In this document: positions 1-64,000 of the stretch, piece by piece | How the letters are laid out: the number at the start of each line of letters is the position of its first letter | How positions within the stretch are numbered: the first letter of the stretch is position 1 | Assembly (NCBI GenBank): GCA_000004985.1 | Contig: GG738913.1 | Reading direction: 5' to 3' (one strand) | Length of the DNA stretch: 64,000 bases | Source of the DNA: Naegleria gruberi | Lineage: Eukaryota | Translations under genes and position numbers: made by a program | Notes under the pieces: generated by a model | The model's database searches: none | Seen by the model: only the letters and a program-made list of their open reading frames with translations | What the model was told of the DNA's origin: nothing

Positions 1-1481
1 AAAATAATTTAATTAATTTATTAGAAAGAGATTTTAAACAAATAGAAGATTTACCTATAAATATTAAAATTATACCTGAATGTAAATATTCATATGGAAC
101 TAGTATTATTGTAATTCAATTAAAAATATTAAATTTTATTAAAAATATTAAAAATAATGAAATGATTAAATTTATTCCATATTTATTAAAACAATTTAAT
201 AATTTAATTGATAAAAATGTAAATAAAAATGTAAATATAGAACAAGTTAGATTACAAATACTAAGATCAATAATTTCAATTTTGGAATTAAATTCTACTA
301 TTATAGATATTAATAATATTTTAAATTTATTATTTAATTATTATAATTTAATGTTAAAAAATGAAAAGATTTATTTTTTTATTTTAATTGATAAAATATT
401 AAATTTAAATTATATTCCAAATATGGAAATTACTATAAAAATGTTTGAATCATTTATAAATGATTTAAAAAATGAAAATGATTTAATTTTTCCAATTAAT
501 AATTTAATTTCAATTTCTTCTATTGAATTATATAAAAATATAAAAAATATAATTATAAATTTATTTAAAAATGAAATTCCAATTAAATTTATTATTTTAT
601 TATTTGAAAAAGATTTTAATTATTTTAAAGAAATGATAAAAAATGAAATTGAAATTTTAACAAGAATATTAAATTATTTAAATGATTTAACAATAACAGA
701 TTTAGTAAATGAAACATTTATATTAAATAATTATCTATATATAGTAAAAATATTTGATAATATACCAATTAATGAAGAATTATTTAATTCAATTAATAAT
801 ATAATTAATATTTTACCAAAAACATTTCGTAGTTGTGTAATTGAAAATAATTGTATAGTACCATATTTAGAATGGTTAATTAAATTATATAATACTAAAA
901 AATTATATAATTATTCAATTGAATGTAAAAATGATATTACAATAACATTAGTATCATATTTAATTAATATGATATTAGATACCTATTGTTTAGAAATGTC
1001 TTATTTATTACATACTATTTTAATAATTGATATTTGTAATGAAGAAAATCCAAATTCATTATCTATTTTATTATCAAGAATTAATGAATTATCAAAAGAT
1101 TTATCTTGTATTGAATTGAGATGTTTAACATGTATGATTATTTATCCATATTGTTCTGATTTTTTATGTGATAAATTTGCATTTCTTAATTGTCAATTCA
1201 TTGAATTATTAAATATTAATGATTTTAGATTGGATTGGTTGATTTATTATTCTCTATCTTTTATTAGAGTTTTAGATGATTTAATGGAGAGAAGTAAATT
1301 TTGTAAAAGTAGAGTTTTTACAATTTTTGAATATTTGGAAAAATTATTTACTATAATATCATCATCAACAACATTATCAATGAATATGATGGATACAAAA
1401 TCATATCATGAAATTATTAGATTTAAAAGAAAATTAAATATTTATTTGGAGGAAAGTAATAGAGAAGAGATGATTTTATAA
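1..1481 (+). CDS. Hypothetical protein, 5'-truncated at the window edge. Extremely AT-rich ORF giving an I/N/L/K-rich helical-looking protein.
   Basis: The reading frame is open from base 3 through the TAA at 1479-1481 (more than 490 codons) in roughly 12% GC DNA. An ORF that long without stop codons cannot arise by chance at this composition. No recognisable domain. Confidence 0.45.
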   Translation, partial: NNLINLLERDFKQIEDLPINIKIIPECKYSYGTSIIVIQLKILNFIKNIKNNEMIKFIPYLLKQFNNLIDKNVNKNVNIEQVRLQILRSIISILELNSTIIDINNILNLLFNYYNLMLKNEKIYFFILIDKILNLNYIPNMEITIKMFESFINDLKNENDLIFPINNLISISSIELYKNIKNIIINLFKNEIPIKFIILLFEKDFNYFKEMIKNEIEILTRILNYLNDLTITDLVNETFILNNYLYIVKIFDNIPINEELFNSINNIINILPKTFRSCVIENNCIVPYLEWLIKLYNTKKLYNYSIECKNDITITLVSYLINMILDTYCLEMSYLLHTILIIDICNEENPNSLSILLSRINELSKDLSCIELRCLTCMIIYPYCSDFLCDKFAFLNCQFIELLNINDFRLDWLIYYSLSFIRVLDDLMERSKFCKSRVFTIFEYLEKLFTIISSSTTLSMNMMDTKSYHEIIRFKRKLNIYLEESNREEMIL

Positions 1482-1513
1482 AAAGAATGATGATTCATTG
1501 GATCCAATTATTT

Positions 1514-1834
1514 TTATAATACTGTCATAAAATTAAGATTAACCTCCTTTTTTGTTATATTGTTATTGTTGAAGTGTTTCTTGTTAATTAGTACTCTATA
1601 TTTTGACATATTGGATTTAAACTGTTTGCTGTTCCTGCTCCCTTTGCTGGTTGAGGTGGTTGAAATTTCACACTCAACAGTTTCATTCACACAATAGTGA
1701 TGATCATCTAATTGAACAAGCCTAAGATTTGGGTTGGATTGTGGTGTAATTTTATAAAGGAAATTGAGATTGACTTCCTTAATTAATTCTCTATCATTTT
1801 GTAATTCTTCACCCATAAATCTATTTACTATCAA
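1514..1834 (-). CDS. Hypothetical small protein. A short 5' exon around 1900-2000 is possible.
   Basis: A 106-codon ORF with normal coding composition (GC-richer than its surroundings) on the minus strand. No homology recognised. Confidence 0.25.
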   Translation of the reverse strand: MIVNRFMGEELQNDRELIKEVNLNFLYKITPQSNPNLRLVQLDDHHYCVNETVECEISTTSTSKGSRNSKQFKSNMSKYRVLINKKHFNNNNITKKEVNLNFMTVL

Positions 1835-2435
1835 TTTTAAATGATCAATTTTATATAATAATTGTTGATTATTAATTTAGTAACAAAATTTAAATCTCTA
1901 AATACATGATTATCCTTTTTAAATATCATACTTTCCATATCTAATCTATCACAATAACTCATTTTATAATCAAATTTATTATCAAATAATATTGGTTCAA
2001 TAACATTTCTTGTTTTAAATATTCAAAAAAAAATAAAAATTTTGGATTTAAATTAATACATTTAATATTTGTTTATCTCTTATTGTATCTAATATTGAAT
2101 ATAGATAATTTATAGGAGGTGATTCATATTGACTTTGATTTTTTATAATATATTTAAATTATCTTGTATTGCTTTTGATGGATGTTGATATTTGGTTTTT
2201 AATAAAGAATTACAAGTAATATCTAATTTAATGATAACAATATTGTCAAATTGTGTAAAAATGAATACGAATATTAATTGCGTTTACAATCTTGCTATTG
2301 TTAATCGAATGAATATGAAAAAACCCAATGCCTATTAAATATATTCATCATTATCATCATTGTATAATATTATATTAAATAATATATTAATATTATTAAA
2401 TAATATTATTATTATAATACTAAAATTTAATAATA

Positions 2436-3083
2436 TTAAAAACATACCATTCCAAATAAAATAATAAAAGGTAACCAAGTTTTCAATAGACCACTCATAC
2501 CATTAACATATTTACCATAAAAAAACATTAAAAATCCAATTTCAAATATAGAAATATTTCCATTTTTAAATTTCAATTGATTTAAACAATGTATAGTATA
2601 ATGATGACAATTCTGACAAAAGAAATTATACATTTTAGATCTAAAACATTTAGCACTACTCTTAATAGTTTGATCATAGTTTTTTAATTGTTCTTGATTT
2701 AATTGATTTTTAATATTTAAATATCGAGTTGGTTTTCCAAATGCAAAATCATCAATACTAATATAATAGGGTCCTGCAAAATCATGAATTATACCTTTTG
2801 AATTAGCAATACCCATATGTCCAATAAATGGTAATATCCATGTTATTAATGGTATTGGTGTCCATACAATACAATAGGGATATCTATCTATTGATGGATT
2901 TATTATTTCATTATTATTATTATTATTATTATTATTGTTATTATTATCATGTTCATATTGTTGTTGTTGTTGTTCATAATCATCATCATCATCATGTTCA
3001 TTATTCATATAATCATCCGAATCATCATTGTGATGATGTGTTGATTGAATAATTTCCTCCTCCGAGTCATCATATTGTTGCAT
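2436..3083 (-). CDS. TMEM222-like (DUF778) membrane protein with an H/D/Q/N-rich N-terminus, including a 12xN run.
   Basis: The motif HMGIANSKGIIHDFAGPYYISIDDFAFGKPTRYL matches the DUF778/TMEM222 core. A-rich context lies upstream of the ATG. Appears single-exon. Confidence 0.65.
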   Translation of the reverse strand: MQQYDDSEEEIIQSTHHHNDDSDDYMNNEHDDDDDYEQQQQQYEHDNNNNNNNNNNNNEIINPSIDRYPYCIVWTPIPLITWILPFIGHMGIANSKGIIHDFAGPYYISIDDFAFGKPTRYLNIKNQLNQEQLKNYDQTIKSSAKCFRSKMYNFFCQNCHHYTIHCLNQLKFKNGNISIFEIGFLMFFYGKYVNGMSGLLKTWLPFIILFGMVCF

Positions 3084-3298
3084 TTTTTTTAATATTTTAA
3101 TTTATATAACTTTCTTATTAGATATCTGATTTGCTTGTCAATTTGTTTCAAACAAGACAAAATTTAGAGATTTATGCCATTAGGAGAATGTTCATGCACA
3201 TGATCACATAGATCATAATTTTTTAATTTGTAACCAAAATATCAACTTGATTTATTCAGCAGATTTATAATTCCATGTTTCATAATAAAATGGTCCAT

Positions 3299-3467
3299 GG
3301 CTGTGTAGCTCAGATGGGAGAGCAAGGGTAGTACACTTCTGGCACGCATGTTCCATTGTGATAATAATGGTTTGTACCGCCTAGTATTGTGTCACTAGAG
3401 TTGTCTTTCGATACCTCATTCCCCCTGGTCACACGATCGAAACGTGTCGCATCCAATACTTTTTTTT
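3299..3467 (+). ncRNA. tRNA-like Pol III element. It has a tRNA 5' half, a T-arm-like hairpin, a T8 terminator and an insertion of about 85 nt. Possibly a tRNA with an oversized intron, a pseudogene or a tRNA-derived element.
   Basis: GGCTGTG-TA-GCTCAGATGGGAGAGC gives an acceptor/D-arm with a canonical A-box. The hairpin ACACG-ATCGAAA-CGTGT lies at 3431-3447. CGCATCC pairs with the 5' acceptor at 5 WC + 1 GU out of 7. A TTTTTTTT run at 3460-3467 is terminator-like. Confidence 0.3.
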
Positions 3468-3574
3468 CTCATATTGTAAACATTATCTTTTCAGTGAATT
3501 TAATTGGTTAGTACAAATCATCAGCTTAAGGTTGAGATTCCAATTCAAATCAAATTAAAATTCTTTTTAAAAAA

Positions 3575-4018
3575 ATGCAACAATCAAACAAACGCTCTCA
3601 AAGTACAACCAACCTTATTAATTTGATATTGTTGTTGTGTTGTTTGTGTTTATTTTCTCTCCTCACCATTGTTACTAAATGTAGTGAAACTAATTCCGAT
3701 CTTAAATTGAATACTGATTCATCGTGTGCTGCAGTGAGTTGTTTAGTAGGATCCTATTGTGAGAATGGAAAGTGTGTTCCAATATTGAATAATAATAATA
3801 ATAGGATAGTAGCAGTTGGAAGTGATGATTCATCGTGTGCTGCAGTGAGTTGTGTAACTGGTTCAATTTGTCAGAATGGAAAATGCATTGCAACCAATGT
3901 TGGTGTAATAATGGAATCGAAAAGAAATTCAACTGCTAATCAATTAGGTGATGGAAAATTCAAGTTGGAGCTTTTTTCAATTATTGCTTTGATGTTATTA
4001 ATGACTTTATTACTTTAA
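3575..4018 (+). CDS. Small secreted Cys-rich protein with two tandem modules and a probable GPI anchor.
   Basis: Signal peptide (LINLILLLCCLCLF...). The module DSSCAAVSC-x-G-x-C-x-NGKC is duplicated. The C-terminus is hydrophobic after G/S residues. Confidence 0.4.
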   Translation: MQQSNKRSQSTTNLINLILLLCCLCLFSLLTIVTKCSETNSDLKLNTDSSCAAVSCLVGSYCENGKCVPILNNNNNRIVAVGSDDSSCAAVSCVTGSICQNGKCIATNVGVIMESKRNSTANQLGDGKFKLELFSIIALMLLMTLLL

Positions 4019-4110
4019 CAATTTCTCTCTCACTTGATATTATTATTACTCTAATGTCTATCTAGATAAATTAAATTAATTTGTTAAGTTGTATTAAGGA
4101 AAACATAAAT

Positions 4111-7100
4111 TTACAAATTTAAATGTTGTTTTTGAATATTAATATAATGAGTGTATGGATTAACAGAAAGAGAATCCAAAGTTAATTTTCTATCCTTTAA
4201 ATCCTTCATACATTTAACATATAAATTAAAAACTTCATAATTATTGAATAAATGTTTGTCATAATTAATTGCCTTTCTTCTAATTAAATAATGTTGTTGT
4301 AAAAGTTTTTGATTATGATCTGGGAATGGAACATCAATAATTAAATCAATTTCACTTCCAATTTTACGTAAAATTTCAGATTCTTCTTCAAGTTTCAATT
4401 GAGATGCTAAACAAATACCATTAAATCTCATTAAAGATGTAGCAGATGACGTAGCAGATAATTCTTGTTGATCAATGAGTGGAACATATTGTTGTAATTG
4501 TAAAGTATGATATTTAACATTTGGTAATTGTTGAGATAATTTCTCACCAACATATGGAGTAACATAAATTGTAAATCTCAAATGTTGATATAAAATATAA
4601 ATGGATTGTAAAATATGATTAATTAAATCCATATTTGTACGTGTTGAATGTGGGAATGAAGCAATTAAAACTGATTTTCTATCTGTATCTATATTTGGTA
4701 AATTAGGGAAGGCACTCATCATTCCTTTTAAGAAGGCATCTCTAACTGTTTGTCCAAAACATGCTACTTCACCTGTACTTGCCATTTCAACTCCCAACTT
4801 TGGATCACAATCTAATAATCTTCTAAATGAAAACATTGGAGCTTTACATCCATAGAATGATTTGGAAAATCTCTTTCTTTGAATAATTTCAAATTCTTTT
4901 GTAATAATACTATCTATCATTATCATCAGTTTTACCATTACTATTATTTTGTAATGATGATGTATTAGAATGTGTAATGGATTCAACTTGTTCACGTTTC
5001 ATTGTAATTTGTTCAAGTAAATTCATTTGTTGATAATAATTTCTAGTTGGAACATTACTACCTGGTAAGCTTGTGATGGTATTTGAATTGACCAATGATG
5101 ATGCTAATGATGAAGAAGAAGATGGTAAATTGAAATGATGAGTAAAGATTCTAGTAGCCAATGCAATAAAATCCAAATCTAAAGTCTTACTAATGAATGG
5201 GAATGATCTACTTGCTCTCAAATTACATTCAATAACACGTAATCTCTTTGATAATTTCAAATATAAAGATTCAGATTCAAAACTATCATCATATCCATCT
5301 AGTGAATTTGTTGAGAATGATTGAGTCATTCCTTGTTGTTGTCCATGTTCTTCTTCTTCTTCTTGATCATCATCATGAATACATTCATTATCAAATAAGA
5401 ATTGCATATTAAATGGACCACTAATTGATAAAGATTTAACAATCATTGATGCCTTTTCTCTAATTAAATCTTGAATATCAAAACTCAATGAATAAGGTGG
5501 ACAAATTAGAGTAGCATCACCAGAGTGAGTACCTGCTCTTTCAACATGTTCACTAATTGCATCAATAATAATTTCACCATTCATTGCAACACCATCAATT
5601 TCAATTTCTTTAGCATTTTCATAAAATTTAGAAATGACAACTGGATGTTCTTTAGAAACGTCAGCAGCCATATATAATTGTTGTAATAATTCAGAATCTG
5701 AATAAGCAACATTCATTGCAGCACCTGATAAAACATATGAAGGTCTAATTAAAACAGGATATTGAACCTTATTAGCAAAAATTAAAGCATCTTCAATAGT
5801 AATTAAATTAGCCCATTCAGGTTGATAAACCAATTTGTCACCTGTCTTTTCATTAACAAGTGAATCTAAGAGTTGTGAAAATTTAGAACGATCTTCACAT
5901 TTATCAATTGAATCTGAACTAGTTCCTAAAATTTTAACATGACATTGTTTATCCAAAGGTAAAACAATATTATTAGGTTGTTGACCACCAACACTAACAA
6001 TAACACCTTGTGAATGTTCCAATTCATAAATATCTAAAACTCTTTCTAAACTTAATTCTTCAAAATATAAACGATCAGGTTCATCATAATCAGTTGAAAC
6101 AGTTTCAGGATTATAATTAATCATTATAGTCTTGTAATTTAATCTCTTCAATTCTCTAACACTCATCACACCACAATAATCAAATTCAACACTACTACCA
6201 ATTCTATAAACACCACTTCCTAATACAATTATACCTTCATCATTAAATGAAACATCATGATGATAACAATGATCTGGATAAATCATTTCACCTCCTTCCT
6301 TTCCAATACTATTAATACCTGCATTATAGGTTGTATAGAGATAATTTGTTTGTGCTGGATATTCTGCTGCTAATGTATCAATTTGTTTAACAATTGGTTC
6401 AATCTTATATTGATACTTTCTAATAAATCTAACCATTAATTCTTTATCAATCTTACTTAATTTAGGTGGATTTTTATAGGTATCTTTATATTGTGGTTGA
6501 GTATTATTAGTATTATTATTAGTAGTATTATTAGTATTATCAGTAGTAGTATTATTACTATTATTATTAGTATTAGTATTATTATTGAAACATGATAATT
6601 GATATGGGAATTGAACTTGATTCTTTAAAATTGCTTGTAAAAATTCATGATATAACAATGAAGGTAAACTTGAAGCAATTTGTAAATCAGAGAAACCTTG
6701 TTGTTTGGAAAGTAAAAGTAATGGATATGGAAGTTCAGGTAATGAATTCAATAATTTACCAATTCCAACCAATGCCTTCTTAGTTTGAATAATATTTTGT
6801 AATTTGTACAAGAACCAACGATCAATTTGAGTAAATTGATGAATTTGGTCAACTGTCATTTCAAAATGTTCCATAGCAAGTGAAATAGCAAAGATACGTT
6901 GATCAGTTGGATGAGTTAATTCTCTAATAATCTTTTGTTTGATATCTTCTTTTGGTGAAACTTGTGGTTGTAAAGCAAATGGATTAGTGACACTACTATT
7001 AAATAAGTGAGAATGAGAACTAGATCCAAAACTACCATAATGAGTTTGACCAAAGCTTCCAAAATGAGTAGAACCAGATCCAAAACTACCATAATTAGTA

Positions 7101-10100
7101 TTAGCAGAACCAACACTATTATGAGATGAACCAGAGTGATGGTGATATTGATACTGTTGATGGTGATGTTGGTGATGATTTGAAGAAGCAGTAGTAGTAT
7201 TAGTATTAGCAGCAGTATTAGAAGAAGAAGAATATTGTTTCATCAACTTTTCCAAATCAAATGAAGAATTGGCAGAATCAAATCCTCTATATGAAGTATC
7301 AACCATTCTAATAGCTTTTTGAATTGCTTCTTCAAAATTTCTACCAATGGCCATCACTTCACCAACACTTTTCATTGCTGATCCAATGACAGTTGAAACA
7401 CGAGTGAATTTCTTCAAATCCCAACGTGGCATTTTAACAACACAATAATCTAATGCAGGTTCAAAACAAGCAATAGTTTCCTTAGTAACAGAATTCTTAA
7501 TATCAATCAATTCCATTCCCAATGAAAGTTTAGCAGCAACAAATGCAAGTGGATAACCAGTTGCTTTTGAAGCCAAAGCTGAACTTCTTGATAAACGAGC
7601 ATTAACTTCAATGATAACATATTCCTTACTGTATGGATTCAATGCATATTGAATATTACATTCACCAACAATACCCAAATGTCTAATAACCTTAATAGCA
7701 GCAGTTCTCAACATGTGATATTCATCATTATTTAATGTTTGTGATGGTGCAACAACAATTGATTCACCTGTATGAATACCAACTGGATCAAAGTTTTCCA
7801 TATTACAAACTGTAATACAATTATCATTACAATCACGAACAACTTCATATTCAACTTCTTTCCATCCCTTAACTGATTTTTCAACAAGAATTTGAGGTGA
7901 ACTTGAAAGTGCTTGAGTTGCCAATTCTCTCAATTCACGTTCATCATTGGCAAATCCACTTCCTAATCCACCCAATGCAAATGCTGCTCTAATAATTACT
8001 GGATAACCAATGTGAGAGGCTGCTAAAATTGCCTCTTCAACATTATCACATGCCTTTGAATCAGCAATTGGTTGTGAAATTTCACGCATCTTTTGATTGA
8101 AAATATCACGATCTTCAGTATCAATAATTGATTGAACAGGTGTACCTAATACTCTACAATTCAATTCTTCTAAAACTCCTGATTTGTGTAATTGAACACC
8201 ACAATTTAATGCAGTTTGACCACCAAATGATAAAAGTAAACCATCTGCATTCTCCTTCTTAATGACTTTTTCAACAAAATCAGGTGTAACTGCCCCGAAA
8301 TAAACTCTATCAGCCAATTCTTTACATGTTTGAACTGTAGCAATATTTGGATTAACTAAAATTGTATAAATTCCTTCTTCTTTAAGTGCTTTAATAGCTT
8401 GTGATCCTGAATAATCAAATTCACCTGCTTGACCAATTTGTAAACCACCTGAACCTAAAATAATAACCTTCTTTGGTAATACCTTCTTCTTTTCATCAAG
8501 AGTTGAGAGTTTCTTTTCTTCTTGAATAATTGATTGATTAAAAATACTCTTCTTCATTAAAGATTCTTGTTGTTTTAAAATTGGAGTTGAAATATCTGAA
8601 GTATCTTCAACAGATTTCAATAATTGATTGAATTTAGTTTTCATATTCTTATGATGTTTGATAAATACTTTGCTATATTTAGATTCAAAATTTTTAACAC
8701 GATGTAACTTGTTTGAAATCTTTAATTTGATCAAATCAATAAATTGATCAAATAAAAAGAAAGTATCACTTGGTCCACCTTTAGCTTCTGGATGAAATTG
8801 AGCTGTAAAAATTGGTAAATTCAAACAATAAACACCTTCATTAGATTGATCATTGGCATTAATGAAATATGGTTTGAAATTTGAAGGTAAAGTTTGATTA
8901 TCAATAGCATAACCATGATTTTGTGAAGTGATAAAACATTTACGTGTTAATTGATCAATAACAGGTTGATTATGACCTCTATTACCAAATGGTAATTTAT
9001 AAACACTTGCACCAATAGCTTTACCAACCAATTGATTACCTAAACAAATACCAAAAATAGGAATAATTGGAACTTGTTGTTGTTGTTGAACTAATGAAAT
9101 ATATTCAGATAAAATTGAAATAGTTTCATGGAAATTATTTGGATTACCAGGTCCATTACTAATAAAAATACCATCAATATTAGTATTATTAGTATTATTA
9201 GTATTATTATTATTAGTATTATTATCATTGTTGGTATTATTATTGTTTGAATTATTAACATCTAATTCTAACCAATTATAATTATATGGAACAACTTTCA
9301 ATTCAACATCTCTTTTAACAAGTTCACGAATAATATTATATTTCATACCACAATCAATAGCAATAACTTTAAACTTATTACCTTTACCATAAATAGTAAC
9401 ATCTTTACAAGTTACTTTCTTAATAATTTCAACATCTTGACCTGGATCATACCATTGTAAAGGAGCAAGACCTTTAATAGAAAGTTCATGTTCATAATTA
9501 ATATTTGTAACAATTCTTGCTAACATTGATTTTTCATCTCTCAATTTCTTTGTAATTGCTCTCGTATCAATGTGATATAGAGCTGGAATATTATATTCTT
9601 GTAACCAACGATGAAGTGAACAAATTGCTTCATAATGTGAATAATTATGTGAATAATCTTGAACTATTAAACCTCTAATATGAATCTTATCACTTTCTAA
9701 TTTTGGAAGCAATCCAAATTCATCTAAATTCTTATTACCATTATTAGAAACTGTTGTTTTGAAATTTGGTGCACCATAATTACCAACAAGTGGAAAAGTT
9801 AAAACTAAAATTTGACCATGATAAGAAGGATCAGTCAATGATTCAGGATAACCAACCATTGCAGTTGTAAAAACACATTCACCACTCACAGAAAATGGTG
9901 AATTCCAATTGGAATCATTTTCAATTAAACACTTATTAGCTCCAAATAATTTACCATAATATCTTGTACCATCTTGTAATTCTAAATAACCATCAAACAT
10001 ATCAGATGGTGATGGTTGATTATTATTCATCATTTTACCATTATTATTATTATTATTAGGATTAGGAATGGTAGTAGTGGTTGTAGTAGTATTTGTAGCT

Positions 10101-10366
10101 GTAACAAGTGTAGAATTGGATGATGATTCAGATACTGTTGGTGAGGTTGTTTGATTCAGAGAGTTGGAATTTGAATCATCGGACAATAATAAAGAAGCAG
10201 CACTCAATAAACTATTCAATGGATTATTGGTGGTTGAAGCAGAATGACCTGTTACTGCTGCTCCTCCTGTGGTGGTTGTAGAATTGGATGATGGATTGGT
10301 GGTGGTATTAGCCTTATTATTGGCATAAACCATGTAGGATTTGTTAGAAGGTGATGGAGAGTACAT
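4111..10366 (-). CDS. Carbamoyl-phosphate synthetase, glutamine-hydrolysing: fused GATase + large subunit + C-terminal MGS-like domain, with no DHOase/ATCase. N/T-rich insertions. At least two coding segments are joined across 4910-5070.
   Basis: Small-subunit N-domain and GATase signature (FGICLGNQL). Two ATP-grasp halves are present ([22 protein letters not shown] and [21 protein letters not shown]; [17 protein letters not shown]). The STGEV motif is followed by an MGS-like fold in the 4111-4995 frame. The likely start is the ATG at 10366 (aaaaaagaATG). The two ORFs are in different frames. Confidence 0.8.
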
Positions 10367-11491
10367 TCTTTTTTGAATTGACAATTGTTGATTAATGACA
10401 ATGAAAGACAAATACAAACATTTAACTACTGTTTTTCAACAAAATTGTGTATTAGTTTCTAGAGTGTATTGTTTTTAGAGATGCTCAAGAGAAAAAGAAG
10501 TACTTCTCGTGCTCTTTTTTTCGAGAGGGTTTTATCACTCAATCCAACCCTGAGCGAATTTATAGTCCTCAACTACCCACCTAATATCTTCCCAACCATT
10601 GCAATTAGCCTCAACATGTTCATTGAAGAATTGTGCAGCTTTCTTATTTTACATTGTAATCCTGTGTGTGGGAGAAAAGCTAACGTTCGGATTTCAAAGT
10701 GGTGGTCTGAGGTAATTTTTCAAAGGTTCCTCTGCTAAAGAATCCAAGAGCTTGTTTGGAAAAAGAGATGTTAGTTGGTGGGTACCACAAGAACAACATG
10801 AGGTTGGTACATGTGAACGAAAGAGAAATAACCATCATCAGAATGTTTCTCATTAAAAAGAAAATATGAATAAAACAATGTCTATCAATATTGTGGAAGG
10901 AAATGTAGAATTTTGAACTGTTTGTTGAGAAATATATTACCAGAAAAAAACGACATTTTCTATCAAGGGAGGACACCAACAATGATTACAACGGTGATAT
11001 TTAATCGGAAGATAATGGATTAGGCTGACTTTCCTTAAAAATGAGGAGAGTTTATATTTGAACAACTACGATTTTGAAACTCAAACCCTGCATATTACCT
11101 TTGTGATAAGTATGTACTACACTCAGAAGAAGAAATGATAACACTGAGAAGGCCTACGAAAACTCAAACCTAAGGAAAGTACGCTTCAAGCAAGGGAGAC
11201 TATCATTGTAGAACAACTATTTGTAATTGGATCCTTAACTCTCTAATTTCCAACTTATTCTGATATGAATTGACGTTTGTACAAAAGCTAATTACATTCA
11301 CAAAGTATAGTAAGATCCTAACACTGAATTGTAATTCACCAACATGGAGTTGAGTGTGACCAATGTTCCACTGTCAATCATCAATCATTAACCAATAATA
11401 ACTGAATTCAATAACCCAAAATTAAGGCGGGAAACTAAAAATTTACAGTTTATAGACGTTATAAAAATCCTTAGAAAAAAATTTAAAAAAA

Positions 11492-12617
11492 ATGAGCAAA
11501 CATTCAAGCTCTTCTTCATCACTTTCCCATCATTCATCAAGGAATTTATCCCATTCAAGTAGTAGTAGTAATACAAATAATAGTGGAGGGAATTCTTCTG
11601 GGACTGTAAGCTCTAAGGATGAAAATTCTAGTAGGGATGATGTTTATGATGAACAAATGACTGAAAATCCGAACGCTTATTATTGTGCCTTGATTAATAA
11701 GTGGTTGGATCAATATACAACAACAGTTCATAGAAGAGTTTCATCGATAACGGATTGTTCTCCATCACTGTTTATAATTCTATATGAATCCATTAGTAAA
11801 GACAATCCGAATACAAATCCTAAGCAATACCCTAAGTTTATTAGAGACAAGACATTAACTATATCTCAAAATCAATACAATCTGGTGGAATTAATAACAT
11901 ACCTCAAAGAAAAGTACAAACATTCATTCATATTGAGGAATATTGAAATACATAAATTAATAGATAGAGAACCCTATGAAATTATTAAATTCCTTGATTG
12001 GTTTATTCAATTAGAAAAGAAGAGAGTTCATGCCTATATTCCCCAATTGGATGATCCTTCATTCCAATCACAAGAAACACCAAAGGATGAAACCTTCTCA
12101 ATCAAACACAGAAAGAAAATGCTCAAAATTCAGAGAGATAAATTAGAGGAAGAACATAATTCATTCATTCACAAAACAATGATTAATGCACAAGCTAAGG
12201 AAGAATCTCTCATGAGACATTATTTATCACACAGTAATAGAATTGAAAAGGAAAATTTAGTTTTAACTGTAAATAGTTTAAAGAAGAAAGAACGTGATAT
12301 GCAATGTAAATTACAAGATAGAAAGGATTCTATTTCTAATTTGTAAGTTGTGTGATGATGGATTCTAATAATATTTAATCTAAAATGAAAGTTATAAGGA
12401 TCAAATGAATATTATTAGGGATAAGTTAGATTCACAAACTAAGTTAGATAAACATGTTTCAAGACAATTATTCTTGGACTTTGATAGATTACAAAGAGAA
12501 TTTTACACTCACAAACAAAAAGAATTGGAACTTAGAAGATTGAAATACATGTCAAAGAGAGAAAAGGAACAATTTCAAATTCATTCAAAGCTTAAAACCC
12601 TTCTAGATCAAAACTAA
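11492..12617 (+). CDS. Hypothetical coiled-coil protein with a Ser-rich N-terminus; two exons.
   Basis: join(11492..12342,12392..12617). The intron is 49 nt, from GTAAGT at 12343 to AAAG at 12391. The splice joins ...DSISN-FYKDQMNIIRDKL... in frame. Confidence 0.5.
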
Positions 12618-12670
12618 GCTATTTAATTCAACATTTATTAAATATTTATTTACTTTGTTTACAATAAAAA

Positions 12671-13420
12671 ATGCAACAACATGTCATTCCTTCATCACCG
12701 TTAGCCACCAGCAGTAGTAGTGGTGGTGCTAATCACACTTTTACATCTCCGAACTCAACGACACAAGTTAAAATCCATCGATTTACATTATCTTCTCTCT
12801 TGAGATGTATGATGGAGTCATCGAGTGATGTTCATGGATTATTACTCGGATCAACTTGTATTCTTGATGATTTTATAATTTTAAATAATTATTATTGGGA
12901 TAAAGAATTAAATACAATACTTGCTAACAATAAGAATATATCAATTTGTGGTTACTTTAAATTTAGACCTGACACTAATTTAAATACCATGACTATGAAC
13001 GAAATGAATTTAGTTTACAATTTGATGAGAGCATTAAATTGTGATAAATTCTTGTTTGGATTATTCGGAAATCATGCATCATCATCACCATCACTTGTAG
13101 AATATAATTATTCATTTAGAAATATTAATATAACAACATCATCAATATCTAGTCTTCCTATTAATTTATCATCTCCTCTTCGTGTAGAAATTGAAAATCT
13201 AATTAATACTAAAAATGTAAATTTCAAATATAGAACCTCATCAAAGATTCATGCCTTTACACAAACCAATGAAAAATACAAGAATGTAATTCAATCATGT
13301 CAAGCTAGTGTACAACAATTAGAAGTTTATTCAAAAGATGCTTTGGAAGAATTAATATCCCTTTCAGAACAAGTTAAAAAGACAAGATTACAAATACAGG
13401 AATTAAAAAAAGATTTCTAA
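12671..13420 (+). CDS. Abraxas/ABRO1 (FAM175)-like MPN-minus domain protein with a C-terminal coiled coil.
   Basis: VHGLLLG and CGYFKFRP...FLFGLF resemble the MPN-like core of BRISC/BRCA1-A subunits. A C-terminal heptad-repeat region is present. Confidence 0.4.
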   Translation: MQQHVIPSSPLATSSSSGGANHTFTSPNSTTQVKIHRFTLSSLLRCMMESSSDVHGLLLGSTCILDDFIILNNYYWDKELNTILANNKNISICGYFKFRPDTNLNTMTMNEMNLVYNLMRALNCDKFLFGLFGNHASSSPSLVEYNYSFRNINITTSSISSLPINLSSPLRVEIENLINTKNVNFKYRTSSKIHAFTQTNEKYKNVIQSCQASVQQLEVYSKDALEELISLSEQVKKTRLQIQELKKDF

Positions 13421-13430
13421 TACTATTGAA

Positions 13431-16400
13431 CTATTTCAATGAATTCTTATCATCACCTCTAACAAGACCAATTAATTTTGAAATTGACAAACTTCTCTTT
13501 GGTCTTGATCCAGATTTTTCATTAATTCCGACAATAGGTCCTTCAGGCTCTTCATTTTGTTCACGTTCTTCTTTTGCCTTGAATGCCTTTTCTCCTGTTA
13601 CTCTATAAACTGAAGGAGATGGAGGACGAGAGTTACCACCACTTGATGTAACTGTTGGAGTAGGATAACTAACTGTATTATGAGTGTTATTATTATTAAT
13701 TGAAGAAGAATTTGAGGAATGTGTTGCTGGTAGTGTTGGATAGAGATTACCAGTTGAGGGAACAGTGTTGAAATTTCTAGGTCTATTTCTCACTAATGCA
13801 GATTGTTGATTAACTGATTGACTGCTATTAAATGGAGGGGGCTGATTGGTTGGTTGCTGTGTAGACTGTTGACTACTAGTGAAATTATTGTTAAATGAGT
13901 TAACTGGTGGTTGTTGTTGTGTTTGTTGAGGAAGTGAGACTCTATTGTTCTGCATTGGAGATGGTGGAAGAGAACCTTGTCTTGGTTGGAAACTTCCTGT
14001 TGATTGAGGTCTTGAATAAGAAGAGGGAGGAATATTGACCATTGTTGGTGAATCCAAACCTCTTTGATTTACACTTGAACTTGGTTGAACATTTTGTGTA
14101 TTAATACTCAATCTATTTCCTGTTGTTGAATTTGGAACTGAGTATTGTGATCTTTGATTATTAATTGGAATGTTATTAGTAGTATATAGGTGTGGATTAG
14201 TTGAATTGTAAGAATTGGATTGTTGATAAGATCCAGTATTACTTGGTTGATTTGTTGCAGTAGTGGATGGATAGTATTCATATGGATTATTGTTTGAATA
14301 AGTTTTAGTTTCTTCTCTCATTCCACCAATACTATTATTAAATGGATTACTAGAATAAGTTGATGAATTACTTTGAGAAGTTACTGGTCTACTACTTGGC
14401 AACTGTTGATTCATTTGATAATTACTGGAAATTTGTTGAGAAAGAGTTGTTTGTTGATTATATTGAGGTGGTGTAACTGTTGGGGTACTAGGTCTTACAG
14501 GAGAGAATGTGTTAGAAAGCGGAGGAGGAGTCGAATAGGCAGAATTAACTGGTGTTGATCTTACTGAACTAGTAGTACTACCACTGTGAGGAGTCGAATT
14601 AAACGTTGGTGTTTTTTGAGGAGTAGCATACGAAGGAGTTGTACTCACAGGAGTGGATGGTCTAATCGGGTTTGAATTCATAACTGGTGTAGATCCAACA
14701 CTGCTTGGTGTTTTGTTTTGTAGTGGTGTTGATGCATTACTTAATGGTGGAGTACTTGTAATGGATGAAATAGTACTGGATGGTTGAACAGTTCGAGGTA
14801 CGGGTCCTGAAGAGTTTTGAGAAACTGAAGGAGCAGTATTGTTGGAAACAGTTGCAGTAGTTGAAAGAGTTGGTGATGAGGTTGGACTAATATTTGTTTG
14901 ATTGTGTGGTGGCGGTACATTCACAGCAAGTGATGACAATACAGCTGATGGTGTTTTCACGTTGGACATATTACTACTACTTGTTTGATTTGTGTTACTA
15001 CCCAATGGAATTGAAATATTATTCGCCTCAAAGAAGTTTGAAGAGTTTGAAGCATTGGGCTTTGGTGATTTTGGCAAGCTTTCTTGACCAAAGTTTACAA
15101 TAAAATGTAATTTCAATGCTTCCAATTCATTTTCCAAACTTGTAACTTTCTTTTTGAGTTCTATATTATCTCTGAAAGTATCCAAAGATTTCTTCTTTGT
15201 ACTTGAAAGTTCAATCTCTGAAATTTCAAGTTGTTGCTTGTAACTCTTCATGTCCTTCTCCAATGTATCAACAAAATGTTGTAAATAGTCTTGAGTTTTA
15301 CAATTCTCTTGAAGTTTCTTAATTTCCAAATCTCTTTCCTCCAATAGTGATGTAAGACGAGCAATTTGTTCATCAAGTTGATTCTTTTCCTTTTCTCGTA
15401 TGCTAATTTCCCTATCGAAATCCTCTTTCCACATATTGTACATAGCTGACATGTTGTCATTCAAAGTCTTAATTTGCATTTCATAATTTTCCTTTTCAGT
15501 TCTTGTTGAGCTTAACTGTTGTTGCATATTTTGCATTTCCTCCATCTTTTGTTGAATCACCTTGGACGCTTCTTCCTTTGCCATCTTCTCCTTCTGGTAT
15601 TCTCTTTCAAAGTGTTCATTTACTTGTTTGAAACTTTCAATTTGTTTGTTCTGGTCTGAAATCATTTCTTCTGCTCTTCTTCTTGAACTTTCCTCATTAA
15701 TTGTCTTTTGTTCTAAAAGTTGATTATAATTCATCAAATCGTGAATTTGAAGTTCTCTTCTCTTTGATTCTGCCTCAATATTATTCTTGCTTGAGATAAT
15801 TTCCTCCAATTGTAAACTCATACTGGCTGTTTCTTGTTGAAGTAAATAGAGAGTTTCTTCCTTGCTTTTCGATTCTTCCTCTTGCATTCTTTTTCTTTCC
15901 TCTTCAATTTGTAATAGTTCTTGAAGCTTTGCTCTTTCTTCTTCCATTTGTCTGATTCTTTCTTCGTGATCCCTTTTTTCTTTTTCAATATCTTGAAGCC
16001 TAGCTTCTAGTGATTTGTTGGTAACCATAGAATCAGTCAAGTCTGACATGATTCTTTCCAACTCCTTAACTTCTTCCTCTGTTTCTTCCTTTTCAACTTG
16101 GGTGTTACTTTGGTTGGTGAGTTTGTCTTTCAGCATGGCAAGCTCACTTTGTAAAGTTTCCAATTCAGTTTGATATTTCATAATAAGAGCATTATCACAT
16201 TCACTATTAACAGTTGGTTTGATTGAAATCTTTTGAGCATTACTTCCAAATTCTAGTGTTCTCTTCGTTTCCTTTAATTTTACTGGATCTGGTGAGATTG
16301 CACAAACGACAGCTACTCTTGCATTTCCACCAAGTGAGTCTCCAAGAATTCTTGTGAGTTTTGAATTACGGAAGGATGTAACTCTTCAATGATATTAGAT

Positions 16401-17503
16401 TCAAAGTATTTTCAAAACTTACTTTTCTCCATTTGATAATTTTGTAATAATTTCTTTAAGATGAAGTAAACTAAGGTTAATATTTTGACCTTCTCTCTTT
16501 CTATTATAATCTGCTTGTTCACTACTGTTTTCACTACCTGCCAAGTCAACCAAATTAAGATTTCCTATTCTTACAATTTGTTTAGATTTAGCTTTCTTTG
16601 CAAGTGATGATTGTAATTGTTGAGCATTATCCACTGCAAGTTCATCTTTTCTTTCTACAATCATTCTGAAAATAGTGTGTGATCTTGATGAAGCATCATT
16701 TGCTACTGTCTTGGCCACCATAATATGAGAAGTACCTCTAGAAATAATATCCATTGTTTCTTGTTCAGATCTTACAATTTCCTCAGTTAAATGATCGAAT
16801 GACAAGTTTTTCTAATAATATTAAGTTCAATATTCAATCTATTCAAAATATTATTTACATACATTCTTATCAACGAAAATATTTACATATCTTTGCTCTG
16901 GTGATAATAAATCTCTCACTTTTTCATTATAAATTTCCAAATATGAAACTCTGATAAGGAACGTTCTATTTTCTCCTTCCTTAATACACAATAATAAATA
17001 TTGCAATTATAAATTATACTTTAAATTACATACACTATTTTTGATTTGATCAAAAACATCTCGGATTGCCAATCTAATGAGACCTGGTTTATCATTGGTT
17101 CCTTTCATTCTATAGATTTAAATGTATTATTAATCAGAGATTAACAATTTTAAAATCAACCTACGTAAATGTTTTACCTGAGGCTGTTTGTCCATAGGCA
17201 AATGTAGTTACATTGTATCCCTCACAAACAGAAGGAACCATTTCCGAAAGTAATTTGTCATATATATCTTTTGTATTTGATAATTCATCAAAGACAAAAT
17301 CTACAAGAAGGTTTAAGAGAATTAGTAAATTGTTGATACCTACCAAAATTCATTGATTTTGTCAAGGTGGGATCTTGATTTTTCAATTCAATTGAATTTT
17401 CGTTAATATAGAATGGAGGTTCCTTATTTTGCATTTCAAGCAGTTCGTTTGCAATGAATGGACGACATCGGACACAAACTTTGATATTGGTTTGGTTTGT
17501 CAT
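13431..17503 (-). CDS. Kinesin-like protein with an N-terminal motor, a coiled-coil stalk and a tail of about 600 aa rich in S/T/P/N/Q; six exons.
   Basis: join(17503..17344,17300..17165,17109..17034,16979..16887,16811..16423,16383..13431). Motor motifs present: IKVCVRCRP, FAYGQTASGKTFT, VSYLEIYNEKVRDLL, SSRSHTIF, LVDLAGSE, SKLTRILGDSLGG. Introns are 39-75 nt with GTAGGT/GTATGT/GTAAAT/GTAAGT donors and TACTAAT/CTAAT branch points. Confidence 0.8.
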
Positions 17504-17678
17504 CTTCCTTATTGTTTTTGTTAGTGAATTACTGCTATTTTTTTGAAATAATTCAGTAGAAGCGCGTTTGGAACTCTCTAAACATCAAATTCTCTCTGTA
17601 ATTAGAACTCACATTTGATTAGATTGTTAGAGATATTGTTACAGAGGAATTAGAAAGTTGTCTTTTACAAAATATTTA

Positions 17679-19553
17679 TTAAGGATGGAAATGTGGTCGC
17701 CAAATGAATACACCTCCTTCTTCTCCGACACTACAAATAAATCGTCCACAAGGACTAAACTTTGCTTTTGTGATATTTCCTGCATGTCCTAAACCTTGTT
17801 GAACAATTTCACCGTTGTCATAGTGCCAAACATTGACAACCTTTTGTTTACCACCCGACACAAAGTATTGACCATCGTAATCAATATCTAGAGCATTCAT
17901 TTCATCTTCTTCGGCTTCTCTTAATTCTCTGATAGCTGTACAATCATATGCATCCCAATAGGTTACTTGCTTATCTGATCCACAAGTCAACAATTGAGAT
18001 TCGTCATTAAGATAACAAATTTGTCTGAAATAAGTTGGAGCATAAATAATGTTTGCTCTCACAAACTTGTCCAAATTCCAAACAATACAGGTGCCATCGT
18101 CGCTTGATGTCACGCATTCAGAATTGTCTCTTCTAATATGGATAGAGTTTACGGTTGCCTTGTGCTCGTTCATTGAAGCTACTAATGTTTGTGAGGATTT
18201 TGCTACTTGCCAAACTCTAACCTGACCGTCACTACCACCACTTACAATTCTCTCAGAGTCACTAGACATGGTGATAGCTGTCACACCTACCAATCTTCCT
18301 GATACCTTCTTTTGACCCAAAATCTTGTGTGCGTCATTTATGACATATAATAATTTACCACTTTGAGGACCAAAAGCTCTGATTTTTCCATCACTCCAAC
18401 CACTGATGATAGCATTACCAGTTGGACTGAAAGTGATGCAGTTACATTCCAAGTTTGGAACTTGAATTCTAAGAAGCTCCTTTGATTTAAGAACATTCCA
18501 AACTCTAATATCATTAATTGAGCATGTTGCAATAATTTCACTAGCTTCTCTTGGATAACAAACATCGTTAATTCTATGGCTATGGCAAGTAGCAATTAAT
18601 GTAGCTTCAAGTTTACCTGATCCCTTCATTGCATAAATGACAGATTGGTTTGTTCCACAAATTAATATGTTGTCACTTTCTCTAGCACAAATTGATGTCA
18701 CACCACCCATAAGAATTGTAGAGCTAATTTTAAGGAGAGTATCTTTTGCAACAACAGTGACACTACCATCGCCACCACCAATAAATATTGATTTTCCAGA
18801 TGGAGAGAAACACAAACTCTCAACACCTTGAACAATCTTTTCTTTTGGACCCATAAACTTAAAGTTTTTAGGACCTTTTAATTGAACACAAATAATATCA
18901 CCAGTTGTAGATCCCATATATGCATAACTGTCTTCATCATCAATGAGTAAGCATGAAAATATTCTTTTAACTTGTCCAAGATTGCAATCGATAAAGTCCA
19001 ATCTCTTATTAACAAAATCAATTGTATAAACTTTGCACATTTGCTTTCCAGCAACCATGAATGTGCTTCTATCGTTATGGAAAAATTGAACACAAGTTCC
19101 GAGGGCTGTTGTTGTCGTACCACAAACAGGCTTACCAGTTTGAACGTACCAAACAGTAATATTATTGTCATCTCTACCACCAACACTGACCAAAAGTTGT
19201 TCATCTTCACTAAATGAGAGGCATTCTACCTTAGCATGGTGAAGATTTAATCTATGAAGAAGTCTTCTTTCCTCGAAATCCCAAATGATAATATCGGCCT
19301 TAAATCCCATATGGGTTGTTTGTCCTGTTGCAATAAATCTACCAGTCTTTGAGATAGCCAAGCAGCTGATAGGACCATTATGACCCGAAAGAAACTCATC
19401 TACCCCAAGGTTTTCAAATTCCTTAATGACCACTGTTGAACCAAGGGGATAGATAATATGTTTTTGATTTGGATGAAGGTGTAATCCGGTATTGACTGTG
19501 CCATTAAAACCAATCACGGTATCTAAGTAAAGTGATGAAGCTTGATTCTGCAT
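17679..19553 (-). CDS. Tandem WD40 beta-propeller protein, CFAP52/WDR16-like.
   Basis: A 624-aa single ORF. The N-terminal block LDTVIGFNGTVNTGLHLHPNQKHIIYPLGSTVVI...GFKADIIIWDF matches the CFAP52 family, and the C-terminus ends where the human protein does. WD repeats run throughout. Confidence 0.6.
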   Translation of the reverse strand: MQNQASSLYLDTVIGFNGTVNTGLHLHPNQKHIIYPLGSTVVIKEFENLGVDEFLSGHNGPISCLAISKTGRFIATGQTTHMGFKADIIIWDFEERRLLHRLNLHHAKVECLSFSEDEQLLVSVGGRDDNNITVWYVQTGKPVCGTTTTALGTCVQFFHNDRSTFMVAGKQMCKVYTIDFVNKRLDFIDCNLGQVKRIFSCLLIDDEDSYAYMGSTTGDIICVQLKGPKNFKFMGPKEKIVQGVESLCFSPSGKSIFIGGGDGSVTVVAKDTLLKISSTILMGGVTSICARESDNILICGTNQSVIYAMKGSGKLEATLIATCHSHRINDVCYPREASEIIATCSINDIRVWNVLKSKELLRIQVPNLECNCITFSPTGNAIISGWSDGKIRAFGPQSGKLLYVINDAHKILGQKKVSGRLVGVTAITMSSDSERIVSGGSDGQVRVWQVAKSSQTLVASMNEHKATVNSIHIRRDNSECVTSSDDGTCIVWNLDKFVRANIIYAPTYFRQICYLNDESQLLTCGSDKQVTYWDAYDCTAIRELREAEEDEMNALDIDYDGQYFVSGGKQKVVNVWHYDNGEIVQQGLGHAGNITKAKFSPCGRFICSVGEEGGVFIWRPHFHP

Positions 19554-19659
19554 GATGATTGTATTGATAAGTTTAATTCTTCGGAACCTATCTAATGGAA
19601 CTATGTTGTTTTTTTATGAATTGTTTATTTTTCAAAACGTAAATAAAATTGGCGGCAGT

Positions 19660-19735
19660 TTATTCTGATGGCGCCAAAGCAACTTTTATTCCATCATCTT
19701 AGATCTTCTGAATGTAAGTGTTGGCGCCATTTCAA
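19660..19735. promoter_or_regulatory. Candidate E2F-like palindromic GGCGCC motifs in the promoter shared by CFAP52 (minus strand) and the Zn2Cys6 gene (plus strand).
   Basis: TGGCGCCAAA, TTGGCGGCA and TTGGCGCCATTT lie within about 70 bp, 110-180 bp upstream of the CFAP52 ATG. Confidence 0.2.
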
Positions 19736-20478
19736 AATCAAGTAAAAATGAACAATGAATTAAAGGAAGGTGATCACAGAAAAACTGAGCGGATTCATTC
19801 AACAAAATTATAATTTCAACAGAGTATGAAACGAAGCACGTATCTCAAAATACCTCTACCGAATATCACAAATGTTATTAAGCCTAACTTTAAGCATTGA
19901 ACATTTCGAATTCTATTATTTGTTGATGAATTCAAATCAACATTACTAAAACACAAACTCAAACTAAACTCTGTTCAAACTTCAGAGCTGTCCTTCTTCC
20001 TGATTGGTTGTTAGATCTCTTTTTAGGAGTTGAAATTGCTGATCGATAAAAAGAAAATTTGTTTGATCTGACTTTGGAAAGAAAATATTTTCTCCTTCCG
20101 TATCTTGATTCTTCAAGTCCAATCAAATGGAATAATTTATGAAATTGTAAACTCAGTTTAAATCTTACAAAATAATAAATAATCTCTGTTGCTGACTTTC
20201 AAGTGTCCACTATTTAGCCTTTTTTCTCTTATTGCTCCATAATAATACAAGAATCGGGTTAAGAATTGCGCAAAGAAGGCCGCAATAGCCAGTACGGGGA
20301 AAAAAATAAATGGGAAATAAAAAAATTGTATTGTTACCTACCTGAATACTGATTGCATCAGAATCATCAACCTTTGAATCCTCATCAATAGGAAGAAACA
20401 AAATCAATTAAAAACAATAGAAAAATTCTTTCCTTGGATTATTCCTTTGGATAGTGAATATTATTTGAAAATATCATC

Positions 20479-22431
20479 ATGGTAAAGGAACCAGAAAATA
20501 ATTCAATTACTTTTGAACCGGTAATTATTCAACCTCCACCAAGGAATGTTGATGAAGAAGAAGATTTATCAGACTCTGAGAGAAGAAAAAGATCAATTTC
20601 AAAGAAGGCATGCGAACATTGTAAGAAGAGCCACGCTTGTTGTGAAGGTTTGTTTTTAAAAAGCTTGTTGTAATTTATTAATTATTTCCTTCTTCCTATC
20701 ATATTGATTTATCAAAAAGACAAGAGACCATGCAAGAGATGTGCTACATTAGGATTGGAATGTTTTGATGTACCAAGTAAAAAGAGAGGAAGAAAGAGAA
20801 AATTTGTTGGAAATACTTCTACCAATGAACAATCACCAATTATCATACTCTCTAATCAACCACAACAACAAGTCATGCATATTCAACCAAAACCAGTCAT
20901 CACAACAACAAACTTGAGACCAATTGCTCCACTCAAAGAGAAGCCATCAACAAAGGCCAAGTCTCAACCAATTCTTCCACCTCCATCTCAACCAATGCAA
21001 TTTGTCAATAACTTTAAACCAATTTCACCAAAACCAATGATGCAAATGCCTTCTCAACAAGTTCAGCAACCAAAAGCAGGTGTTTGTCCATTCGGTCACA
21101 AGAGTGCTAACAACAACAAGACTAGTAGTAACAATAACAACACAACTCCAATAATACCAACTCCACAATATGCATTACCTCATCATCCACATCAAATTCC
21201 TCAACAAACCATCATCCCAGTTGGATATCAACACCCAACAATGAATCCAAATACTATTGGAAAAGTTTGTCCATTTAGTGGAAGAACCTTCTCCAATGTT
21301 CATCATGTTTTCCCTCCTTCCAACAATCACAACAATCATTCATATCAACCACCAGTTTCTTGCCCATTCCCATCTTCATCTTCTAATATCAATGCTGAGA
21401 ATATTCCTAAACGTGTTAAAACTATGGAAATACCTCCTGATAATTTGAGACTTGCTCCTTTGATGCCTCATATAGAGAATGAAACTCGTTCTTTGGAAGA
21501 AACTGATGTGAGAACAACCAAGATTGAATTATTAAGAAAATGGCTTTCTACTTCTGACATTAAACCATCTTCAAAGTTTGAAGATGGAAAGGCTTACATT
21601 ATTCACAAATTGATGACCGATGATGATGTCAATTATCAATTCTGGGCACTTTTGGATGCTTATATTTCTTTCTGCATTACTAGATTACAAAAAGGGTTAC
21701 CAATTGAAGATTCTACAAAAGTTAAACCACACAAAGAAGCTATTGATCAACTTGAAAGCTTGTATCTTTCTATTGGTGTTTCTAAATGTCCATTCCTTAT
21801 TCTTAGAAAGGAAGAAACAGAAAAGCCACTCATACCAACTCCACCAAGGTTAGAAAGATTGCCATCTATTTCTCGTTTAGCTTTACCAGGTCTGAAAACT
21901 ATTTTCAACACAGAACCAACTGCTCAATCATCTAATTTCAAATTACACAACACAGAAAGTCCTTTCACCAAATGTCCTGTCGGATATCATTCAATTTCAT
22001 CAGAAATTGAGGATATGAATCGTGCAAGTGGTTCCATGCCTCCAAGAAGTGACATTCATAAGGTTTCTACAGTCAGTGAAGATGGTAAATTCAGTGAGGC
22101 AACTGAAACCTACATCAAGGGAATCTTGAATTTATGTGGGGCTCCTATTCTTGTTTACTCTCTTGATTTTGGAGGAAGACTTTTACTTTGGAACTCAAAA
22201 GCTAATGAAACTCTTGGATATGAAACAGCTCCTTTAGGTATGCTTAAATTTGATGACCTTTTGCACATTTCTTCTGAAAATAAGACATATTTACCATCCC
22301 AAACAACACCTTCCACCTTGGCTTATAATTGCAACTTTGTGATCTCTCACGGAACAACCAAACAGCCACTCCCAATCTCAACACAAACAACAGGATTTTT
22401 GAAGGAAAGATTTTCAGTGACATCAATGTAA
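20479..22431 (+). CDS. Zn(II)2Cys6 binuclear-cluster transcription factor with a P/Q-rich middle region and a possible PAS-like C-terminal region; two exons.
   Basis: join(20479..20647,20720..22431). The spliced protein reads CEHCKKSHACCEDKRPCKRCATLGLEC, which is a canonical CX2CX6CX5CX2CX6C cluster. The 72-nt GT..AG intron splits the zinc cluster. Confidence 0.65.
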
Positions 22432-22560
22432 ATAAATTGAAAACAATAAAGTCATACTAGCATCCTCGTACTGCCATTTCAAGTAAAATAGTGTCATCCA
22501 CAAAAGCTACTTTGAACTTGTGGAACTCGTAATGACTTGTGTACTAATAAAAATTAAAAA

Positions 22561-24085
22561 AATGGCTCCATCTATTCCACAACACGATGTTTACTCAACC
22601 GGTGATAATAGCTATGGTATGTTTTATTGTAGAAAGGAGGAATATTGATATCTAAATTTGTCATTTTGTAAATTCCTATCAATTATTAATATATTACTCT
22701 GATTACAATAATAATAATATAGGACAATTATTTGGAAAACCATCAATTATTGATAACGAATTTGTCATTAATAACGGATTGAAAACTACATTAAAGAATG
22801 AAAAATTCATTACACAAATTGGTGCTGGTGATGATTTTACAGCATTCCTCACTCATGATAATTCATTATTTGTAGCTGGTTACAATGCATCAAATTTTAT
22901 TGGATTAGATATAACTGCAAGGAAGATCAAAAAGGTGCAAAATAGTAACTATAACTCATATTACAGTAGTAGTGGAACTGAATTTATTGTGGACGAACCT
23001 ACTGTAGTTAACACTAAAAAATTCAAGACTGAGACAATTACACATTTATCTTGTGGATCGAATCATATTTCTGTTGTGACAAATAGGTCAAATATTTATA
23101 TATGTGGATTGTTGGGAACTGGTTTTGTACAGCTTGGAAATGATAAATTCCCAAAGGAATATTTAAAATCAGATAATAATTTCATTTCAATGGTTGGTTC
23201 TGGATTGAATTTTTCAGTATTTGTTGTAAATTTAAGAGATGTTTATGTATTTTCCAAAGTTCCAAACGAATACTCCAATACTGGATATTGGATAGGACAG
23301 ACTGCAACTTCACAAGTGTTTTTCAAACCACAAAAAACAATGGTTTACATGAAAAAGACAGGATTTGAGGAAGATGGTATTATTGATTTGGCATGTGGAA
23401 AAAATCACTTTATTATTTTAACAGATCAGAATGAGATTTATGGGTAAGTAGTTTTTTCAATTAACATTTGTGTTAAATATATTTTCATATAACAGTATGG
23501 GCTCAAATTTTGAAGGTCAATTGGGTGAAACAGCTGAAAACAAATATGAAGATCGTTTTGTTAAAATCAAATTATTGGAACCAAGTTTGAGAATTTCATC
23601 CATTGAATGTGGAGCACTTTTCAGTGCATATATTGCAGGAAACAAATTATTTATGAGTGGATCAAATCAGTATGGACAATTGGGGCTAGGATACAAAACT
23701 AAATTTATGGGTTTTACTGAAGTTATGACAATCTATGAGGATTTTAAAATTAGTTGTGGAAGAAATCATTCCATTGTACATCTTGTAAAATCAAATCAAG
23801 TATTAGTTTCAGGTTTCAATGGTGAAGCTCAACTTGGAATTGGAACTGGACCAAATGTTAGAACATTTAAATTAATAGATATGAAATTTGACAAGAAAAT
23901 TGCTCACATTCTTTGTGGAAGGGCTTCAAGTGTAAGTTCTTTAAGTTTTATTTCTTCTAATATATTTCAAATAGATTATTGTTACTCAGTCAGGATTTAG
24001 AGAAATGGTTTTCAAACAAAAACTCTTCCAAGTTCAAAGCAATTATTGTAAATTCCTTGATATCTCTATTCGTGCACATCATTAA
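22561..24085 (+). CDS. RCC1-repeat (beta-propeller) protein; four exons.
   Basis: join(22561..22615,22723..23443,23496..23931,23975..24085). The motifs YSTGDNSYG-QLFG, GSNFEGQLGE and GSNQYGQLGLG recur. Intron donors are GTATGT/GTAAGT, and splicing maintains the frame. Confidence 0.6.
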
Positions 24086-24266
24086 TATGTATTTTCATAA
24101 TCCAATACGTACTCTATAGTAAATAAATTCATAATTTAACCGAAATTCATGTGTTGTTTCAGTTTTGATTGACTTTACAACAAACGTGAACAAGATTGCA
24201 AACGTGATCGTGAATTCTTCAAATTGCTGCAAGGTTGGTGGCAAAAGGACTTTTAATTCAAAAAAA

Positions 24267-26039
24267 ATGAATCTTGACGAGGTTGATGTGGTTGTACATT
24301 TCAATGATGTTAATCACCTTATCACTGTTTCAAAAGAAACCAGTCATCAAGATTTAATCAGTGCTATTAGAGATGAGTTAGCACTCTTGCCAAATGAAAA
24401 GATTGAAGTTTATTACTTAGATCCCAAATTAGAGCGTGAAATAGTCCTGAAGAATGACAGTTATGTAAAACGTTTCTTTAAACATGAACAATTAATGATT
24501 ATTGTCACTCTCGACAGCCCTCAAACTAATGTTGCTCCAGATTTAAATCTCACAGTTTCTGAGAGGACAGAAAGGGTGGTTTATGAAGACAGTAATGCTG
24601 ATTATGAGATATTAACAACTGCTCTAGAACCATTGAAACGTTCATATACCCTCAAGATAGAGGGAGGAAAACACAAAATTTTCAATTCTACTGCTACATT
24701 GTGGAAGGATATTTTTGATTATGCCAAGTCAAAGCTTGAAATTACCTCTTCCTCTTTCAAATTACAAGTAATGAATGAAGATAATGTATTCGAAGATGTA
24801 CATGAGAGAATAATTTCAGGTGGCAATGTTGAGTTTATCATTCAAGTTGTTGAAAGGGGATCAACAGCTATTGTTGAGGAATGTGTTGAGAATGTCAATG
24901 AAGGTTCTTCATCTTCCTCCAATTGTCACAGTTTTTTGAAACCAACCATCAATACCCCATCTCATTATCAGAAACAAGAATACCAAAGCGATTTAAAGCT
25001 CAAAGAATTTGTTGCTCCTGAGAAACATCTTCCAGGTTTTAAATATGAAAGATACAAACACTTTTTACACAAAAAGAGTAGGGTAGTTGACTTGTCAAAT
25101 GGAAGGAGATATTCAAAACACCAAGGTCACGAGTCTGAGATCATGAAATCCCAAGAAAACCAATACAATCAAAAAGTTGAAACCTTGAGAAATGAGCATG
25201 AAAATCAACAGAAAATTGCGATTGAAGAAGATTTGCAAAGAGCCCAAGAATTTGAAAGCAATGAAACTCAAAAATTAGATCAGGTGGCTCAAGACAACTT
25301 GAAGAGTATTGGCAATGCAGGATTTGAGGGAGCTAAATGTGGAGCTGTAGCAGGGCTCGTTGGAGCAGCTGTCATGAATGGAGCTGAAGTACTCAATGGA
25401 AAGAAAACTGTTTCCAAAGCTATTTTGGATACTGGAAAGACAGGTGGTATGGCAGCTCTTGTTGGTGGTGGAGTCTCAACAACCCTCTCTACAATCAACA
25501 CATTCGGTTTAAGCTCCACTAATCAAACTATTTCACAAGTTAGCTCATCAGTCTTGAAGAATTCCACGTGGATTATTCCCGTTCTTTTTGCTGTACCTAA
25601 AATTCATGAAGAGATTGAACTTTATTGGAAACAACAAAAGAGTGGTGTTGAGTGTTGTAAAAATCTCATGGGATTCGCCACAACAACACTTGTTGGTATG
25701 GCAGGAGGAACAGCCACTATAGCACTTGTTTCTCTTTTATTTCCAGGTATTGGTTCTGTTGTTGCTGCTGGTGTTTCAGCAGTTGGTGGTGTTATCTCAA
25801 CAATGGCATCCAACAGACTATTTGAGCTATATTCTGAGATATTGAAACCAAATCCTCAAGACACTCTCCAAGAAGCTCTTCTTTGGTTTGGTTTATCTCA
25901 TGAAACCAAGTACAATGTTAATGAACGTTACAAAACACTTAGAAAGATTTACCATCCAGATTCTGGTGGAACCAATGAATCCTTTGTTAGATTGCAAACC
26001 TATTACAGTGTAATCGTTGCATCTGTTAATTCAAAGTAA
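24267..26039 (+). CDS. C-terminal J-domain (DnaJ-like) protein with a ubiquitin/PB1-like N-terminus, a coiled coil and a Gly/Ala-rich hydrophobic (glycine-zipper) segment.
   Basis: A J-domain with an HPD motif sits at the C-terminus (KYNVNERYKTLRKIYHPDSGG). The in-frame ATG at 24267 has an aaaaaaaATG context. GxxxG-type repeats occupy 25300-25830. Confidence 0.55.
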   Translation: MNLDEVDVVVHFNDVNHLITVSKETSHQDLISAIRDELALLPNEKIEVYYLDPKLEREIVLKNDSYVKRFFKHEQLMIIVTLDSPQTNVAPDLNLTVSERTERVVYEDSNADYEILTTALEPLKRSYTLKIEGGKHKIFNSTATLWKDIFDYAKSKLEITSSSFKLQVMNEDNVFEDVHERIISGGNVEFIIQVVERGSTAIVEECVENVNEGSSSSSNCHSFLKPTINTPSHYQKQEYQSDLKLKEFVAPEKHLPGFKYERYKHFLHKKSRVVDLSNGRRYSKHQGHESEIMKSQENQYNQKVETLRNEHENQQKIAIEEDLQRAQEFESNETQKLDQVAQDNLKSIGNAGFEGAKCGAVAGLVGAAVMNGAEVLNGKKTVSKAILDTGKTGGMAALVGGGVSTTLSTINTFGLSSTNQTISQVSSSVLKNSTWIIPVLFAVPKIHEEIELYWKQQKSGVECCKNLMGFATTTLVGMAGGTATIALVSLLFPGIGSVVAAGVSAVGGVISTMASNRLFELYSEILKPNPQDTLQEALLWFGLSHETKYNVNERYKTLRKIYHPDSGGTNESFVRLQTYYSVIVASVNSK

Positions 26040-26372
26040 TTCTTGTTAAGAAAAACAATAATTGTATTATCAACAACATTAATTTATAAAAACAACTTTA
26101 TTCCCTAGTCCAGTAACTTATTCACAGTATTACAAACTAAAGTTCTTCTCCAAACATTCAAACATTAAAACATTAAAATCATCGATTGAAGTCTTACCTT
26201 GATCCATGGTGTGTTGAGAACACTATTTAAATCTTTCTTAATTTCTTCACAAATGTTGATTTGAATAGCGCTATGGTTATTTTGCTAAAAACAATATCTT
26301 CAATATTTTCAAAAATCAGAATTGATTCAAATAAAACATATAAAGTCGACATGCTTCAGTGACAAGTTTATT

Positions 26373-29300
26373 TTATACTTTAGAAACCAAGTCAACCAAG
26401 TATTTAAAATCAATTGATTTCCTCAAGTCAAATGAAGGATTTGTCACTAAATCATACTTTTCATTCAATTCCTTTAAAAATTCTCTATCATATCTTAATG
26501 AATAGTTTGCATAAACAATACTTTCCTTATTAATTTCCATACATTTAGAAATAAATTCCCTATTTGATCTTAGCTCATACGGTAAATAGACGATAGTATC
26601 GCAAATATCACTTGATAAACTGGATAAAGCAATTTCCCAATCACATTTCATATCGTAGGTACATGAGATTATGCTTTCCTTACAGCTTTTAACAGCCGTC
26701 AAGTTAATTTCTCTATCCTTCAAATATTCTAAAGGTATAAACAGGAGTGTGTGAGGAAATTGAACTGCTTTCAATACTAAATTTCTATCCAAATAATAGG
26801 GTGTTGAAATTAGATATTTCAATACTTGTCCATTAAGTTCAATGCATTGTGAAATAAATTGATAATCTTGTTGTAATTCTTTACATGCATGTGAAAATAT
26901 GGAACTTGATGATTTTACAGCCATTAACATGATTTGTCTATCGTGTGAAAATTCCAATTGTAATTCTCTTGATAAAAGAATAAATGAATCTCCATGGGTT
27001 TGCATTGATTTTAAGGCAATTTCACGATCATTTCTAAATTTCAATGGGATATTAATTAAATTATACTCCATTGGTTGAATTTCTAATAGGAATTTCTTGT
27101 TTAGTTTCATTGACGTCCATTTTAAATTATCCATATTCTTATTGACAGCTTTCAGGGCAATTTCATAATCATTTCTCATATTAAATTGAAGTTGGTTAAA
27201 TTTAAACTTATTTTCAATTGCTTGTAAGGCCATTTCCTTTGTAATAAAGGATTGAAAATAGGTTTCTTCATTTGTATGAATTGAAAGTCCATTTCTAATA
27301 GCAGTTTCAAATATTTCACTATCATTAATTTGTAATTCCTTTGAGGAACAGTAAAAAGCATTTGGGTAGTTATCCACAGCTTTTAACACAATTTCTCTAT
27401 CATTTTGATATTCAGAAGAACAGTATTGTAATACTTCACCCTTCTTTGAAATTGCCTTGATTGCCAATTCTCTATCACTTCTCAGCTCATGTGAAATAAA
27501 ACAATAAATTAGTGGATTAATATCCATTAGTTTTGAAACAAAATTCTTGTCGCTTTTCAATCTGTTACTTGCAAATTCAAAATATTCACCAGTCCAATCA
27601 GTATCAATAGCTACTTGAACAATTTCTTCATCATCCTGATATTGTGATGGAACTGATTGTAAGTTTTTTCCATTAGCTTTACATGCTTCATAACAAATTT
27701 CCCAATCTAAAGGTCTATAAACAATATCACTTAGAGAAACGGACGTATTTGCGTTAGCTTTTAAAGTCATTAATACAATTTCTCTGTCATTTTTCAATTC
27801 GTAAGAGGCTTGTTCATATTCTGTTGAAGACATCTGAATGGCAATTTCAACAATTTCTCTATCATGTTTGAAATCGAAAGGAAGACTTGCGATAGTTTCA
27901 ACTTGTTTTGTATATTCCAATGCTAAATCTCTATCATGAGCTAGTTCATCTCCAATATTTTCATAAATATCATGATAGGTATTCCTAGCGGCTTTGAGGA
28001 ATAGGTTTCTGTCGTTTTTCAAAGTTTCATCTGAAATGTGTATAAAATATGAACCTCTCCTTTCAATCACTTGATTAATTAATTCAATATCATTTTGAAG
28101 TTCCTTTGAGGCATATTTAAAATTGTTATAATGATATTGAATAGCTTCCTTAATAAATTCCCTGTCGTTTTGAATTTCCTTTGAGGCAAATGTTAGAGAT
28201 GATGGACATAATTGAATAGCTCTTCTTACAATTTCTCTATCGGATTTGAACTTTTCAAATATTGGATCTTGGTGATGAACAAAACTCGAGGGTTGATATT
28301 CTAGTAATTGTAGTATGTGCTCTCTATCAATTAATGAACTGAAAGTTGGTTCTTCAAGTTTCGCCTTGTATATGAAAGTTGGATCAATTTCAATCATTTT
28401 CATTTGGAATTTTTCCTTAATTTTCTTAATATCAAAGCCTCTTTCCTCACCAAATCTCGTGTGATCACTTATTAATTCAATTATAAACTCGTCGTCGTAT
28501 TGTATTATTGGATTAACACATGTTAAAAATTTTAAAAAACATTCAGTTGATGTAATTGAACTCATTAGCAATTCCTTATCAAATTTCAAATCATCACTAG
28601 CATGTTTAATTGCTTCAATATTATTCCTAATAGCAAGTGTAACTATCTCTTTATCATTCTTCAAAGATTCGTGGGAATATGCTAAATTACAGCCATTCTG
28701 TTTAACCGATTCCATTACAATTTCTCGGTCAGATTTGAACTTGTCATTGACATATTGAAGAGTGTCACCTTTGTTTGACTTGACGAATTGTAAGATCACA
28801 TCTCTATCATTTCTAAGTTTTTCTGGAATATAGCGGAAAACCAAACAATTTCTAACGATTTGTAAAATTATTTCCTTGTCAAATTTAAATTCTTCTGGAA
28901 TGAATCTAAGAATTTCTTCTTTTTTGTGTTTTGTCGATTTGATTGCTTTCAAAATCAGCTCTCTATTAATAAATTGTTTCGGAACAAATTCAATCATTGT
29001 TCCATTATTACTAATTGCCTTATCTATGAATATTCTTTTCATTTTCAATCGTTCTGATAGAAATTTATAAGAAAGTCTCTGACAATCAATTGCAATTAAA
29101 GCAATTTCTTCATCATCATGAAAATTCTCTAAAAATTCAAAGGTACAATTAATAGATCTACCCCAATAGGGAGATTTGCCCTTCAATATCGCAACTTTAG
29201 CAAACTCTCTATTTCTCTTCAATTCATCACTTGCAAACGAAACTGCCACTGCATTACTACGTGCAGCAAGAATCACCATCTCTTCATTATTCCTAATCTT

Positions 29301-29624
29301 ATCACCTGCAAATTGCAATAAATTTCCATTATGGTGAATTAATTTGTAACAAATGAGTGGACAATGAGCATCTGGAAGTGGATTTTCTTGGAGGTAGCGA
29401 ATTGGATTTCTTGAAGCAAGTACTTTTTCCAAATGTTCATATTTGAATAAAAGTGATGAAAGTTGGCGAGTGGTGGTTTCTTGAAAATGTTTTGTAAGAA
29501 ATTGTGTTGTTGTATCAATATGTTCTAGTTCAACAATTTGAAAATCATTATCATTGTATTGATTGTTTGTTGAATGAAAAATGGTTCGGATGATCAAATC
29601 ACAACCATGGTTTCTGATAGCCAT
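26373..29624 (-). CDS. Large DUF4116-like repeat protein with about 25 degenerate repeats of roughly 36 aa.
   Basis: A 1083-aa single ORF. The repeat unit [LI]KAV..NG..LQY.S.EL.NDREIV recurs throughout. Confidence 0.55.
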   Translation of the reverse strand: MAIRNHGCDLIIRTIFHSTNNQYNDNDFQIVELEHIDTTTQFLTKHFQETTTRQLSSLLFKYEHLEKVLASRNPIRYLQENPLPDAHCPLICYKLIHHNGNLLQFAGDKIRNNEEMVILAARSNAVAVSFASDELKRNREFAKVAILKGKSPYWGRSINCTFEFLENFHDDEEIALIAIDCQRLSYKFLSERLKMKRIFIDKAISNNGTMIEFVPKQFINRELILKAIKSTKHKKEEILRFIPEEFKFDKEIILQIVRNCLVFRYIPEKLRNDRDVILQFVKSNKGDTLQYVNDKFKSDREIVMESVKQNGCNLAYSHESLKNDKEIVTLAIRNNIEAIKHASDDLKFDKELLMSSITSTECFLKFLTCVNPIIQYDDEFIIELISDHTRFGEERGFDIKKIKEKFQMKMIEIDPTFIYKAKLEEPTFSSLIDREHILQLLEYQPSSFVHHQDPIFEKFKSDREIVRRAIQLCPSSLTFASKEIQNDREFIKEAIQYHYNNFKYASKELQNDIELINQVIERRGSYFIHISDETLKNDRNLFLKAARNTYHDIYENIGDELAHDRDLALEYTKQVETIASLPFDFKHDREIVEIAIQMSSTEYEQASYELKNDREIVLMTLKANANTSVSLSDIVYRPLDWEICYEACKANGKNLQSVPSQYQDDEEIVQVAIDTDWTGEYFEFASNRLKSDKNFVSKLMDINPLIYCFISHELRSDRELAIKAISKKGEVLQYCSSEYQNDREIVLKAVDNYPNAFYCSSKELQINDSEIFETAIRNGLSIHTNEETYFQSFITKEMALQAIENKFKFNQLQFNMRNDYEIALKAVNKNMDNLKWTSMKLNKKFLLEIQPMEYNLINIPLKFRNDREIALKSMQTHGDSFILLSRELQLEFSHDRQIMLMAVKSSSSIFSHACKELQQDYQFISQCIELNGQVLKYLISTPYYLDRNLVLKAVQFPHTLLFIPLEYLKDREINLTAVKSCKESIISCTYDMKCDWEIALSSLSSDICDTIVYLPYELRSNREFISKCMEINKESIVYANYSLRYDREFLKELNEKYDLVTNPSFDLRKSIDFKYLVDLVSKV

Positions 29625-29843
29625 TTTTTTTTCACAATAGATTTGGTAAAACTAGACTAAACAAATTGGAATAAGATGAACTAGACGAAACTCATTCCAC
29701 CCATGAAACAGAGAAAAATTACATTACTGCGACAATATTTGGCAATGGAAACCTAATAAAATTAAAAATTGCATATTCTCAATGTCAAATGTTATGTCAC
29801 ACAATTTAATGACATAGCCTCTAGTGCAGATCATTATGCTTTT

Positions 29844-29916
29844 GACAAGCATAGCTCAGTGGGGAGAGCAGCAGAGCCCAGCACTGCGGGTCAGAGGTTC
29901 GATTCCTCTTGTCTGT
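29844..29916 (+). tRNA. Probable tRNA gene. Its cloverleaf has canonical length, with anticodon CCA (Trp) under standard numbering, but with non-canonical features.
   Basis: The layout is ACAAGCA-TA-GCTC AGTGGGGA GAGC-A-GCAGA GCCCAGC ACTGC-GGGTC-AGAGG TTCGATT CCTCT-TGTCTGT-C. A-box and B-box are canonical, and a TTTTT terminator follows immediately. Anomalies are an A4·C69 mismatch, an A31·A39 mismatch and C33 in place of U. Confidence 0.5.
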
Positions 29917-30328
29917 CTTTTTATGTTGAGAATTTCTATATTTTCTTAACAGTTGAAATAACAGGGTAGACAGATCTTAAAGTTTACAAATATTTTCAAT
30001 TAACAGCAAGTCTTATTCCAGAGAACAGTATTTTCTTTGGTCTACTTTAGATAGTTGAAACAAGGCTATTAATCTTTTAAGACTATGGGATCAGAGTAGA
30101 TTACAATTTCCACCACAGGGTTTTGCCTCACAGTTTGTGCTTCCGAAGATTCCCCGTTGACATATGTTGAGGTTCCTTTTTTGTTCTCCTTATCCCATCG
30201 GTATGAGTTTGTGCTCACGCATGATCCATTCATTCGGAAGTTGCTGATCAAATAAATAATGTGTGAAGCAAATTTCATCAAATAATCAAAAACAAAATCA
30301 TAAAAAACAACAACATTCACTAATCAAA

Positions 30329-30971
30329 ATGGTCTATAAAATCTATGGTATTCCACAATCTACTTGTTCAACGTGTCTTGACAACTTTGAAGGAAAAGGG
30401 TTTGGAACATGAATTGATTGTAGTTGACTTGAGCAAGGGTGAACATAAATCACCATCCTTCTTGGAAAAGCAACCATTTGGTGTCATTCCAGTTCTTGAT
30501 GATGATGGTTTCTTGATCTATGAATCTCGTGCCATCTGTCGTTATTTGGAAGCTAAACACAAGGGTCAAGGAACTGAATTGATTCCATCCGATCTTAAGG
30601 CTTTGGGTTTATTCGAACAAGGTGCATCAATTGAAACAGCATATTTTGATCCAAATGCTGCTGGTTTGGCTTTCGAAAAGTTGTTCAAGGGTCTCTTTGG
30701 TTGGGGTACTACTGATGATGCTCGTGTTAAGCAATTGACTGACAAATTGAATCAACATTTGGATGCTTATGAAAAGATCTTGTCCAAGCAAGAATTCATT
30801 GGTGGTAATCAATTCACTTTGGCTGATTTGTATCACTTGCCTTATGGTAGTTTGTTGTTTGCTCCACCAGTTGGTCTCGGAAACTTGATCACTGATCGTC
30901 CACATGTTAAGGCTTGGTGGGAAAAGATTTCCTCAAGACCATCATGGAAGGCTGTTTCTGGTCAAAATTAA
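30329..30971 (+). CDS. Glutathione S-transferase (phi/theta-like) with a +1 frame discontinuity near 30366-30372.
   Basis: MVYKIYGIPQSTC from the ATG at 30329 shifts into QRVLTTLKEKGLEHELIVVDLSKGEHKSPSFL...ESRAICRYL in the 30345 frame. Together these form a continuous GST N-terminal thioredoxin fold only if one T is removed. Confidence 0.65.
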
Positions 30972-31489
30972 TTTGACTTTGTATTACTATTAAATCATTA
31001 ATTTTATTTTATTTAAATTTATTTGTATTTGCTTTAAAAACTGTAAAATGTTCATTTTTGCAATTTGTAAATTTGCTCAATCAATTTGCTTTTTTCATCA
31101 ATTCGCATAATTGCCTTTTATTATTTTCCGTTGAAATGCAGTCAAAATCGATTCATCCTCAACCAACACCAACACCATTCTGCTTACTGTTGATAACTTG
31201 AGAATGACATTAAATCCTGTATCATCATGGCTTCAAAAGAACTTCTAGTAAGTTATTCAAGAGTGAAACCTTGCCTCGTTATCATCAAGAGAGGCTCAAG
31301 GATGAACATTAATTAACACAGCAAGCTTGAAGAGAGTTGCGGGACTCATTGAAATTTTGAAAAAAATTACGAGCGAGCTGTAAAGAGTACTATTGTTTCG
31401 CTCAGTCTTTTTATTTTCATCAACAGCAACAACCCTCTAGAGTATTTCCCTCTCCCTCTCATCCACACACTCACTACTAGAATAATAAT

Positions 31490-32803
31490 ATGAGTGGTAT
31501 TTCTATTGTTAGGTTAGGTCTGAAAAAGACTTCATCATCATCAATTTTTGTTAATTCAGGCAAGAATTTGTTGTGTCAAAAGAATCATCAATTTACATCA
31601 AGAAGACAATATGGAATTCTTTCTAACATCGCTTCTAAAGTATTAACTAATATCAAAATTCCTAAACTAGTCTCTACAGAAAATATTGATTCAATTATTA
31701 CATCATCCGATATGATTATTGATGAAAGTGTCGCTAAAGGAACTCTTGCTCACCTCATTCAAGAAACAATTTTGAAGGACAGAGAATTACATAATCAATC
31801 ATCAGATCCTAATAGAACTTCTAAAACAATTTCCCTTCAAGTCGATGGAGATTTGAAATTAATTGGTGAGGAAATTCTTGATAGTGTTAAATCTGACCAT
31901 CCTGTACTTGATGCTGCTGCCAAGTACTTTTTCAATACACCTGGAAAACTCTTCAGACCAATGTTGGTTTTAATGACCGGTAGAGCTGTCAATGAACAAA
32001 CAGAAATTTCAGATTTGGAAACAATCATGAGAAAACAAAGAAAATTAGCTGAAACAACAGAGCTTATTCATGTTGCTAGTTTAATCCATGATGATATTGT
32101 AGATGATGCCGATACAAGAAGAGGAATTCCTGCCCTCAACAAAAATGTTGGAAATAAGGTTGCTGTTTTAGCTGGTGATTTCCTTCTCGGCAGAGCTTCC
32201 ATAAATTTGGCTAGAATCGGAAATATTGAATCTATTGATTTAATTTCAACAGTTATTGAACATTTGGCTTATGGCGAAGTTTTGCAAATGGCCGGAAAAG
32301 GAAAATTAGATTTTGATTATTATATGAAAACCATCTTCTTTAAAACTTCATCTCTCATTGCTAACAGTTGTAAGGCTTCAGCTGTTTTAAGTGGATCAAC
32401 AAACCGTGAACTAATTGATGCAGCATATACTTTCGGAAAACACGTAGGAATTGCATACCAATTAACTGATGACAGTCTCGATTTCACACAATCACAAAAC
32501 GACCTAGGAAAACCATCTCAAGGTGCTGACATGAAATTAGGTTTAACAACATGTCCAATTATTTTCGCTGCTCAAGCTTTCCCAGAACAAATGAAACCAA
32601 TAATTGATAGAAAATTCTCAGGTGAAGGTGATATTGAAATGGCTAGAAACTTTGTTATTAAGAGTAACGCCGTTCAATCCACTAAAGATTTGGCTGATAC
32701 ACACACGAGGATGGCTTACGATGCTGTTATGAAGTTTAAACCTTCACCAGTTCGATCTGTTTTACTTGAATTACTTTACAAGATTTCCTTGAGAAACAAG
32801 TAA
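31490..32803 (+). CDS. coq1: trans-Polyprenyl-diphosphate synthase (COQ1/PDSS-like) with an N-terminal mitochondrial-type presequence.
   Basis: The first DDxxD motif is LIHDDIVDDADTRRG, and the second aspartate-rich motif lies near GKPSQGADMKLG. Appears single-exon. Confidence 0.75.
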   Translation: MSGISIVRLGLKKTSSSSIFVNSGKNLLCQKNHQFTSRRQYGILSNIASKVLTNIKIPKLVSTENIDSIITSSDMIIDESVAKGTLAHLIQETILKDRELHNQSSDPNRTSKTISLQVDGDLKLIGEEILDSVKSDHPVLDAAAKYFFNTPGKLFRPMLVLMTGRAVNEQTEISDLETIMRKQRKLAETTELIHVASLIHDDIVDDADTRRGIPALNKNVGNKVAVLAGDFLLGRASINLARIGNIESIDLISTVIEHLAYGEVLQMAGKGKLDFDYYMKTIFFKTSSLIANSCKASAVLSGSTNRELIDAAYTFGKHVGIAYQLTDDSLDFTQSQNDLGKPSQGADMKLGLTTCPIIFAAQAFPEQMKPIIDRKFSGEGDIEMARNFVIKSNAVQSTKDLADTHTRMAYDAVMKFKPSPVRSVLLELLYKISLRNK

Positions 32804-33308
32804 ATTCTCAATCTACTTTCTACCACACCAATTTAAATCCATATTGAGTGAATTATTTATTGAAATTAAAGAAGCGAATGGGCATTTAAGGCTCGAATCG
32901 GGTTAAACCCAATAAATACTTCTCTCAACATCTTTCTCTTTTTGTAATTTGTTAATGTTTTAATATATGCTTTAACACTAATATCAAAAACAAAATTCCA
33001 GGTCTTTCCATTCATAACAATACAACATCATCATAGTGATATAAACTGTTGAAAAGTATTAAAATTCATTTTCCTAGATATTCCCTGGTTGTTACAACAT
33101 TCTGAACTCCTTTTCATAAGAACATGTGTTCCCTCCGTGTTCCTCATCAAAACAGTTAAAATCTTTGGTGTGAACTTTTTTGATCAATTCATAATTAAAA
33201 AAATTAAATCGAACACCTTCCGATTGCATTATCTGACACCATCCTCATCAGTTTATAGATCATCTGATATTCGTAATCAACTATACCCATTAATTATTAT
33301 TTATTAAA

Positions 33309-36300
33309 ATGTTTGGACGTTTCTTTGGTAGTAAAAACAAGGCTGCATCAGCTGATGATGATATTTCTCAAGTTGAAACAACCACAACCACCACTACAAA
33401 TACAACACACCAACCAATGAAGAACAACAACAAGCAGTACACTAAAAAGGAGCCAAAGAATAGTGCTCCAAAGAAAATTGAATTATACGACAATGTAAAG
33501 ATAGTATCGGGAACAAGCATTCCAACAGGATTGGCTGCCAGTAGAGCTACTTGTATCAAGAAGACACCAATCACTGATAATATTCCTACATTCGAATCAA
33601 GTCCTGATTCTTTCATCCATGTACATATTGGAAAGGAATATTCTGACAAGGCTTCATCAGTTTTACCATTGGTGGCTCACAAAGTTCAATGTCACGTCAT
33701 GTATCCTATTGTTCAAGTCGTTTTCCACAATGACTTTTAGAAATACTATTGAAAATAGATCAATTGAAGGTGAATTAGTTCTTCCAATGCCTGAAACTGC
33801 CACGATGACTGGTTATGCAATGGAAGTTGATGGAAAACTCATTGATGCAGTTCCAGTTGAAAAGGAAAAGGCCAAGGAAGTTTTTGAAAGTGAAGTTAGA
33901 GCTGGAAATAAGGTTTCAATGGTTGAAAAGGTTGCACAATCCAATTGTTTCCGTACTCGTATTTATCCATTACCATACAATCAAGATAAGACAATTCAAG
34001 TCAAGTATCAATTAATGTTGAATGAGATTATCGAAACTCAAAATGAAAATGAAACTGGTACAATTAAGGGCACTGCTTGGTTCCCTGTTACTTATACAGA
34101 TTTCTCAGTATTAAGAGAATCCAACATTGAATTTACTTTGAATGAGACATCATTGCAAGGATATGAAACTAATTTTACAATGAAAACTTCAGGAGTTGAA
34201 GAAAAGACTATCTGGTCAAGTAAGAATGCAAGCAAGAGAGCTGCTTATTTCAATGTTACCAAGAGTGATTTATCTGACAAATTGATTGGTTTTGGTATTG
34301 AAATTACCAAACAGGCTGATTCAGTTAATAATATTTTACTTGCATCAGAAAATGGTTACTTTATGACCTCTATCCCAGTTCCATCTTTGACCGAAGAAAT
34401 GAGAAATATGTCTCGTATTGGAGACAAAATTCAAATTGTTTGGGATTCATCACTTTCACAATCTAATTGTCATGCAAAGAATTTACAATTATTCAAGGCA
34501 ATTTTGGAAGCTTTGAATCCAAAAGCAATTTCCTTCTCAACATTCAGTAATGCCATTGTAGATCAAAAGAATTTTTCATCCACTTCAGATGCTTTGAGTT
34601 ATGCTGAAAAGATTGTTTATGATGGTGGTTCTAACATGCTTGTTTTCGATCAAAATTTGATTGATGATAGTTTTGATTATTGCATTGCTTTTACTAATGG
34701 TGTTCACACAATTGGACATGAAATTACCCCATCATGCAGCTTTGAAAGACCAATTTACTTTGTCAACGCCTCATCTACTGTTAATATCAATCTCTTGAAG
34801 CACATCTCTACCAAGTCTGGTGGTGTTTACCTCAATGCCAACGAACTTTCACAAGATCAAATTTTGAATGCTATTGGTAAACCAGTCTTGTCATTTGTTG
34901 TTGCAGATTTCGAAGATTCTGATATGGAAGAAGTTTATCCAAACGAACCAGTTTCTTTGAAGGAAGGAGAAATTTTCAAATTATATGGTAAAATCAAAAA
35001 CTCTGGAAAGGAAACAGCTAAGGTTGCTGTATCTTTCAGATATGGTTCAAAGATTTATCACATTCAAGAACTTGATATTCCAACAAGTGTTAACAATGTT
35101 CCTGAAGAGGCTGCCATTCTTCCAACTTTGTGGGCTCAACAAAAGATTGACTCTCTCTCTGCATTCCCTCAACTTTTCAAGGATGATATTAAGAAGATTG
35201 GCCAAGAATTTAGGATTGTTACTGACAATACTTCCCTGATTGTTCTTGAAACTTTGAGTCAATATCAAAAACATGACATTGTTCCGCCAAAGACTCTCAC
35301 TGAAGTCTATAAACAATTCATGCAAGTAAAGACATCTGCACAAGAAGCTAAGGATAAACAAGAAAAGGAAAAGTTAGAAAGAATTATTAGTATGTGGAAG
35401 GAAAGAGTTAATTGGCATAAGACTGACTTTAAATTACCTGAAGAAAAGCCAGAAAAGGAAAAGAAAAAGTTGGCTGCAATGGATGACTGTATTTCTGAAT
35501 CTCTCTCTGTACAATCCTCTAGTTTGGATAGTTGTTGTAGATGTGAGGAGAGTAGAGAATGTTGCAGAGAATGTTGCAGACGTTCTTGTGCACCATCTCC
35601 AAGTTGTGCTAGAAGTTGTTGTTGTCGTTCTGCTAGTCCTTCTTTGAGTTGTTCAGATATCAGTTCAGGTCCACCACCAGCTTTTGGAAGTGCAGGTAGT
35701 CCACCACCTCCTTCTGCTAAGTCAGTAGCCTCTCAAGAAGAACCTAGTGTTGCTGGTACCATTAAGGTTAAAGCATGGACTCCAGATGCTGCTTATTGTA
35801 CTGCCATTAGTCAAGCTAAAGATCCATATGAAGAATATGTTAAACAAAGAGAAAGTTATAGAGATTCTCCAGCTTTCTATTTGGATGTTGCTGACTATTT
35901 CCTTTCATCAGTTAAGAATAAGGAAATTGGTGTGAGAATTCTTACCAACGTTTCAGAGCTTGAATTGGAAAATGTTCAACTTTATCGTATTGTTGGTTAT
36001 AGACTTGATCAAGCTGAAGAATTGGAATTGGCTGAATGGGTCTTTGAAAGAGTTAAGAGCATTAATGGATTTGAACCTCAATCATACAGAGATCTTGCTC
36101 TAGTTAAGGAAAGAATGGGAAAGCATGAAGAAGCTATGGAATTATTCAATAGAGTTATTGTTGGTAAATGGGATCTTCGTTTTGATGAAATTGAAATGAC
36201 CGTTGCTACAGAGATGAACCATCTTTTGCTTAACAATCCAGATTTACCAATCATTGATAAGAGATTGATTCACAAGTTTGACCTCGATATTCGTATTTCA

Positions 36301-36654
36301 ATGGCCTGGGACACTGATAATGTTGATATTGACTTGCACGTTCAAGAGCCAGGAAGACATGGTGAACATGCTTATTATGCTCACAATAGAACAAGAATGG
36401 GAGGTTATGTTTCCAGAGATTTCAGACAAGGATATGGTCCAGAAGAATACATGTTAAAGAAAGCTCAAAAAGGTGCTTACAAAGCTACAACAAATTATTT
36501 CAGTAACCATTCTCAGAGCTTGACAGGTGGCACAACCATTTTGTGTACCTTCTTTACAAATTATATGAGACCAAATGAACAAAGACAAATGTCAACCATT
36601 AGATTATCTTCACAAAAGCAAGACATTGTCGTTTGTGAAATTGATATTGCTTAA
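33309..36654 (+). CDS. VIT (vault/inter-alpha-trypsin) + vWA domain protein with an internal Cys-rich insert and a DUF2135-like C-terminal domain. A +1 frame discontinuity lies at 33735-33740.
   Basis: The ORF 33309..33740 ends with ...VQVVFHNDF. The ORF 33619..36654 continues RNTIENRSIEGELVLPMPETATMTGYAMEVDG (VIT core), then vWA, then ISMAWDTDNVDIDLHVQEPG... Removing one T from the TTTT run before the TAG joins them as a contiguous VIT domain. Confidence 0.65.
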
Positions 36655-36705
36655 ATCAATAAAATATAAAAGTATTATTTCTGAATATTACTCTCCATCA
36701 CAACA

Positions 36706-37767
36706 TTAAAAGCATTTTCTATGTACTATTGAAGGTCCAATTTCATCATACTCTTTGCATGAAATCCACATTGGTTCAAACGATGATAGAGAAGATAACA
36801 GGCTACCTCCAAGCCAAACTGAATATTTTCTAAATGGTGGAGCCTCAACATTGATTTTCACATTTGATGGAGCCAATGCACTTAACTCTTTTTCCACTCG
36901 TTCTGACAATCCTGTAAACATTGTTGTTCCACCTGCTAAGATTATATTTGAAAACATATCCTTTCTAACATCCATGTCACATTTTCTAATAGAATTGAAA
37001 ACCTGTTCATGAATCCCAGAATGTGAATCAAGATTGGGATTGAATAATTCCTCTGTGCATTTGAATCGTTCACATCCAATGTTAATCAAGCTTCCATCTG
37101 GTAATTCATAAGAAACATCAGTCACTGCCTTTTCATTTTCCTGATCAAAATCCAATGCAACATAGCAAATATTATGCTTCATATCTGTCATGACATCTGT
37201 TGGATGCTCTGCAAAATATGGTATTTTACATCCAGCAAATGCTTGAACCAAATATTCAGTAATTTCCCTTCCAGCAAAATTCCAACTTGAAATGGCATGT
37301 GTCAAGGCATATCCTTCATAGACAGGAACAGCTCTCGACACACTCTCTCCCAAATCCAAAACAATTCCACTTGTCTTGCCAGATGCAAACAACGCCAACA
37401 CTCCTTGCATTGCCACATAAAAACTTGATATATTAAACTCCTCAAACACGATCTGTGTCATCCTCTCTCTATTACACTTTGGTTCCCTCACTGCTTCACT
37501 CATCAAGATTGGATGTAATTCTGGCCTGCATCAAACTAGTTCCATATCAGACATGTTGGTAATGACACAATGTTCAATTGGATATTTCAATGTACAGATA
37601 CCTCTCTTAGCAATGGCTTCATCACCAACTATAGTGGTGCTTGTTGATTTCTTGTGGTGGCCAACTAGGGTTGGAAAGATTGATGTCGGAGTGTTGTCTT
37701 GTTCGTTTGCTATTCCTACTTTCATAGTACAAGATCCGTTATCAATTATTATAGCTGTTTTGGTCAT
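36706..37767 (-). CDS. Divergent actin / actin-like protein interrupted by one in-frame TGA. Possible pseudogene or sequencing error.
   Basis: The N-terminal ORF (37531..37767) carries [13 protein letters not shown] and the actin N-terminal phosphate loop. The C-terminal ORF (36706..37506) ends ...[10 protein letters not shown], identical to the actin terminus. Both are in the same frame, separated only by a TGA at 37531-37533. Confidence 0.6.
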
Positions 37768-37902
37768 GTTTATTATATTTAATTTAGTTTAATTTAGTTT
37801 TTAAATTTGCTGGATGACAATAAAGTACCAGTTTAGAGTTTTTTGCATTTTTTTTGATTTTTAAATATCTCAGTTTAGTTTCTTCTTGAATAAAAAGTTG
37901 AA

Positions 37903-37993
37903 ACCCAGTGTCAGGACTTGAACCTGAATTATGTGATTTGGACTTGTTGTTCAAGTCCCGTCACATTCACATGTCTTTCATTAGACTACACAG
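37903..37993 (-). tRNA. Candidate intron-containing tRNA. The anticodon GTG (His) is read across a 23-nt intron. The D-loop is non-canonical.
   Basis: On the minus strand the layout is CCCTGTG-TA-GTCT AATGAA AGAC-A-TGTGA ATGTGA[CGGGACTTGAACAACAAGTCCAA]A TCACA-TAAT-TCAGG TTCAAGT CCTGA-CACTGGG-T, followed by TTTTT. The T-arm/B-box is perfect. There is a T4·T69 acceptor mismatch, and the D-loop has no GG. Confidence 0.35.
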
Positions 37994-38940
37994 GGTTGAG
38001 TGGAATTGTTTTTTGGCCACACGTGATGTGTTGGCTGTGTTCAAGGATTTTGAATCAGATTTTTGGTTTCAATGAATTAACATTTTCCAAATTTAGTACC
38101 TTTCAAAGTTTGTTAAAAATCGGTGAGTAGCTAACCCATGTTGTCTGCAATTGTTTCTAAATGGATTTTTGTGCCTTAATAAAATCAGAGTTGTTTCTTA
38201 AGAAGAAACATTTTTAGAATTAAATGTAAAGCAGGAATGAAGAAATAATTTTGTTTACCCCGATTATTTTCTGACCACCATACGCCCCTAAATAGATTTC
38301 TACCCCTCCTCACCACCTCAAACTGTAATGGGTCGACCAAATTCAATAAATGAATAATTGGCAAATTCATCTCCTTGCACCCTCTGAACAGTAATTCATT
38401 TGTATTAATTTTCTTCCTCTTCATCAACATATTCTCCATCTTCTTCCTCTTCTTCATCAACATCTTTAACATTTAATTTTTCCAATTTCTTCCTCATCTT
38501 CCACTTCATCATCATTATTTTCCGCATTTCCAGTTTGCACAATATATTCTGTTAATTTAGGCACACCATAATTTTCATATCGCCCCATTTCTTACGATTT
38601 AGCAGTGCTTTGTTTGTTACTGAGTCTCCAAAGTTGTGGGAATACCAGATTCTCTAGCAAGTTGAGTGGTGAATAAACCAATGTCAATGTTATTTGGGTG
38701 AACCGAACCTCCCATAGTTTTTTCATCATTTAATTGTTTTAAAAAATTTGTCACTCCTTACCATTATTAAGCATTTTTCATCATCACACCATCAAAAATG
38801 TTGAACACTCACTAGTAATGTTCTTCTACCTGGTTTTATGTAGAAACCATCTAAAATTCACAACAGAGAACATGATATAGTTGTTCTTGAAGAATATTTT
38901 CTAATAGTTTATTTTTCTGCTCGGATTACAATTAAAAAAA

Positions 38941-41142
38941 ATGTCTTCACTAGTTACGAGGGCACAACTGTTTAATCCTTCTAGTGTTTTTGTTTCATCA
39001 AATAATGAAGTTTATATTGCTGATTTTTGTAATCATAGAATTAGAAAAATATTAGAAAATGGAAATATTGTAACAATTGCAGGAAATGGAAATTATGGAT
39101 TTAGTGGTGATAATGGTCCTGCAACAAATGCACAATTTAATTATCCTTGTAGTGTTTTTGTTTCATCAAAGAATGAAGTTTATATTACTGATTATAGCAA
39201 TCATAGAATTAGAAAAATATTAGAAAATGGAAATATTATAACAATTGCTGGAAATGGAACTGTTGGATTCAGTGGTGATAATGGTCCTGCAACAAATGCA
39301 CAACTTTATAATCCTTCTAGTGTTTTTGTTTCATCAAATAATGAAGTTTATATTGCTGATTTTTGTAATCATAGAATTAGAAAAATATTAGAAAATGGAA
39401 ATATTGTAACAATTGCAGGAAATGGAAATTATGGATTTAGTGGTGATAATGGTCCTGCAACAAATGCACAATTTAATTATCCTTGTAGTGTTTTTGTTTC
39501 ATCAAAGAATGAAGTTTATATTACTGATTATAGCAATCATAGAATTAGAAAAATATTAGAAAATGGAAATATTATAACAATTGCTGGAAATGGAACTGTT
39601 GGATTCAGTGGTGATAATGGTCCTGCAACAAATGCACAACTTTATAATCCTTCTAGTGTTTTTGTTTCATCGAATAATGAAGTTTATTTTACTGATCAAC
39701 ATAATAACAGAATTAGAAAAATATTAGAAAATGGAAATATTATAACAATTGCTGGAAATGGAAATTATGGATTTAGTGGTGATAATGGTCCTGCAACAAA
39801 TGCACAATTGTATAATCCTAATAGTGTTTTTGTTTCATCAAATAATGAAGTTTATATTACTGATTAAAGTAATCAAAGAATTAGAAAAATATTGGAAAAT
39901 GGAAATATTGTAACAATTGCAGGAAATGGAACTGCTGGATTCAGTGGTGATTCACCTTTTAATATTATAATGTATCCTCATATTGGAAATAAGTTATTAA
40001 CTGGAAATAGTAGCTTGTACTCCAAAATAGAATATAATTTGAAAAAACATTCAAGAGATCAATTATTTGGATTTCAAATTTATGGATTCATTCCACTCAT
40101 TGAAAAAATTTCACCAAAATTTAGTAATATTTTGAAGAATGAAAAGATGCTTTGTTTGATGAGTTCATCACAACAAGAAATTATTCAAAAATTAATTGAT
40201 TCTTTGCTGTATGATAAGAACAAGGTAAAGTTTAGCAAAGAAGAAGTGTTGGATGTTTTATTCATTTTGGGTTTATTTAAGAATGGTGAATTTATTGATT
40301 TGAAAAGATCATTGACAAGTGAATTTGTGAACTCATTCACATTAGAAAATCTTACTTTCAAATGGGAAACAATTGAAAATTTACTCAAAACTTGCAATGA
40401 GGAATTTGGTATTCAAAATTACATTCTCGATCAATTGAATAACCATTGCATTGAATATGCTGCTGTTCAAATGCAAACCAAAGAAGGAAACACTTTATTA
40501 TCGACTCTTCCAATAATTATGAGAAATGCTACTGCCATATTTCCAAAAATGATCATTGCTCAACCAACTGCAATTAATATTGAGGAAACAATTGAAAATG
40601 AACCACAAACAATTGAATCATTATATGGTGATATGAAAACAAGTGATGTAAAAATCAAAATGGGACAAAACAAATACTTATATTGTCACAAAACTGTATT
40701 GAGTTCATCAAGTACATTGTTTAATGCATTATTTGACAGTGGATCTTGTTTCAGTGATTTGAGTGATGATGGAATATTCACACCTGACGAATCAGAAGAT
40801 TTGGAATTATTGGAAATTGTGATCAAATATTGTTATAGAATTTCAATTGACAAAATTGATGCTGTTAAAATTATTGGATTACTTGATATGGCAATGAAAC
40901 ATGAAATTCAATATCTAATCAATTATTGCAAGAATAACTTTACTCTATCCATTGATAATTACTTTGCTATGCTTGAAGTTTGTGAAAATTATTTTGATTT
41001 ACAACTATTTGAGCAATTTTTGAGAGAGATTCTCAAGTTTAGCATTGTCAACAGAAAACAACTCTTCATAGATCAAAATAGAATTTCCAAATTACCTGAA
41101 AAATTTTGGCAAGAAATCTTAAAGCTTTCACAGGACTTTTGA
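38941..41142 (+). CDS. NHL-repeat + BTB/POZ domain protein. The single reading frame is interrupted by one in-frame TAA at 39865-39867.
   Basis: At least six NHL-like units of 56 aa (NHRIRKILENGNI[VI]TIAGNG...GFSGDNGPATNAQ). A BTB motif follows (DVKIKMGQNKYLYCHKTVLSSSSTLFNALF). ORFs 38941..39867 and 39892..41142 share a frame. Confidence 0.6.
38981..39652 (+). repeat. Perfect tandem duplication, 2 x 336 bp, inside the NHL-repeat gene. A diverged third copy follows.
   Basis: The segment starting ctagtgtttttgtttcatcaaataatgaagtttatattgctgatttttgtaatcat... at 38981 recurs identically from 39317. The third unit (39653 onward) carries substitutions and the in-frame TAA. Confidence 0.8.
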
Positions 41143-41449
41143 GATTATTTTGAGATTGAGACATGAAAATAATTATAATAATTTATGTGATGCATTATCA
41201 TTGACCTTTTACTATTCGAGACGGGACTGTACTCTCTCTCCACCTCAATAAACAACAATACTTGGTAATGACTCAGCTTCCATTTTCTCTCAATGGTGCG
41301 TTTTGAATACAGAGGAAAAGACTAAAGTAATGACAAAAACTTTACATTCTTAAAGCTGTGAAGTAAAAATTGAATCAGAAGATGATGAAAAATTGACTTA
41401 TCCTCTCAAATAAACGAATGTCTCACTGTTATTTAAAATGGTATTTTAA

Positions 41450-42166
41450 TTACATAATTAAGCATTCTTGTTGGCTTTCTTCATTTTCATTGTTTCTTCT
41501 TCCTTGTTGTTGAACTTGTTGTTGTTGATTGGGAGGGTTATTAGTATTGGCAGCTACATACATGGCTCCTAAAGAAACTGCCCCAACAACAGCAAGTGCT
41601 CCCCAGAATGAGCCATTTCCTTGGTTAGTAGTAGTGCTTGTTACAGGTACTTCTGAATCCAATCTTGTTGTTTGCTCAAAATGTTCTGGTTCAATGAGAT
41701 CCTTTGTGTGATCTCTGAGCTCTCCATTTTGGCCATTGTAAACTCCAAATGGTTTGATTGTACCAATCGAATCTGTATCCCATTCAAGAATTTCAGTCAA
41801 ATAGTGAGAGGCATTGTTGCCACATCTCGTAACTTGTTCTCTGAGTTTTTGAAGTTTTCGTTTTTGATTTCTCCAAACCACATCTGGTGAATAGTTAATA
41901 TGCTTTGCTTCCAATGCCAAAATATCAATCTTTCCATCATTACGAAATTTAGCAAGAATTGCATCTCCTTTGTAATGAGAAGGAAGATGATATTCGTATG
42001 CAATTAAATAGTCGTATTTACTTAAAAGAAATGCTTCACATGCTTCTTTTAAGACCTTTGCTTCCTCTCTAACATCAGCTCTTTCATGATGCTCTACATC
42101 ATAATCAAGTTTTTCAGTGCATGTAAAGTGTTGTTGTCTCAAAGTTTGTCTAATAGAGGAGGACAT
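41450..42166 (-). CDS. Hypothetical tail-anchored protein with a PD-(D/E)xK-nuclease-like core.
   Basis: GDAILAKFRNDGKIDILALEAKH fits a D...E-x-K motif. A single C-terminal transmembrane helix (FWGALAVVGAVSLGAMYVAA) precedes a Q/N-rich end. Confidence 0.35.
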   Translation of the reverse strand: MSSSIRQTLRQQHFTCTEKLDYDVEHHERADVREEAKVLKEACEAFLLSKYDYLIAYEYHLPSHYKGDAILAKFRNDGKIDILALEAKHINYSPDVVWRNQKRKLQKLREQVTRCGNNASHYLTEILEWDTDSIGTIKPFGVYNGQNGELRDHTKDLIEPEHFEQTTRLDSEVPVTSTTTNQGNGSFWGALAVVGAVSLGAMYVAANTNNPPNQQQQVQQQGRRNNENEESQQECLIM

Positions 42167-42546
42167 TTTTTAATAGTTTGGCGAATCTCAACGTTTGTTT
42201 GGTTCCAAGCTAGTTTACAGGTTAGATGGGAATTCCCAGCGTTGTTAAATTACTTGGTGCATAAAGTGTTTGCTATTGATCTGTTAAAAACAAACAAACA
42301 AAAACGACGCATGTGATACACCAACACACATGTTTGAGTCAACAAGACAAGTATACAACATTTGTATCTCCCATGACATGCGTGGTCACATGTAACATTC
42401 ATGGTACTAACTCGCCATACTCTTCTTACTCATTTTCAATATCAGATTGGAGTAGCTTGGTGTATCTAATGTAAAATGGAAGAATATTAGGAAGAATTTG
42501 AAGGAATAGAAATTACCAACCACACATGTCATACATATTACATGTT

Positions 42547-45368
42547 TTATTCATATCTCTTAATTTCCAGAGATTCAGTATTATATTGTTTAGTTTTGCT
42601 TTTGCCACCACTTTTACTTGCTGATGATGAAGATGGTGGTGGTGTGAATTTATCGTACTCAATGAAACACTTCTCATTCCTGTAAATCTCAATAATCTTC
42701 TTCCAATGTTCATCAATACTCAATAACTCTGCATTGCCTACAATAACCATGAGTGATATGGCTCTGGAAATGGCCACGTTCAATCTCTTTGGATTTTGTA
42801 GGAAACCAAGCTTGAATTTGGAATCTTGTTCCAATCCTTCAGTGCTACTCGATCTGACAGTTGTCAAAAGGATGACTCTTCTTTCTTGACCTTGGAATTG
42901 TTCAGTAGTTCCAACAAAGATTTTTTTGTACAATGGATTGGTGGATTTTCTCAACAATTTTTTGATTTCTTCTGCTTGTTTTCTGTATGGAGTAATGATG
43001 CCAATTTCATGTTCAGGATTATATTGGTTGTGTTTGCTGTTGAAAACCAATCCAGACTTTACGATTTCATCCAATTTATCCATTAAAACTTGAATTTCTT
43101 TGGAATTATACCATGAAGGTGAGTCATTATCACGTTTCTCATCACCCTTAACGTGGTAAAACAACATTGGAACTTGTGGATTCTCCAAAATTGGATTGTT
43201 AATGAAGAGATTTGCTGAATTAATATCAGTACATGATGAAATTAAGGAATTATTATAAAATACAGAGCTATAGACTTGCATTATTTTAGGGTGAGCTCTG
43301 TATGATTGTTGTAATTGAGTAATAGAACAGCAATTATCTCCTAACTTGACTAAATGTTCCAAGAGGGATTCGCCCAATCCATATTCAACAGCAAGAGGAG
43401 ATCTTACAATTGGTCCAAGTTGTTTTGGATCACCTGCCAACACAACAACTGTATTGTCACCTTTCAAAGAGAATGGTATTAATGCTTCTGGAATAACAGA
43501 TTCACCAGATTCATCAATAATAATATGAGAAAAGTGTCCTGGCTTAACTCCCTTACTGTACAAATAACCAGATGAAGTGCATGTTGAAATAATTACATCA
43601 TATTTGGCGATTTCATGTAATTCTGGAATTTCAAAACCTTGATCAAGTTTGTTTGAGAATTTAATAATCCACCTCTTTGTGAATGTATTTGGATCTCTTT
43701 GAACACTATTCATTCTCATCATTTTCACTAATGGATTCAAGTTACTATCGACCAGTCTTTCCACAATAATATCAGCTGCTTGATTGGAAGGAGCACATAT
43801 GAGAATCTTGTGATTTGGATCTTGTTTCATAATTTCCAAGATACATTGAGATACTACGAATGTTTTACCTGTTCCAGGAGGTCCAAAAACTATTTTGATA
43901 TTAGTAAGAATCTAGCACCAGAAAATACATTCCTGAAATAAGGAGAGTCACACATTGAGAGAGCTCTATGCATCAACTTGATTGGAGTTCTTGAGAATCT
44001 GAAACTGATATCAACCTTTTCATACTTTTCTACATTTTCATGGAATGAAACAACTACATGATCTAAATTGACATAATGAATGAAACCTTTGAAAAGAACA
44101 GTTCTTGCCTTTGTTTCGTGATGAGGTCTACATAAAATCAAATCTCCTCTCAATACGGATGGTCTCTTTTCAGCAAGACCTGCACAATAGACTTTGTACA
44201 ATCTAGAATTAGGAGCATGTCTGTATCTTTCCTCATAGCTTTCCAATTTAATTCCTGACAAGTCGTATTGCTTAATGTCATAAATCATTTGGGCCTCTTC
44301 AACATGTAATAATGTTCCTAATAAATTATGAGTGTATGTGTACATGTCATTAGTAGAAACATGTTCATTTGGTTCCTGTTGAGTAACCTTTGTTCCTTGT
44401 TTCAATTCACCAGACAATTCATTCTTGAGTTGAGCATTCATTGCATGTTTTTCCAATATTTTCTTATTATCCAAAACATTCTTAATCTTATCAGGAAGTT
44501 CATAAGCTTCCAATGGTTTTTGGAATTTCATTCCATCCCCCAAAGGTCTCTTTCCAGATTTGACATTATTAAATCTCCAAACATGTCTATATTTTCTCTT
44601 CTTCAAATTTGGTAATTTGTAAATTCTGTCTGGATCATAATGAAGAGTGAAAATCTTCTTTACAGAACCACCCTCAAGAGTTTCCTTTTCAAGGGTCTGA
44701 TAGAAAAATAAAGTGGGATGTAAAATTTGATAAACCAACATTTGAGGACTCAATTGTGAATAATTCAACTTGAATCTTTTGTGAACCATTTTGAGAAGTT
44801 TCTTGGTATCCATCTTTCTTGGCACATCCAAAGTAGATGTGACAAAATGAATAATATCTCTCTTTCTATTCTCATCCAAAAGGAGACCATTCATACTTGT
44901 GCCATTATTATTATTATTATTATTATTGGACACAGATGGTGGTGGAGTTGATTCTGATTGTTGTGGAGTTGCTTGTTTCTTTGCTCTTTTCCTACGATTT
45001 GAATTTTTAGATGTTGTTTTACCTGTTGTGGTGGTGCCTGCAGAAGTCTGCTTGTGAGCAACATTTGATGATGCAGATGCATGTTGCACAACAACATTCA
45101 ATGCAGCTTTGAATGTTGTTGATGCATTAGCATTCACCATGCTCTTCTTAATATCGGCCTTCTTTTTACGAGTGCGCTTTGGCTGTGGAGGAGCCGTGTT
45201 GGCTAAATTTAAAGTAGTATCAGCCACCACTACATGTTGGTGATGGTCATCTGAAATAGTTGAAGTGTTATTTGCTGGTTTTCTTGTGCGTCTTGTTCTT
45301 CTTGTGCCTGCTTGTTGTGGGTAGTTGTTGTTTGGTGTTGGGTTGGGAGGTGGAATGGTGGTGGACAT
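42547..45368 (-). CDS. MOV10/Armitage-like superfamily-1 RNA helicase with an N-terminal K/R/T-rich low-complexity region. A frame discontinuity lies at 43840-43895.
   Basis: The upstream ORF carries SFRFSRTPIKLMHRALS, a MOV10-like pre-helicase region. The downstream frame carries IVFGPPGTGKT (Walker A), ILICAPSNQAADII, IIIDESGE, VLAGDPKQLGP, TTEQFQGQERRVIL and the VAISRA motif. Confidence 0.7.
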
Positions 45369-45613
45369 TTTTTTGGATTTGATTGGCGAAATGTTTCGAG
45401 AGTTATTTGTTTATGATTCTCTTGAATTCCCAACCTTTACCAAAATGGAAATCGCTATAAATAAATAGATTGGGAATAGTTTAAATTCAATAGAATGTAT
45501 AGCTTGAATCTTTGAGATTGCCATTATTTCTGGATCTTGTTTTAATGAAATGATCATGATTTTCATTTCTAGCGAATGAGGAAATTTTTTGAATGAAAAC
45601 GAAACATCTCGAA

Positions 45614-47206
45614 TCAACACGAGGATATGTGTTTCCAATTACTTTTGATTAATGTGTTGGAAAATGGCATAATAGATAGGATTCCATTAACATCAAATTC
45701 AAATCTGGTTTCTAATCTGTTGCTTGTAAGATCAATTCCAATATCAATAGTTGCAATTCCAATAAGCTCTCTAGATTCTGGTCTATCCCCTTCAAATATT
45801 TTAATTTGAAATGTTTTCCTTTCCATTATTGAATCTGAAATTAACAACTGAGACACCTTAATACATGGAATCGAAACCTCTGTAGGAAATATAGTTAACA
45901 TATTTCCTTCCATTTCACATGTAATTGGTCGACTGGTTGTGTCTATGATAAGGCATTCCTGTTCGAAACCTCCCAATATCCCTCCTTCAAATGCAACTCC
46001 AAATGCAACCTCGTATGGTAAAAGAGGTTTAGGATAGAGAGTTTTACCGAAATAGTTAGATATTAGCTCTTTTAGTTTTGGAATTTCACCTCCTCCACCA
46101 ACAAAAATCACATGATCAATCTCTTGCTTTGTAATTAATGATCTTGTGTGAACTCTTGTCACTAAATTCATGCATTTTCTAAAAAACTCAATATTCAATT
46201 CTTCAAAAAGTGATCTACTTATTGTAATCTCAAAATCATTTCCATCCATAAGAGATTCAAGACTGATTTTTGTTTCTAATTCATTCGAAAGTCTCTTCTT
46301 TGCTTCTTCACATGCCAAATTCAGTCTCCTCATTGAAATTGGATTTTCTTGTAAATGTTTTTTGAATGATTTGTAAAATTGTTCACAACAATAATTAACC
46401 AGACTTTCGTCCAATAATGATCCTCCAACATTAGAGAATCCTTCACTCGTTCTAGTCTCAAAAATGTCACTTTCTACAATCATTATCGATGCAGAACATC
46501 CACTCCTTCCCAAGTCAAATAGGAAAACCCTCCTCTCTCCATGTTCCTTCCAAAGATATTGGAAACAAGATGCAGAGGTGTCATGTATGAATCTTGCAAT
46601 TTTTAGGCCAGCATACTCGCCAGCTTTTTTCATTATAATTCTCTGACAATTCGAATAATAATTTGGAATTGACACAATAATCTCTGTAACTAAAGTATTC
46701 AAATATCTTTCAGCATCTTGCTTCAATTCTTTCAAAATCAATCCAATCATTTCAGATATCGATAATTCACCATTAATAACACCCAATCGAATAGTTCCAT
46801 CCTCCTTTCGAATAATTTTGAATGGCCATCTCCTCTCTTGTGAACTAAACTCATCGTCATCATGAAATGTTTTTCCAATTAATTTTTTAAAATCCCAGAA
46901 ACAACAATGAGGATTCACTAAACTATATTCTAAAGCCTCTTGTCCAATTAATATTTTACTTTCCGATACTGATGATGATGATGATTCATCTAGAAAGGCC
47001 AAACAAGTTGGAGTTTCGTATTTACCGAATTTATTGGGAATATATTCAATGTGATCTTTAATGTAAACGGCAGCCCTACAGTGTGATCCTCCAAAATCAA
47101 TTCCAACAATTCCATTTTGCAATTTTTTCATTTTTTTCTCACTTGTTTCTGTTTGGTTATGATCATTACAATGCCACTTTTGTCCTATTGTGTTTTGCTG
47201 CCACAA
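45614..47206 (-). CDS. Divergent Hsp70-family (actin-fold ATPase) protein with no canonical substrate-binding domain.
   Basis: IVGIDFGGSHCRAAV is the phosphate-1 equivalent of IGIDLGTT. FDLGRSGCSASI is present, as is FVGGGGEIPKLKELISNYFG (connect 2). The probable start is MKKLQNG, about 75 nt inside the ORF. Confidence 0.6.
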   Translation of the reverse strand: MWQQNTIGQKWHCNDHNQTETSEKKMKKLQNGIVGIDFGGSHCRAAVYIKDHIEYIPNKFGKYETPTCLAFLDESSSSSVSESKILIGQEALEYSLVNPHCCFWDFKKLIGKTFHDDDEFSSQERRWPFKIIRKEDGTIRLGVINGELSISEMIGLILKELKQDAERYLNTLVTEIIVSIPNYYSNCQRIIMKKAGEYAGLKIARFIHDTSASCFQYLWKEHGERRVFLFDLGRSGCSASIMIVESDIFETRTSEGFSNVGGSLLDESLVNYCCEQFYKSFKKHLQENPISMRRLNLACEEAKKRLSNELETKISLESLMDGNDFEITISRSLFEELNIEFFRKCMNLVTRVHTRSLITKQEIDHVIFVGGGGEIPKLKELISNYFGKTLYPKPLLPYEVAFGVAFEGGILGGFEQECLIIDTTSRPITCEMEGNMLTIFPTEVSIPCIKVSQLLISDSIMERKTFQIKIFEGDRPESRELIGIATIDIGIDLTSNRLETRFEFDVNGILSIMPFSNTLIKSNWKHISSC

Positions 47207-47519
47207 TGTTGTTACACTGCTTTACCAAGCTTACATTTCCACTTCAACTCAAACTTCCCGCCTTTTTTACAACTTTGAAAAAAACAAAATTGGTCGTTAA
47301 AAGGTCCAGATGAACACGCGGAAAAAGAGGAGGAAATAGAGTCGGCTGTTGATTCATGAATGAATTAAAAATACAGCATCAGAGAGGAAGAAAGGAGGAA
47401 GAAATGAGACAAAGAAAAGCGAGTGTGTATAACAGTTGTGGATTGCATAAATAGCGAACACATTGTCTGAACTGACAATAACAAAAAATTGAAAACAATC
47501 AAAACAATCATCTCTTAAC

Positions 47520-48422
47520 ATGTCATCCACCAAAGTTCTCGTTGTAGGTGCCACTGGTCGTTTAGGATCTTTGATTACCTCTGCCTTATTAAACAAACCA
47601 ACAGTTCAAGTTTCTGCATTGATCAGAAAGGGAAGCGAAACTAAAGCTGAACAATTGAAAGAAAAGGGAGTTCAATTGATTAGTGGAGCATTGAATGATT
47701 CTGTCGAGGATTTACAACAAGCATGTCAAAATGTTGATGTTATTATTAGTGCTGTTATTGGTTCTGAAGACACCATTATGGATGGTCAACTAAGATTGTT
47801 GGAAGCTGCCAAGAAGGCTGGTGTTAAACGTTTCATTCCTTCTGATTATTCTGCTGATTATTTAAGAGCTTCCATTGGTGATCATGACCACTTTGATATG
47901 AGAAAGCAAGTTGCTGAACAAGTGAAACAGTCAGGAATTGGTTACACTATCTTTTTGAATGGAGTTTTCATGGAAACATTCTTTGGACCATTCTTGAACA
48001 TAATTGACACCAAGAATCACAAGATTACTTATTATGGATCTGCTGATACTCTTGTTGATACAACTACTTACGAAGATGCTGCCAAGTATGTTGTCGAGGC
48101 TGCTCTTGATCCAGAACAATTGAACAAGATTGTTTCTGTTTCTGGTGATCGTGTCTCCTATACTCAACTAGCTCAACAAATTGAACAAGTCACTGGACAT
48201 AAGATTACATTGGAAAGAAAAGGAAGTGTTGAGGATCTTAAGAAACTCATTGAAACTACCAAGAATACCACTCATAACGTTTGGGCCTACATTGGAATGC
48301 AATATCAATACGCTCTTCACAGTGGAATTTGTGAGTTGAAGAATATTCAAAATAGCAAGTATCCAAATGTTCACCCAACTTCTATCAAGCAATGGCTTGA
48401 AAAGAATAAGAACATTTTTTAA
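47520..48422 (+). CDS. NmrA-like / isoflavone-reductase-like NAD(P)-binding protein (atypical SDR).
   Basis: N-terminal Rossmann motif VLVVGATGRLGSLITSALL, followed by FIPSDYSAD. Confidence 0.7.
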   Translation: MSSTKVLVVGATGRLGSLITSALLNKPTVQVSALIRKGSETKAEQLKEKGVQLISGALNDSVEDLQQACQNVDVIISAVIGSEDTIMDGQLRLLEAAKKAGVKRFIPSDYSADYLRASIGDHDHFDMRKQVAEQVKQSGIGYTIFLNGVFMETFFGPFLNIIDTKNHKITYYGSADTLVDTTTYEDAAKYVVEAALDPEQLNKIVSVSGDRVSYTQLAQQIEQVTGHKITLERKGSVEDLKKLIETTKNTTHNVWAYIGMQYQYALHSGICELKNIQNSKYPNVHPTSIKQWLEKNKNIF

Positions 48423-49054
48423 AGTGTTGAATAGTTCTTGTTAGAATCAGACTTAACTCTATGGGAAACCTGCCGTAACAATGGTCTCATTCAATTAATA
48501 AACTTGTAAATTTTTTCTCGTGGTTATTATTATTATAATATTGAAGAATCTGATGGTTCATTCTCTCTCTTCAAATCAGCATGTTTACTGATGAGGAAGA
48601 AATCAAATTGAGTCGGAGCAGCTTAATAATTTATTCTTAATGCTCCAACTGTTTGAAGTACCACAGAACAGATGAGCTTATACTTCATTAGTTGAATTTT
48701 CTTAGGTCCTTTATCATTAAGGAACAACATGATTATCCACTGATTGAAAGATTGCCACAATTATACGGCGTTGTATTGATTAAATTTCCTTCTGGTATTG
48801 CGGCGTTGCTGGAAGTTTTTGCTCATCCTTTCTATTCCTTGAATTAAGACTTAATCGAGCGGTTTCTTGGGAGGTCTATTTTTCAGTACATATCTCTCCA
48901 ACTTTGGAGATTGTCTTTCTTGATTTGAAATTTGTTATGACTAAACCCAAAGCAATTTCTATTGTTTTTACAGAAAGTTACATGGTTGCAATGAAAAATT
49001 CACTTATTAAGGCGACCTTTTAGGACCACAACTATTGAAAAAACAAACAACAAA

Positions 49055-50548
49055 ATGAGTCAACCTGAAGGACAGCAGAATGATGACGCTAAAAATCTCT
49101 TCAATTTAGGAACCAAGTATGAGAGGGAGGGAGATTATGTCAAGGCAATGGAATGGTATTTGAAAGCTGCTGAAAAAGGCCATGCTGCTGCACATTATAA
49201 TATTGCAGGATTTTACCATGAGGGGATGGGTGTTAAACAAGATTATTCGAAAGCCATGGAATGGAACTTGAAAGCTGCTGAAAAGGGTGATAAATTTGCA
49301 TTGTTTAATATTGGATACATGTATTCGAATGGAGAAGGGGTTAAAAAAAATTATGCCAAGGCAATGGAATGGTATTTAAAAGCTGATGAACACAATAGTG
49401 CAGATGCACAACACAATATTGCCCAATTTTATTATTATGGACAAGGAGTTCAAAAAGATAATGCCAAAGCAATGGAATGGTATTTGAAATCGGCTGGAAA
49501 TGGAACTTCAGGTGTCAGCTCAGCTGCCAAATATAATATTGGATCCATGTATGCTAATGGAGAAGGAGTTCCCTGTGACATGTCAAAAGCTTTTAGATGG
49601 TTTTCTACGGCTGCTAAAGAAGGACATGCAGGTGCACAATGTGCTCTTGAATATTTATTAGACAACTTTGAAGATCTTGATGATGAGGATGAAGAGGAAT
49701 TCGGTATGGAAAACATTTTGGAATTAGCTCGTCAAGGAGATGCCAATGCTCAATACGAAGTGGCAGATTTATTTCTCAATGGTATGCAGAGTGAATATCA
49801 AGCACTGGAATGGTATCTTAAAGCAGCTAAACAAGATCATGCACCAGCTCAATACGAAGTTGGAAACTGTTATTTCTTTGGACGTGGCACTAGCAAAGAT
49901 CTCTCTTCTGCTCTTGAATGGTTTTTAAAATCTGCAGATCAAGAATATCCTAAAGCACTTTTAATGATGGGTTATTTGTTTGAAAATGGAGTTGAGGTTG
50001 AAAAGAACTTTGAAAAGGCGTTGGAATACTATAAGAAAGCAGCCGAAAAGGGGGATAATCAAGTAAAGTTTACCCTCGCCTTAATGTATTCAGAGGGTAA
50101 GGGAACAACTGCAAGTATGATGGATTCACTTAAATGGCTACTTGATTCGTATAAGGAAAGCATGTTAAGCAAAAGTGTTGTTCAATTTTTACAATATTTC
50201 AACTTGGTAACCGTAAGTGGAATTGAGAATAGAAAGGATAAGAAATTCATTACTCAACTTTACGATGATTTTATTTCAAAATCAATTTGTGATGTGTGTG
50301 AAGAAGATTGTGAGGGTTTTTATTATGCAACTGGTAGTGACAGAAATTCTTTTGATGTTTGTCAAAAGTGTTGGAAAAAGACTAAAATATTGAAAGAGTT
50401 TAAGGATGAAATTGGAGACAGAAAATTTAAGGAAACTCATTACCTTGCACATTTCCTTCCGCTGATTATGTTTTGTAAGGAAAAAGAAGGAGTTTCTAAT
50501 AAGCAGTTGGACACAATTATTGCAGAATTGAAAAAATGTGTAATGTAA
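49055..50548 (+). CDS. Sel1/HCP-repeat protein with a C-terminal ZZ-type zinc-finger-like Cys cluster.
   Basis: At least nine repeats of KAMEWYLKAAEKG.A.AQYN[IL]. The C-terminus carries CDVCEEDCEGFYYATGSDRNSFDVCQKCW. Confidence 0.65.
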   Translation: MSQPEGQQNDDAKNLFNLGTKYEREGDYVKAMEWYLKAAEKGHAAAHYNIAGFYHEGMGVKQDYSKAMEWNLKAAEKGDKFALFNIGYMYSNGEGVKKNYAKAMEWYLKADEHNSADAQHNIAQFYYYGQGVQKDNAKAMEWYLKSAGNGTSGVSSAAKYNIGSMYANGEGVPCDMSKAFRWFSTAAKEGHAGAQCALEYLLDNFEDLDDEDEEEFGMENILELARQGDANAQYEVADLFLNGMQSEYQALEWYLKAAKQDHAPAQYEVGNCYFFGRGTSKDLSSALEWFLKSADQEYPKALLMMGYLFENGVEVEKNFEKALEYYKKAAEKGDNQVKFTLALMYSEGKGTTASMMDSLKWLLDSYKESMLSKSVVQFLQYFNLVTVSGIENRKDKKFITQLYDDFISKSICDVCEEDCEGFYYATGSDRNSFDVCQKCWKKTKILKEFKDEIGDRKFKETHYLAHFLPLIMFCKEKEGVSNKQLDTIIAELKKCVM

Positions 50549-50597
50549 CTTCACTGATTTGTAGCAACCTTTCATCTGAATGATTACAATAAAGATT

Positions 50598-52934
50598 TAA
50601 TATTTAATATTAAATACAATGATTAACAATGTAATGCTGAATAAAAGAATGAATTTTGATTCGCTCAAATTTGATGCTTGTGAAATAATTGTTCCATTGC
50701 TGTCAGCTCTTGGAATGACACCTCCTGAAGAAGTTGCCACAATTGGCTTGGATGATTTACTTGGAGTAGGTTTCGTATAGGAATAGCTTGGTTGTGGTGT
50801 AGTAGAAGCTACTGGAATTGGAATACTTGGCTGAGGAGATGGTGGATGGAATCGAATTATTGGAAGAATTTGAGTTGATTACTTGATCTAATTTCACACC
50901 GATTTGATCAATTGGAATTTGAACTCCCAATAACAAACTCAAATAGCTTTCCAATACTGTGAAATTACCAGCAGCAAAATTTACAAAAATTGAATCAGTC
51001 ATTTCGGCTGTATTATTCGAATAGGTACTATACTTTTTGAAATTATTGAAAATTGAATTACTCGTCTTTCCAACAAACACATTAAATGTCACATTATTGC
51101 CTTTTGGAGTATTTGGTTCATCATTGAGTATATTTGGAAGTGTTGGATATGAGTCAATCCAAATCTTACTCGTGTTAAATGGAACTTTGAGGAGATTTGT
51201 GTTAATTTCAACAGTATTGGCCCAGGTCAACCCACGATCATCTGCATAAATGGCCTGTGTATTATTCACAAACACATTTCCAAACACAACATTGTCTCTT
51301 CCACCACCAATCAATAATCCTCTATAACAGTCAACCAGGATATTTCCATACATGGTTACTGAAGAGAACATGTCATCCAAGTAGATGCATGTAGCACCTA
51401 GATCACCCATTCCTTTAACATTGTAAATGTAATTATATCTGATGAGATTACCTCTCTGTGTCCAATCACGTCCTGAATAAATTGCTGAACTATCTTGAGA
51501 TGATTTACAGACATTGTGAATCTTATTGTAGGATAAATCATGATTGTTACCTCCCCACATGATGGCTACGTGGTCTCCATTGTAAATTTCATTGTTTCTA
51601 CATGTGATTCCTACGCCTTGGACTGAAATTGCTGGTCTATAAGTTTTGCCAATTCTGGAATAGTTAAAAATTGTATTTCCCATAACAAGTGCATTCCATG
51701 AAGTAAGTGTAGTTCTTGATCCAGCACTAATGCTCAAACCTCCTTGTCCTATTTCATAAAATGTGTTGTAATTAATTTTACAATAATCATCACAGTTTGT
51801 CATTGAAATTCCTCTATTACCAATATTGGAAAAAGTACAATGTGAAATCTCAATTGCTGTCAATGTATTAGCAACTAAACCAACCCCTCTACACATTTCA
51901 AACTTGAGATTTGAAAATAATTGTCCATTGGCCAATGAAACAATCAAATGTTCAGAAACTGAAATCATGACATCATCATTGGCAGTGATTTCTGAAGGAG
52001 GCCAAAAGAAAATGACATCATCCAATATAATATATTCACCTGGCATGTCTAATTCACTCAAAAAGTTGGCCACATAAATTCTCTGACCTTTCTGAATTCC
52101 AAGCGAAGGTTTAAATTGTAATTGAACTGTTCCATTCGAATAGAGTTTAGAAAGCGGTGCCAATTCATCTGCCCAATCATAATAAAAGTAGGAGAATACG
52201 AATGGATACTTTTCAAGTGGCCAATTCATTCTATTAGGAGAACCAGTGCTGTTCAATCTCACCATGTATTCTGCATCAGTTGACAAGATTTTCAAATATT
52301 GATCTTCCCCTTGAGGAGTCTTATTTGGATATCTGGCAACAGTTTGAACCTTTCCTCTGAAGAATAACTCATTCCCAGATGTTGTTCCACCAATGGAATA
52401 ACCTGCCCTCTTGAGTGCCACAATCTGAGAGGAGGAGAAACCAGCTTGTGTTAAATTTAACATTTTAACATGACCCCTACTTGATTGTGGAAGCATTGAA
52501 TACGAATCTTCATCATTAGAATCAAATGTTTTCCACAAGTAGGAAGGCAATGGCACTGCTCCTGAAAAGATTACCTCACCATTCTCTCTCCATGGTTTCC
52601 AATAGACTGGCGATGATCGATCATTAAATTTCGAAGGTTTCACAATCGATGTTGAAGCATTGAAAAAATAACGACCATCATCAATGTTCACATAAATTGT
52701 AACATTCTTGATGAGAGTTTGACTGAGTGAATTCTTATAGGTTTGAATCCATTGAGAAGCTTTGGCTATGGTTTGAAAAGGACTAGTTGTTGAATTTCCT
52801 GAATTTGAATCAGATCCTTCGTGTTGGGAAATGTACAAGTTGACTGTTAGTGATTGTTGGGTGTTAACGAATGTTAAACATGCCCAACACATGCAAAACA
52901 GAATGGTTAAAAGGTAGTTATTCCCAAGAATCAT
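50598..52934 (-). CDS. Secreted right-handed beta-helix (pectate-lyase-fold) protein. The S/T/P-rich linker and GPI-anchor signal are in an alternative frame; the +1 switch lies between about 50760 and 50880.
   Basis: Signal peptide (MILGNNYLLTILFCMCWACLTF). Parallel beta-helix repeats are present (NNEIYNGDHVAIMWGGNNHDLSYNKIHN...). The annotated ORF stops at 50757. The +1 frame continues PSPQPSIPIPVASTTPQPSYSYTKPTPSKSSKPIVATSSGGVIPRADSNGTIISQASNLSESKFILLFSITLLIIVF*. Confidence 0.6.
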
Positions 52935-53554
52935 TTTTTTTTGAGTTTGTTAAGAGAACGTCACTTGCCACAATGCTTTTTTGACACTTTTTAAAGTGTG
53001 TTTCCCCTCAAAGTGGAAGTGGTATTAAATAGTTAGTAATTGAGGTTGTGATGCGAAATCATATTGTTGTCTCTGGGTTTAGCACTCAAATGTCAACTTT
53101 CGAATAGCAATAGTCAAGTAACAACTTAACGAATCAGCAAAAATTTTGGTGAATTACACAAAAAGGGAAATATTTGCAATAAAAACTATCCATTGAATTG
53201 TAAGTTATTATACAATACCCATCTACAGCTTTTTTTCAATAACATTAAAGCAATACAGTGTTGATTTTATTTCCTCAACTCAATAAATAATATTCGAAAT
53301 GCTTGAATCTGAAAGACATTTTTTCGACTGGAAACTGGAAAAGTAGATGCAATTGTAATGCCTAGCCAATTAAAATTTATTTTGTAATCTCATGTACTTG
53401 AGTGAACCTATAAAAGTTTTAGTAGTAAAAAAAACAAGAAAAAAAAATAACAACAAACATGAAAAGAAAACTCGACCATGACCAGCACCACAGCAATAAC
53501 GCTAAAATAATCTAGACAATTCATAATCCACTCAATTTACTACGTATTGATGAT

Positions 53555-54580
53555 TTGCAAACAGCCTTTTCAGTATCATCATCCTCATCATTTGATGAAT
53601 TTTATGAACGATTAATCAAGAATATGAAATTCCGATCAGAACAAACAAAAACAATATTAAAATCAGTGATGACTCATGTAGTATTATTCATTGGAATGGA
53701 TGATGTGTTGAGTGGATCTGTGCTGATGGTTTGTAAAGAGTGGTATCATGAATTGATAAATAATGAATTTGTCTGGAATGTGCTGTATGACAGATTAATT
53801 GCCTCTAGCCTTGAATATGCCAAGTTTTGGCGTGAAGATCCTTCAAATCAAATAACAAATAATTATTATGATGTACGTTTGGGAAACAAGACTGATGTAA
53901 ATCCAAGAGAAAAGATTAAATGGTCAACTCCACAAAAGACTGATTATTCATGGCAATTTAAGAAAGCGTTTTGTCTTGCTAAATTTGCAAGTTATTCGAA
54001 ACATAGAACTCTAGGAACTATCAAAACGTTTTCATCATTGAATTATGATAGTGATGCCTTTTTATGCCTTAGAGATTTTGAGCCAAACTTGAATTCTGTA
54101 TTCCATATTACCTGGCAAAAAAAGAAAGATAGTAATTGCAATGATGACATTTTCTATGCTAGTGCCGGCTCACCAGACCTACACCAGCTGAGATCATTAA
54201 TGGAGTTTACATTGGATTACTTCAATATTGCCCGTCCACACCAGTCGTTTACAATGAAAGTTAAAATTGATCTTTTCAGAAATGAAAATGAAGAAGACAC
54301 CAGATACGTTTCACAAATTAGTGTTGAAACAATGGATGTTCTTAGATCTTTCAACTATTCTTCAGCATCAGCAAGTGATAGATTAGTTCTATTGCAATCT
54401 AATCTATTTGGAAAAGAACAATACACTAATACTGCGCCAATACTTAATCCTGAAAATATTGAAATATTTCGTACCGAGTGGCTAGGAGAGGAAGAAGGTA
54501 AATTCCCTTTTCAATGGTTCATATTTTCACTACGTATCCATCCATTATCAGATGCCGTTAATACACTTATTTACCAATAA
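53555..54580 (+). CDS. F-box-like domain protein. The likely start is the ATG at about 53624.
   Basis: VLMVCKEWYHELINNEFVWNVLYDRL is F-box-like. The rest is unrecognised. Confidence 0.45.
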   Translation: MQTAFSVSSSSSFDEFYERLIKNMKFRSEQTKTILKSVMTHVVLFIGMDDVLSGSVLMVCKEWYHELINNEFVWNVLYDRLIASSLEYAKFWREDPSNQITNNYYDVRLGNKTDVNPREKIKWSTPQKTDYSWQFKKAFCLAKFASYSKHRTLGTIKTFSSLNYDSDAFLCLRDFEPNLNSVFHITWQKKKDSNCNDDIFYASAGSPDLHQLRSLMEFTLDYFNIARPHQSFTMKVKIDLFRNENEEDTRYVSQISVETMDVLRSFNYSSASASDRLVLLQSNLFGKEQYTNTAPILNPENIEIFRTEWLGEEEGKFPFQWFIFSLRIHPLSDAVNTLIYQ

Positions 54581-54615
54581 ATAGTAGTAGATTCCAATAA
54601 AGTTTCAGCCAAGTT

Positions 54616-56892
54616 TTATTGAGATTGGACAGCAAGTTTTCTAAGACCATCCAAAAATACTTGCATAGCAGCATCATCTGTCAAAACGACTGTACTATTT
54701 TGGCCATACATTTGGTCCTTGTGAGTGGTTGAAGGGTTAATCTTGGCCATCAAGAATCTTGCTTGACCTGAACCTTGATCACATTCGATATATCTTGGAT
54801 ATGGGAAACGATCCTTAATAATAAGCTTGGCATCGTTCTTTGGTAATTCTAACAATTTAGCAAAGCTTTCGTATTGAGGTTGGTGATGATAACCAGCTTC
54901 TCTCCATGAAGTAACAGTTTCACCATAGTGAATCAAAACGGTAAAGAAGGTATCCAAGAGGAGAATGACATCAGGTCTAACAGAGTTAGAGTCCAATTCA
55001 ACAGGGTGTGGGGATTCAGTGAAAGAGTAAGAGTACAAGGTTGGTTGGATCATGGTAATAGAATTGGTGGTTGTTTCTCTATTCAAAAGTAATCTAAACC
55101 AAGCTGTTTCATCAGGACTGGAGTTGAAAACTCTCAAGAATTGACTTCTTCTCAAGTGGTAAAGGAATTGAGGGAAAACTGAAAATTGAGGTGAAAGGAT
55201 CAATGAATCAGGATTATTAGGAGTGTAAGTACCGAATTTGGAGACCAACTTGATCAATGACTTGTCCAACCATCTCAAAACATCGAATAAATATTCAGTT
55301 TCAGCCTTGAATACAGATAATCTGGCAACAAGGGCTGTGGCAGCTTCTTGATCGAAACCTTGGGCAAGTTCATCAAATCTATTTGGTTGAGCACAACCAA
55401 GAGATTGAGTTGTTACTCTTAATCTATATTCGCCTGAAGGATGTTGATAAGCAGTAACAAATTGGAAGCATCTGATAGCTGGAGTATTCATGTTGGTTGG
55501 ATTTTGTTGATTAACAACATCAAAGTAGAAGGCAAGAGTAGTACTTGGATGGATAGCATTAATCTTCCAGGCATTTGTACTACCTTCACCGATAATATTT
55601 TCAGATACATTATTGGCCTTTCTGTTCATGGAAGTAACTGGACCAAGAACACCACAAACCTTAATTTCGTTTGAACATTGAATTTCAACTGAGCCGTTCA
55701 AACCCATCTTAAGTTGTTCATCAGATCCTGTTTCAAAGAATCTCATGTATGATTCCTTAAAGATTGGATTATCAAAAGTGTCAGTCAAAACCATAGTACC
55801 TCCGGTATTTTCACAACAAGATTTCATTTCCAAAACACCAATTTGATCAAGATTAGCAGCGAAAATATCCAAAACATGTCCATTTTGAACTAATCTTTGA
55901 GCAATCTTCTTATAAAACTCGGTAGCCTTCTTGAAGTGTGGAGCCTTTCCGCTTCTCAATTCATTGTGCAATCTAATTTGTTCAATAAGTTCCAATCCAA
56001 CAACTTCACCATCACCAAAGGTACATGGACCACCAATAAAGTTCAAAATTCTAGATCCGTATCCCTTAAAGGTTGATTCAAGAAGAGAAGTAGCAACAGA
56101 TAAAGCAACACCGGTACAACGACGTGGACGACGACCACTCTTAACAGGCCATGGATCAGTTTGAAGTTCTTCAATAATATCCATTAATTGAGGACAATCA
56201 GCAAGTGGACACAAGAATTTAGAAATGGCTGGGTTAATAATTGGTTGATTTGGTAAACGTCCAAATTGTCCTTGTTGTGGTTGGGATGGCATTTTCAAAC
56301 CTAATTGTTCTTGAACTTGTTCCACTGGTGTTTCCTTGTCTCCTCTGAAAACATAAGCTTTACTACATTCCTTGAATCCTAATTCAAAAACTTGAACTGT
56401 TGCTCCATAAGTAATCAAACCAACAAGAGAATTTTCAGGAATAATATTAAGACTTTGCAAAATAGAATCCTTCATGAATCTCATTTCATCTTCTGGAAGA
56501 CAAGTATCAACCAAGAGAAGGAAAACTGGTGCTGGTGCATTAGGCTTGTTAAGTTTGTATTCAATAGTAGTGAAACCAGTGTGAAGTTCGGCAGGATGTT
56601 GAGCTTCAGTAATTCCAGAGTATGAAGGAGGGAACATATTAACATCCATACATAATGGACAACTCCATTGTTTAATTCTATAATCAACTCTAGCAAAAGG
56701 GTTGAGAATACCTCTACAAGTTTTACAAACAACAGGTTCGTATGGAAGTGTAAGAAGTCCTGGGATTTCCTTGAGAGGAGTGTATAAACAACCAACAGGA
56801 ATAACACAACGAGATTGATCAATTCTGTTAGCTGGAAGAATATTCCAAGAATTACGAACACCGTTCGATGTTTCGTTTAATGTTGGATCCAT
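54616..56892 (-). CDS. sec23: COPII coat protein Sec23.
   Basis: 758 aa, full length. Zn-finger CKTCRGILNPFARVDYRIKQWSCPLC. The trunk, beta-sandwich and helical domains are all present, and the gelsolin-like C-terminus ends at a conserved position. Single exon. Confidence 0.9.
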   Translation of the reverse strand: MDPTLNETSNGVRNSWNILPANRIDQSRCVIPVGCLYTPLKEIPGLLTLPYEPVVCKTCRGILNPFARVDYRIKQWSCPLCMDVNMFPPSYSGITEAQHPAELHTGFTTIEYKLNKPNAPAPVFLLLVDTCLPEDEMRFMKDSILQSLNIIPENSLVGLITYGATVQVFELGFKECSKAYVFRGDKETPVEQVQEQLGLKMPSQPQQGQFGRLPNQPIINPAISKFLCPLADCPQLMDIIEELQTDPWPVKSGRRPRRCTGVALSVATSLLESTFKGYGSRILNFIGGPCTFGDGEVVGLELIEQIRLHNELRSGKAPHFKKATEFYKKIAQRLVQNGHVLDIFAANLDQIGVLEMKSCCENTGGTMVLTDTFDNPIFKESYMRFFETGSDEQLKMGLNGSVEIQCSNEIKVCGVLGPVTSMNRKANNVSENIIGEGSTNAWKINAIHPSTTLAFYFDVVNQQNPTNMNTPAIRCFQFVTAYQHPSGEYRLRVTTQSLGCAQPNRFDELAQGFDQEAATALVARLSVFKAETEYLFDVLRWLDKSLIKLVSKFGTYTPNNPDSLILSPQFSVFPQFLYHLRRSQFLRVFNSSPDETAWFRLLLNRETTTNSITMIQPTLYSYSFTESPHPVELDSNSVRPDVILLLDTFFTVLIHYGETVTSWREAGYHHQPQYESFAKLLELPKNDAKLIIKDRFPYPRYIECDQGSGQARFLMAKINPSTTHKDQMYGQNSTVVLTDDAAMQVFLDGLRKLAVQSQ

Positions 56893-57257
56893 CTTGTATT
56901 ATTAAAAAATTATAATTATTTGATGATTAAATTTTCTTCCTCTTGTTGTTTTTCAAAACCGGCTTGAAGCGGAAAAAATGAAAATGAAAGGTGAACAGAG
57001 AGGTTGAATTTTTTTTAATAAATAATCTTTGAAATTTTTTATTCAAGCAAACAACGGTTCGAACTCCACGTCATTTCCAGCAAGACATAGACGTGTTTTC
57101 TTGAGATAGATAACTAAGGATTATCCACTCGTGTGATGATGACCAAATTACATCATCCATTGAGGTAATTCTCAATATTATTAATATTTTGAAATATATT
57201 ACATTCTAAATGATGAGTATTGTTAATTTTTTGGAAAAATAATAATTTTATCAACAT

Positions 57258-57887
57258 TTAATGTCTACGTCCTCCTGATTTCTTCTTTACTGTTTGGAAA
57301 CCATCTTCATCAATTTCTGGTTCTTCCTTAACATGAACATGGTCATGGTTATGATCAGCCATGTTAGCATCTTCATCATCACTATCTACGTGATTAACTC
57401 TTATTTTCTCTTCCTTTTCTTCATGTAATTTCTTTTCAACAAATTCTGCTTCTGATGGCATTTCAAATGGTGTTCCTTGTTTTTCCGAAAGTAATCTAAT
57501 GACTTCAGTAAAATTATTATTGAGAATTTGTTTGAAAAGTATGAGAATATGTTTAGAAACAATTTTAATTGATCCATCAAGAATATCAATACCTAAATCT
57601 TCTTCCAAAACATCATTCATATATTGTACAACTTCATCAACTTCTAATTGGTCACCATCATTAGAAATCCACTCTTTAATATTATTTTGGAATTCATCCA
57701 ATAAATCATCGGTATCACCTCCCGAAGCAGAATGTTGTCTAGCAAGAGTGAGAGCAGTCCATTTGCTAAAGATTGTATTAACGGCTTTACAGAAGTAAAA
57801 ATATTGATACAGAGAATAATTATCGTTATGTTTTGGTGATTTAATATCAGAAGAAGCGGACGAAGATGTTGGTGTGTTAGTTTGCAT
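57258..57887 (-). CDS. tsr2: TSR2-like pre-rRNA processing protein (ribosome assembly) with an acidic C-terminus.
   Basis: FCKAVNTIFSKWTALTLARQHSASGGD...LLDEFQNNIKEWISNDGD matches the TSR2 family core. Confidence 0.55.
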   Translation of the reverse strand: MQTNTPTSSSASSDIKSPKHNDNYSLYQYFYFCKAVNTIFSKWTALTLARQHSASGGDTDDLLDEFQNNIKEWISNDGDQLEVDEVVQYMNDVLEEDLGIDILDGSIKIVSKHILILFKQILNNNFTEVIRLLSEKQGTPFEMPSEAEFVEKKLHEEKEEKIRVNHVDSDDEDANMADHNHDHVHVKEEPEIDEDGFQTVKKKSGGRRH

Positions 57888-57935
57888 TTTTTTTTCAAAG
57901 ATTCGAAATAAATGTGGAATTTGGTTTAATTGTTT

Positions 57936-59470
57936 TTATTGGTTTTGCATTGCTTTGAGTTTGCTCATTTGAAGAATCATTCGATTGGATTCGTAACATT
58001 CTCTAACTAATTGTTGTAATTCAATTGATTCTCTTCTTTCTTGCTGTTTTTCTTCAGAGGTTTTCAGTGCTTCTGTTCTGAAATCTAAAACAACATTGAC
58101 ATAATTTCTTAAATGGACTGGTGCCTTATTTTCTCTATCAACAGAAAAATGTACCACATCTGCTGTTGGAGTCAAAACTGAAAATGAAAAATTATTTTTC
58201 TCTTTTTCAGACATATCAATAATTGTTCTATCCTCAAATTTAGCTCGTATTCTACCATCGGCAAATAATTGAAAATGACCAATTGATTTGTAATGAGATT
58301 CTTTAAGTATTTGAGATGAATAATTCTTCTTTGTTTGAACCTCCAAATTTGGTTTGTAAACGACCATCTTTTGAGAATTCTCGAAAAGGTGTTTCATTAT
58401 TTGGAAAAGCTCCTTGCTAGGTAATGATTTTGTAATCTCTACACCTTTCCTGCTTTCAGAGAAGCTGTATATTTCTGGTGGAAGTATATTGACATCAAAC
58501 ACCTTTGACAATGGCCTCGAATAACTAGGATCATAAGACCACAGTTTGAAAAAACTGAAAATATCTGAGAGAAAATATAATTCCTCTTCGTTCAATATTA
58601 ATTCCACAACTTCTTTCAAGTATTTTAACGTCATAAATTGAGTATACTCTATTAGAATCGTATTATTTTTCTCCAAACAACATGATAAATATCCTATACA
58701 ACTTTGATTTTGTCGATGGGTGGCAATACTCTTGTAGACACTCGATAGAGTGACATTATTAACTCCCTTTTTCACTTCTCCAGTAAGTCTTGATGTCTTT
58801 TTAGTTTGTGGAAGTGTCATTGTGTAAATAATTTCCACATTTACTGGCTTTTCATCCTTATCGTATCTTTGCTTGTAGTAATAGAGTGCAATAGCAACTG
58901 CATATTTCCATCTATCAGGATAACAATGTTTAGAAAATAATTGATCTTGCTTAATGTACAAAAATTTAGATTGGTTATTTCTATAAATTATTTAGCTTTT
59001 CTAAAATGATTGATTCCACATACCTCGAATGAACTACTGCTGGGAATGATATTTTAAAAAGTACTCCGTTTGGGGCCACTGTTATTGAAACAAAATCAGG
59101 GTAGGTGAAACTCTTCAACGTTATACTTCCATCTTTATGATAGGTAACCAATTCTGAATCGAATTTCCACTGAACAATTGACATATTTACAGACGACTCG
59201 AATAAATTAGCAGAAAAATACTCCTTCGCAAGAATTTGCTCGCATAAATAAGGTTCCTCAACGTGACAATTATAAAACAGTAATAATTGATTCAATTTCA
59301 TTTTGATTTGTTCCTTTCCCTTATTTTGAGCAAATGCTGTAATTTGAAATTCAAACTTGGGAGGCTTCCTCTCCAATATAACATCAAGATCCCTATCCGA
59401 TCCTTCCGATAATCCTTCACTGTAGTAATAAAATATTGTTCCTTCCTCTGCTAATAAAATTGCTGTTTGA
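57936..59470 (-). CDS. Hypothetical protein: a beta-rich N-terminal region plus a C-terminal coiled coil. It is 5'-truncated by the assembly gap and has one 43-nt intron.
   Basis: join(59470..59024,58980..57936). The intron GTATGTGGAATC...TTATAG runs 59023-58981, and the splice joins ...FPAVVHS-R-NNQSKFLYIKQDQ in frame. The frame stays open from 59376 up to the N-run. Confidence 0.45.
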
Positions 59471-59471
59471 T

Positions 59472-59724
59472 NNNNNNNNNNNNNNNNNNNNNNNNNNNNN
59501 NNNNNNNNNNNNNNNNNNNNNNNNNNNNNNNNNNNNNNNNNNNNNNNNNNNNNNNNNNNNNNNNNNNNNNNNNNNNNNNNNNNNNNNNNNNNNNNNNNNN
59601 NNNNNNNNNNNNNNNNNNNNNNNNNNNNNNNNNNNNNNNNNNNNNNNNNNNNNNNNNNNNNNNNNNNNNNNNNNNNNNNNNNNNNNNNNNNNNNNNNNNN
59701 NNNNNNNNNNNNNNNNNNNNNNNN
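59472..59724. other. Assembly gap (a run of 253 N).
   Basis: Literal n characters in the sequence. Not biological. Confidence 0.95.
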
Positions 59725-60365
59725 TCCAATAATTACATAGGTTCATCATCTTCATTAGAAGCAGTAGCATACAAGACTACTAACACAATAATCGCAACAT
59801 TATCTAGGTGAAGTAAGTGAACACAATCCTTGTAGGGTTTACGATTTTTTTGTTGTTGTGTGAAGGGAAATGCCGAAGAGCCATTCGTCTTTCTCTCTCC
59901 ATCCATAGCTGTTTTGATTGAAATGTTGAGAGTATAGTAATTGATGATGGACAATCTTCGACTGTTCATAATACCAAGTGGCTGACAACTGCTACTGAAT
60001 AACAATAATAACAATGGTTAATGGCTGTTGCAGAAGAGATGAAGGAGACATATCATCTCTTTCGATATAAAAAAAATAGCAAACACACTGTCATTGTGAT
60101 TTAAACGACGGAGAATCATCGCGCGATTGAGAATAGATCATAAGACTCCTCTCTAACGGTTGAAAATCATCATCTCTTAGCAGGAAACAATCATCATCAT
60201 CAGTACTGTAATATAAGAATCATTGATTCCTATCTGTGCTAATATTTCTAGTTTTATTGTATATATATATCTTGAAAGATTGTTTATCAAAAAGCCCTTC
60301 AATTTGGCTTTAATCTAAGAAATCTTTAGAAAACTTGTATAGAATTAATAATAATAATAATAACA

Positions 60366-61696
60366 ATGGGACAAAATAACAAAAGACCAGTTGTCGGTGG
60401 AACCATGATGGCCAATCCCCACCAAATGAATGGGCATATGCACCAAAATAATATTTCTACAAACAGCTTTGGAGTTGAACCACATGGTGGTCCTCTTAAC
60501 CTTGAACCAAATAGTCAGTCTAATATGATTTACAGTAGTGATTCAGGAAAAGTAACTTTGGATGATTTTGAATTACTTAAAGTTATCGGACAAGGTAATT
60601 TCGCAAAAGTAATGCAAGTCAGGTTAGTATTATTATATTAGTATTTGTTGATATTAATAATGTCATCAATTACTTGAACACAATTTTATGAATTCATCAC
60701 AAATAGGAAAAAGGATACCCAAAAAATTTATGCCATGAAGATATTGAACAAAAAGAAACTCGAGGAAAGTGACCAATTAGAACATATTAAAACAGAAAGA
60801 GCTGTTCTGCAATATGTAGAACATCCATTCCTTGTAAGGCTGGTTTACGCCTTCCAAAGCACTGAAAAATTATACATGGTCATGGATTTCATAAATGGTG
60901 GAGAACTGTTTTTCCACTTGAAGAAATTGAAGAGATTCCCAGAAGATCTTGTAAAACTTTATGCTGCAGAACTTTTCTTATCTTTGGATCACTTACACAA
61001 ACATAATGTTGTTTTCCGTGATTTGAAACCAGAAAATGTTTTGATGGACAAGGATGGTCACGTTATGCTGACGGATTTCGGTCTTGCAAAATTCCTTTCT
61101 AATCAAGATCGTACTCATACTTTCTGTGGTACACCTGAATATTTAGCGTAAGTATCCCTTATCAAATATTTTAAATTTACCTTATTATTAGTCCTGAAGT
61201 TCTCTTACAGAAAGGTCACGGTAAACCAGTCGATTGGTGGTCTTATGGTACCCTAATTTATGAAATGTTAGTTGGTATTCCACCATTCTATTGTGAAAAT
61301 GTTCAAGAAATGTATGATAGAATACTTAATGGAGAACTTGTTCTTCCAGATGAATTTATTTCTCTTGAATGTCAAGATTTACTTGCAAGATTATTGGAAA
61401 GAGATCCTCGAAGAAGACTTGGAAGTGGACAAACAGGAAGTGACGAAATTAGAAATCATCCTTGGTTCAGTGATTTGAACTGGGAAGATGTTTACTTTAG
61501 AAGATACAAGCCAAGATACAAACCGAATGTTAAAAGTGAAGAAGATACAAGTTACTTTGATGAGGAATTTACAAAACAAATGGCTGTTGACAGTGTTTCT
61601 GCAACCGGAGTTCTGGATGACAAGCTTCAAAGAGAATTTGAAGGTTTCACTTACACGGAAGGTGGATACATGAATGACAAGGTAATGAACTACTAA
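60366..61696 (+). CDS. AGC-family Ser/Thr protein kinase (S6K/SGK/Sch9-like); three exons.
   Basis: join(60366..60622,60707..61147,61192..61696). GQGNFAKV (G-loop)...AMK, HRDLKPEN, DFGLAK, GTPEYLAPE. The C-terminal AGC tail ends in the hydrophobic motif FEGFTYT. Introns have GTTAGT/GTAAGT donors and a TACTAAT-like branch point. Confidence 0.85.
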
Positions 61697-61791
61697 TTAA
61701 CCATTACAACAAAAAGATGTACATTATAATGTTGTAATATACCTGCAAATTATTGTAATTTCTCAAAACAAATAAACCAACTACTTTTAAT

Positions 61792-62697
61792 TTAAACCTT
61801 ATTTTCAATTATTGGAAAACCAATAATCTCACACATGAAACTGAATATTTGATCCTTAGTCAATTCTGATTTTAATTCTTTCAATATTGGATCTTCAGGT
61901 AGAACAAGATTTTCATCAATTTGGGTGGTACCTATCGGAGTAGCTTGAGTGGTTAATTGTGAGGATTGAGGAATCTCATTGTTTGGGGCACATGGAGTTT
62001 CGTTTCCTTTTTGCTGTGGTGTGGTTTGTTCGCTTATTGCTTGATTATCCACCCCTATTCTCGATCCATTGAACAATGAGTCAAGAATGGAGGATGATTC
62101 ACAAGTGGAGGGAAGATTCTTCTTGTTTTCATCTTCTTTTGAGTTGAGGAAAGCCTTTAGAATGTTCTTTCCAAGTTGAGAGAATTTACGTGATAATCCT
62201 AATGATGATCTTCCCTCAAATTCTGGTGTTTCAGCCATTCTTTCGAATATATCTTCGTCCACTAAATCAAATGATTTGTCATTGTGTTGATAGATAAAAT
62301 TCATCATATTTCTAATTTCCTCATCAGAATATTTGGACTTTTTCTGCTTCTTTCTCAAACTCTCGGAAGGAGACAATACAAATGATGAAACATCTCCAAT
62401 CCAAACACCTTTCGAATAACTTTCCTCAATGAATTTCTCAGATAAAACCATTCCAATTCCAGAACTTGCCAACTCTTCATCGAATTGATTCGAAATAATA
62501 AAGTCAGCATCTTCAATCTCATCCACAATTTCACCTCCCAATGTCAAAGCCTTTGTCATTATTTCATCCATCCTGCAGCAACTAGTCTCCAATTTATCTT
62601 GTTTGATATCAAAGAAGAATGAAAAAGCCTTGTTTGAGTGTTGTATGAAATTGGATTTTGATCTTTTGCTTCTTCTCTCGCCACCACCTCTTGCCAT
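61792..62697 (-). CDS. BRCT-domain protein with an N-terminal basic region and a Q/T/P-rich middle.
   Basis: LTLGGEIVDEIEDADFIISNQFDEEL...IVLSEKFIEESYSKGVWIGDVSSF fits a BRCT fold. The start is taken at MARGGG (62697). Confidence 0.45.
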   Translation of the reverse strand: MARGGGERRSKRSKSNFIQHSNKAFSFFFDIKQDKLETSCCRMDEIMTKALTLGGEIVDEIEDADFIISNQFDEELASSGIGMVLSEKFIEESYSKGVWIGDVSSFVLSPSESLRKKQKKSKYSDEEIRNMMNFIYQHNDKSFDLVDEDIFERMAETPEFEGRSSLGLSRKFSQLGKNILKAFLNSKEDENKKNLPSTCESSSILDSLFNGSRIGVDNQAISEQTTPQQKGNETPCAPNNEIPQSSQLTTQATPIGTTQIDENLVLPEDPILKELKSELTKDQIFSFMCEIIGFPIIENKV

Positions 62698-63128
62698 TTT
62701 TTTTAGCCTTAATTTTTTTTCAACTTTGTTCCCCAACACAAATTGCCTTTAATTTGCATGCATAATATTTAAACCTTAGGGCAGTCATTCCTCAAAGAAT
62801 GTAATCTACTTCTATCAAAGGCAATTTTGCCATCAGGACATGTTTTGGAAGTGGAGTTTTGCACTTCTAATATTTAAATTCTCCACTAAATTTGCCAATT
62901 CATGCTTGTTGTCATCTCACCATAACAATCATCACAATTATTAACACTCTTAAAAAATTGTTTCAACAATTGAACATCCTAAGACTCAAATTTCAACATT
63001 TTCTTTCAGACTTTGAAAGGGAAAATTGATCAACAAACAACTCATCAAAATTTGATCTCTCAACAAGCGACACCTCTCTCTAGCTTATCGTTCACCAAGC
63101 CACAACAACAATTTTGCAAAACATAAAA

Positions 63129-64000
63129 ATGAGCGAACAACCAAAGATCGTTCATCTCACACGAGACAATCACCCCTCAGAGAGCAGCAATACTTTTTCA
63201 TCATCAACATCAACAACATCACTGAATGGTGAGGATGGTGTTGTTGGAGAGCAGGTGGGAATTAAATCCTTTACTGGTGAAACATTTGATTCCTTAACTT
63301 CCCCACTCCCAAGATCCCACTCACTCCCATTTGGTTTATCGGAATCAGCAAGTGGATTCTTTACAACAACAGAAGATGAAGAGGGTTTTTCTAATGAAAT
63401 TTCCAGAATTATTGAAAAGGAAGTCATCAAGGAAATTAATGAAAAAGTTAGAATACATAAACATGAAGTACAACATGCAGTACCACTTACCCTGATGGAT
63501 GTGATCAATACAATGAAGGAAGGTGCTGAAAGTGTTCAAAGAGACGATTTTACAGAATGTTTCCGTCCAAAACCACCAGAACCTTGGAATTGGAATCTTT
63601 TCCTGTTTGTTGGTTGGTTGATCGCATTGATCGGACGTTACTGTATACTTTTACCATTGAGAATATTATTATTCTTATCAGGAACTATTGCATTCATATT
63701 AGTAACTTTGATTTTAATGGTATTGAGAAGTATCTTTGAAAAAAAGAAAAATTCACAAGAAGAAACTGAACAAGATCAACAAGAAGAAAAGAAAATTACC
63801 ACCCTTGATTGGTTAGTAAGAAAATCACTCCAATATTACAGTGCTATTTGGATTCACAGTATGTCAGGAGTTATCAAAATTCATGGCATTCCTCCTGTTA
63901 GAAGAAAGAATCAAATTTATGTTTCAAACCACACTTCACTTATTGATTTTATTCTCTTAACTTATTTGTGTGGTGTTGCAACTGTTGGTCAAAAGCATGG
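63129..64000 (+). CDS. GPAT3/4-like glycerol-3-phosphate / lysophospholipid acyltransferase, 3'-truncated at the window edge.
   Basis: Two TM helices (NLFLFVGWLIALIGRYCILLPLRILLFLSG...) are followed by the acyltransferase motif I, VSNHTSLIDFILL. The gene was not in the ORF track because it runs off the window. Confidence 0.65.
   Translation, partial: MSEQPKIVHLTRDNHPSESSNTFSSSTSTTSLNGEDGVVGEQVGIKSFTGETFDSLTSPLPRSHSLPFGLSESASGFFTTTEDEEGFSNEISRIIEKEVIKEINEKVRIHKHEVQHAVPLTLMDVINTMKEGAESVQRDDFTECFRPKPPEPWNWNLFLFVGWLIALIGRYCILLPLRILLFLSGTIAFILVTLILMVLRSIFEKKKNSQEETEQDQQEEKKITTLDWLVRKSLQYYSAIWIHSMSGVIKIHGIPPVRRKNQIYVSNHTSLIDFILLTYLCGVATVGQKH

What the first reader, a model, noticed from the sequence alone, without database searches (positions are those of the whole stretch)
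1..64000. Seven frame lesions in 64 kb of otherwise conserved genes, skewed to +1 shifts and to stops one mutation away from Trp/Tyr codons
There are four +1 discontinuities (CPSase, VIT, GST, beta-helix), two of them exactly at 0-frame TAG codons. There is one -1/+2 discontinuity (helicase) and two in-frame stops (TGA at a Trp site, TAA at a Tyr/Gln site). Large neighbouring ORFs (1835, 1083, 1011 and 758 aa) are intact, so this is not a variant genetic code. It is more lesions than expected for finished sequence. Not all are homopolymer-associated: the CPSase TAG site is not. The options are low-quality draft consensus, a lineage with many recent pseudogenes, or recoding. These are not separable from sequence alone.
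Basis: inference. Interest (0 to 1): 0.55.

Follow-up and report, generated by a model that had tools for sequence, protein, structure and literature searches.

The report
Scattered gene defects in draft amoeba genome
The seven broken reading frames are real in this draft sequence of the amoeba Naegleria gruberi, but they are seven unrelated small defects (slippage indels, one deletion, two nonsense changes, perhaps one intron) of the kind left by draft errors, null alleles and young pseudogenes, with nothing pointing to a special way of reading the genes.

Summary
The window is nuclear DNA of Naegleria gruberi NEG-M, from the JGI Sanger draft (a 236-kb scaffold with one N gap). All seven discontinuities exist, but they share no mechanism.

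- **VIT:** one extra T in a T-run, five codons upstream of the TAG.
- **GST:** a 2-bp (TG) deletion relative to a 98.6%-identical environmental strain whose gene is intact. This protein has been quantified by mass spectrometry in NEG-M.
- **CPSase:** the frame switch falls on GATAGATAG, which looks like a 4-bp tandem duplication.
- **Helicase:** about 20 codons, including the LNxxQ motif, are missing. The gene lies in a duplicated, decaying region.
- **Beta-helix protein:** it does continue in the +1 frame, as its N. lovaniensis relatives show. The cause is either an indel or an atypical 52-nt intron.
- **NHL-BTB TAA:** a point change in the last unit of a young tandem repeat.
- **Actin-like TGA:** it sits next to a 9-residue deletion.

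The +1 skew is not significant (4:1, p about 0.4). "One step from Trp/Tyr" holds for any stop codon. A 0-frame stop close to a shift is expected in this AT-rich DNA. No shift motif is shared and no lesion is conserved in relatives, so recoding is not supported. Whether each lesion is an assembly error or a real mutation needs the reads. Verdict: ordinary, low interest.

The parts
4910..4918 (-). CPSase frame switch: GATAGATAG. The second GATA puts TAG (4912-4910) in frame, and the downstream CPSase C-terminal domain continues in the +1 frame to 4111.
   Evidence: Read directly from the sequence. The codon-usage maximum-likelihood switch falls at 4915-4912. ORF B aligns to human CPS1 residues 1291-1479. 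The annotated model NAEGRDRAFT_59636 (1818 aa) stops at this TAG. That the cause is a 4-bp tandem duplication is inferred, not shown.
33721..33724 (+). VIT frame switch: a T4 run where relatives have T3. The old frame then runs five more codons to TAG 33738-33740.
   Evidence: Window GTCGTTTTCCACAATG, N. fowleri GTCGTTTCTACAATG, metagenome relative GTTGTTTCGACCATG. The protein alignment shows VQVV | STMTFRN.
30364..30368 (+). GST frame switch: loss of one TG from ACTTGTGTT. The gene's ATG is at 30329 and the old frame stops at 30410-30412.
   Evidence: Contig L003, 98.6% identical and collinear, has TCTACTTGTGTTCAACG where the window has TCTACT--TGTTCAACG. Its protein P0377 (214 aa) is intact and otherwise identical. 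The annotated model, 208 aa, starts at the internal ATG 30345.
50831..50882 (-). Beta-helix protein frame switch zone: either an indel or a 52-nt GTAATC...CAG intron. The +1 frame continues to the stop at 50599-50597.
   Evidence: The N. lovaniensis paralogues share the QIPxxxIG motif, a P/S-rich linker and a hydrophobic tail with the +1 frame. The codon-usage switch falls in 50879-50843. The candidate donor scores like a random GT, and its GC of 0.38 is above that of all 13 curated introns.
43890..43951 (-). Helicase lesion: frame A ends at TAG 43892-43890 and IVFGPPGTGKT follows in the +2 frame. About 17-25 codons, including LNxxQxxAV, are absent. The annotation bridges the gap with a 62-nt GTGACT...ATAG intron.
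   Evidence: The candidate donor scores like a random GT. A degraded paralogous copy sits on another scaffold.
39865..39867 (+). In-frame TAA in the sixth NHL repeat. The same frame stays open for 424 more codons through a BTB domain.
   Evidence: The repeat array has a 168-nt period with 5.9 copies, and the equivalent codons are TTT, TAT, TTT, TAT, CAA, TAA. The annotated model, 308 aa, ends here.
37531..37533 (-). In-frame TGA in a divergent actin paralogue (ATG at 37767, end at 36706), next to a 9-residue deletion of the conserved WHHTFYNEL(R) segment.
59472..59724. A run of 253 N: a scaffold gap that marks this as a draft assembly.

Best explanation
The window comes from the Sanger whole-genome-shotgun draft of Naegleria gruberi NEG-M. 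The seven lesions are independent, ordinary defects with different molecular origins.

Three are small indels at short tandem repeats: T3 to T4 in a VIT paralogue, (TG)2 to (TG)1 in a GST, and GATA to GATAGATA in CPSase. These are typical of polymerase slippage. Each is either a consensus or cloning error, or a null allele that the assembler happened to pick up.

The helicase has lost about 20 codons and sits in a duplicated region whose other copy is also degraded. The actin-like gene has a stop next to a 9-codon deletion. These two look like real young pseudogenes of multi-copy families.

The NHL-BTB TAA is a single substitution in a recently amplified repeat. The beta-helix gene changes frame inside a low-complexity linker, by an indel or by an atypical 52-nt intron.

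Nothing is recoded. Translation simply stops, unless the real genome or a second allele is intact.

Shown here: the organism, the position and type of the VIT and GST lesions, the helicase and actin deletions, and the continuation of CPSase and the beta-helix protein in the shifted frame. Inferred: the GATA duplication, and the split between error and real mutation.
For: - **Organism:** ORFs of the window match N. gruberi NEG-M proteins exactly, all on one 236,320-bp scaffold. The assembly is Sanger, with 1,977 scaffolds (PMC9928731). The window has an N gap.
- **VIT:** an extra T relative to N. fowleri and a metagenome relative. An intact N. gruberi paralogue exists, NAEGRDRAFT_63705.
- **GST:** a 2-bp deletion relative to a 98.6%-identical strain whose 214-aa protein is intact. 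There is only one synonymous difference in the rest of the CDS. XP_002670607.1 was quantified by LC-MS in NEG-M itself (PMC9035749).
- **CPSase:** both halves are conserved, and the switch maps onto GATAGATAG.
- **Helicase:** nine homologues, from a broad range of eukaryotes and metagenomes, all carry 50-60 residues including LNxxQ that are absent here. A paralogous copy at 94-96% identity is truncated further.
- **Actin-like gene:** a 9-residue deletion beside the TGA.
- **NHL:** the TAA stands where sister repeats have TAT, TTT or CAA.
- **Introns:** the 13 curated introns of the window all have GTNNGT donors, lengths of 39-106 nt and GC of 0.30 or less. None of the candidate introns at the lesions fits.
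- **Precedent:** frameshift errors and polymorphisms between heterolobosean assemblies and their transcripts are documented (bioRxiv 10.64898/2026.08.18.745565).
Against: - Seven disrupted genes out of about 30 is a high density. Two nonsense substitutions are hard to explain as errors in a Sanger assembly, since only about 1 in 20 random coding substitutions makes a stop.
- Conversely, each gene except the helicase and the actin-like gene carries a single lesion in an otherwise intact, conserved ORF, which is unusual for old pseudogenes.
- No reads, traces or transcripts could be examined, so no site is formally assigned to error or mutation.
- The beta-helix site stays unresolved. The 52-nt intron model reproduces the 9-residue spacing seen in the N. 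lovaniensis paralogues.
- The GATA duplication is a reading of the sequence, not a comparison with a relative.
Confidence: 0.8

Rival explanations
1. All seven are errors of the draft consensus (base calling, cloning or assembly), and the real NEG-M genes are intact.
For: - The sequence is a draft Sanger WGS with a gap.
- Most affected genes carry one lesion in an otherwise intact ORF.
- The GST frame-B product is abundant enough in NEG-M to be quantified by LC-MS, and the first AUG has a good context, so an intact gene is the simplest reading.
- Three indels sit at short tandem repeats.
Against: - The helicase lacks about 20 codons and its paralogous copy is degraded too.
- The actin-like gene has a 9-codon deletion as well as the stop.
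- Two nonsense substitutions would imply roughly 40 substitution errors in about 40 kb of coding DNA, far above what Sanger consensus gives.
- Indels of 2 bp and 4 bp are not typical base-calling errors.
Confidence: 0.15
2. All seven are real mutations in NEG-M. On this reading a long-cultured, probably polyploid clonal laboratory strain (ploidy from memory, not checked here) carries many recent, possibly heterozygous, loss-of-function alleles and young pseudogenes.
For: - The lesions fall in multi-copy or plausibly dispensable genes: GST, a VIT paralogue, a divergent actin, NHL-BTB, a MOV10-like helicase in a duplicated region, a surface beta-helix protein, and CPSase in cells grown on rich medium.
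- Core genes in the window are intact (Sec23, CFAP52, kinesin, polyprenyl synthase).
- Between strains, indels occur about once per 300-500 bp in non-coding DNA.
- Heterozygosity in N. gruberi has been reported (PMC9928731).
Against: - The GST protein is detected in NEG-M, which would need an intact second allele or initiation at the internal AUG.
- Complete BUSCO for the assembly is 85.7% with 1.3% fragmented, so a genome-wide lesion rate of about 20% is unlikely.
Confidence: 0.25
3. Programmed recoding: +1 ribosomal frameshifting at TAG (Euplotes or antizyme style), plus read-through of TGA and TAA.
For: - Four shifts are +1 in frame terms, and three of the five old frames end in TAG.
- The helicase site reads AAA-TAG, the Euplotes shift motif. 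(That AAA-TAR is the Euplotes motif is from memory, not checked in the literature here.)
- Downstream ORFs are long and conserved.
Against: - The VIT shift is five codons before the TAG, at GTT-TTC-C, with no stop or known slippery motif.
- GST needs two bases re-read, not one skipped, to give the conserved STCVQRV.
- The helicase shift is +2 and lacks 20 codons.
- Close relatives have plain ORFs at the VIT and GST sites.
- The sites share no motif, and Rfam finds no frameshift element.
- The stop contexts, TAA-A and TGA-T, are not known read-through contexts.
Confidence: 0.02
4. Some of the 'frameshifts' are ordinary short spliceosomal introns that were misread because the window was taken to be prokaryote-like. 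The candidates are the 52-nt intron in the beta-helix gene and the 62-nt intron that the JGI model uses in the helicase.
For: - The organism has many 39-106-nt GT-AG introns.
- The 52-nt model gives KLDQ|PSIPIPVAS, with the same 9-residue spacing between IG(V/L) and the P-rich linker as in N. lovaniensis.
- The annotators modelled the helicase this way.
Against: - Both donors (GTAATC and GTGACT) lack the G5/T6 that is invariant in all 13 curated introns, and they score at the median of random GT dinucleotides. Their GC of 0.38 and 0.32 is above all 13.
- The spliced helicase still lacks the LNxxQ segment that every homologue has.
- The N. lovaniensis paralogues have their introns elsewhere.
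- No consensus-type intron can join the frames at CPSase, VIT or GST.
Confidence: 0.3

Closest known systems
Frameshift and nonsense artefacts, and polymorphic indels, in draft protist genome assemblies
   Same: These are isolated single lesions in otherwise conserved ORFs. They lead to truncated or missing gene models, as seen here for the CPSase, GST, beta-helix and NHL models. Frameshift discrepancies between heterolobosean assemblies and their reads are documented for Naegleria clarki, Acrasis and Creneidae (bioRxiv 10.64898/2026.08.18.745565).
   Different: Here only one of seven is a homopolymer error of the classic kind. Two sites carry larger deletions that base-calling cannot produce.
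Young or unitary pseudogenes and loss-of-function alleles in multi-copy gene families
   Same: The helicase lies in a segmentally duplicated region with a second degraded copy. The actin paralogue has a deletion plus a stop. The VIT gene has an intact paralogue.
   Different: Most of the affected genes show only one lesion and no other sign of decay. One of them, GST, is detectably expressed as protein.
Programmed +1 ribosomal frameshifting (Euplotes AAA-TAR sites; antizyme UCC-UGA-U; yeast ABP140/EST3)
   Same: The frame moves by +1, and in two or three cases the old frame ends in a stop codon close to the shift.
   Different: The sites share no motif. The VIT shift is not at a stop. GST would need a -2 shift. 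The lesions are absent from relatives. The underlying DNA changes are of different sizes and signs.
Stop-codon reassignment or context-dependent read-through (Condylostoma, Blastocrithidia, Blepharisma UGA=Trp)
   Same: There are in-frame TGA and TAA codons at positions where relatives or sister repeats carry sense codons.
   Different: There are only two such stops in 64 kb. ORFs of 1835, 1083, 1011 and 758 codons have none. The one tRNA-Trp gene that is confidently identified has anticodon CCA.

Membership tests
Programmed +1 ribosomal frameshift site | The shift occurs at a defined slippery or hungry codon, usually with a 0-frame stop or rare codon in the A site | tested here: not met
   VIT shifts at GTT-TTC-C, five codons before the TAG. 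GST shifts at TGT-TCA and needs two bases re-read. The helicase shift is +2 with a deletion. Only CPSase coincides with a TAG.
Programmed +1 ribosomal frameshift site | The frameshift is conserved in orthologues | tested here: not met
   N. fowleri and a metagenome relative have an uninterrupted VIT ORF. A 98.6%-identical strain has an uninterrupted GST ORF.
Programmed +1 ribosomal frameshift site | A trans-frame protein is made from the frameshifted template | not testable with these tools
   This needs read-verified DNA plus peptides across the junction. PRIDE dataset PXD032745 could be searched for such peptides.
Stop-codon reassignment or read-through | In-frame stops recur across many genes, or sit in a known read-through context | tested here: not met
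   Only two in-frame stops join long same-frame coding segments. The contexts are TAA-A and TGA-T. The long ORFs are stop-free.
Naegleria gruberi spliceosomal intron | GT-AG bounds, a GTNNGT donor, length around 39-106 nt, and GC of 0.30 or less (from 13 curated introns of this window) | tested here: not met
   Beta-helix 52 nt: GTAATC, GC 0.38, donor score -4.9 bits. Helicase 62 nt: GTGACT, -4.9 bits. CPSase 22 nt and 148 nt: -3.8 and -0.4 bits. True introns score 5.3-12.6 bits under leave-one-out. The training set is small, so an atypical intron at the beta-helix site is not excluded.
Pseudogene | More than one disabling change, or loss of an essential conserved segment | tested here: met
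   This applies to the helicase and the actin-like gene only. The helicase lacks the LNxxQ segment and changes frame. The actin-like gene lacks 9 core residues and has a TGA. It is not met for CPSase, VIT, GST or NHL-BTB, which carry one lesion each.
Pseudogene | An intact paralogue or a duplicated context that relaxes selection | tested here: met
   VIT has the paralogue NAEGRDRAFT_63705. Copies of the helicase region lie on two other scaffolds at 94-97% identity. The GST and actin families have more than one N. gruberi member (second GST: XP_002670102.1; actin from general knowledge), and the NHL domain is itself a tandem repeat. CPSase was not tested.
Assembly or sequencing error | Independent reads from the same strain disagree with the consensus at the site | not testable with these tools
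   The N. gruberi assembly and its reads are not in the searchable collections. There is indirect support for GST only: the protein was detected in NEG-M.

The most novel reading that the evidence does not exclude
N. gruberi NEG-M really carries all or most of these lesions. That would put recent disabling mutations in roughly one gene in five across this region. It would reflect a rapid build-up of (perhaps heterozygous) null alleles in a polyploid, clonally propagated laboratory amoeba, with slippage at very short tandem repeats as the main mutational route.
Probability: 0.25. Interest if true: 0.3.

Novelty: already known. Interest (0 to 1): 0.1.

Why it matters
This matters mainly for housekeeping.

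- Four N. gruberi reference gene models in this window are truncated at the lesions: the CPSase model lacks its C-terminal allosteric domain, the GST lacks its catalytic N-terminus, the beta-helix protein lacks its membrane tail, and NHL is cut off from its BTB domain. The VIT gene has no model. No model matching the actin-like ORF segments was found either.
- The helicase model hides a deletion behind an invented intron.
- Anyone using these models for metabolic reconstruction or proteomics databases inherits those errors.

If the lesions turned out to be real in NEG-M, they would give a small view of mutation accumulation in a long-cultured clonal protist. Nothing here suggests a new decoding mechanism.

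Tried and rejected
- **"They are all introns."** This was my first idea once the eukaryotic origin was clear. I rejected it for CPSase, VIT and GST. Relatives are collinear through the VIT and GST sites, and no consensus-type GT-AG pair joins the frames.
- **A 127-nt GTTTGT...CCAG intron in the beta-helix gene (50938-50812).** Rejected because it would remove the QIPxxxIG motif that is conserved in N. lovaniensis.
- **A conserved intron position in the N. lovaniensis beta-helix paralogues.** Their introns lie inside the beta-helix domain, not at the linker.
- **A dictyostelid origin**, suggested by the poly-N/Q tracts. Replaced by N. gruberi after exact protein look-ups.
- **Synteny with N. 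fowleri around VIT**, to recover more orthologues. There is none.
- **A chimeric GST + CPSase homology query.** CPSase candidates swamped it and it returned no Naegleria CPSase.
- **Locus look-ups of N. gruberi proteins.** The genome is not indexed there.
- **Two JGI metagenome scans for sister-strain contigs at the other lesions.** Neither found anything.
- **The tRNA next to the actin-like gene as a possible UGA decoder.** It is an intron-containing tRNA read either as Trp(CCA) or His(GUG), not a suppressor or Sec tRNA.
- **Papers.** The original genome paper and its review are not held in the library.

Full report
**What the window is.** The DNA is AT-rich (about 32% GC). It has genes on both strands, proteins with poly-N/Q tracts and one run of 253 N at 59472-59724. 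Ten clean ORFs of the window were looked up by exact sequence, and six are identical to annotated proteins of Naegleria gruberi strain NEG-M, all on a single 236,320-bp scaffold. Five more exact matches followed. According to PMC9928731, the NEG-M assembly is a Sanger whole-genome-shotgun draft of 40.9 Mb in 1,977 scaffolds. So this is a eukaryotic draft, not finished sequence and not a prokaryote. It has real spliceosomal introns. I curated 13 of them from conserved genes: kinesin, an AGC-type kinase, RCC1, a Zn2Cys6 factor and others. They are 39-106 nt long, have 15-30% GC and all carry a GTNNGT donor.

**Checking the observation.** All seven discontinuities are present. A scan for same-frame ORF pairs separated by one stop located the two in-frame stops. 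The five frame changes were read directly. Pfam and PDB comparisons confirm that the coding sequence carries on in the shifted frame in each case.

**VIT.** A repaired N-terminal query found relatives at 46-57% identity: N. fowleri, N. lovaniensis, metagenome sequences and an intact N. gruberi paralogue, NAEGRDRAFT_63705. In the alignment, frame A supplies ...YPIVQVV and frame B supplies STMTFRN.... At the DNA level N. fowleri reads GTCGTTTCTACAATG, a metagenome relative reads GTTGTTTCGACCATG, and the window reads GTCGTTTTCCACAATG. So there is one extra T in a T-run (33721-33724).

**GST.** Distant GSTs align without a gap only if the protein reads ...GIPQSTCVQRVLTT.... The N. gruberi model (208 aa, starting at the internal ATG 30345) clusters with a 214-aa protein from an ENA metagenome. 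Its 3.2-kb contig is collinear with the window and 98.6% identical to window 29998-31935, with SNPs and several non-coding indels, so it comes from a different strain of the same species complex. It reads TCTACTTGTGTTCAACG where the window reads TCTACT--TGTTCAACG. The window therefore lacks one TG of a (TG)2 repeat, and the rest of the CDS differs by a single synonymous base. A copper-metabolism study quantified this very protein (XP_002670607.1) by label-free LC-MS in NEG-M (PMC9035749). The downstream frame is therefore translated in the sequenced strain. The simplest reading is that the real gene, or one allele of it, is intact.

**CPSase.** Frame A ends at human CPS1 residue 1272 and frame B resumes at 1291 and runs to 1479. 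The break lies inside a lineage-specific low-complexity insert of about 90 residues, so homologues cannot place it. A codon-usage likelihood scan recovered the known VIT and GST positions and put the CPSase switch at 4915-4912. That is exactly on GATAGATAG. With a single GATA the reading is ...[12 protein letters not shown].... I infer a 4-bp tandem duplication, and that duplication itself creates the TAG. Many GT...AG pairs could join the frames in this AT-rich stretch, but none has a consensus donor. The putative 148-nt "intron" is also stop-free in frame A for 49 codons. The annotated model (1818 aa) simply stops at the TAG.

**Helicase.** The annotated model (P0255, 919 aa) bridges the break with a 62-nt GTGACT...ATAG intron, giving RALSM|FFGPPGTGKT. 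Nine homologues, from a broad range of eukaryotes and metagenomes, all have 50-60 residues between RAL and GPPGTGKT, including the LNxxQxxAV motif. The window has room for only about 25 of them, split over two frames. That makes a loss of about 17-25 codons with a frame change, not a -1 slip. Two neighbouring genes on either side of the helicase (the 238-aa gene at 41450-42166 and the NmrA-like gene at 47520-48422) have 96-97%-identical copies on other scaffolds. One model on a 23.6-kb scaffold (P0248) fuses pieces of the Hsp70-like gene, the helicase N-terminus (94% identity, stopping at residue 297) and the downstream 238-aa gene. The region is therefore duplicated and both helicase copies are damaged, which points to a real pseudogene.

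**Beta-helix protein.** A search of cluster representatives gave three N. lovaniensis paralogues at 42-48% identity. All share ...NFT.L...QIPxxxIG..., then a P/S-rich linker and a hydrophobic C-terminal tail. In the window, the linker and tail are encoded in the +1 frame (50878-50600), so the annotated 725-aa model has a false C-terminus. A 52-nt GTAATC...CAG element (50882-50831) would join the frames and reproduce the 9-residue spacing of the paralogues. Against that, its donor scores like a random GT and its GC of 0.38 exceeds all 13 curated introns. The paralogues also have their introns elsewhere. I rate an indel somewhat above an intron, and the site remains unresolved.

**The two stops.** The NHL domain is a 168-nt tandem repeat of 5.9 copies at 89-95% identity. 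The codon in question reads TTT, TAT, TTT, TAT, CAA and, in the last unit, TAA. The frame then stays open for 424 codons through a BTB domain. The actin-like gene aligns to actin over its whole length at an E-value of about 1e-121, but it lacks nine residues (WHHTFYNEL/R) right at the TGA. The stop can therefore be aligned with either Trp86 or Arg95.

**The claimed pattern.** In DNA terms the events are +1, -2, +4, an unknown small change, a deletion of about 60 nt, and two substitutions. They are not one class. A 4:1 split between the two possible shift classes has a two-sided p of about 0.38. After a shift, the old frame is expected to hit a stop after a median of 6-10 codons in this DNA, so a stop "at" the junction is unremarkable. 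Three TAGs out of five is nominally unusual (about 15% expected each, p about 0.03). But the test is post hoc, and in CPSase the inferred duplication creates the TAG. Any stop codon is one step away from a Trp or Tyr codon. There is no shared sequence motif and no Rfam frameshift element.

- The helicase and the actin-like gene carry deletions that base calling cannot produce, so they look real.
- Two nonsense substitutions would imply an implausible substitution error rate if they were artefacts.
- The VIT, GST and CPSase indels all sit at short tandem repeats in otherwise intact, conserved ORFs. For GST there is protein evidence from the same strain. These fit a consensus or cloning error, or a null allele of a heterozygous pair.

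Heterozygosity in N. gruberi has been reported (PMC9928731). Frameshift discrepancies between heterolobosean assemblies and transcripts have been described. Complete BUSCO for the assembly is 85.7%, with 1.3% fragmented, which argues against a genome-wide lesion rate like the one in this window.

**Verdict.** It is a mixed bag of draft errors or null alleles and young pseudogenes in a draft protist genome, with perhaps one misread intron. Recoding is not supported (about 2%). The practical outcome is a list of reference gene models that need repair.

Noticed in passing
window 37903-37995 (-): A second tRNA gene with a 23-nt intron, found by Rfam (43.9 bits) but missed by the default ARAGORN run. 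ARAGORN with the intron option reads it as tRNA-Trp(CCA) with a non-canonical intron position (30/31). With the canonical 37/38 position it reads as tRNA-His(GUG). Its body is unrelated to the tRNA-Trp at 29844-29918. It lies about 140 nt upstream of the actin-like gene.
   Followed up: partly
window 16384-17343 (-), also 23444-23495, 59023-58981 and 61148-61191: N. gruberi introns here are very short. The kinesin gene has five, of 39, 43, 51, 54 and 55 nt. All 13 curated introns have a GTNNGT donor, and several carry a CTAAT-like or TACTAAT-like branch motif.
   Followed up: partly
window 41450-48422; proteins P0243, P0248, P0249: Genes flanking the helicase in this stretch have 96-97%-identical copies on three other N. 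gruberi scaffolds. One annotated protein (NAEGRDRAFT_76286, 620 aa) is a chimeric model that fuses an Hsp70-like fragment, the helicase N-terminus and the 238-aa gene. This is either a segmental duplication or a divergent haplotig.
   Followed up: partly
L003 (ENA ERZ929261, contig k127_29368) against window 28645-31935: A public metagenome holds a strain 96-98.6% identical to NEG-M. Coding sequence is almost unchanged, while non-coding DNA differs by many indels (1-3 bp, 13 bp, 29 bp, and about 38 bp near the tRNA-Trp gene).
   Followed up: partly
window 33309-36654 (+): Outside Naegleria, the VIT + DUF2135 (YfaP_C) protein finds its named relatives, about 30% identical over the full length, almost only among Bacteroidota (Pedobacter, Chryseobacterium, Flavobacterium). 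That suggests an old bacterial origin for this Naegleria gene family.
   Followed up: no
window 1-2000: The first 2 kb are extremely AT-rich (17% GC) yet hold an intact 439-codon ORF (162-1481) rich in Ile, Asn and Leu, with no family match sought.
   Followed up: no
window 4111-10417 (-): The CPSase is a fused glutaminase + synthetase of the CPS1/CPSIII type with no ATCase or DHOase domains downstream. It carries several long low-complexity inserts (poly-N/T, H/Q/S-rich) inside conserved domains.
   Followed up: no
window 38962-39951 (+): The NHL propeller is encoded by a very young tandem array: a 336-nt super-repeat at 95% identity, with two pairs of blades identical at the protein level. 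Such an array could be collapsed or expanded in a shotgun assembly.
   Followed up: partly

Follow-up and report, generated by a model that had tools for sequence, protein, structure and literature searches.

A candidate lineage-restricted gene in an extremely AT-rich part of a Naegleria nuclear sequence

An open reading frame of extreme base composition lies at the beginning of the 64-kb stretch of Naegleria DNA analysed here (the window). With a probability of about 0.58, this ORF is the 3' part (at least 492 codons) of a real nuclear gene, either lineage-restricted or diverged beyond recognition, which would encode a helical scaffold protein and lie within a local extreme-AT domain of the chromosome. 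As a truncated orphan ORF it is a lead rather than a result. Its importance hinges on whether the AT-rich domain is a structural feature of the chromosome or a novel integrated element.

Results

Coding status of the AT-rich ORF

The ORF and its parts, with the evidence used to define them, are as follows.

3..1478, plus strand: AT-rich ORF, 3' part of a protein-coding gene starting upstream of the window (translation, stop counts, codon-position statistics)
1002..1478, plus strand: C-terminal third of the ORF (codon-position GC by thirds and in 60-codon bins)
1479..1481, plus strand: stop codon TAA of the ORF

On the plus strand, frame 3 contains no stop between base 3 and base 1478, which gives 492 codons before the TAA. 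The first ATG is preceded by 53 codons that are stop-free as well, back to the start of the window, so that the gene begins upstream and is truncated here. The local base composition (A 44%, T 41%, G 9%, C 6%) predicts a stop codon about every 9 codons, and the probability of 492 stop-free codons arising by chance, calculated from this composition, is 2e-26. The remaining five frames over the same interval contain 17–88 stops each. An earlier note on this DNA had described a stop-free frame of about 490 codons, and that description was borne out. A chance ORF is ruled out by the probability given above. Tandem or simple repeats are also ruled out as the source of the open frame, since TRF and repeat scans returned only short low-complexity matches.

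The same note had inferred purifying selection, and this is supported in the form that the frame is, or until very recently was, under such selection. Of the 4428 possible single-base changes in the ORF, 319 (7.2%) create a stop codon. In simulations of neutral drift the frame was broken at a median of ~10 substitutions, equivalent to ~0.7% divergence per site, and by ~3% divergence in 95% of runs. The composition of the ORF needed hundreds of substitutions without a fixed stop, and the frame was therefore protected by selection at least until very recently. The improbability of the open frame, a GC3 far below GC1 and GC2, and a helical periodicity in the translated product together identify a genuine rather than a chance coding frame. 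Tryptophan is encoded twice by TGG and in-frame TGA is absent, which argues for the standard code; an alternative code, or an endosymbiont origin with UGA read as Trp, is unsupported.

Base composition and codon usage

GC content is 12.1% over bases 1–1000 and 14.4% over bases 1–1481, with 19% in the last third of the ORF. The value of about 12% given earlier for the whole frame is thus accurate for bases 1–1000, its first two thirds, but too low for the ORF as a whole and for its last third. GC1, GC2 and GC3 are 0.193, 0.185 and 0.055, respectively. GC2 climbs from 0.11–0.17 to 0.28 toward the C-terminal third and GC3 there is still at most 0.10, a combination that fits mutation pressure acting against stronger constraint in the last third (mutation-selection balance). 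Constraint in the visible protein is probably strongest in the C-terminal third, where most of the Cys, Arg, Asp, Trp and Ser residues are found.

The description of the ORF as an extreme compositional outlier among the genes of the window stands. The 30 other ORFs of at least 150 amino acids have a mean GC content of 33.1% (SD 3.9, minimum 24.1%), and the AT-rich ORF falls 4.8 SD lower. It contains the lowest-GC 1-kb windows of the entire 64 kb and lies below every other stretch between long ORFs (24–36% GC) as well as below the spacer beside it (21% GC). At three related Naegleria loci the lowest 1-kb windows have 29–31% GC. Published Naegleria genomes have 33–37% GC (PMC12482156; PMC9928731), and the window has 32%.

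The encoded residues reflect this bias. Ile accounts for 17.7% of the 492 residues, Leu for 14.2%, Asn for 12.6%, and Lys and Glu for 7.3% each; the protein is also rich in Phe and Tyr. It contains only 1 Gly, 1 Ala, 2 His and 2 Trp, so that Gly and Ala together make up 0.4%. The five codons AAT, ATT, TTA, AAA and ATA, which had been said to be used almost exclusively, provide 244 of the 492 codons (50%), and Ile, Asn, Leu and Lys together 52% of the residues; the bias is real but was overstated.

The earlier note also proposed a codon-adaptation comparison with the genome. Made against sets of host genes, it showed a clear difference even in synonymous choice among A/T-ending codons. The fraction for ATA is.32 in the ORF and.07–.11 in host genes, and that for GTA is.73 as compared to.09–.17. 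The A/T-ending synonymous codon correlation between the ORF and host gene sets is 0.39–0.45, as compared to 0.86 between one host set and another. The ORF has no codon-usage adaptation.

Low GC was also seen at two other places in the window. An NHL-like ORF at 38941–39867 (plus strand), made of near-identical tandem repeats, has a GC3 of only 0.04 with normal GC1 and GC2 (0.39). It lies 38 kb from the AT-rich ORF and shows that the latter is not alone in having a very low GC3. The ORF that follows, at 39892–41142 (plus strand), has a BTB domain, and the two are probably one gene. A second low-GC spot at 59.2–59.8 kb was rejected as an artefact of an assembly gap, a run of Ns at 59472–59724, which marks the sequence as a scaffolded draft.

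Predicted protein and homology searches

Hydrophobicity along the translated ORF has an alpha-helical period, peaking at 105–110 degrees per residue (z = 4.5 against residue shuffles). The profile and fold search that had been proposed for the full protein was run on the visible 492 codons: profiles gave no family, and the AF2 model is all-helical and of low confidence (pLDDT 50, pTM 0.34), with 24 helices in a solenoid-like arrangement. The visible protein probably has an all-alpha, solenoid-like fold, and its predicted role may be that of a soluble scaffold for protein-protein interaction. In fold class the low-confidence model resembles the HEAT/ARM alpha-solenoids, such as importin-beta and the exportins, Integrator subunits 4 and 7, MMS19 and huntingtin. 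Unlike those proteins, the ORF has no profile match, since no HEAT/ARM or other Pfam family was found even at E values up to 1, and it has no detectable internal repeat: local alignments of segment against segment scored like shuffles (z from -1.4 to 1.0).

Searches for relatives were negative at every level. The ORF had no family match in Pfam (E = 1), PHROGs or NCBIfam, and its matches to PDB sequences were at chance level only. A word-indexed search of 5.8 billion protein clusters gave 0 matches. Exhaustive phmmer against 1.84 billion representatives found no relative, mitochondrial proteins from Naegleria or other organisms included. Nothing was found by tblastn against plasmids and phages, or by pattern and tblastn scans of viral, JGI metagenome and GTDB prokaryotic genome contigs. 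The 64-kb window holds no paralogue, and exact look-ups of window ORFs, the ATG-started 439-amino-acid version of this protein among them, found no record in protein databases. The empty searches of protein, family, structure, viral, plasmid, prokaryotic and metagenome data are best fitted by a lineage-restricted gene or by one that has diverged past recognition.

Genomic context

Downstream of the ORF, the following features provide its context.

1482..2435, no strand: spacer between the convergent AT-rich ORF and RTE1/TMEM222 gene; 954 bp, 21% GC, the most AT-rich non-coding stretch of the window
1514..1834, minus strand: small ORF of 106 codons inside the 28–31% GC island of the spacer, a possible small gene
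2436..3083, minus strand: RTE1/TMEM222-family gene (Pfam PF05608, E = 3e-41; homologues, synteny)
4111–10417, minus strand: glutamine-amidotransferase and carbamoyl-phosphate-synthase (CPSase, CAD-like) gene, from its domains; GC3 uniformly low, ~0.12
17679–19553, minus strand: CFAP52, 85% identical to N. fowleri and 77% to Willaertia magna

The ORF is contiguous, with no intervening Ns, with the RTE1/TMEM222, CPSase and CFAP52 genes, whose best matches are from Naegleria. These neighbours, a DUF4116 repeat protein and others in the window are eukaryotic genes. The RTE1 product of the window is 74% identical to that of N. gruberi, 61% to N. lovaniensis and 55% to Willaertia. The RTE1/TMEM222 gene is vertically inherited and ties the locus to the Naegleria nuclear genome, and the window as a whole is nuclear DNA from a Naegleria species belonging to the gruberi lineage. 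An ENA metagenome contig (ERZ929261 k127_268307, from run ERR1078381, PRJEB11402) is 99.0% identical to window positions 16636–19799 over 3166 bp, which places the same Naegleria species in an environmental sample.

The immediate neighbours of the ORF, which had been described as genes of normal composition, are only roughly so; with 24–30% GC and a GC3 of 0.12 they are on the low side. GC3 of RTE1 is low in N. lovaniensis too, so that this feature is gene-specific and cannot speak for a regional effect. An argument from a regional isochore alone, based on the GC3 of the RTE1 and CPSase genes, is weakened both by the N. lovaniensis RTE1 and by the NHL-repeat gene described above.

From the ORF into the spacer, GC content rises smoothly over ~1.2 kb, from 8–9% at 300–600 through 15% and 20% to an island of 28–31% at 1500–1800. 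No N run or sharp compositional junction was found between the ORF and RTE1. The interval 1840–2440 had been called near-pure AT; this was not the case, as it has 16.3% GC, AT-rich only, and adjoins the 28–31% GC island. Within positions 1–4200 no hallmark of a mobile element, virus or organelle was seen, the upstream side lying outside the window. There were no convincing terminal inverted repeats in 1–2500, where repeat matches were low-complexity AT only, and no tRNA, Rfam family or mitochondrial gene in 1–3000. The small minus-strand ORF in the island may have an upstream exon beginning at an ATG at 1962 with a GTATGA donor; it has no Pfam match and no counterpart at two related Naegleria loci.

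Beyond RTE1, a second island of ~150 bp with 48% GC lies at 3301–3450, in the AT-rich intergenic stretch that separates RTE1 from a small Cys-rich ORF, and ends in a T-run (~3460). It resembles a small non-coding RNA gene; Rfam gave only a weak, sub-threshold snoRNA match on the minus strand, and the predicted fold is not better than that of shuffles (z = -0.7).

Synteny

Gene order was compared with two loci, one from N. lovaniensis (L001) and one from a Logan-assembled Naegleria contig (L003). In both, RTE1 has a divergent gene of 346 amino acids on one side and a convergent gene for a Ser/His/Gln-rich transmembrane protein on the other (L001 10911–12206; L003 5317–6339). In the window, the homologue of the 346-amino-acid gene is at 11.5–12.8 kb, ~8.4 kb from RTE1, with the CPSase gene and the small Cys-rich ORF between them. 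The convergent position beside RTE1 is occupied by the 954-bp AT-rich spacer and the AT-rich ORF. The transmembrane gene of L001 and L003 was rejected as a positional orthologue of the ORF because similarity is nil. By these comparisons the ORF is situated at a synteny break, or rearrangement breakpoint, relative to two other Naegleria; the unrelated gene found there in both is consistent with a lineage-specific gene. As a separate observation, the CPSase gene lying between RTE1 and the homologue of the 346-amino-acid gene implies an insertion or rearrangement of 8.4 kb in this lineage.

Discussion

Proposed mutation bias in a local extreme-AT domain

The preferred reading places the nuclear gene in a short, extremely AT-rich domain of the chromosome that would cover at least window positions 1–2550, coding and non-coding DNA alike. 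Strong local AT-biased mutation pressure would act there on a weakly constrained protein, whose helices would tolerate almost any of I, L, F, K, N and E. This would have left only 5% GC at third positions and 19% at the first two, with Gly, Ala, His and Trp nearly lost. Selection would still hold the frame open and maintain the amphipathic helix pattern. We infer that mutation bias combined with weak constraint is the cause of the composition. A local chromosomal domain is favoured because GC rises gradually and because the adjoining non-coding interval 1840–2440 is itself at 16% GC. Since the non-coding DNA of the window is otherwise 24–36% GC, a genome-wide neutral equilibrium cannot give 12%, and a special local regime must be postulated. 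Codon choice among A/T-ending codons speaks against this reading, being unlike that of the host; a foreign origin would explain it equally well.

Comparable effects of AT bias on proteins are known. In Plasmodium falciparum and Dictyostelium discoideum it raises I, N, K, F and Y and lowers G, A, R and P with function kept. In those organisms the bias is genome-wide, whereas here it is confined to ~2.5 kb in a window of 32% GC, and the ORF, with its near absence of Gly and Ala, is more extreme than either proteome. Another likeness is to orphan AT-rich ORFs in heterolobosean mitochondrial DNA, such as ORF603, ORF802 and ORF1592 of Acrasis kona, which are also long, free of homologues, very low in GC3 and depressed in GC1 and GC2, and whose composition was read as the outcome of long AT mutation pressure under low constraint (PMC4202320). 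The present ORF differs from those in being joined to nuclear genes, in having no organellar gene beside it and in lacking any match among mitochondrial proteins.

If the ORF belongs to a working nuclear gene, it would represent an unusually extreme reshaping of a protein by mutation bias, with 0.4% Gly plus Ala and nearly half of its residues Ile, Leu or Asn. It would also imply that mutational or recombinational regimes, little known so far in Naegleria, differ sharply from place to place along the chromosomes. Gene predictors are likely to overlook genes of this kind, and short-read assemblies are likely to contain too few of them; none of the protein databases searched contains this one.

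Alternative explanations

The earlier note had named a horizontally acquired, organelle- or plasmid-derived gene, a rapidly evolving lineage-specific gene and part of a mobile element as possible origins. The rapidly evolving, lineage-specific origin fits best, given the lack of homologues and the synteny break. The others drew no positive evidence: there is no donor match and no neighbouring gene of such a kind, the boundary is gradual, Trp follows the standard code, and the related sequences looked for in mitochondrial or extrachromosomal DNA were not found among known mitochondrial proteins or plasmids. Foreign DNA recently integrated at the synteny break, that is, an orphan gene of an unknown and extremely AT-rich virus, mobile element or endosymbiont, is nevertheless the alternative to which the composition lends itself, far outside host coding and non-coding DNA as it is, and it would also account for a codon choice unlike that of host genes even among A/T-ending codons and for the different gene at this position in N. 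lovaniensis and the Logan Naegleria. Acanthamoeba offers a precedent in endogenous viral regions with deviating GC (PMC11702301; 10.1101/2024.09.23.614596), local compositional islands in a host chromosome as is the region described here; capsid genes and terminal inverted repeats are present in those elements (PMC11702301), but neither was seen at the ORF. An integrated origin is unlikely, however, in view of the empty viral, phage, plasmid, prokaryotic and metagenomic sequence and family searches, the lack of a hallmark gene, integrase or convincing terminal repeat in 1–2500, and a compositional shift that is gradual with no sharp junction. Known giant viruses and virophages, moreover, have 20–30% GC or higher, not 12%, which counts against a viral source. 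Viral genomes have not been seen to endogenize in Naegleria (PMC11043551), and N. clarki yielded no integrated capsid genes (10.1101/2024.09.23.614596). If the DNA were foreign, this genus would have its first indication of an integrated element. It is decidedly unlikely that the window, with this ORF, reaches just into a discrete extreme-AT domain (at most 10% GC) of a Naegleria genome that otherwise has 32–35% GC, be it a non-recombining or centromere-proximal region or an integrated ultra-AT-rich virus or selfish replicon; to our knowledge the centromere DNA of Naegleria is uncharacterized. Were that so, orphan genes with a function would survive in a place where mutation acts differently from the rest of the nucleus.

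An organellar or other extrachromosomal source, either as a very recent NUMT of a lineage-specific organellar orphan ORF or through an assembly chimera, is highly doubtful. Heterolobosean mitochondrial DNAs are very AT-rich (16.7% GC in Acrasis kona) and hold unshared orphan ORFs of up to 1,592 amino acids with low GC1, GC2 and GC3, like the ORF studied here (PMC4202320), and the window comes from a scaffolded draft containing a gap of Ns, and its edge truncates the ORF. Against this, exhaustive searches gave no match to a Naegleria or other mitochondrial protein, positions 1–3000 contain no tRNA, rRNA or mitochondrial gene, and neither Ns nor an abrupt junction separate the ORF from RTE1. The ERZ929261 assembly recovered a single-copy nuclear gene at 99% identity yet gave the databases no protein resembling the ORF, which would be unexpected of high-copy DNA. 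A soluble helical-repeat protein would also be atypical of mtDNA-encoded products. Finally, a recently inactivated gene remnant, or a never-functional frame that has so far escaped a stop, would agree with the lack of homologues, with a composition extreme enough to suggest very weak amino-acid constraint, and with the lack of codon-usage adaptation. It is very improbable, because a chance frame is excluded (2e-26), because a neutral frame would have been lost after ~10 substitutions when the composition required hundreds with no fixed stop, and because the amphipathic helix signal is kept.

Other features of the window

Several further features were noted. A tRNA-Trp (CCA) gene at 29844–29918 (plus strand) was called by ARAGORN and Rfam alike, and a 93-nt tRNA at 37903–37995 (minus strand), found by Rfam only, suggests an intron-containing tRNA gene. 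Large ORFs include one with VIT and DUF2135 domains at 33619–36654 (plus strand), one with 20 copies of DUF4116 at 26373–29624 (minus strand), and one with a right-handed beta-helix (NosD-like) region at 50757–52934 (minus strand). The VIT/DUF2135, DUF4116 and NosD-like domains have mostly bacterial annotation or no assigned function, and may represent old gene transfers or lineage expansions.

Follow-up and report, generated by a model that had tools for sequence, protein, structure and literature searches.

The window, the whole 64,000-nucleotide stretch of DNA analysed here, carries a carbamoyl-phosphate synthetase (CPS) gene at positions 4111 to 10366 of the minus strand (ATG to TAA). Its product comprises, in this order, a fused CPSase small chain and glutamine amidotransferase (GATase), two ATP-grasp halves with an oligomerisation domain between them, and an MGS-like tail of divergent sequence. 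A protein search matched it to Naegleria gruberi protein P0001 at 99% identity, and human CPS1 was the best PDB match over all of its domains (1307 bits). The locus very probably represents the stand-alone, glutamine-dependent CPS of N. gruberi, an enzyme of about 2084 residues that probably serves pyrimidine synthesis and whose reading frame is broken in the reference, likely by an assembly error or an allele-specific indel. A literature search did not find a paper describing a Naegleria CPS; this is a new, uncharacterised member of an already known kind of enzyme.

A preliminary description of this DNA had placed all of the domains on one minus-strand gene at 4111 to 10417. The domains and the strand are as it described, but the interval holds two ORFs, and translation starts at the ATG at 10364 to 10366 (Met1) and not at the TTG at 10417; the NCBI model P0001 starts at this ATG, and the same N-terminus is conserved in N. 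fowleri (MYPSSSPSNKSF). The gene ends at the TAA at 4111 to 4113, and the orthologues of N. fowleri, Willaertia and a metagenomic relative from ENA terminate at the equivalent residue. The domain search that the description had proposed recovered CPSase_sm_chain, GATase, CPSase_L_D1 and CPSase_L_D2 (two stretches each) and CPSase_L_D3 by Pfam on the minus-strand ORF at 4910 to 10417, and the MGS-like domain by hhalign and predicted fold. An S/T/N-rich N-terminal extension (aa 1-122; 10001 to 10366) precedes the CPSase small-chain N-terminal domain (aa 129-286; 9509 to 9982; PF00988, E 7.9e-40), which is followed by the class I glutamine amidotransferase domain (aa 337-545; 8732 to 9358; PF00117, E 5.5e-47). 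The latter has a whole Cys-His-Glu triad, with the catalytic Cys in GICLGNQL (9029 to 9052), where the active-site motif CLGNQL had been correctly noted, and the His and Glu in FHPE (8786 to 8797). A linker (aa 558-631; 8474 to 8695) leads into the first synthetase half, the pre-ATP-grasp and ATP-grasp unit that forms carboxyphosphate and carbamate (aa 629-1030; 7277 to 8482; Pfam CPSase_L_D1 and D2), which aligns with human CPS1 residues 409-813 at 562.8 bits. The oligomerisation or integrating domain CPSase_L_D3 (aa 1146-1234; 6665 to 6931; PF02787, E 4.7e-22) comes next, and then the second, carbamate-phosphorylating ATP-grasp half. The part of this half that lies before the frame break discussed below (aa 1318-1744; 5135 to 6415; the second D1 and D2 stretches) aligns with human CPS1 residues 922-1272 and includes a 13-residue motif at 5195 to 5233; its end, after the break (aa 1828-1876; 4738 to 4884), contains two 10-residue motifs, one of them at 4765 to 4794, and keeps 22 of 24 near-universally conserved columns.

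Both homologous ATP-grasp halves retain their conserved catalytic residues, with an 18-residue motif present alongside the 13-residue one, and N. gruberi CPS as a whole keeps 437 of the 449 columns that are near-invariant (at least 95%) in 116 other CPSs, as compared with 435-439 in its orthologues. From what is established for the family, the GATase would hydrolyse glutamine and channel the ammonia to the first half, where bicarbonate would be phosphorylated and carbamate formed; the second half would phosphorylate carbamate to carbamoyl phosphate, and the tail would pass on allosteric signals.

The assignment of this tail (aa 1877-2084; 4114 to 4737) draws on comparisons beyond a direct Pfam search, in which the tails of N. 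gruberi, N. fowleri and Willaertia gave no match to the MGS family even at E ≤ 10. Profile-profile comparison with hhalign found it MGS-like (97.9%, E 4.6e-13), and the tail of the Acrasis orthologue, which does match Pfam MGS (8.8e-7), provides a bridge to the Naegleria sequence. An AF2 model of the tail (pLDDT 80.3) found human CPS1 (5dou) as its best PDB match in Foldseek, followed by methylglyoxal synthases. Judged by profile comparison and predicted fold, the N. gruberi tail is a divergent MGS-like domain.

Low-complexity tracts occupy aa 1-122, 368-392, 1044-1139, 1236-1306, 1661-1706 and 1745-1827. Three poly-N/T tracts and one His/Gln-rich tract had previously been ascribed to the synthetase; such tracts are more numerous than that, and some lie outside the synthetase. 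The N-terminal extension has no counterpart in CAD or Acrasis, corresponds to some 15 residues in CPS1, and is variable in sequence in N. fowleri and Willaertia. A 25-aa N/T insert (aa 368-392; 9191 to 9265) lies within the GATase domain. The His/Gln/Ser/Gly-rich insert (aa 1044-1139; 6950 to 7237) is 96 aa long in N. gruberi, 51 in Willaertia, 23 in N. fowleri and 0-2 in CAD, CPS1 and Acrasis; the Asn/Thr-rich insert (aa 1236-1306; 6449 to 6661) is 71 aa long in N. gruberi, 57 in Willaertia and 26 in N. fowleri, and is missing from CAD, CPS1 and Acrasis. An acidic insert (aa 1661-1706; 5249 to 5386) falls in the second synthetase half, and a variable Ser/Asn-rich linker (aa 1745-1827; 4885 to 5134) contains the +1 frame change. 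The linker between GATase and synthetase exceeds that of most other CPSs by about 65 aa and is largely conserved in Naegleria and Willaertia: N. gruberi, N. fowleri and Willaertia have in common a stretch ending in MKKSIF that both Acrasis and CPS1 lack. An Acipenser CAD entry also has extra sequence at this linker site, unrelated to that of Naegleria. The inserts have built up in this lineage at fixed sites, and in N. gruberi they have grown into long tracts of low complexity.

The frame break near 4915 was overlooked in the preliminary description. It divides 4111 to 10417 into ORF1 (4910 to 10417), which closes at an in-frame TAG at 4910 to 4912, and ORF2 (4111 to 4995), which lies in the +1 frame and is open for 294 codons; the NCBI annotation accordingly splits the gene into two "predicted proteins" of 1818 and 224 aa (P0001 and P0241). 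Deletion of one base at about 4915, in GATAGATAG, gives a single ORF of 2084 aa. The orthologues of N. fowleri, the ENA relative and Willaertia are intronless, uninterrupted ORFs across the site. Residues that N. gruberi shares with them are read in the ORF1 frame as far as ...ITMKR, whereupon the ORF2 frame takes over from a 13-residue block onward, and conserved 12-residue blocks, one in each frame, flank the change; the shift therefore has room only near 4897 to 4990. N. gruberi and N. fowleri are 76.8% identical ahead of the break and 74.8% identical beyond it. Since none of the three close orthologues has an intron or a break here, and since the part after the break is equally conserved, the likeliest cause is that one base is wrong in the reference assembly, or that the indel is specific to one allele. 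The gene would then in reality encode the full-length enzyme. A genuine mutation and a very short intron are both less likely. Independent N. gruberi sequence across the break was sought; the protein search yielded the NCBI model P0241 and nothing else, and two metagenome scans yielded no relatives.

A very short intron, by which a correct genome would still yield an mRNA for the full-length enzyme, is possible but rather unlikely. Three GT-AG pairs would restore the frame: introns of 82 nt (4995 to 4914, GTGAAC...GATAG), 46 nt (4941 to 4896, GTAATG...AAAAG) and 40 nt (4935 to 4896, GTAAAA...AAAAG), all on the minus strand. Candidate introns of about 43-55 nt do occur elsewhere in the window, and the 40-nt version retains a Glu that is found before Y/F in the orthologues. 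However, pairs of this kind are expected by chance in an 83-nt interval, and all three close orthologues are intronless at the site. No GTAAGT or GTATGT donor is present at the junction, and none of the three candidates has one. Such a donor is carried by a few putative short introns at other places in the window, which were picked out by a donor search; that survey covered GTAAGT-like donors only and is illustrative. The 40- and 46-nt introns would further remove ITK(E), a match to FTKE in Willaertia, and the 82-nt intron would destroy the Arg of a conserved (K/Q)LR / MKR motif and cut out hydrophilic sequence over which the ORF1 frame stays open. A first splice model, with its donor at 5061 and acceptor at 4895, was discarded; it would remove a 12-residue stretch conserved in all orthologues.

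Alternatively, the frameshift may be real in the sequenced strain, which is NEG-M according to the GenBank record as cited in PMC11613528. The break does stand in the public assembly, and the annotation respects it (P0001, P0241). NEG-M is kept axenically in rich medium, and selection on the gene could be relaxed under such conditions. On this reading the locus would be either a pseudogene of recent origin or the source of a truncated 1818-aa protein without the second ATP-grasp end and the regulatory tail, the strain drawing on pyrimidines salvaged from the medium. We consider this improbable. No further lesion is seen over 6.2 kb, and ORF2, open throughout, is conserved to the same degree as the rest, so that any inactivation could only be very recent; an isolated single indel is more likely to stem from a one-base assembly error, and defined media for N. 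gruberi are not known to require a pyrimidine. Very unlikely, finally, is a real frame change that is bypassed, whether by programmed +1 ribosomal frameshifting at AGA-TAG-T or by a non-consensus intron of 40-46 nt. Through either route, N. gruberi would control its output of full-length, regulatable CPS. At AGA-TAG-T, the ORF1 stop lies four codons before the conserved 12-residue block resumes in the +1 frame.

The fused GATase-CPSase-MGS gene stands alone, as had been proposed: tblastn with the C-termini of CAD and URA2 and with Naegleria and Willaertia ATCases found nothing in the 64 kb outside the CPS gene, and so no DHOase or ATCase similarity. The downstream neighbours are, as also described earlier, unrelated: a 147-aa ORF in convergent orientation (3575 to 4018, plus strand), hydrophobic at both of its termini and ending 92 nt from the CPS stop codon, and an ORF of the RTE1/TMEM222 family (2436 to 3083, minus strand). 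Stand-alone CPS genes occur at six heterolobosean loci, namely the window, N. fowleri, Willaertia, Acrasis, the ENA relative and a second metagenomic relative from JGI. The separate ATCase of N. gruberi (P0122, 335 aa) is encoded on a different scaffold. N. fowleri, Willaertia and the ENA relative, by contrast, have an ATCase gene upstream of CPS in head-to-head orientation, with STRT, HPTQ, RLQKERF and HPLPR motifs in its product; in N. fowleri an intergenic region of roughly 0.9-1.3 kb separates the two. No ATCase remnant was found at this position in N. gruberi, where the pair is broken, and the window shows no synteny with these three loci beyond the CPS gene itself.

In a neighbour-joining tree, which includes neither kinetoplastid nor bacterial sequences, the heterolobosean CPSs form a clade of their own (bootstrap 200/200), outside both CAD+URA2 (184/200) and CPS1+stramenopiles (200/200). 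The head-to-head arrangement in three relatives points to a pyrimidine role, and the CPS product most likely feeds the separate ATCase, an assignment for which the adjacency evidence comes from the relatives and not from N. gruberi; it possibly also supplies the Naegleria OTCase. The preliminary description had offered a CPS1 or arginine-type assignment as one option, and some observations would agree with an arginine- or urea-cycle-type enzyme (CPS1/CPSIII-like or CPA-like) in place of a pyrimidine one: human CPS1 is the best PDB match, many top matches among the best 120 listed bear automatic names such as "arginine-specific" or "ammonia", and Naegleria has an OTCase (PMC5052871). But the Cys of the glutaminase is kept (CLGNQL), where the aligned residue of human CPS1 is Ser (GISTGN); the enzyme is placed outside the CPS1+stramenopile clade; three relatives have the gene paired with an ATCase; and the Naegleria urea cycle has been reported as incomplete (PMC8296547). 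An exclusively arginine-type enzyme is therefore improbable, although a dual role, in which a single CPS supplies both pathways, is possible. That the locus is a truncated CAD pseudogene, or that DHOase/ATCase exons are spliced on downstream, has the frame break alone in its favour and is negligibly probable given the lack of DHOase/ATCase similarity throughout the window, the convergent gene 92 nt from the stop, the shared end residue of the close orthologues, the position outside CAD+URA2 and the separate ATCase gene.

A stand-alone CPS is instead the usual state in Heterolobosea, and the gene is no truncated CAD. The expectation of a CAD had rested on an amoebozoan origin, which does not hold: N. 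gruberi belongs to the Heterolobosea, within Discoba. This group also includes the Euglenozoa, in which pyr1, pyr2 and pyr3 are separate genes (PMC7052976). It is not surprising, therefore, to find a stand-alone architecture in Naegleria, for which a CAD was never to be expected. The kinetoplastid CPSII (pyr1) of Trypanosoma cruzi and Leishmania is likewise a stand-alone fused GATase-CPS from within Discoba (PMC7052976), with ATCase and DHOase on separate genes, as the separate ATCase located in N. gruberi parallels. The pyr genes of T. cruzi are clustered (Gao et al., 1999, as cited in PMC9512073), which resembles the ATCase-CPS pairing of N. fowleri and Willaertia. The Naegleria CPS differs in being some 500-600 aa longer than kinetoplastid CPSII, on account of its inserts, and in an MGS-like tail too divergent for Pfam; euglenozoan and kinetoplastid sequences were absent from the matches retrieved for the comparison set.

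The preliminary description had also likened the architecture to that of apicomplexans, and the likeness to both groups is supported. The CPSII of Plasmodium falciparum and Toxoplasma gondii is a fused GATase-CPS without DHOase or ATCase, in an unrelated lineage, and is reportedly interrupted by large lineage-specific low-complexity inserts. The fused CPSs of stramenopiles (oomycetes, diatoms), which are among the top matches listed, likewise stand alone at about 1500 aa, but they group with animal CPS1 in the neighbour-joining tree, are free of the Naegleria inserts and carry an MGS domain of canonical Pfam type. Human CPS1 (5dou, 5dot, 6uel) shares the domain order, including the MGS-like allosteric domain; its glutaminase, however, is inactive (Ser for Cys), and it uses ammonia and depends on N-acetylglutamate, whereas the Naegleria enzyme keeps Cys-His-Glu and belongs to another clade. 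The CAD/URA2 proteins of animals, fungi and amoebozoans contain a homologous GATase-CPS-MGS module, about 50% identical over the conserved parts, but run on into DHOase(-like) and ATCase domains that the Naegleria CPS lacks.

For enzymology and evolution the value of this gene is small, as stand-alone fused CPSII enzymes are already known from kinetoplastids, apicomplexans and stramenopiles, which the Heterolobosea now join. For curation, a housekeeping gene is carried in the N. gruberi reference as two unnamed "predicted proteins", which should become a single model after a check of the break. By analogy with the CPSII of other parasites, the N. fowleri orthologue, with its clade-specific inserts and divergent regulatory tail, is a plausible candidate drug target. 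The divergent ATCase-CPS pair of N. fowleri and Willaertia, in turn, offers a small case of pathway gene clustering in a free-living eukaryote.

The carbamoyl-phosphate synthetase (CPS) gene occupies two long minus-strand ORFs within 10417-4111: one at 4910-10417 (1835 codons from a TTG), and one at 4111-4995 (294 codons) whose frame is +1 relative to the first. The longer ORF matches Pfam CPSase_sm_chain (7.9e-40), GATase (5.5e-47), CPSase_L_D1 (two stretches, 3.3e-87), CPSase_L_D2 (two stretches, 3.3e-104), and CPSase_L_D3 (4.7e-22), and its translation contains the glutaminase motifs GICLGNQL (9029-9052, -) and FHPE (8786-8797, -); the shorter holds the end of the second ATP-grasp, followed by a tail of ~208 aa. 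The preliminary description had read a stand-alone fused GATase-CPSase-MGS enzyme on one minus-strand gene. The architecture was read correctly, given the Pfam domains and the absence of DHOase and ATCase from the window, and all domains do lie on the minus strand, but they are split over two ORFs in different frames. Human CPS1 is the best solved-structure relative (1307 bits, aligned over all domains). Against a reference alignment of 116 non-Naegleria CPSs, N. gruberi retains 437 of the 449 columns conserved at ≥95% (orthologues, 435-439), and most of the twelve differing columns are common to N. gruberi, N. fowleri, and Willaertia. At the aligned catalytic position N. gruberi reads GICLGN and human CPS1 GISTGN, as would fit an active glutaminase in N. 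gruberi.

Public databases already carry the gene, without a name and in two pieces. A protein-level query with the joined sequence recovered a 99%-identical "predicted protein [Naegleria gruberi]" (P0001, 1818 aa). This model stops at the TAG at 4910-4912, and a second NCBI model (P0241, 224 aa) starts MASTGEV. What divides the annotation is a +1 frame change in a variable linker (window 4885-5000), and this break is the sole non-routine feature of the gene. Next closest among the matches listed is N. fowleri (P0002, 1893 aa, 73%), followed by an ENA metagenomic relative (P0003, 1863 aa); Willaertia magna (P0004, 2173 aa, 65%) and Acrasis kona (P0008, 1487 aa) are also among them. The N. fowleri, ENA-relative, and Willaertia orthologues are uninterrupted single ORFs across the break region, their lengths equal to three times the residues plus a stop. 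Residues common with these orthologues pass from the frame of the first ORF to that of the second, which places the switch within ~4897-4990. Removing one base at ~4915, in GATAGATAG, yields a continuous 2084-aa protein colinear with the orthologues, and the second ORF is open throughout (74.8% identity to N. fowleri after the break vs. 76.8% before). We lean toward a one-base assembly or allelic error. A very short intron is a distinctly weaker candidate: GT-AG pairs that would restore the frame (82, 46, and 40 nt) do exist at the break, but none has a GTAAGT or GTATGT donor, the type found at a few putative short introns in other parts of the window, and each would delete residues that look conserved. 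Less probable again is that the sequenced strain recently acquired a genuine frameshift, and bypass of the break by recoding is very improbable. N. gruberi RNA-seq is deposited as ENA PRJEB23822 (PMC6142364). The useful output of the analysis is a corrected gene model under the favored single-base error, plus several side observations. Putative introns with GTAAGT/GTATGT donors and AG acceptors lie at 12344-12399 (+, ~55 nt) and 59023-58981 (-, ~43 nt), each connecting neighboring ORFs. Within an apparent long minus-strand coding region, 59472-59724 consists of 253 N (an assembly gap or masked stretch), and the scaffold is therefore of draft quality.

The gene does end at 4111. The N. fowleri, ENA-relative (...NPYSRYLDVQASDLRL), and Willaertia (...HPYSHYLRLQSKDLNC) C-termini fall at the residue equivalent to the N. 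gruberi stop, and a convergent 147-aa ORF (3575-4018, +) terminates at 4018, 92 nt from the gene end. In tblastn searches, CAD and URA2 queries (C-terminal 800-1000 aa) matched only the CPS/MGS part (4165-5203), and the N. fowleri and Willaertia ATCases found no match in the 64-kb window; DHOase or ATCase exons spliced on below 4111 were thus not found. These three lines bear out the earlier reading of a gene ending without DHOase or ATCase, and the TMEM222 neighbor it named is likewise present, the next minus-strand ORF (2436-3083) being an RTE1/TMEM222-family protein. CPS is stand-alone at every heterolobosean locus retrieved (N. fowleri, ENA relative, Willaertia, Acrasis, and a distant JGI relative). 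The convergent 147-aa ORF gave no significant Pfam family; a hydrophobic signal/anchor at its N-terminus precedes two repeated units rich in Cys (SSCAAVSC..G..C.NGKC), and the C-terminus, also hydrophobic, suggests a GPI-anchor-like signal.

A CAD-type enzyme had been expected, as in amoebozoans. By the 99% identity to an N. gruberi protein, the window is heterolobosean (Discoba), not amoebozoan, and that expectation therefore falls away. CAD has been assigned to Amoebozoa and Metazoa as a characteristic of those groups, and Euglenozoa, also Discoba, encode carbamoyl-phosphate synthase, ATCase, and DHOase on separate genes (PMC7052976). A stand-alone fused CPS is the architecture to be expected for this lineage. 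In a neighbor-joining tree (42 sequences, 1370 well-occupied columns, 200 bootstraps; without Euglenozoan and bacterial sequences), heterolobosean CPSs form a single clade (200/200), and neither CAD+URA2 (184/200) nor the group of animal CPS1 with stramenopile stand-alone CPSs (200/200) contains it. Given these placements, the sequences indicate that N. gruberi CPS is neither a truncated CAD nor, as had been offered as an alternative, of CPS1 type. Its distance to all non-heterolobosean groups is about equal (0.60-0.68).

Pfam MGS went undetected in the N. gruberi, N. fowleri, and Willaertia tails even at E≤10. The Acrasis tail matches Pfam MGS (8.8e-7) and is 35% identical to those three. Profile-profile comparison of four Naegleria-clade tails with eleven canonical CPS tails gave 97.9% probability (E 4.6e-13, 137 columns), and an AlphaFold2 tail model (pLDDT 80.3) best matched the human CPS1 C-terminal region (E 2.8e-7), then methylglyoxal synthases (target TM-score up to 0.75). 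The profiles, the Acrasis bridge, and the predicted fold together confirm the proposed MGS tail, albeit in divergent form; in our reading of the alignment, different sequence replaces the canonical LYAT-GTA segment.

Relative to the family core, Naegleria and Willaertia CPSs hold extra sequence at fixed alignment sites, with the N. gruberi versions usually longest and low-complexity. In the joined protein these are an N-terminal extension (aa 1-122), an N/T tract inside GATase (368-392, absent in N. fowleri), a conserved GATase-to-synthetase linker (558-631; window 8474-8695), an H/Q/S/G tract (1044-1139; 96 aa vs. 23 in N. fowleri), a further N/T tract (1236-1306), an acidic tract (1661-1706), an S/N linker (1745-1827), and a short insert in the tail (1967-1985). 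The earlier count of three N/T tracts and a His/Gln tract in the synthetase came close but missed some sites, and one of the N/T tracts sits in the glutaminase. The GATase-to-synthetase linker exceeds that of most other CPSs by ~65 aa. N. gruberi, N. fowleri, and Willaertia share much of it with strong conservation, including an NFE motif, whereas the other inserts vary and are of low complexity; the linker may have a structural or regulatory function specific to this clade.

By analogy with the family, the glutaminase would release ammonia, the first synthetase half would form carboxyphosphate and then carbamate, the second would phosphorylate carbamate, the MGS-like tail would modulate activity, and the product would pass to a separate ATCase. 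In three relatives a ~330-aa carbamoyltransferase lies ~0.9-1.3 kb upstream of CPS on the opposite strand, head-to-head: at 6068-7069 (-) with CPS at 8001-13682 (+) in N. fowleri (loci L001/L002), 5711-6703 (-) with 8001-14522 (+) in Willaertia magna, and 560-1534 (-) with 2609-8200 (+) in the ENA relative. It bears STRT, HPTQ, RLQKERF, and HPLPR, which we take to be ATCase rather than OTCase motifs. Its N. gruberi orthologue (P0122, 335 aa, 73% identical; UniRef name aspartate carbamoyltransferase) is on a 245,038 bp scaffold, and CPS on one of 236,320 bp. The window has no flanking synteny with the N. fowleri, Willaertia, or ENA-relative CPS loci, and the pairing is missing at the Acrasis and JGI-relative loci; on these grounds, we take the pair as a Naegleria and Willaertia trait lost in N. 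gruberi. The pairing is circumstantial support for a pyrimidine role, and the divergent genes may be a bidirectionally regulated pyrimidine pair. Since Naegleria has an OTCase (PMC5052871) and is reported to lack a complete urea cycle (PMC8296547), one CPS may feed both the ATCase and OTCase branches. In the place upstream of CPS where relatives have ATCase, N. gruberi has Ser-rich ORFs of 284, 70, and 249 aa (11492-13420, +); the 284-aa ORF, the one scanned, has no Pfam match. A single gene probably includes two or more of these ORFs as exons, spliced across the putative intron at 12344.

Follow-up and report, generated by a model that had tools for sequence, protein, structure and literature searches.

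Programmed +1 ribosomal frameshifting is known from AAA-UAA/UAG sites in Euplotes, from UCC-UGA-U in antizyme and from CUU-AGG-C in Ty1, and a stimulatory element is not required at all +1 sites. Among the matches listed in a literature search, no paper dealt with programmed frameshifting in Naegleria nuclear genes. The N. gruberi NEG-M assembly was Sanger-sequenced and comprises 40.9 Mb at 35% GC, and Naegleria is described as, for the most part, a heterozygous diploid (PMC9928731). Curation of Naegleria and its relatives has brought up similar frameshift discrepancies among genomes, transcripts and reads, which were repaired manually (bioRxiv 10.64898/2026.08.18.745565).

The window analysed here is a stretch of 64,000 nucleotides from N. 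gruberi contig GG738913.1 (assembly GCA_000004985.1), and all positions refer to it unless another locus is named. An earlier note on this DNA had described a +1 frame break in a gene with a VIT domain, had placed it at a TTT-TAG sequence and had drawn a parallel to a CPSase gene in the same window. Here we locate the frame switch by homology and weigh a surplus base, in the deposited sequence or in the genome, against ribosomal frameshifting and splicing.

Results

Two overlapping frames encode one VIT-DUF2135 protein

In the ORF listing of the window, a frame 0 ORF at 33309..33740 on the plus strand (143 aa), which ends in VQVVFHNDF followed by TAG, is overlapped by a frame +1 ORF at 33619..36654 on the same strand (1011 aa). 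When the two frames are joined, a single VIT-DUF2135 protein of approximately 1114 aa results. The 5' part of this gene occupies 33309..33722 (plus strand, frame 0, from ATG to GTC GTT) and codes for residues 1-138, with an N-terminal motif MFG.FFGSKNK..DD.SQ and the first VIT strands, SDKASSVLPLVAHKVQCHVMYPIVQVV. This interval is without annotation in GenBank, and its N-terminus and VIT strands align with sequences from N. fowleri, N. lovaniensis, Willaertia and metagenomic relatives. The 3' part, at 33724..36654 (plus strand, frame +1), runs from TCC ACA ATG, the start of STMTFRN, to a TAA stop codon and encodes the remainder of the VIT domain, a middle region, a TPR-like region and a C-terminal DUF2135/YfaP_C domain.

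After deletion of one T from the T run described below, the corrected protein matched Pfam VIT (PF08487) with 88.8 bits over profile positions 2-111 and DUF2135/YfaP_C (PF09906) with 39.2 bits, both above the Pfam gathering cut-offs of 26.5 and 22 bits, respectively. With the frame +1 ORF alone, the VIT match starts at profile position 22. Both frames are needed to cover the profile from position 2 on, and the frame break inside the VIT domain is therefore real. The interruption described in the earlier note is thereby borne out, the two ORFs lying in different frames and the VIT domain being complete only when they are joined, and so is its proposal that removal of one T restores a contiguous protein.

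At ~35480-35660 (residues ~725-785) the protein carries a Cys/Arg/Ser-rich low-complexity insert that begins with CCRCEESRECCRECCRRSCAPSPSCARSCCCRS and precedes a Pro-rich stretch. In relatives, the corresponding position is taken by Cys-rich inserts which differ from that of N. gruberi, and an ENA contig of a near-identical organism (P0135, P0136) shows frame changes within the Cys-rich insert.

The deposited gene model begins downstream of the break

The deposited CDS (EFC37865.1, XP_002670609.1, D2VZ14, NAEGRDRAFT_53384) was identified by an exact-sequence match and covers 33730..36654 on the plus strand, coding for 974 aa. Its first residue is the Met of STMTF (ATG 33730; MTFRNTIEN...), the first in-frame ATG past the break. 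As it starts at this internal ATG, the gene model has been cut at the frame break, and it is without the first 140 residues of the protein, part of the VIT domain among them. Against an HMM built from the relatives, EFC37865.1 scored 303.4 bits and the T-run-corrected model 409.9 bits.

The protein collection contained no exact counterpart of the 143-aa ORF, the 1011-aa ORF or the corrected 1114-aa protein. A protein search with the corrected N-terminus gave nothing above 55% identity in a set from which the window's own cluster was seemingly left out (its representative P0134 was absent). A DNA pattern allowing either TTT or TTTT at the site had 0 matches in JGI metagenomes, and a protein-guided metagenome scan recovered no relatives.

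Of ten ORF products taken from across the window, seven are identical to N. gruberi proteins (EFC378xx-EFC379xx, XP_0026706xx) on a 236,320-bp scaffold of the NEG-M assembly, and a GC content of ~30-36% in the window is in line with the 35% of that assembly. Elsewhere in the window, a run of 253 N at 59472-59724 represents a scaffold gap. The GC content is 17% in positions 1-2000, as against 26-36% in the rest of the window, and an ORF at 162..1481, within the 17% GC part, was not matched exactly by any entry of the protein collection.

Homology places the frame junction in a T run

Eight relatives were used for comparison: two paralogues from N. fowleri, one protein each from N. lovaniensis and Willaertia magna, three ENA metagenome proteins and one protein from a Logan assembly. 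Identity to the closest homologues was 53-62% (seven heterolobosean homologues at 90-100% query coverage). All eight heterolobosean relatives are uninterrupted through the site, five loci having been checked at the DNA level, and all eight can be aligned ungapped as H V (M/T) Y P (I/L) (V/I) Q V (V/L/I) S T M T F (R/C/K). In the N. gruberi window, YPIVQVV is encoded in frame 0 and S-T-M-T-F-R-N follows directly after it in frame +1, which puts the switch at GTC GTT [T] TCC. Frame 0 reading past VQVV gives FHNDF, which matches no relative. The true frame junction is therefore a run of four T with one surplus T, G-TTTT-CC, at 33721..33724 on the plus strand, 14 nt upstream of TTT-TAG.

At the DNA level, the window reads GTC GTT T TCC ACA ATG ACT TTT AGA AAT. 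The relatives read GTT GTT TCG ACC ATG ACT TTC CGT AAT or GTG GTT TCT ACC ATG ACA TTT TGT AAT, and further relatives GTG CTG TCG ACC ATG ACC TTT AGA AAT or GTC GTA TCA ACC ATG ACT TTT AGA AAT. Two of them thus have three T at the site (GTT TCG and GTT TCT) where the window has four. Deletion of one T at 33721-33724 yields VQVVSTMTFRN and the 409.9 bits with the profile from the eight relatives. A junction between TTT and TAG was tried as an alternative and rejected: it scored 394.7 bits with the relatives' HMM, 15 bits below the T run, and 84.3 compared to 88.8 bits with Pfam VIT, and frame +1 already encodes STMTF there, which is invariant in 8/8 relatives.

These results revise several details of the earlier note. 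The VIT segment had been read through to VQVVFHNDF and the TAG; the frame 0 ORF does end in this way, but FHNDF is unconserved and all eight relatives have STMTF instead. The shift point, proposed to be TTT-TAG, is placed by homology at GTT-T-TCC in the T4 run at 33721-33724, and the T4 run given as 33734-33737 was found on checking to be 33735-33738. Likewise, the zero-frame codon that follows the shift point is TTC, a common sense codon, and not the TAG that had been claimed.

The TAG lies within a conserved Phe-Arg pair

The TAG at 33738..33740 (plus strand) is the first frame 0 stop past the insertion and lies five sense codons downstream of the junction. In the true frame its bases belong to TTT AGA (Phe-Arg), within the conserved ACT TTT AGA (T-F-R), and N. 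fowleri has an identical ACT TTT AGA AAT in frame. When the window's own genes were read in the shifted frame, the median distance to the first stop was 4 codons, and at 58% of positions a stop came no later than the fifth codon; a stop five codons past a 1-nt insertion is no more than would be expected by chance. The TAG is incidental and belongs to no signal. A zero-frame stop is only the end of an interval that is open in both frames, and the shift may be anywhere inside that interval. A stop-codon-linked frameshift inferred from overlapping frames is an artefact unless homology puts the junction at the stop.

As regards the stop codons of the window, 11 of the 12 CDS ends that were checked are TAA, the exception being the TAG of the CPSase model, which is truncated. 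Within this sample of 12 gene ends, TAG appears to be uncommon as a genuine stop.

The overlapping frames of the CPSase gene

The CPSase gene is carried by two minus-strand ORFs in different frames, 4910..10417 and 4111..4995, which overlap over 86 nt at 4910-4995. Homology to human CPS1 ends with ...ALATRIF (CPS1 residue 1272) in ORF 4910..10417 and resumes with DSIITKEF... (CPS1 residue 1275) in ORF 4111..4995. Between these CPS1-like parts lie 77 non-conserved codons, open in frame 0 to a TAG at 4912-4910. The deposited CPSase, EFC37906.1 (1818 aa), ends at this TAG (4910-4912), so that this model is also truncated; the conserved CPS C-terminal region (CKAPMFSF... and ~200 aa after it) is found in the next frame and is missing from EFC37906.1. 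None of four candidate downstream CPSase models was found in the protein collection, and word-index and representative-library searches for a close CPSase orthologue at the junction returned distant CPSases only.

Two candidate introns, of 145 and 148 nt, have the non-consensus donors GTAATG and GTAGTA. A 1-nt insertion or deletion at any point of the overlap, such as the A4 of GGTAAAACT, would also explain the break, and so would the tandem GATA-GATA that adjoins the TAG.

A second N. gruberi copy and intron-like intervals in relatives

A second copy of part of this region is present in the assembly on an N. gruberi scaffold of 23,652 bp, which matches the window at ~34900-36654 and 41450-42166 with ~98% protein identity (EFC36049.1, EFC36044.1). 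This copy may be allelic or duplicated, and is probably the alternative haplotype. The EFC36049.1 model spans the C-terminal ~570 residues only and stops short of the T-run site. Several ENA/Logan contigs match the variant of the second copy and not that of the window.

Likely introns in the window begin with GTAAGT (donors at 12343, 23444 and 61148, and at 16422 on the minus strand). Short apparent introns were also seen in the 3' half of the relatives' copies, where they split the DUF2135 region, and prokaryote-style gene calls therefore cut the protein there. These intron-like intervals (~5911-5961 in locus L001; ~4845-4905 and 4990-5045 in locus L002) start with GTAAGTAT and are ~50-60 nt long; in one example, GTAAGTAT...TTAG separates IGGY from VSRDF. 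In the N. fowleri copy (L005), the open frame is broken at ~3070-3106 and ~4570-4640. Between 33724 and 36654 the N. gruberi gene is one open frame free of interruptions, and the implication is that introns were lost or gained within the genus.

Discussion

The frame break would be accounted for by an ordinary, non-programmed insertion of 1 nt, the deposited NEG-M sequence having one T too many at 33721-33724 relative to an ancestral GTT TCN. We regard it as highly probable that the extra T is either an error or a real allele, i.e. that no recoding of any kind takes place. That the Sanger draft contains a base-calling or consensus error, which we infer with a probability of about 0.5, is our main reading, and in that case the real gene would be one ORF of ~1114 codons coding for a normally read VIT-DUF2135 protein. 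The ORFs on both sides are undamaged and sequence conservation extends over the 138 codons upstream, which indicates that the lesion is either very recent or not real. The CPSase gene, 28 kb away and also truncated at an overlap of two frames, would conform to the pattern expected from occasional consensus indels in a draft. What counts against an error is that Sanger consensus errors are uncommon at short homopolymers such as T4, and by our own estimate of the base rates, an indel in the consensus of a Sanger draft is about as likely as a frameshift carried heterozygously by a clonal diploid. The extra T may also be considered, with somewhat less than even confidence, as a real 1-bp insertion in NEG-M, present on one haplotype or fixed in the clonal strain. 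The copy would then be a very recent loss-of-function allele or a young pseudogene, from which at best a 143-aa fragment or, with ATG 33730 as the start, a protein shortened at its N-terminus would be made, and the other allele or paralogues would supply the function. The position of the junction and the one-base excess fit such an allele just as well, heterozygous frameshifts are possible in a long-cultured clonal strain, and two paralogues of the family exist in N. fowleri. Moreover, the second NEG-M copy at ~98% protein identity on the 23.6-kb scaffold, together with the mainly heterozygous diploidy described for Naegleria (PMC9928731), makes a real frameshift on one haplotype nearly as plausible as an error. 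It has to be reconciled with the lack of decay on either side of the junction: upstream of it, 138 conserved codons form an open frame, whereas at ~34% GC random frames close within a few codons. The annotated product, in addition, is without the first ~20 VIT profile positions, and such a truncated product would be unlikely to fold normally.

By comparison, programmed +1 ribosomal frameshifting at GUU-U or UUU-UAG, which would yield the full-length protein from the deposited sequence, is very unlikely. Such a shift would accord with two intact ORFs in a gene that would be functional only if its frames are joined, with a second gene in the window, the CPSase gene, that also has a +1 overlap ending in TAG, and with the rarity of TAG as a genuine stop (11/12 checked ends are TAA). 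However, the zero-frame A-site codon is TTC, a sense codon that is not rare in the window's genes (16.1 per 1000), the P site is occupied by GTT (40 per 1000), and a tRNA-Val slipping from GUU to UUU would lose its first-position pair. A shift at UUU-UAG would give FHNDF where 8/8 relatives have STMTF, at a penalty of 15 bits, and the break is found in no relative, the sequence being continuous in 8/8. The downstream 120 nt gave no sign of a stimulatory RNA structure (-20.5 kcal/mol; z = -0.58 compared to shuffled sequences), the site had no relevant match to an Rfam frameshift element, and GUU-U-UCC does not match CUU-AGG-C, GCG-AGU-U, UCC-UGA-U or AAA-UAR. Nothing at the junction suggests a recoding signature, and there is very little chance that TTTT is genuine in both DNA and mRNA and that the full-length protein is made by a +1 shift at GUU-U-UCC. 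A TAG-linked mechanism receives no independent support from the CPSase gene, as both frames of this gene are open over 86 nt and the stop tells only where the overlap ends; the parallel drawn in the earlier note does not hold in this respect. Least probable of all is a short spliceosomal intron that bridges the frames. A phase-compatible GT..AG interval with a good-looking TTTTAG end does exist, the 40-nt GTATCC...TTTTAG at 33701-33740, although the earlier note had stated that there was no intervening GT..AG, but its removal would take away MYPIVQVVSTMTFR, which is conserved in all relatives. This candidate was rejected with 349.0 bits against the relatives' HMM, 61 bits below the T-run model, and 76.9 compared to 88.8 bits against Pfam VIT. 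Enumeration of all 297 phase-compatible GT..AG intervals gave none that joins VQVV to STMTF, because only one base is in surplus. The region of the frame break contains no GTAAGT donor, whereas the intron-like intervals of the relatives do begin with GTAAGT. The earlier note was fair in naming an assembly error as the alternative that would overturn its reading, and an error in the Sanger draft is the explanation that we prefer.

For annotation, the consequence of this preferred reading is that dropping one T at 33721-33724 rebuilds the NAEGRDRAFT_53384 protein. If the T4 run is real, it would mark a recent loss-of-function allele in NEG-M, which is of minor interest. Programmed shifting, if true and if the CPSase gene behaved alike, would be without precedent as a programmed +1 shift in nuclear genes of Heterolobosea, and its site would resemble no known motif; the predicted trans-frame peptide would be VQCHVMYPIVQVVSTMTFR for a shift in the T run and VQCHVMYPIVQVVFHNDFR for a shift at the TAG.

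In domain content, the protein resembles the VIT-DUF2135 proteins of Bacteroidota (Chryseobacterium, Pedobacter), with which it shares the N-terminal VIT domain, the TPR-like region and the C-terminal DUF2135 domain; the heterolobosean proteins differ in having an additional N-terminal extension and the Cys-rich low-complexity insert. Beyond Heterolobosea, the nearest named relatives come from bacteria, for the most part Bacteroidota (Chryseobacterium, Pedobacter, Azobacteroides), with 27-31% identity over ~87% of the length, a pattern that would fit an ancient bacterial source of the heterolobosean family. This likeness identifies the gene and tells nothing about the frame break. With the +1 sites of Euplotes, antizyme and Ty1, the N. 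gruberi break has in common the +1 direction, and a zero-frame TAG lies close downstream. It differs from them in that its junction lies five codons 5' of the TAG, that a common sense codon fills the A site, that the P-site tRNA is unable to re-pair and that the break is unconserved in relatives. Homopolymer indels of draft assemblies and allele-specific frameshifts, on the other hand, present the same surplus base in a mononucleotide run, the same intact overlapping ORFs, the same uninterrupted orthologues and the same truncation of the gene model to the first in-frame ATG, and their anatomy is without any difference from that of the N. gruberi break.
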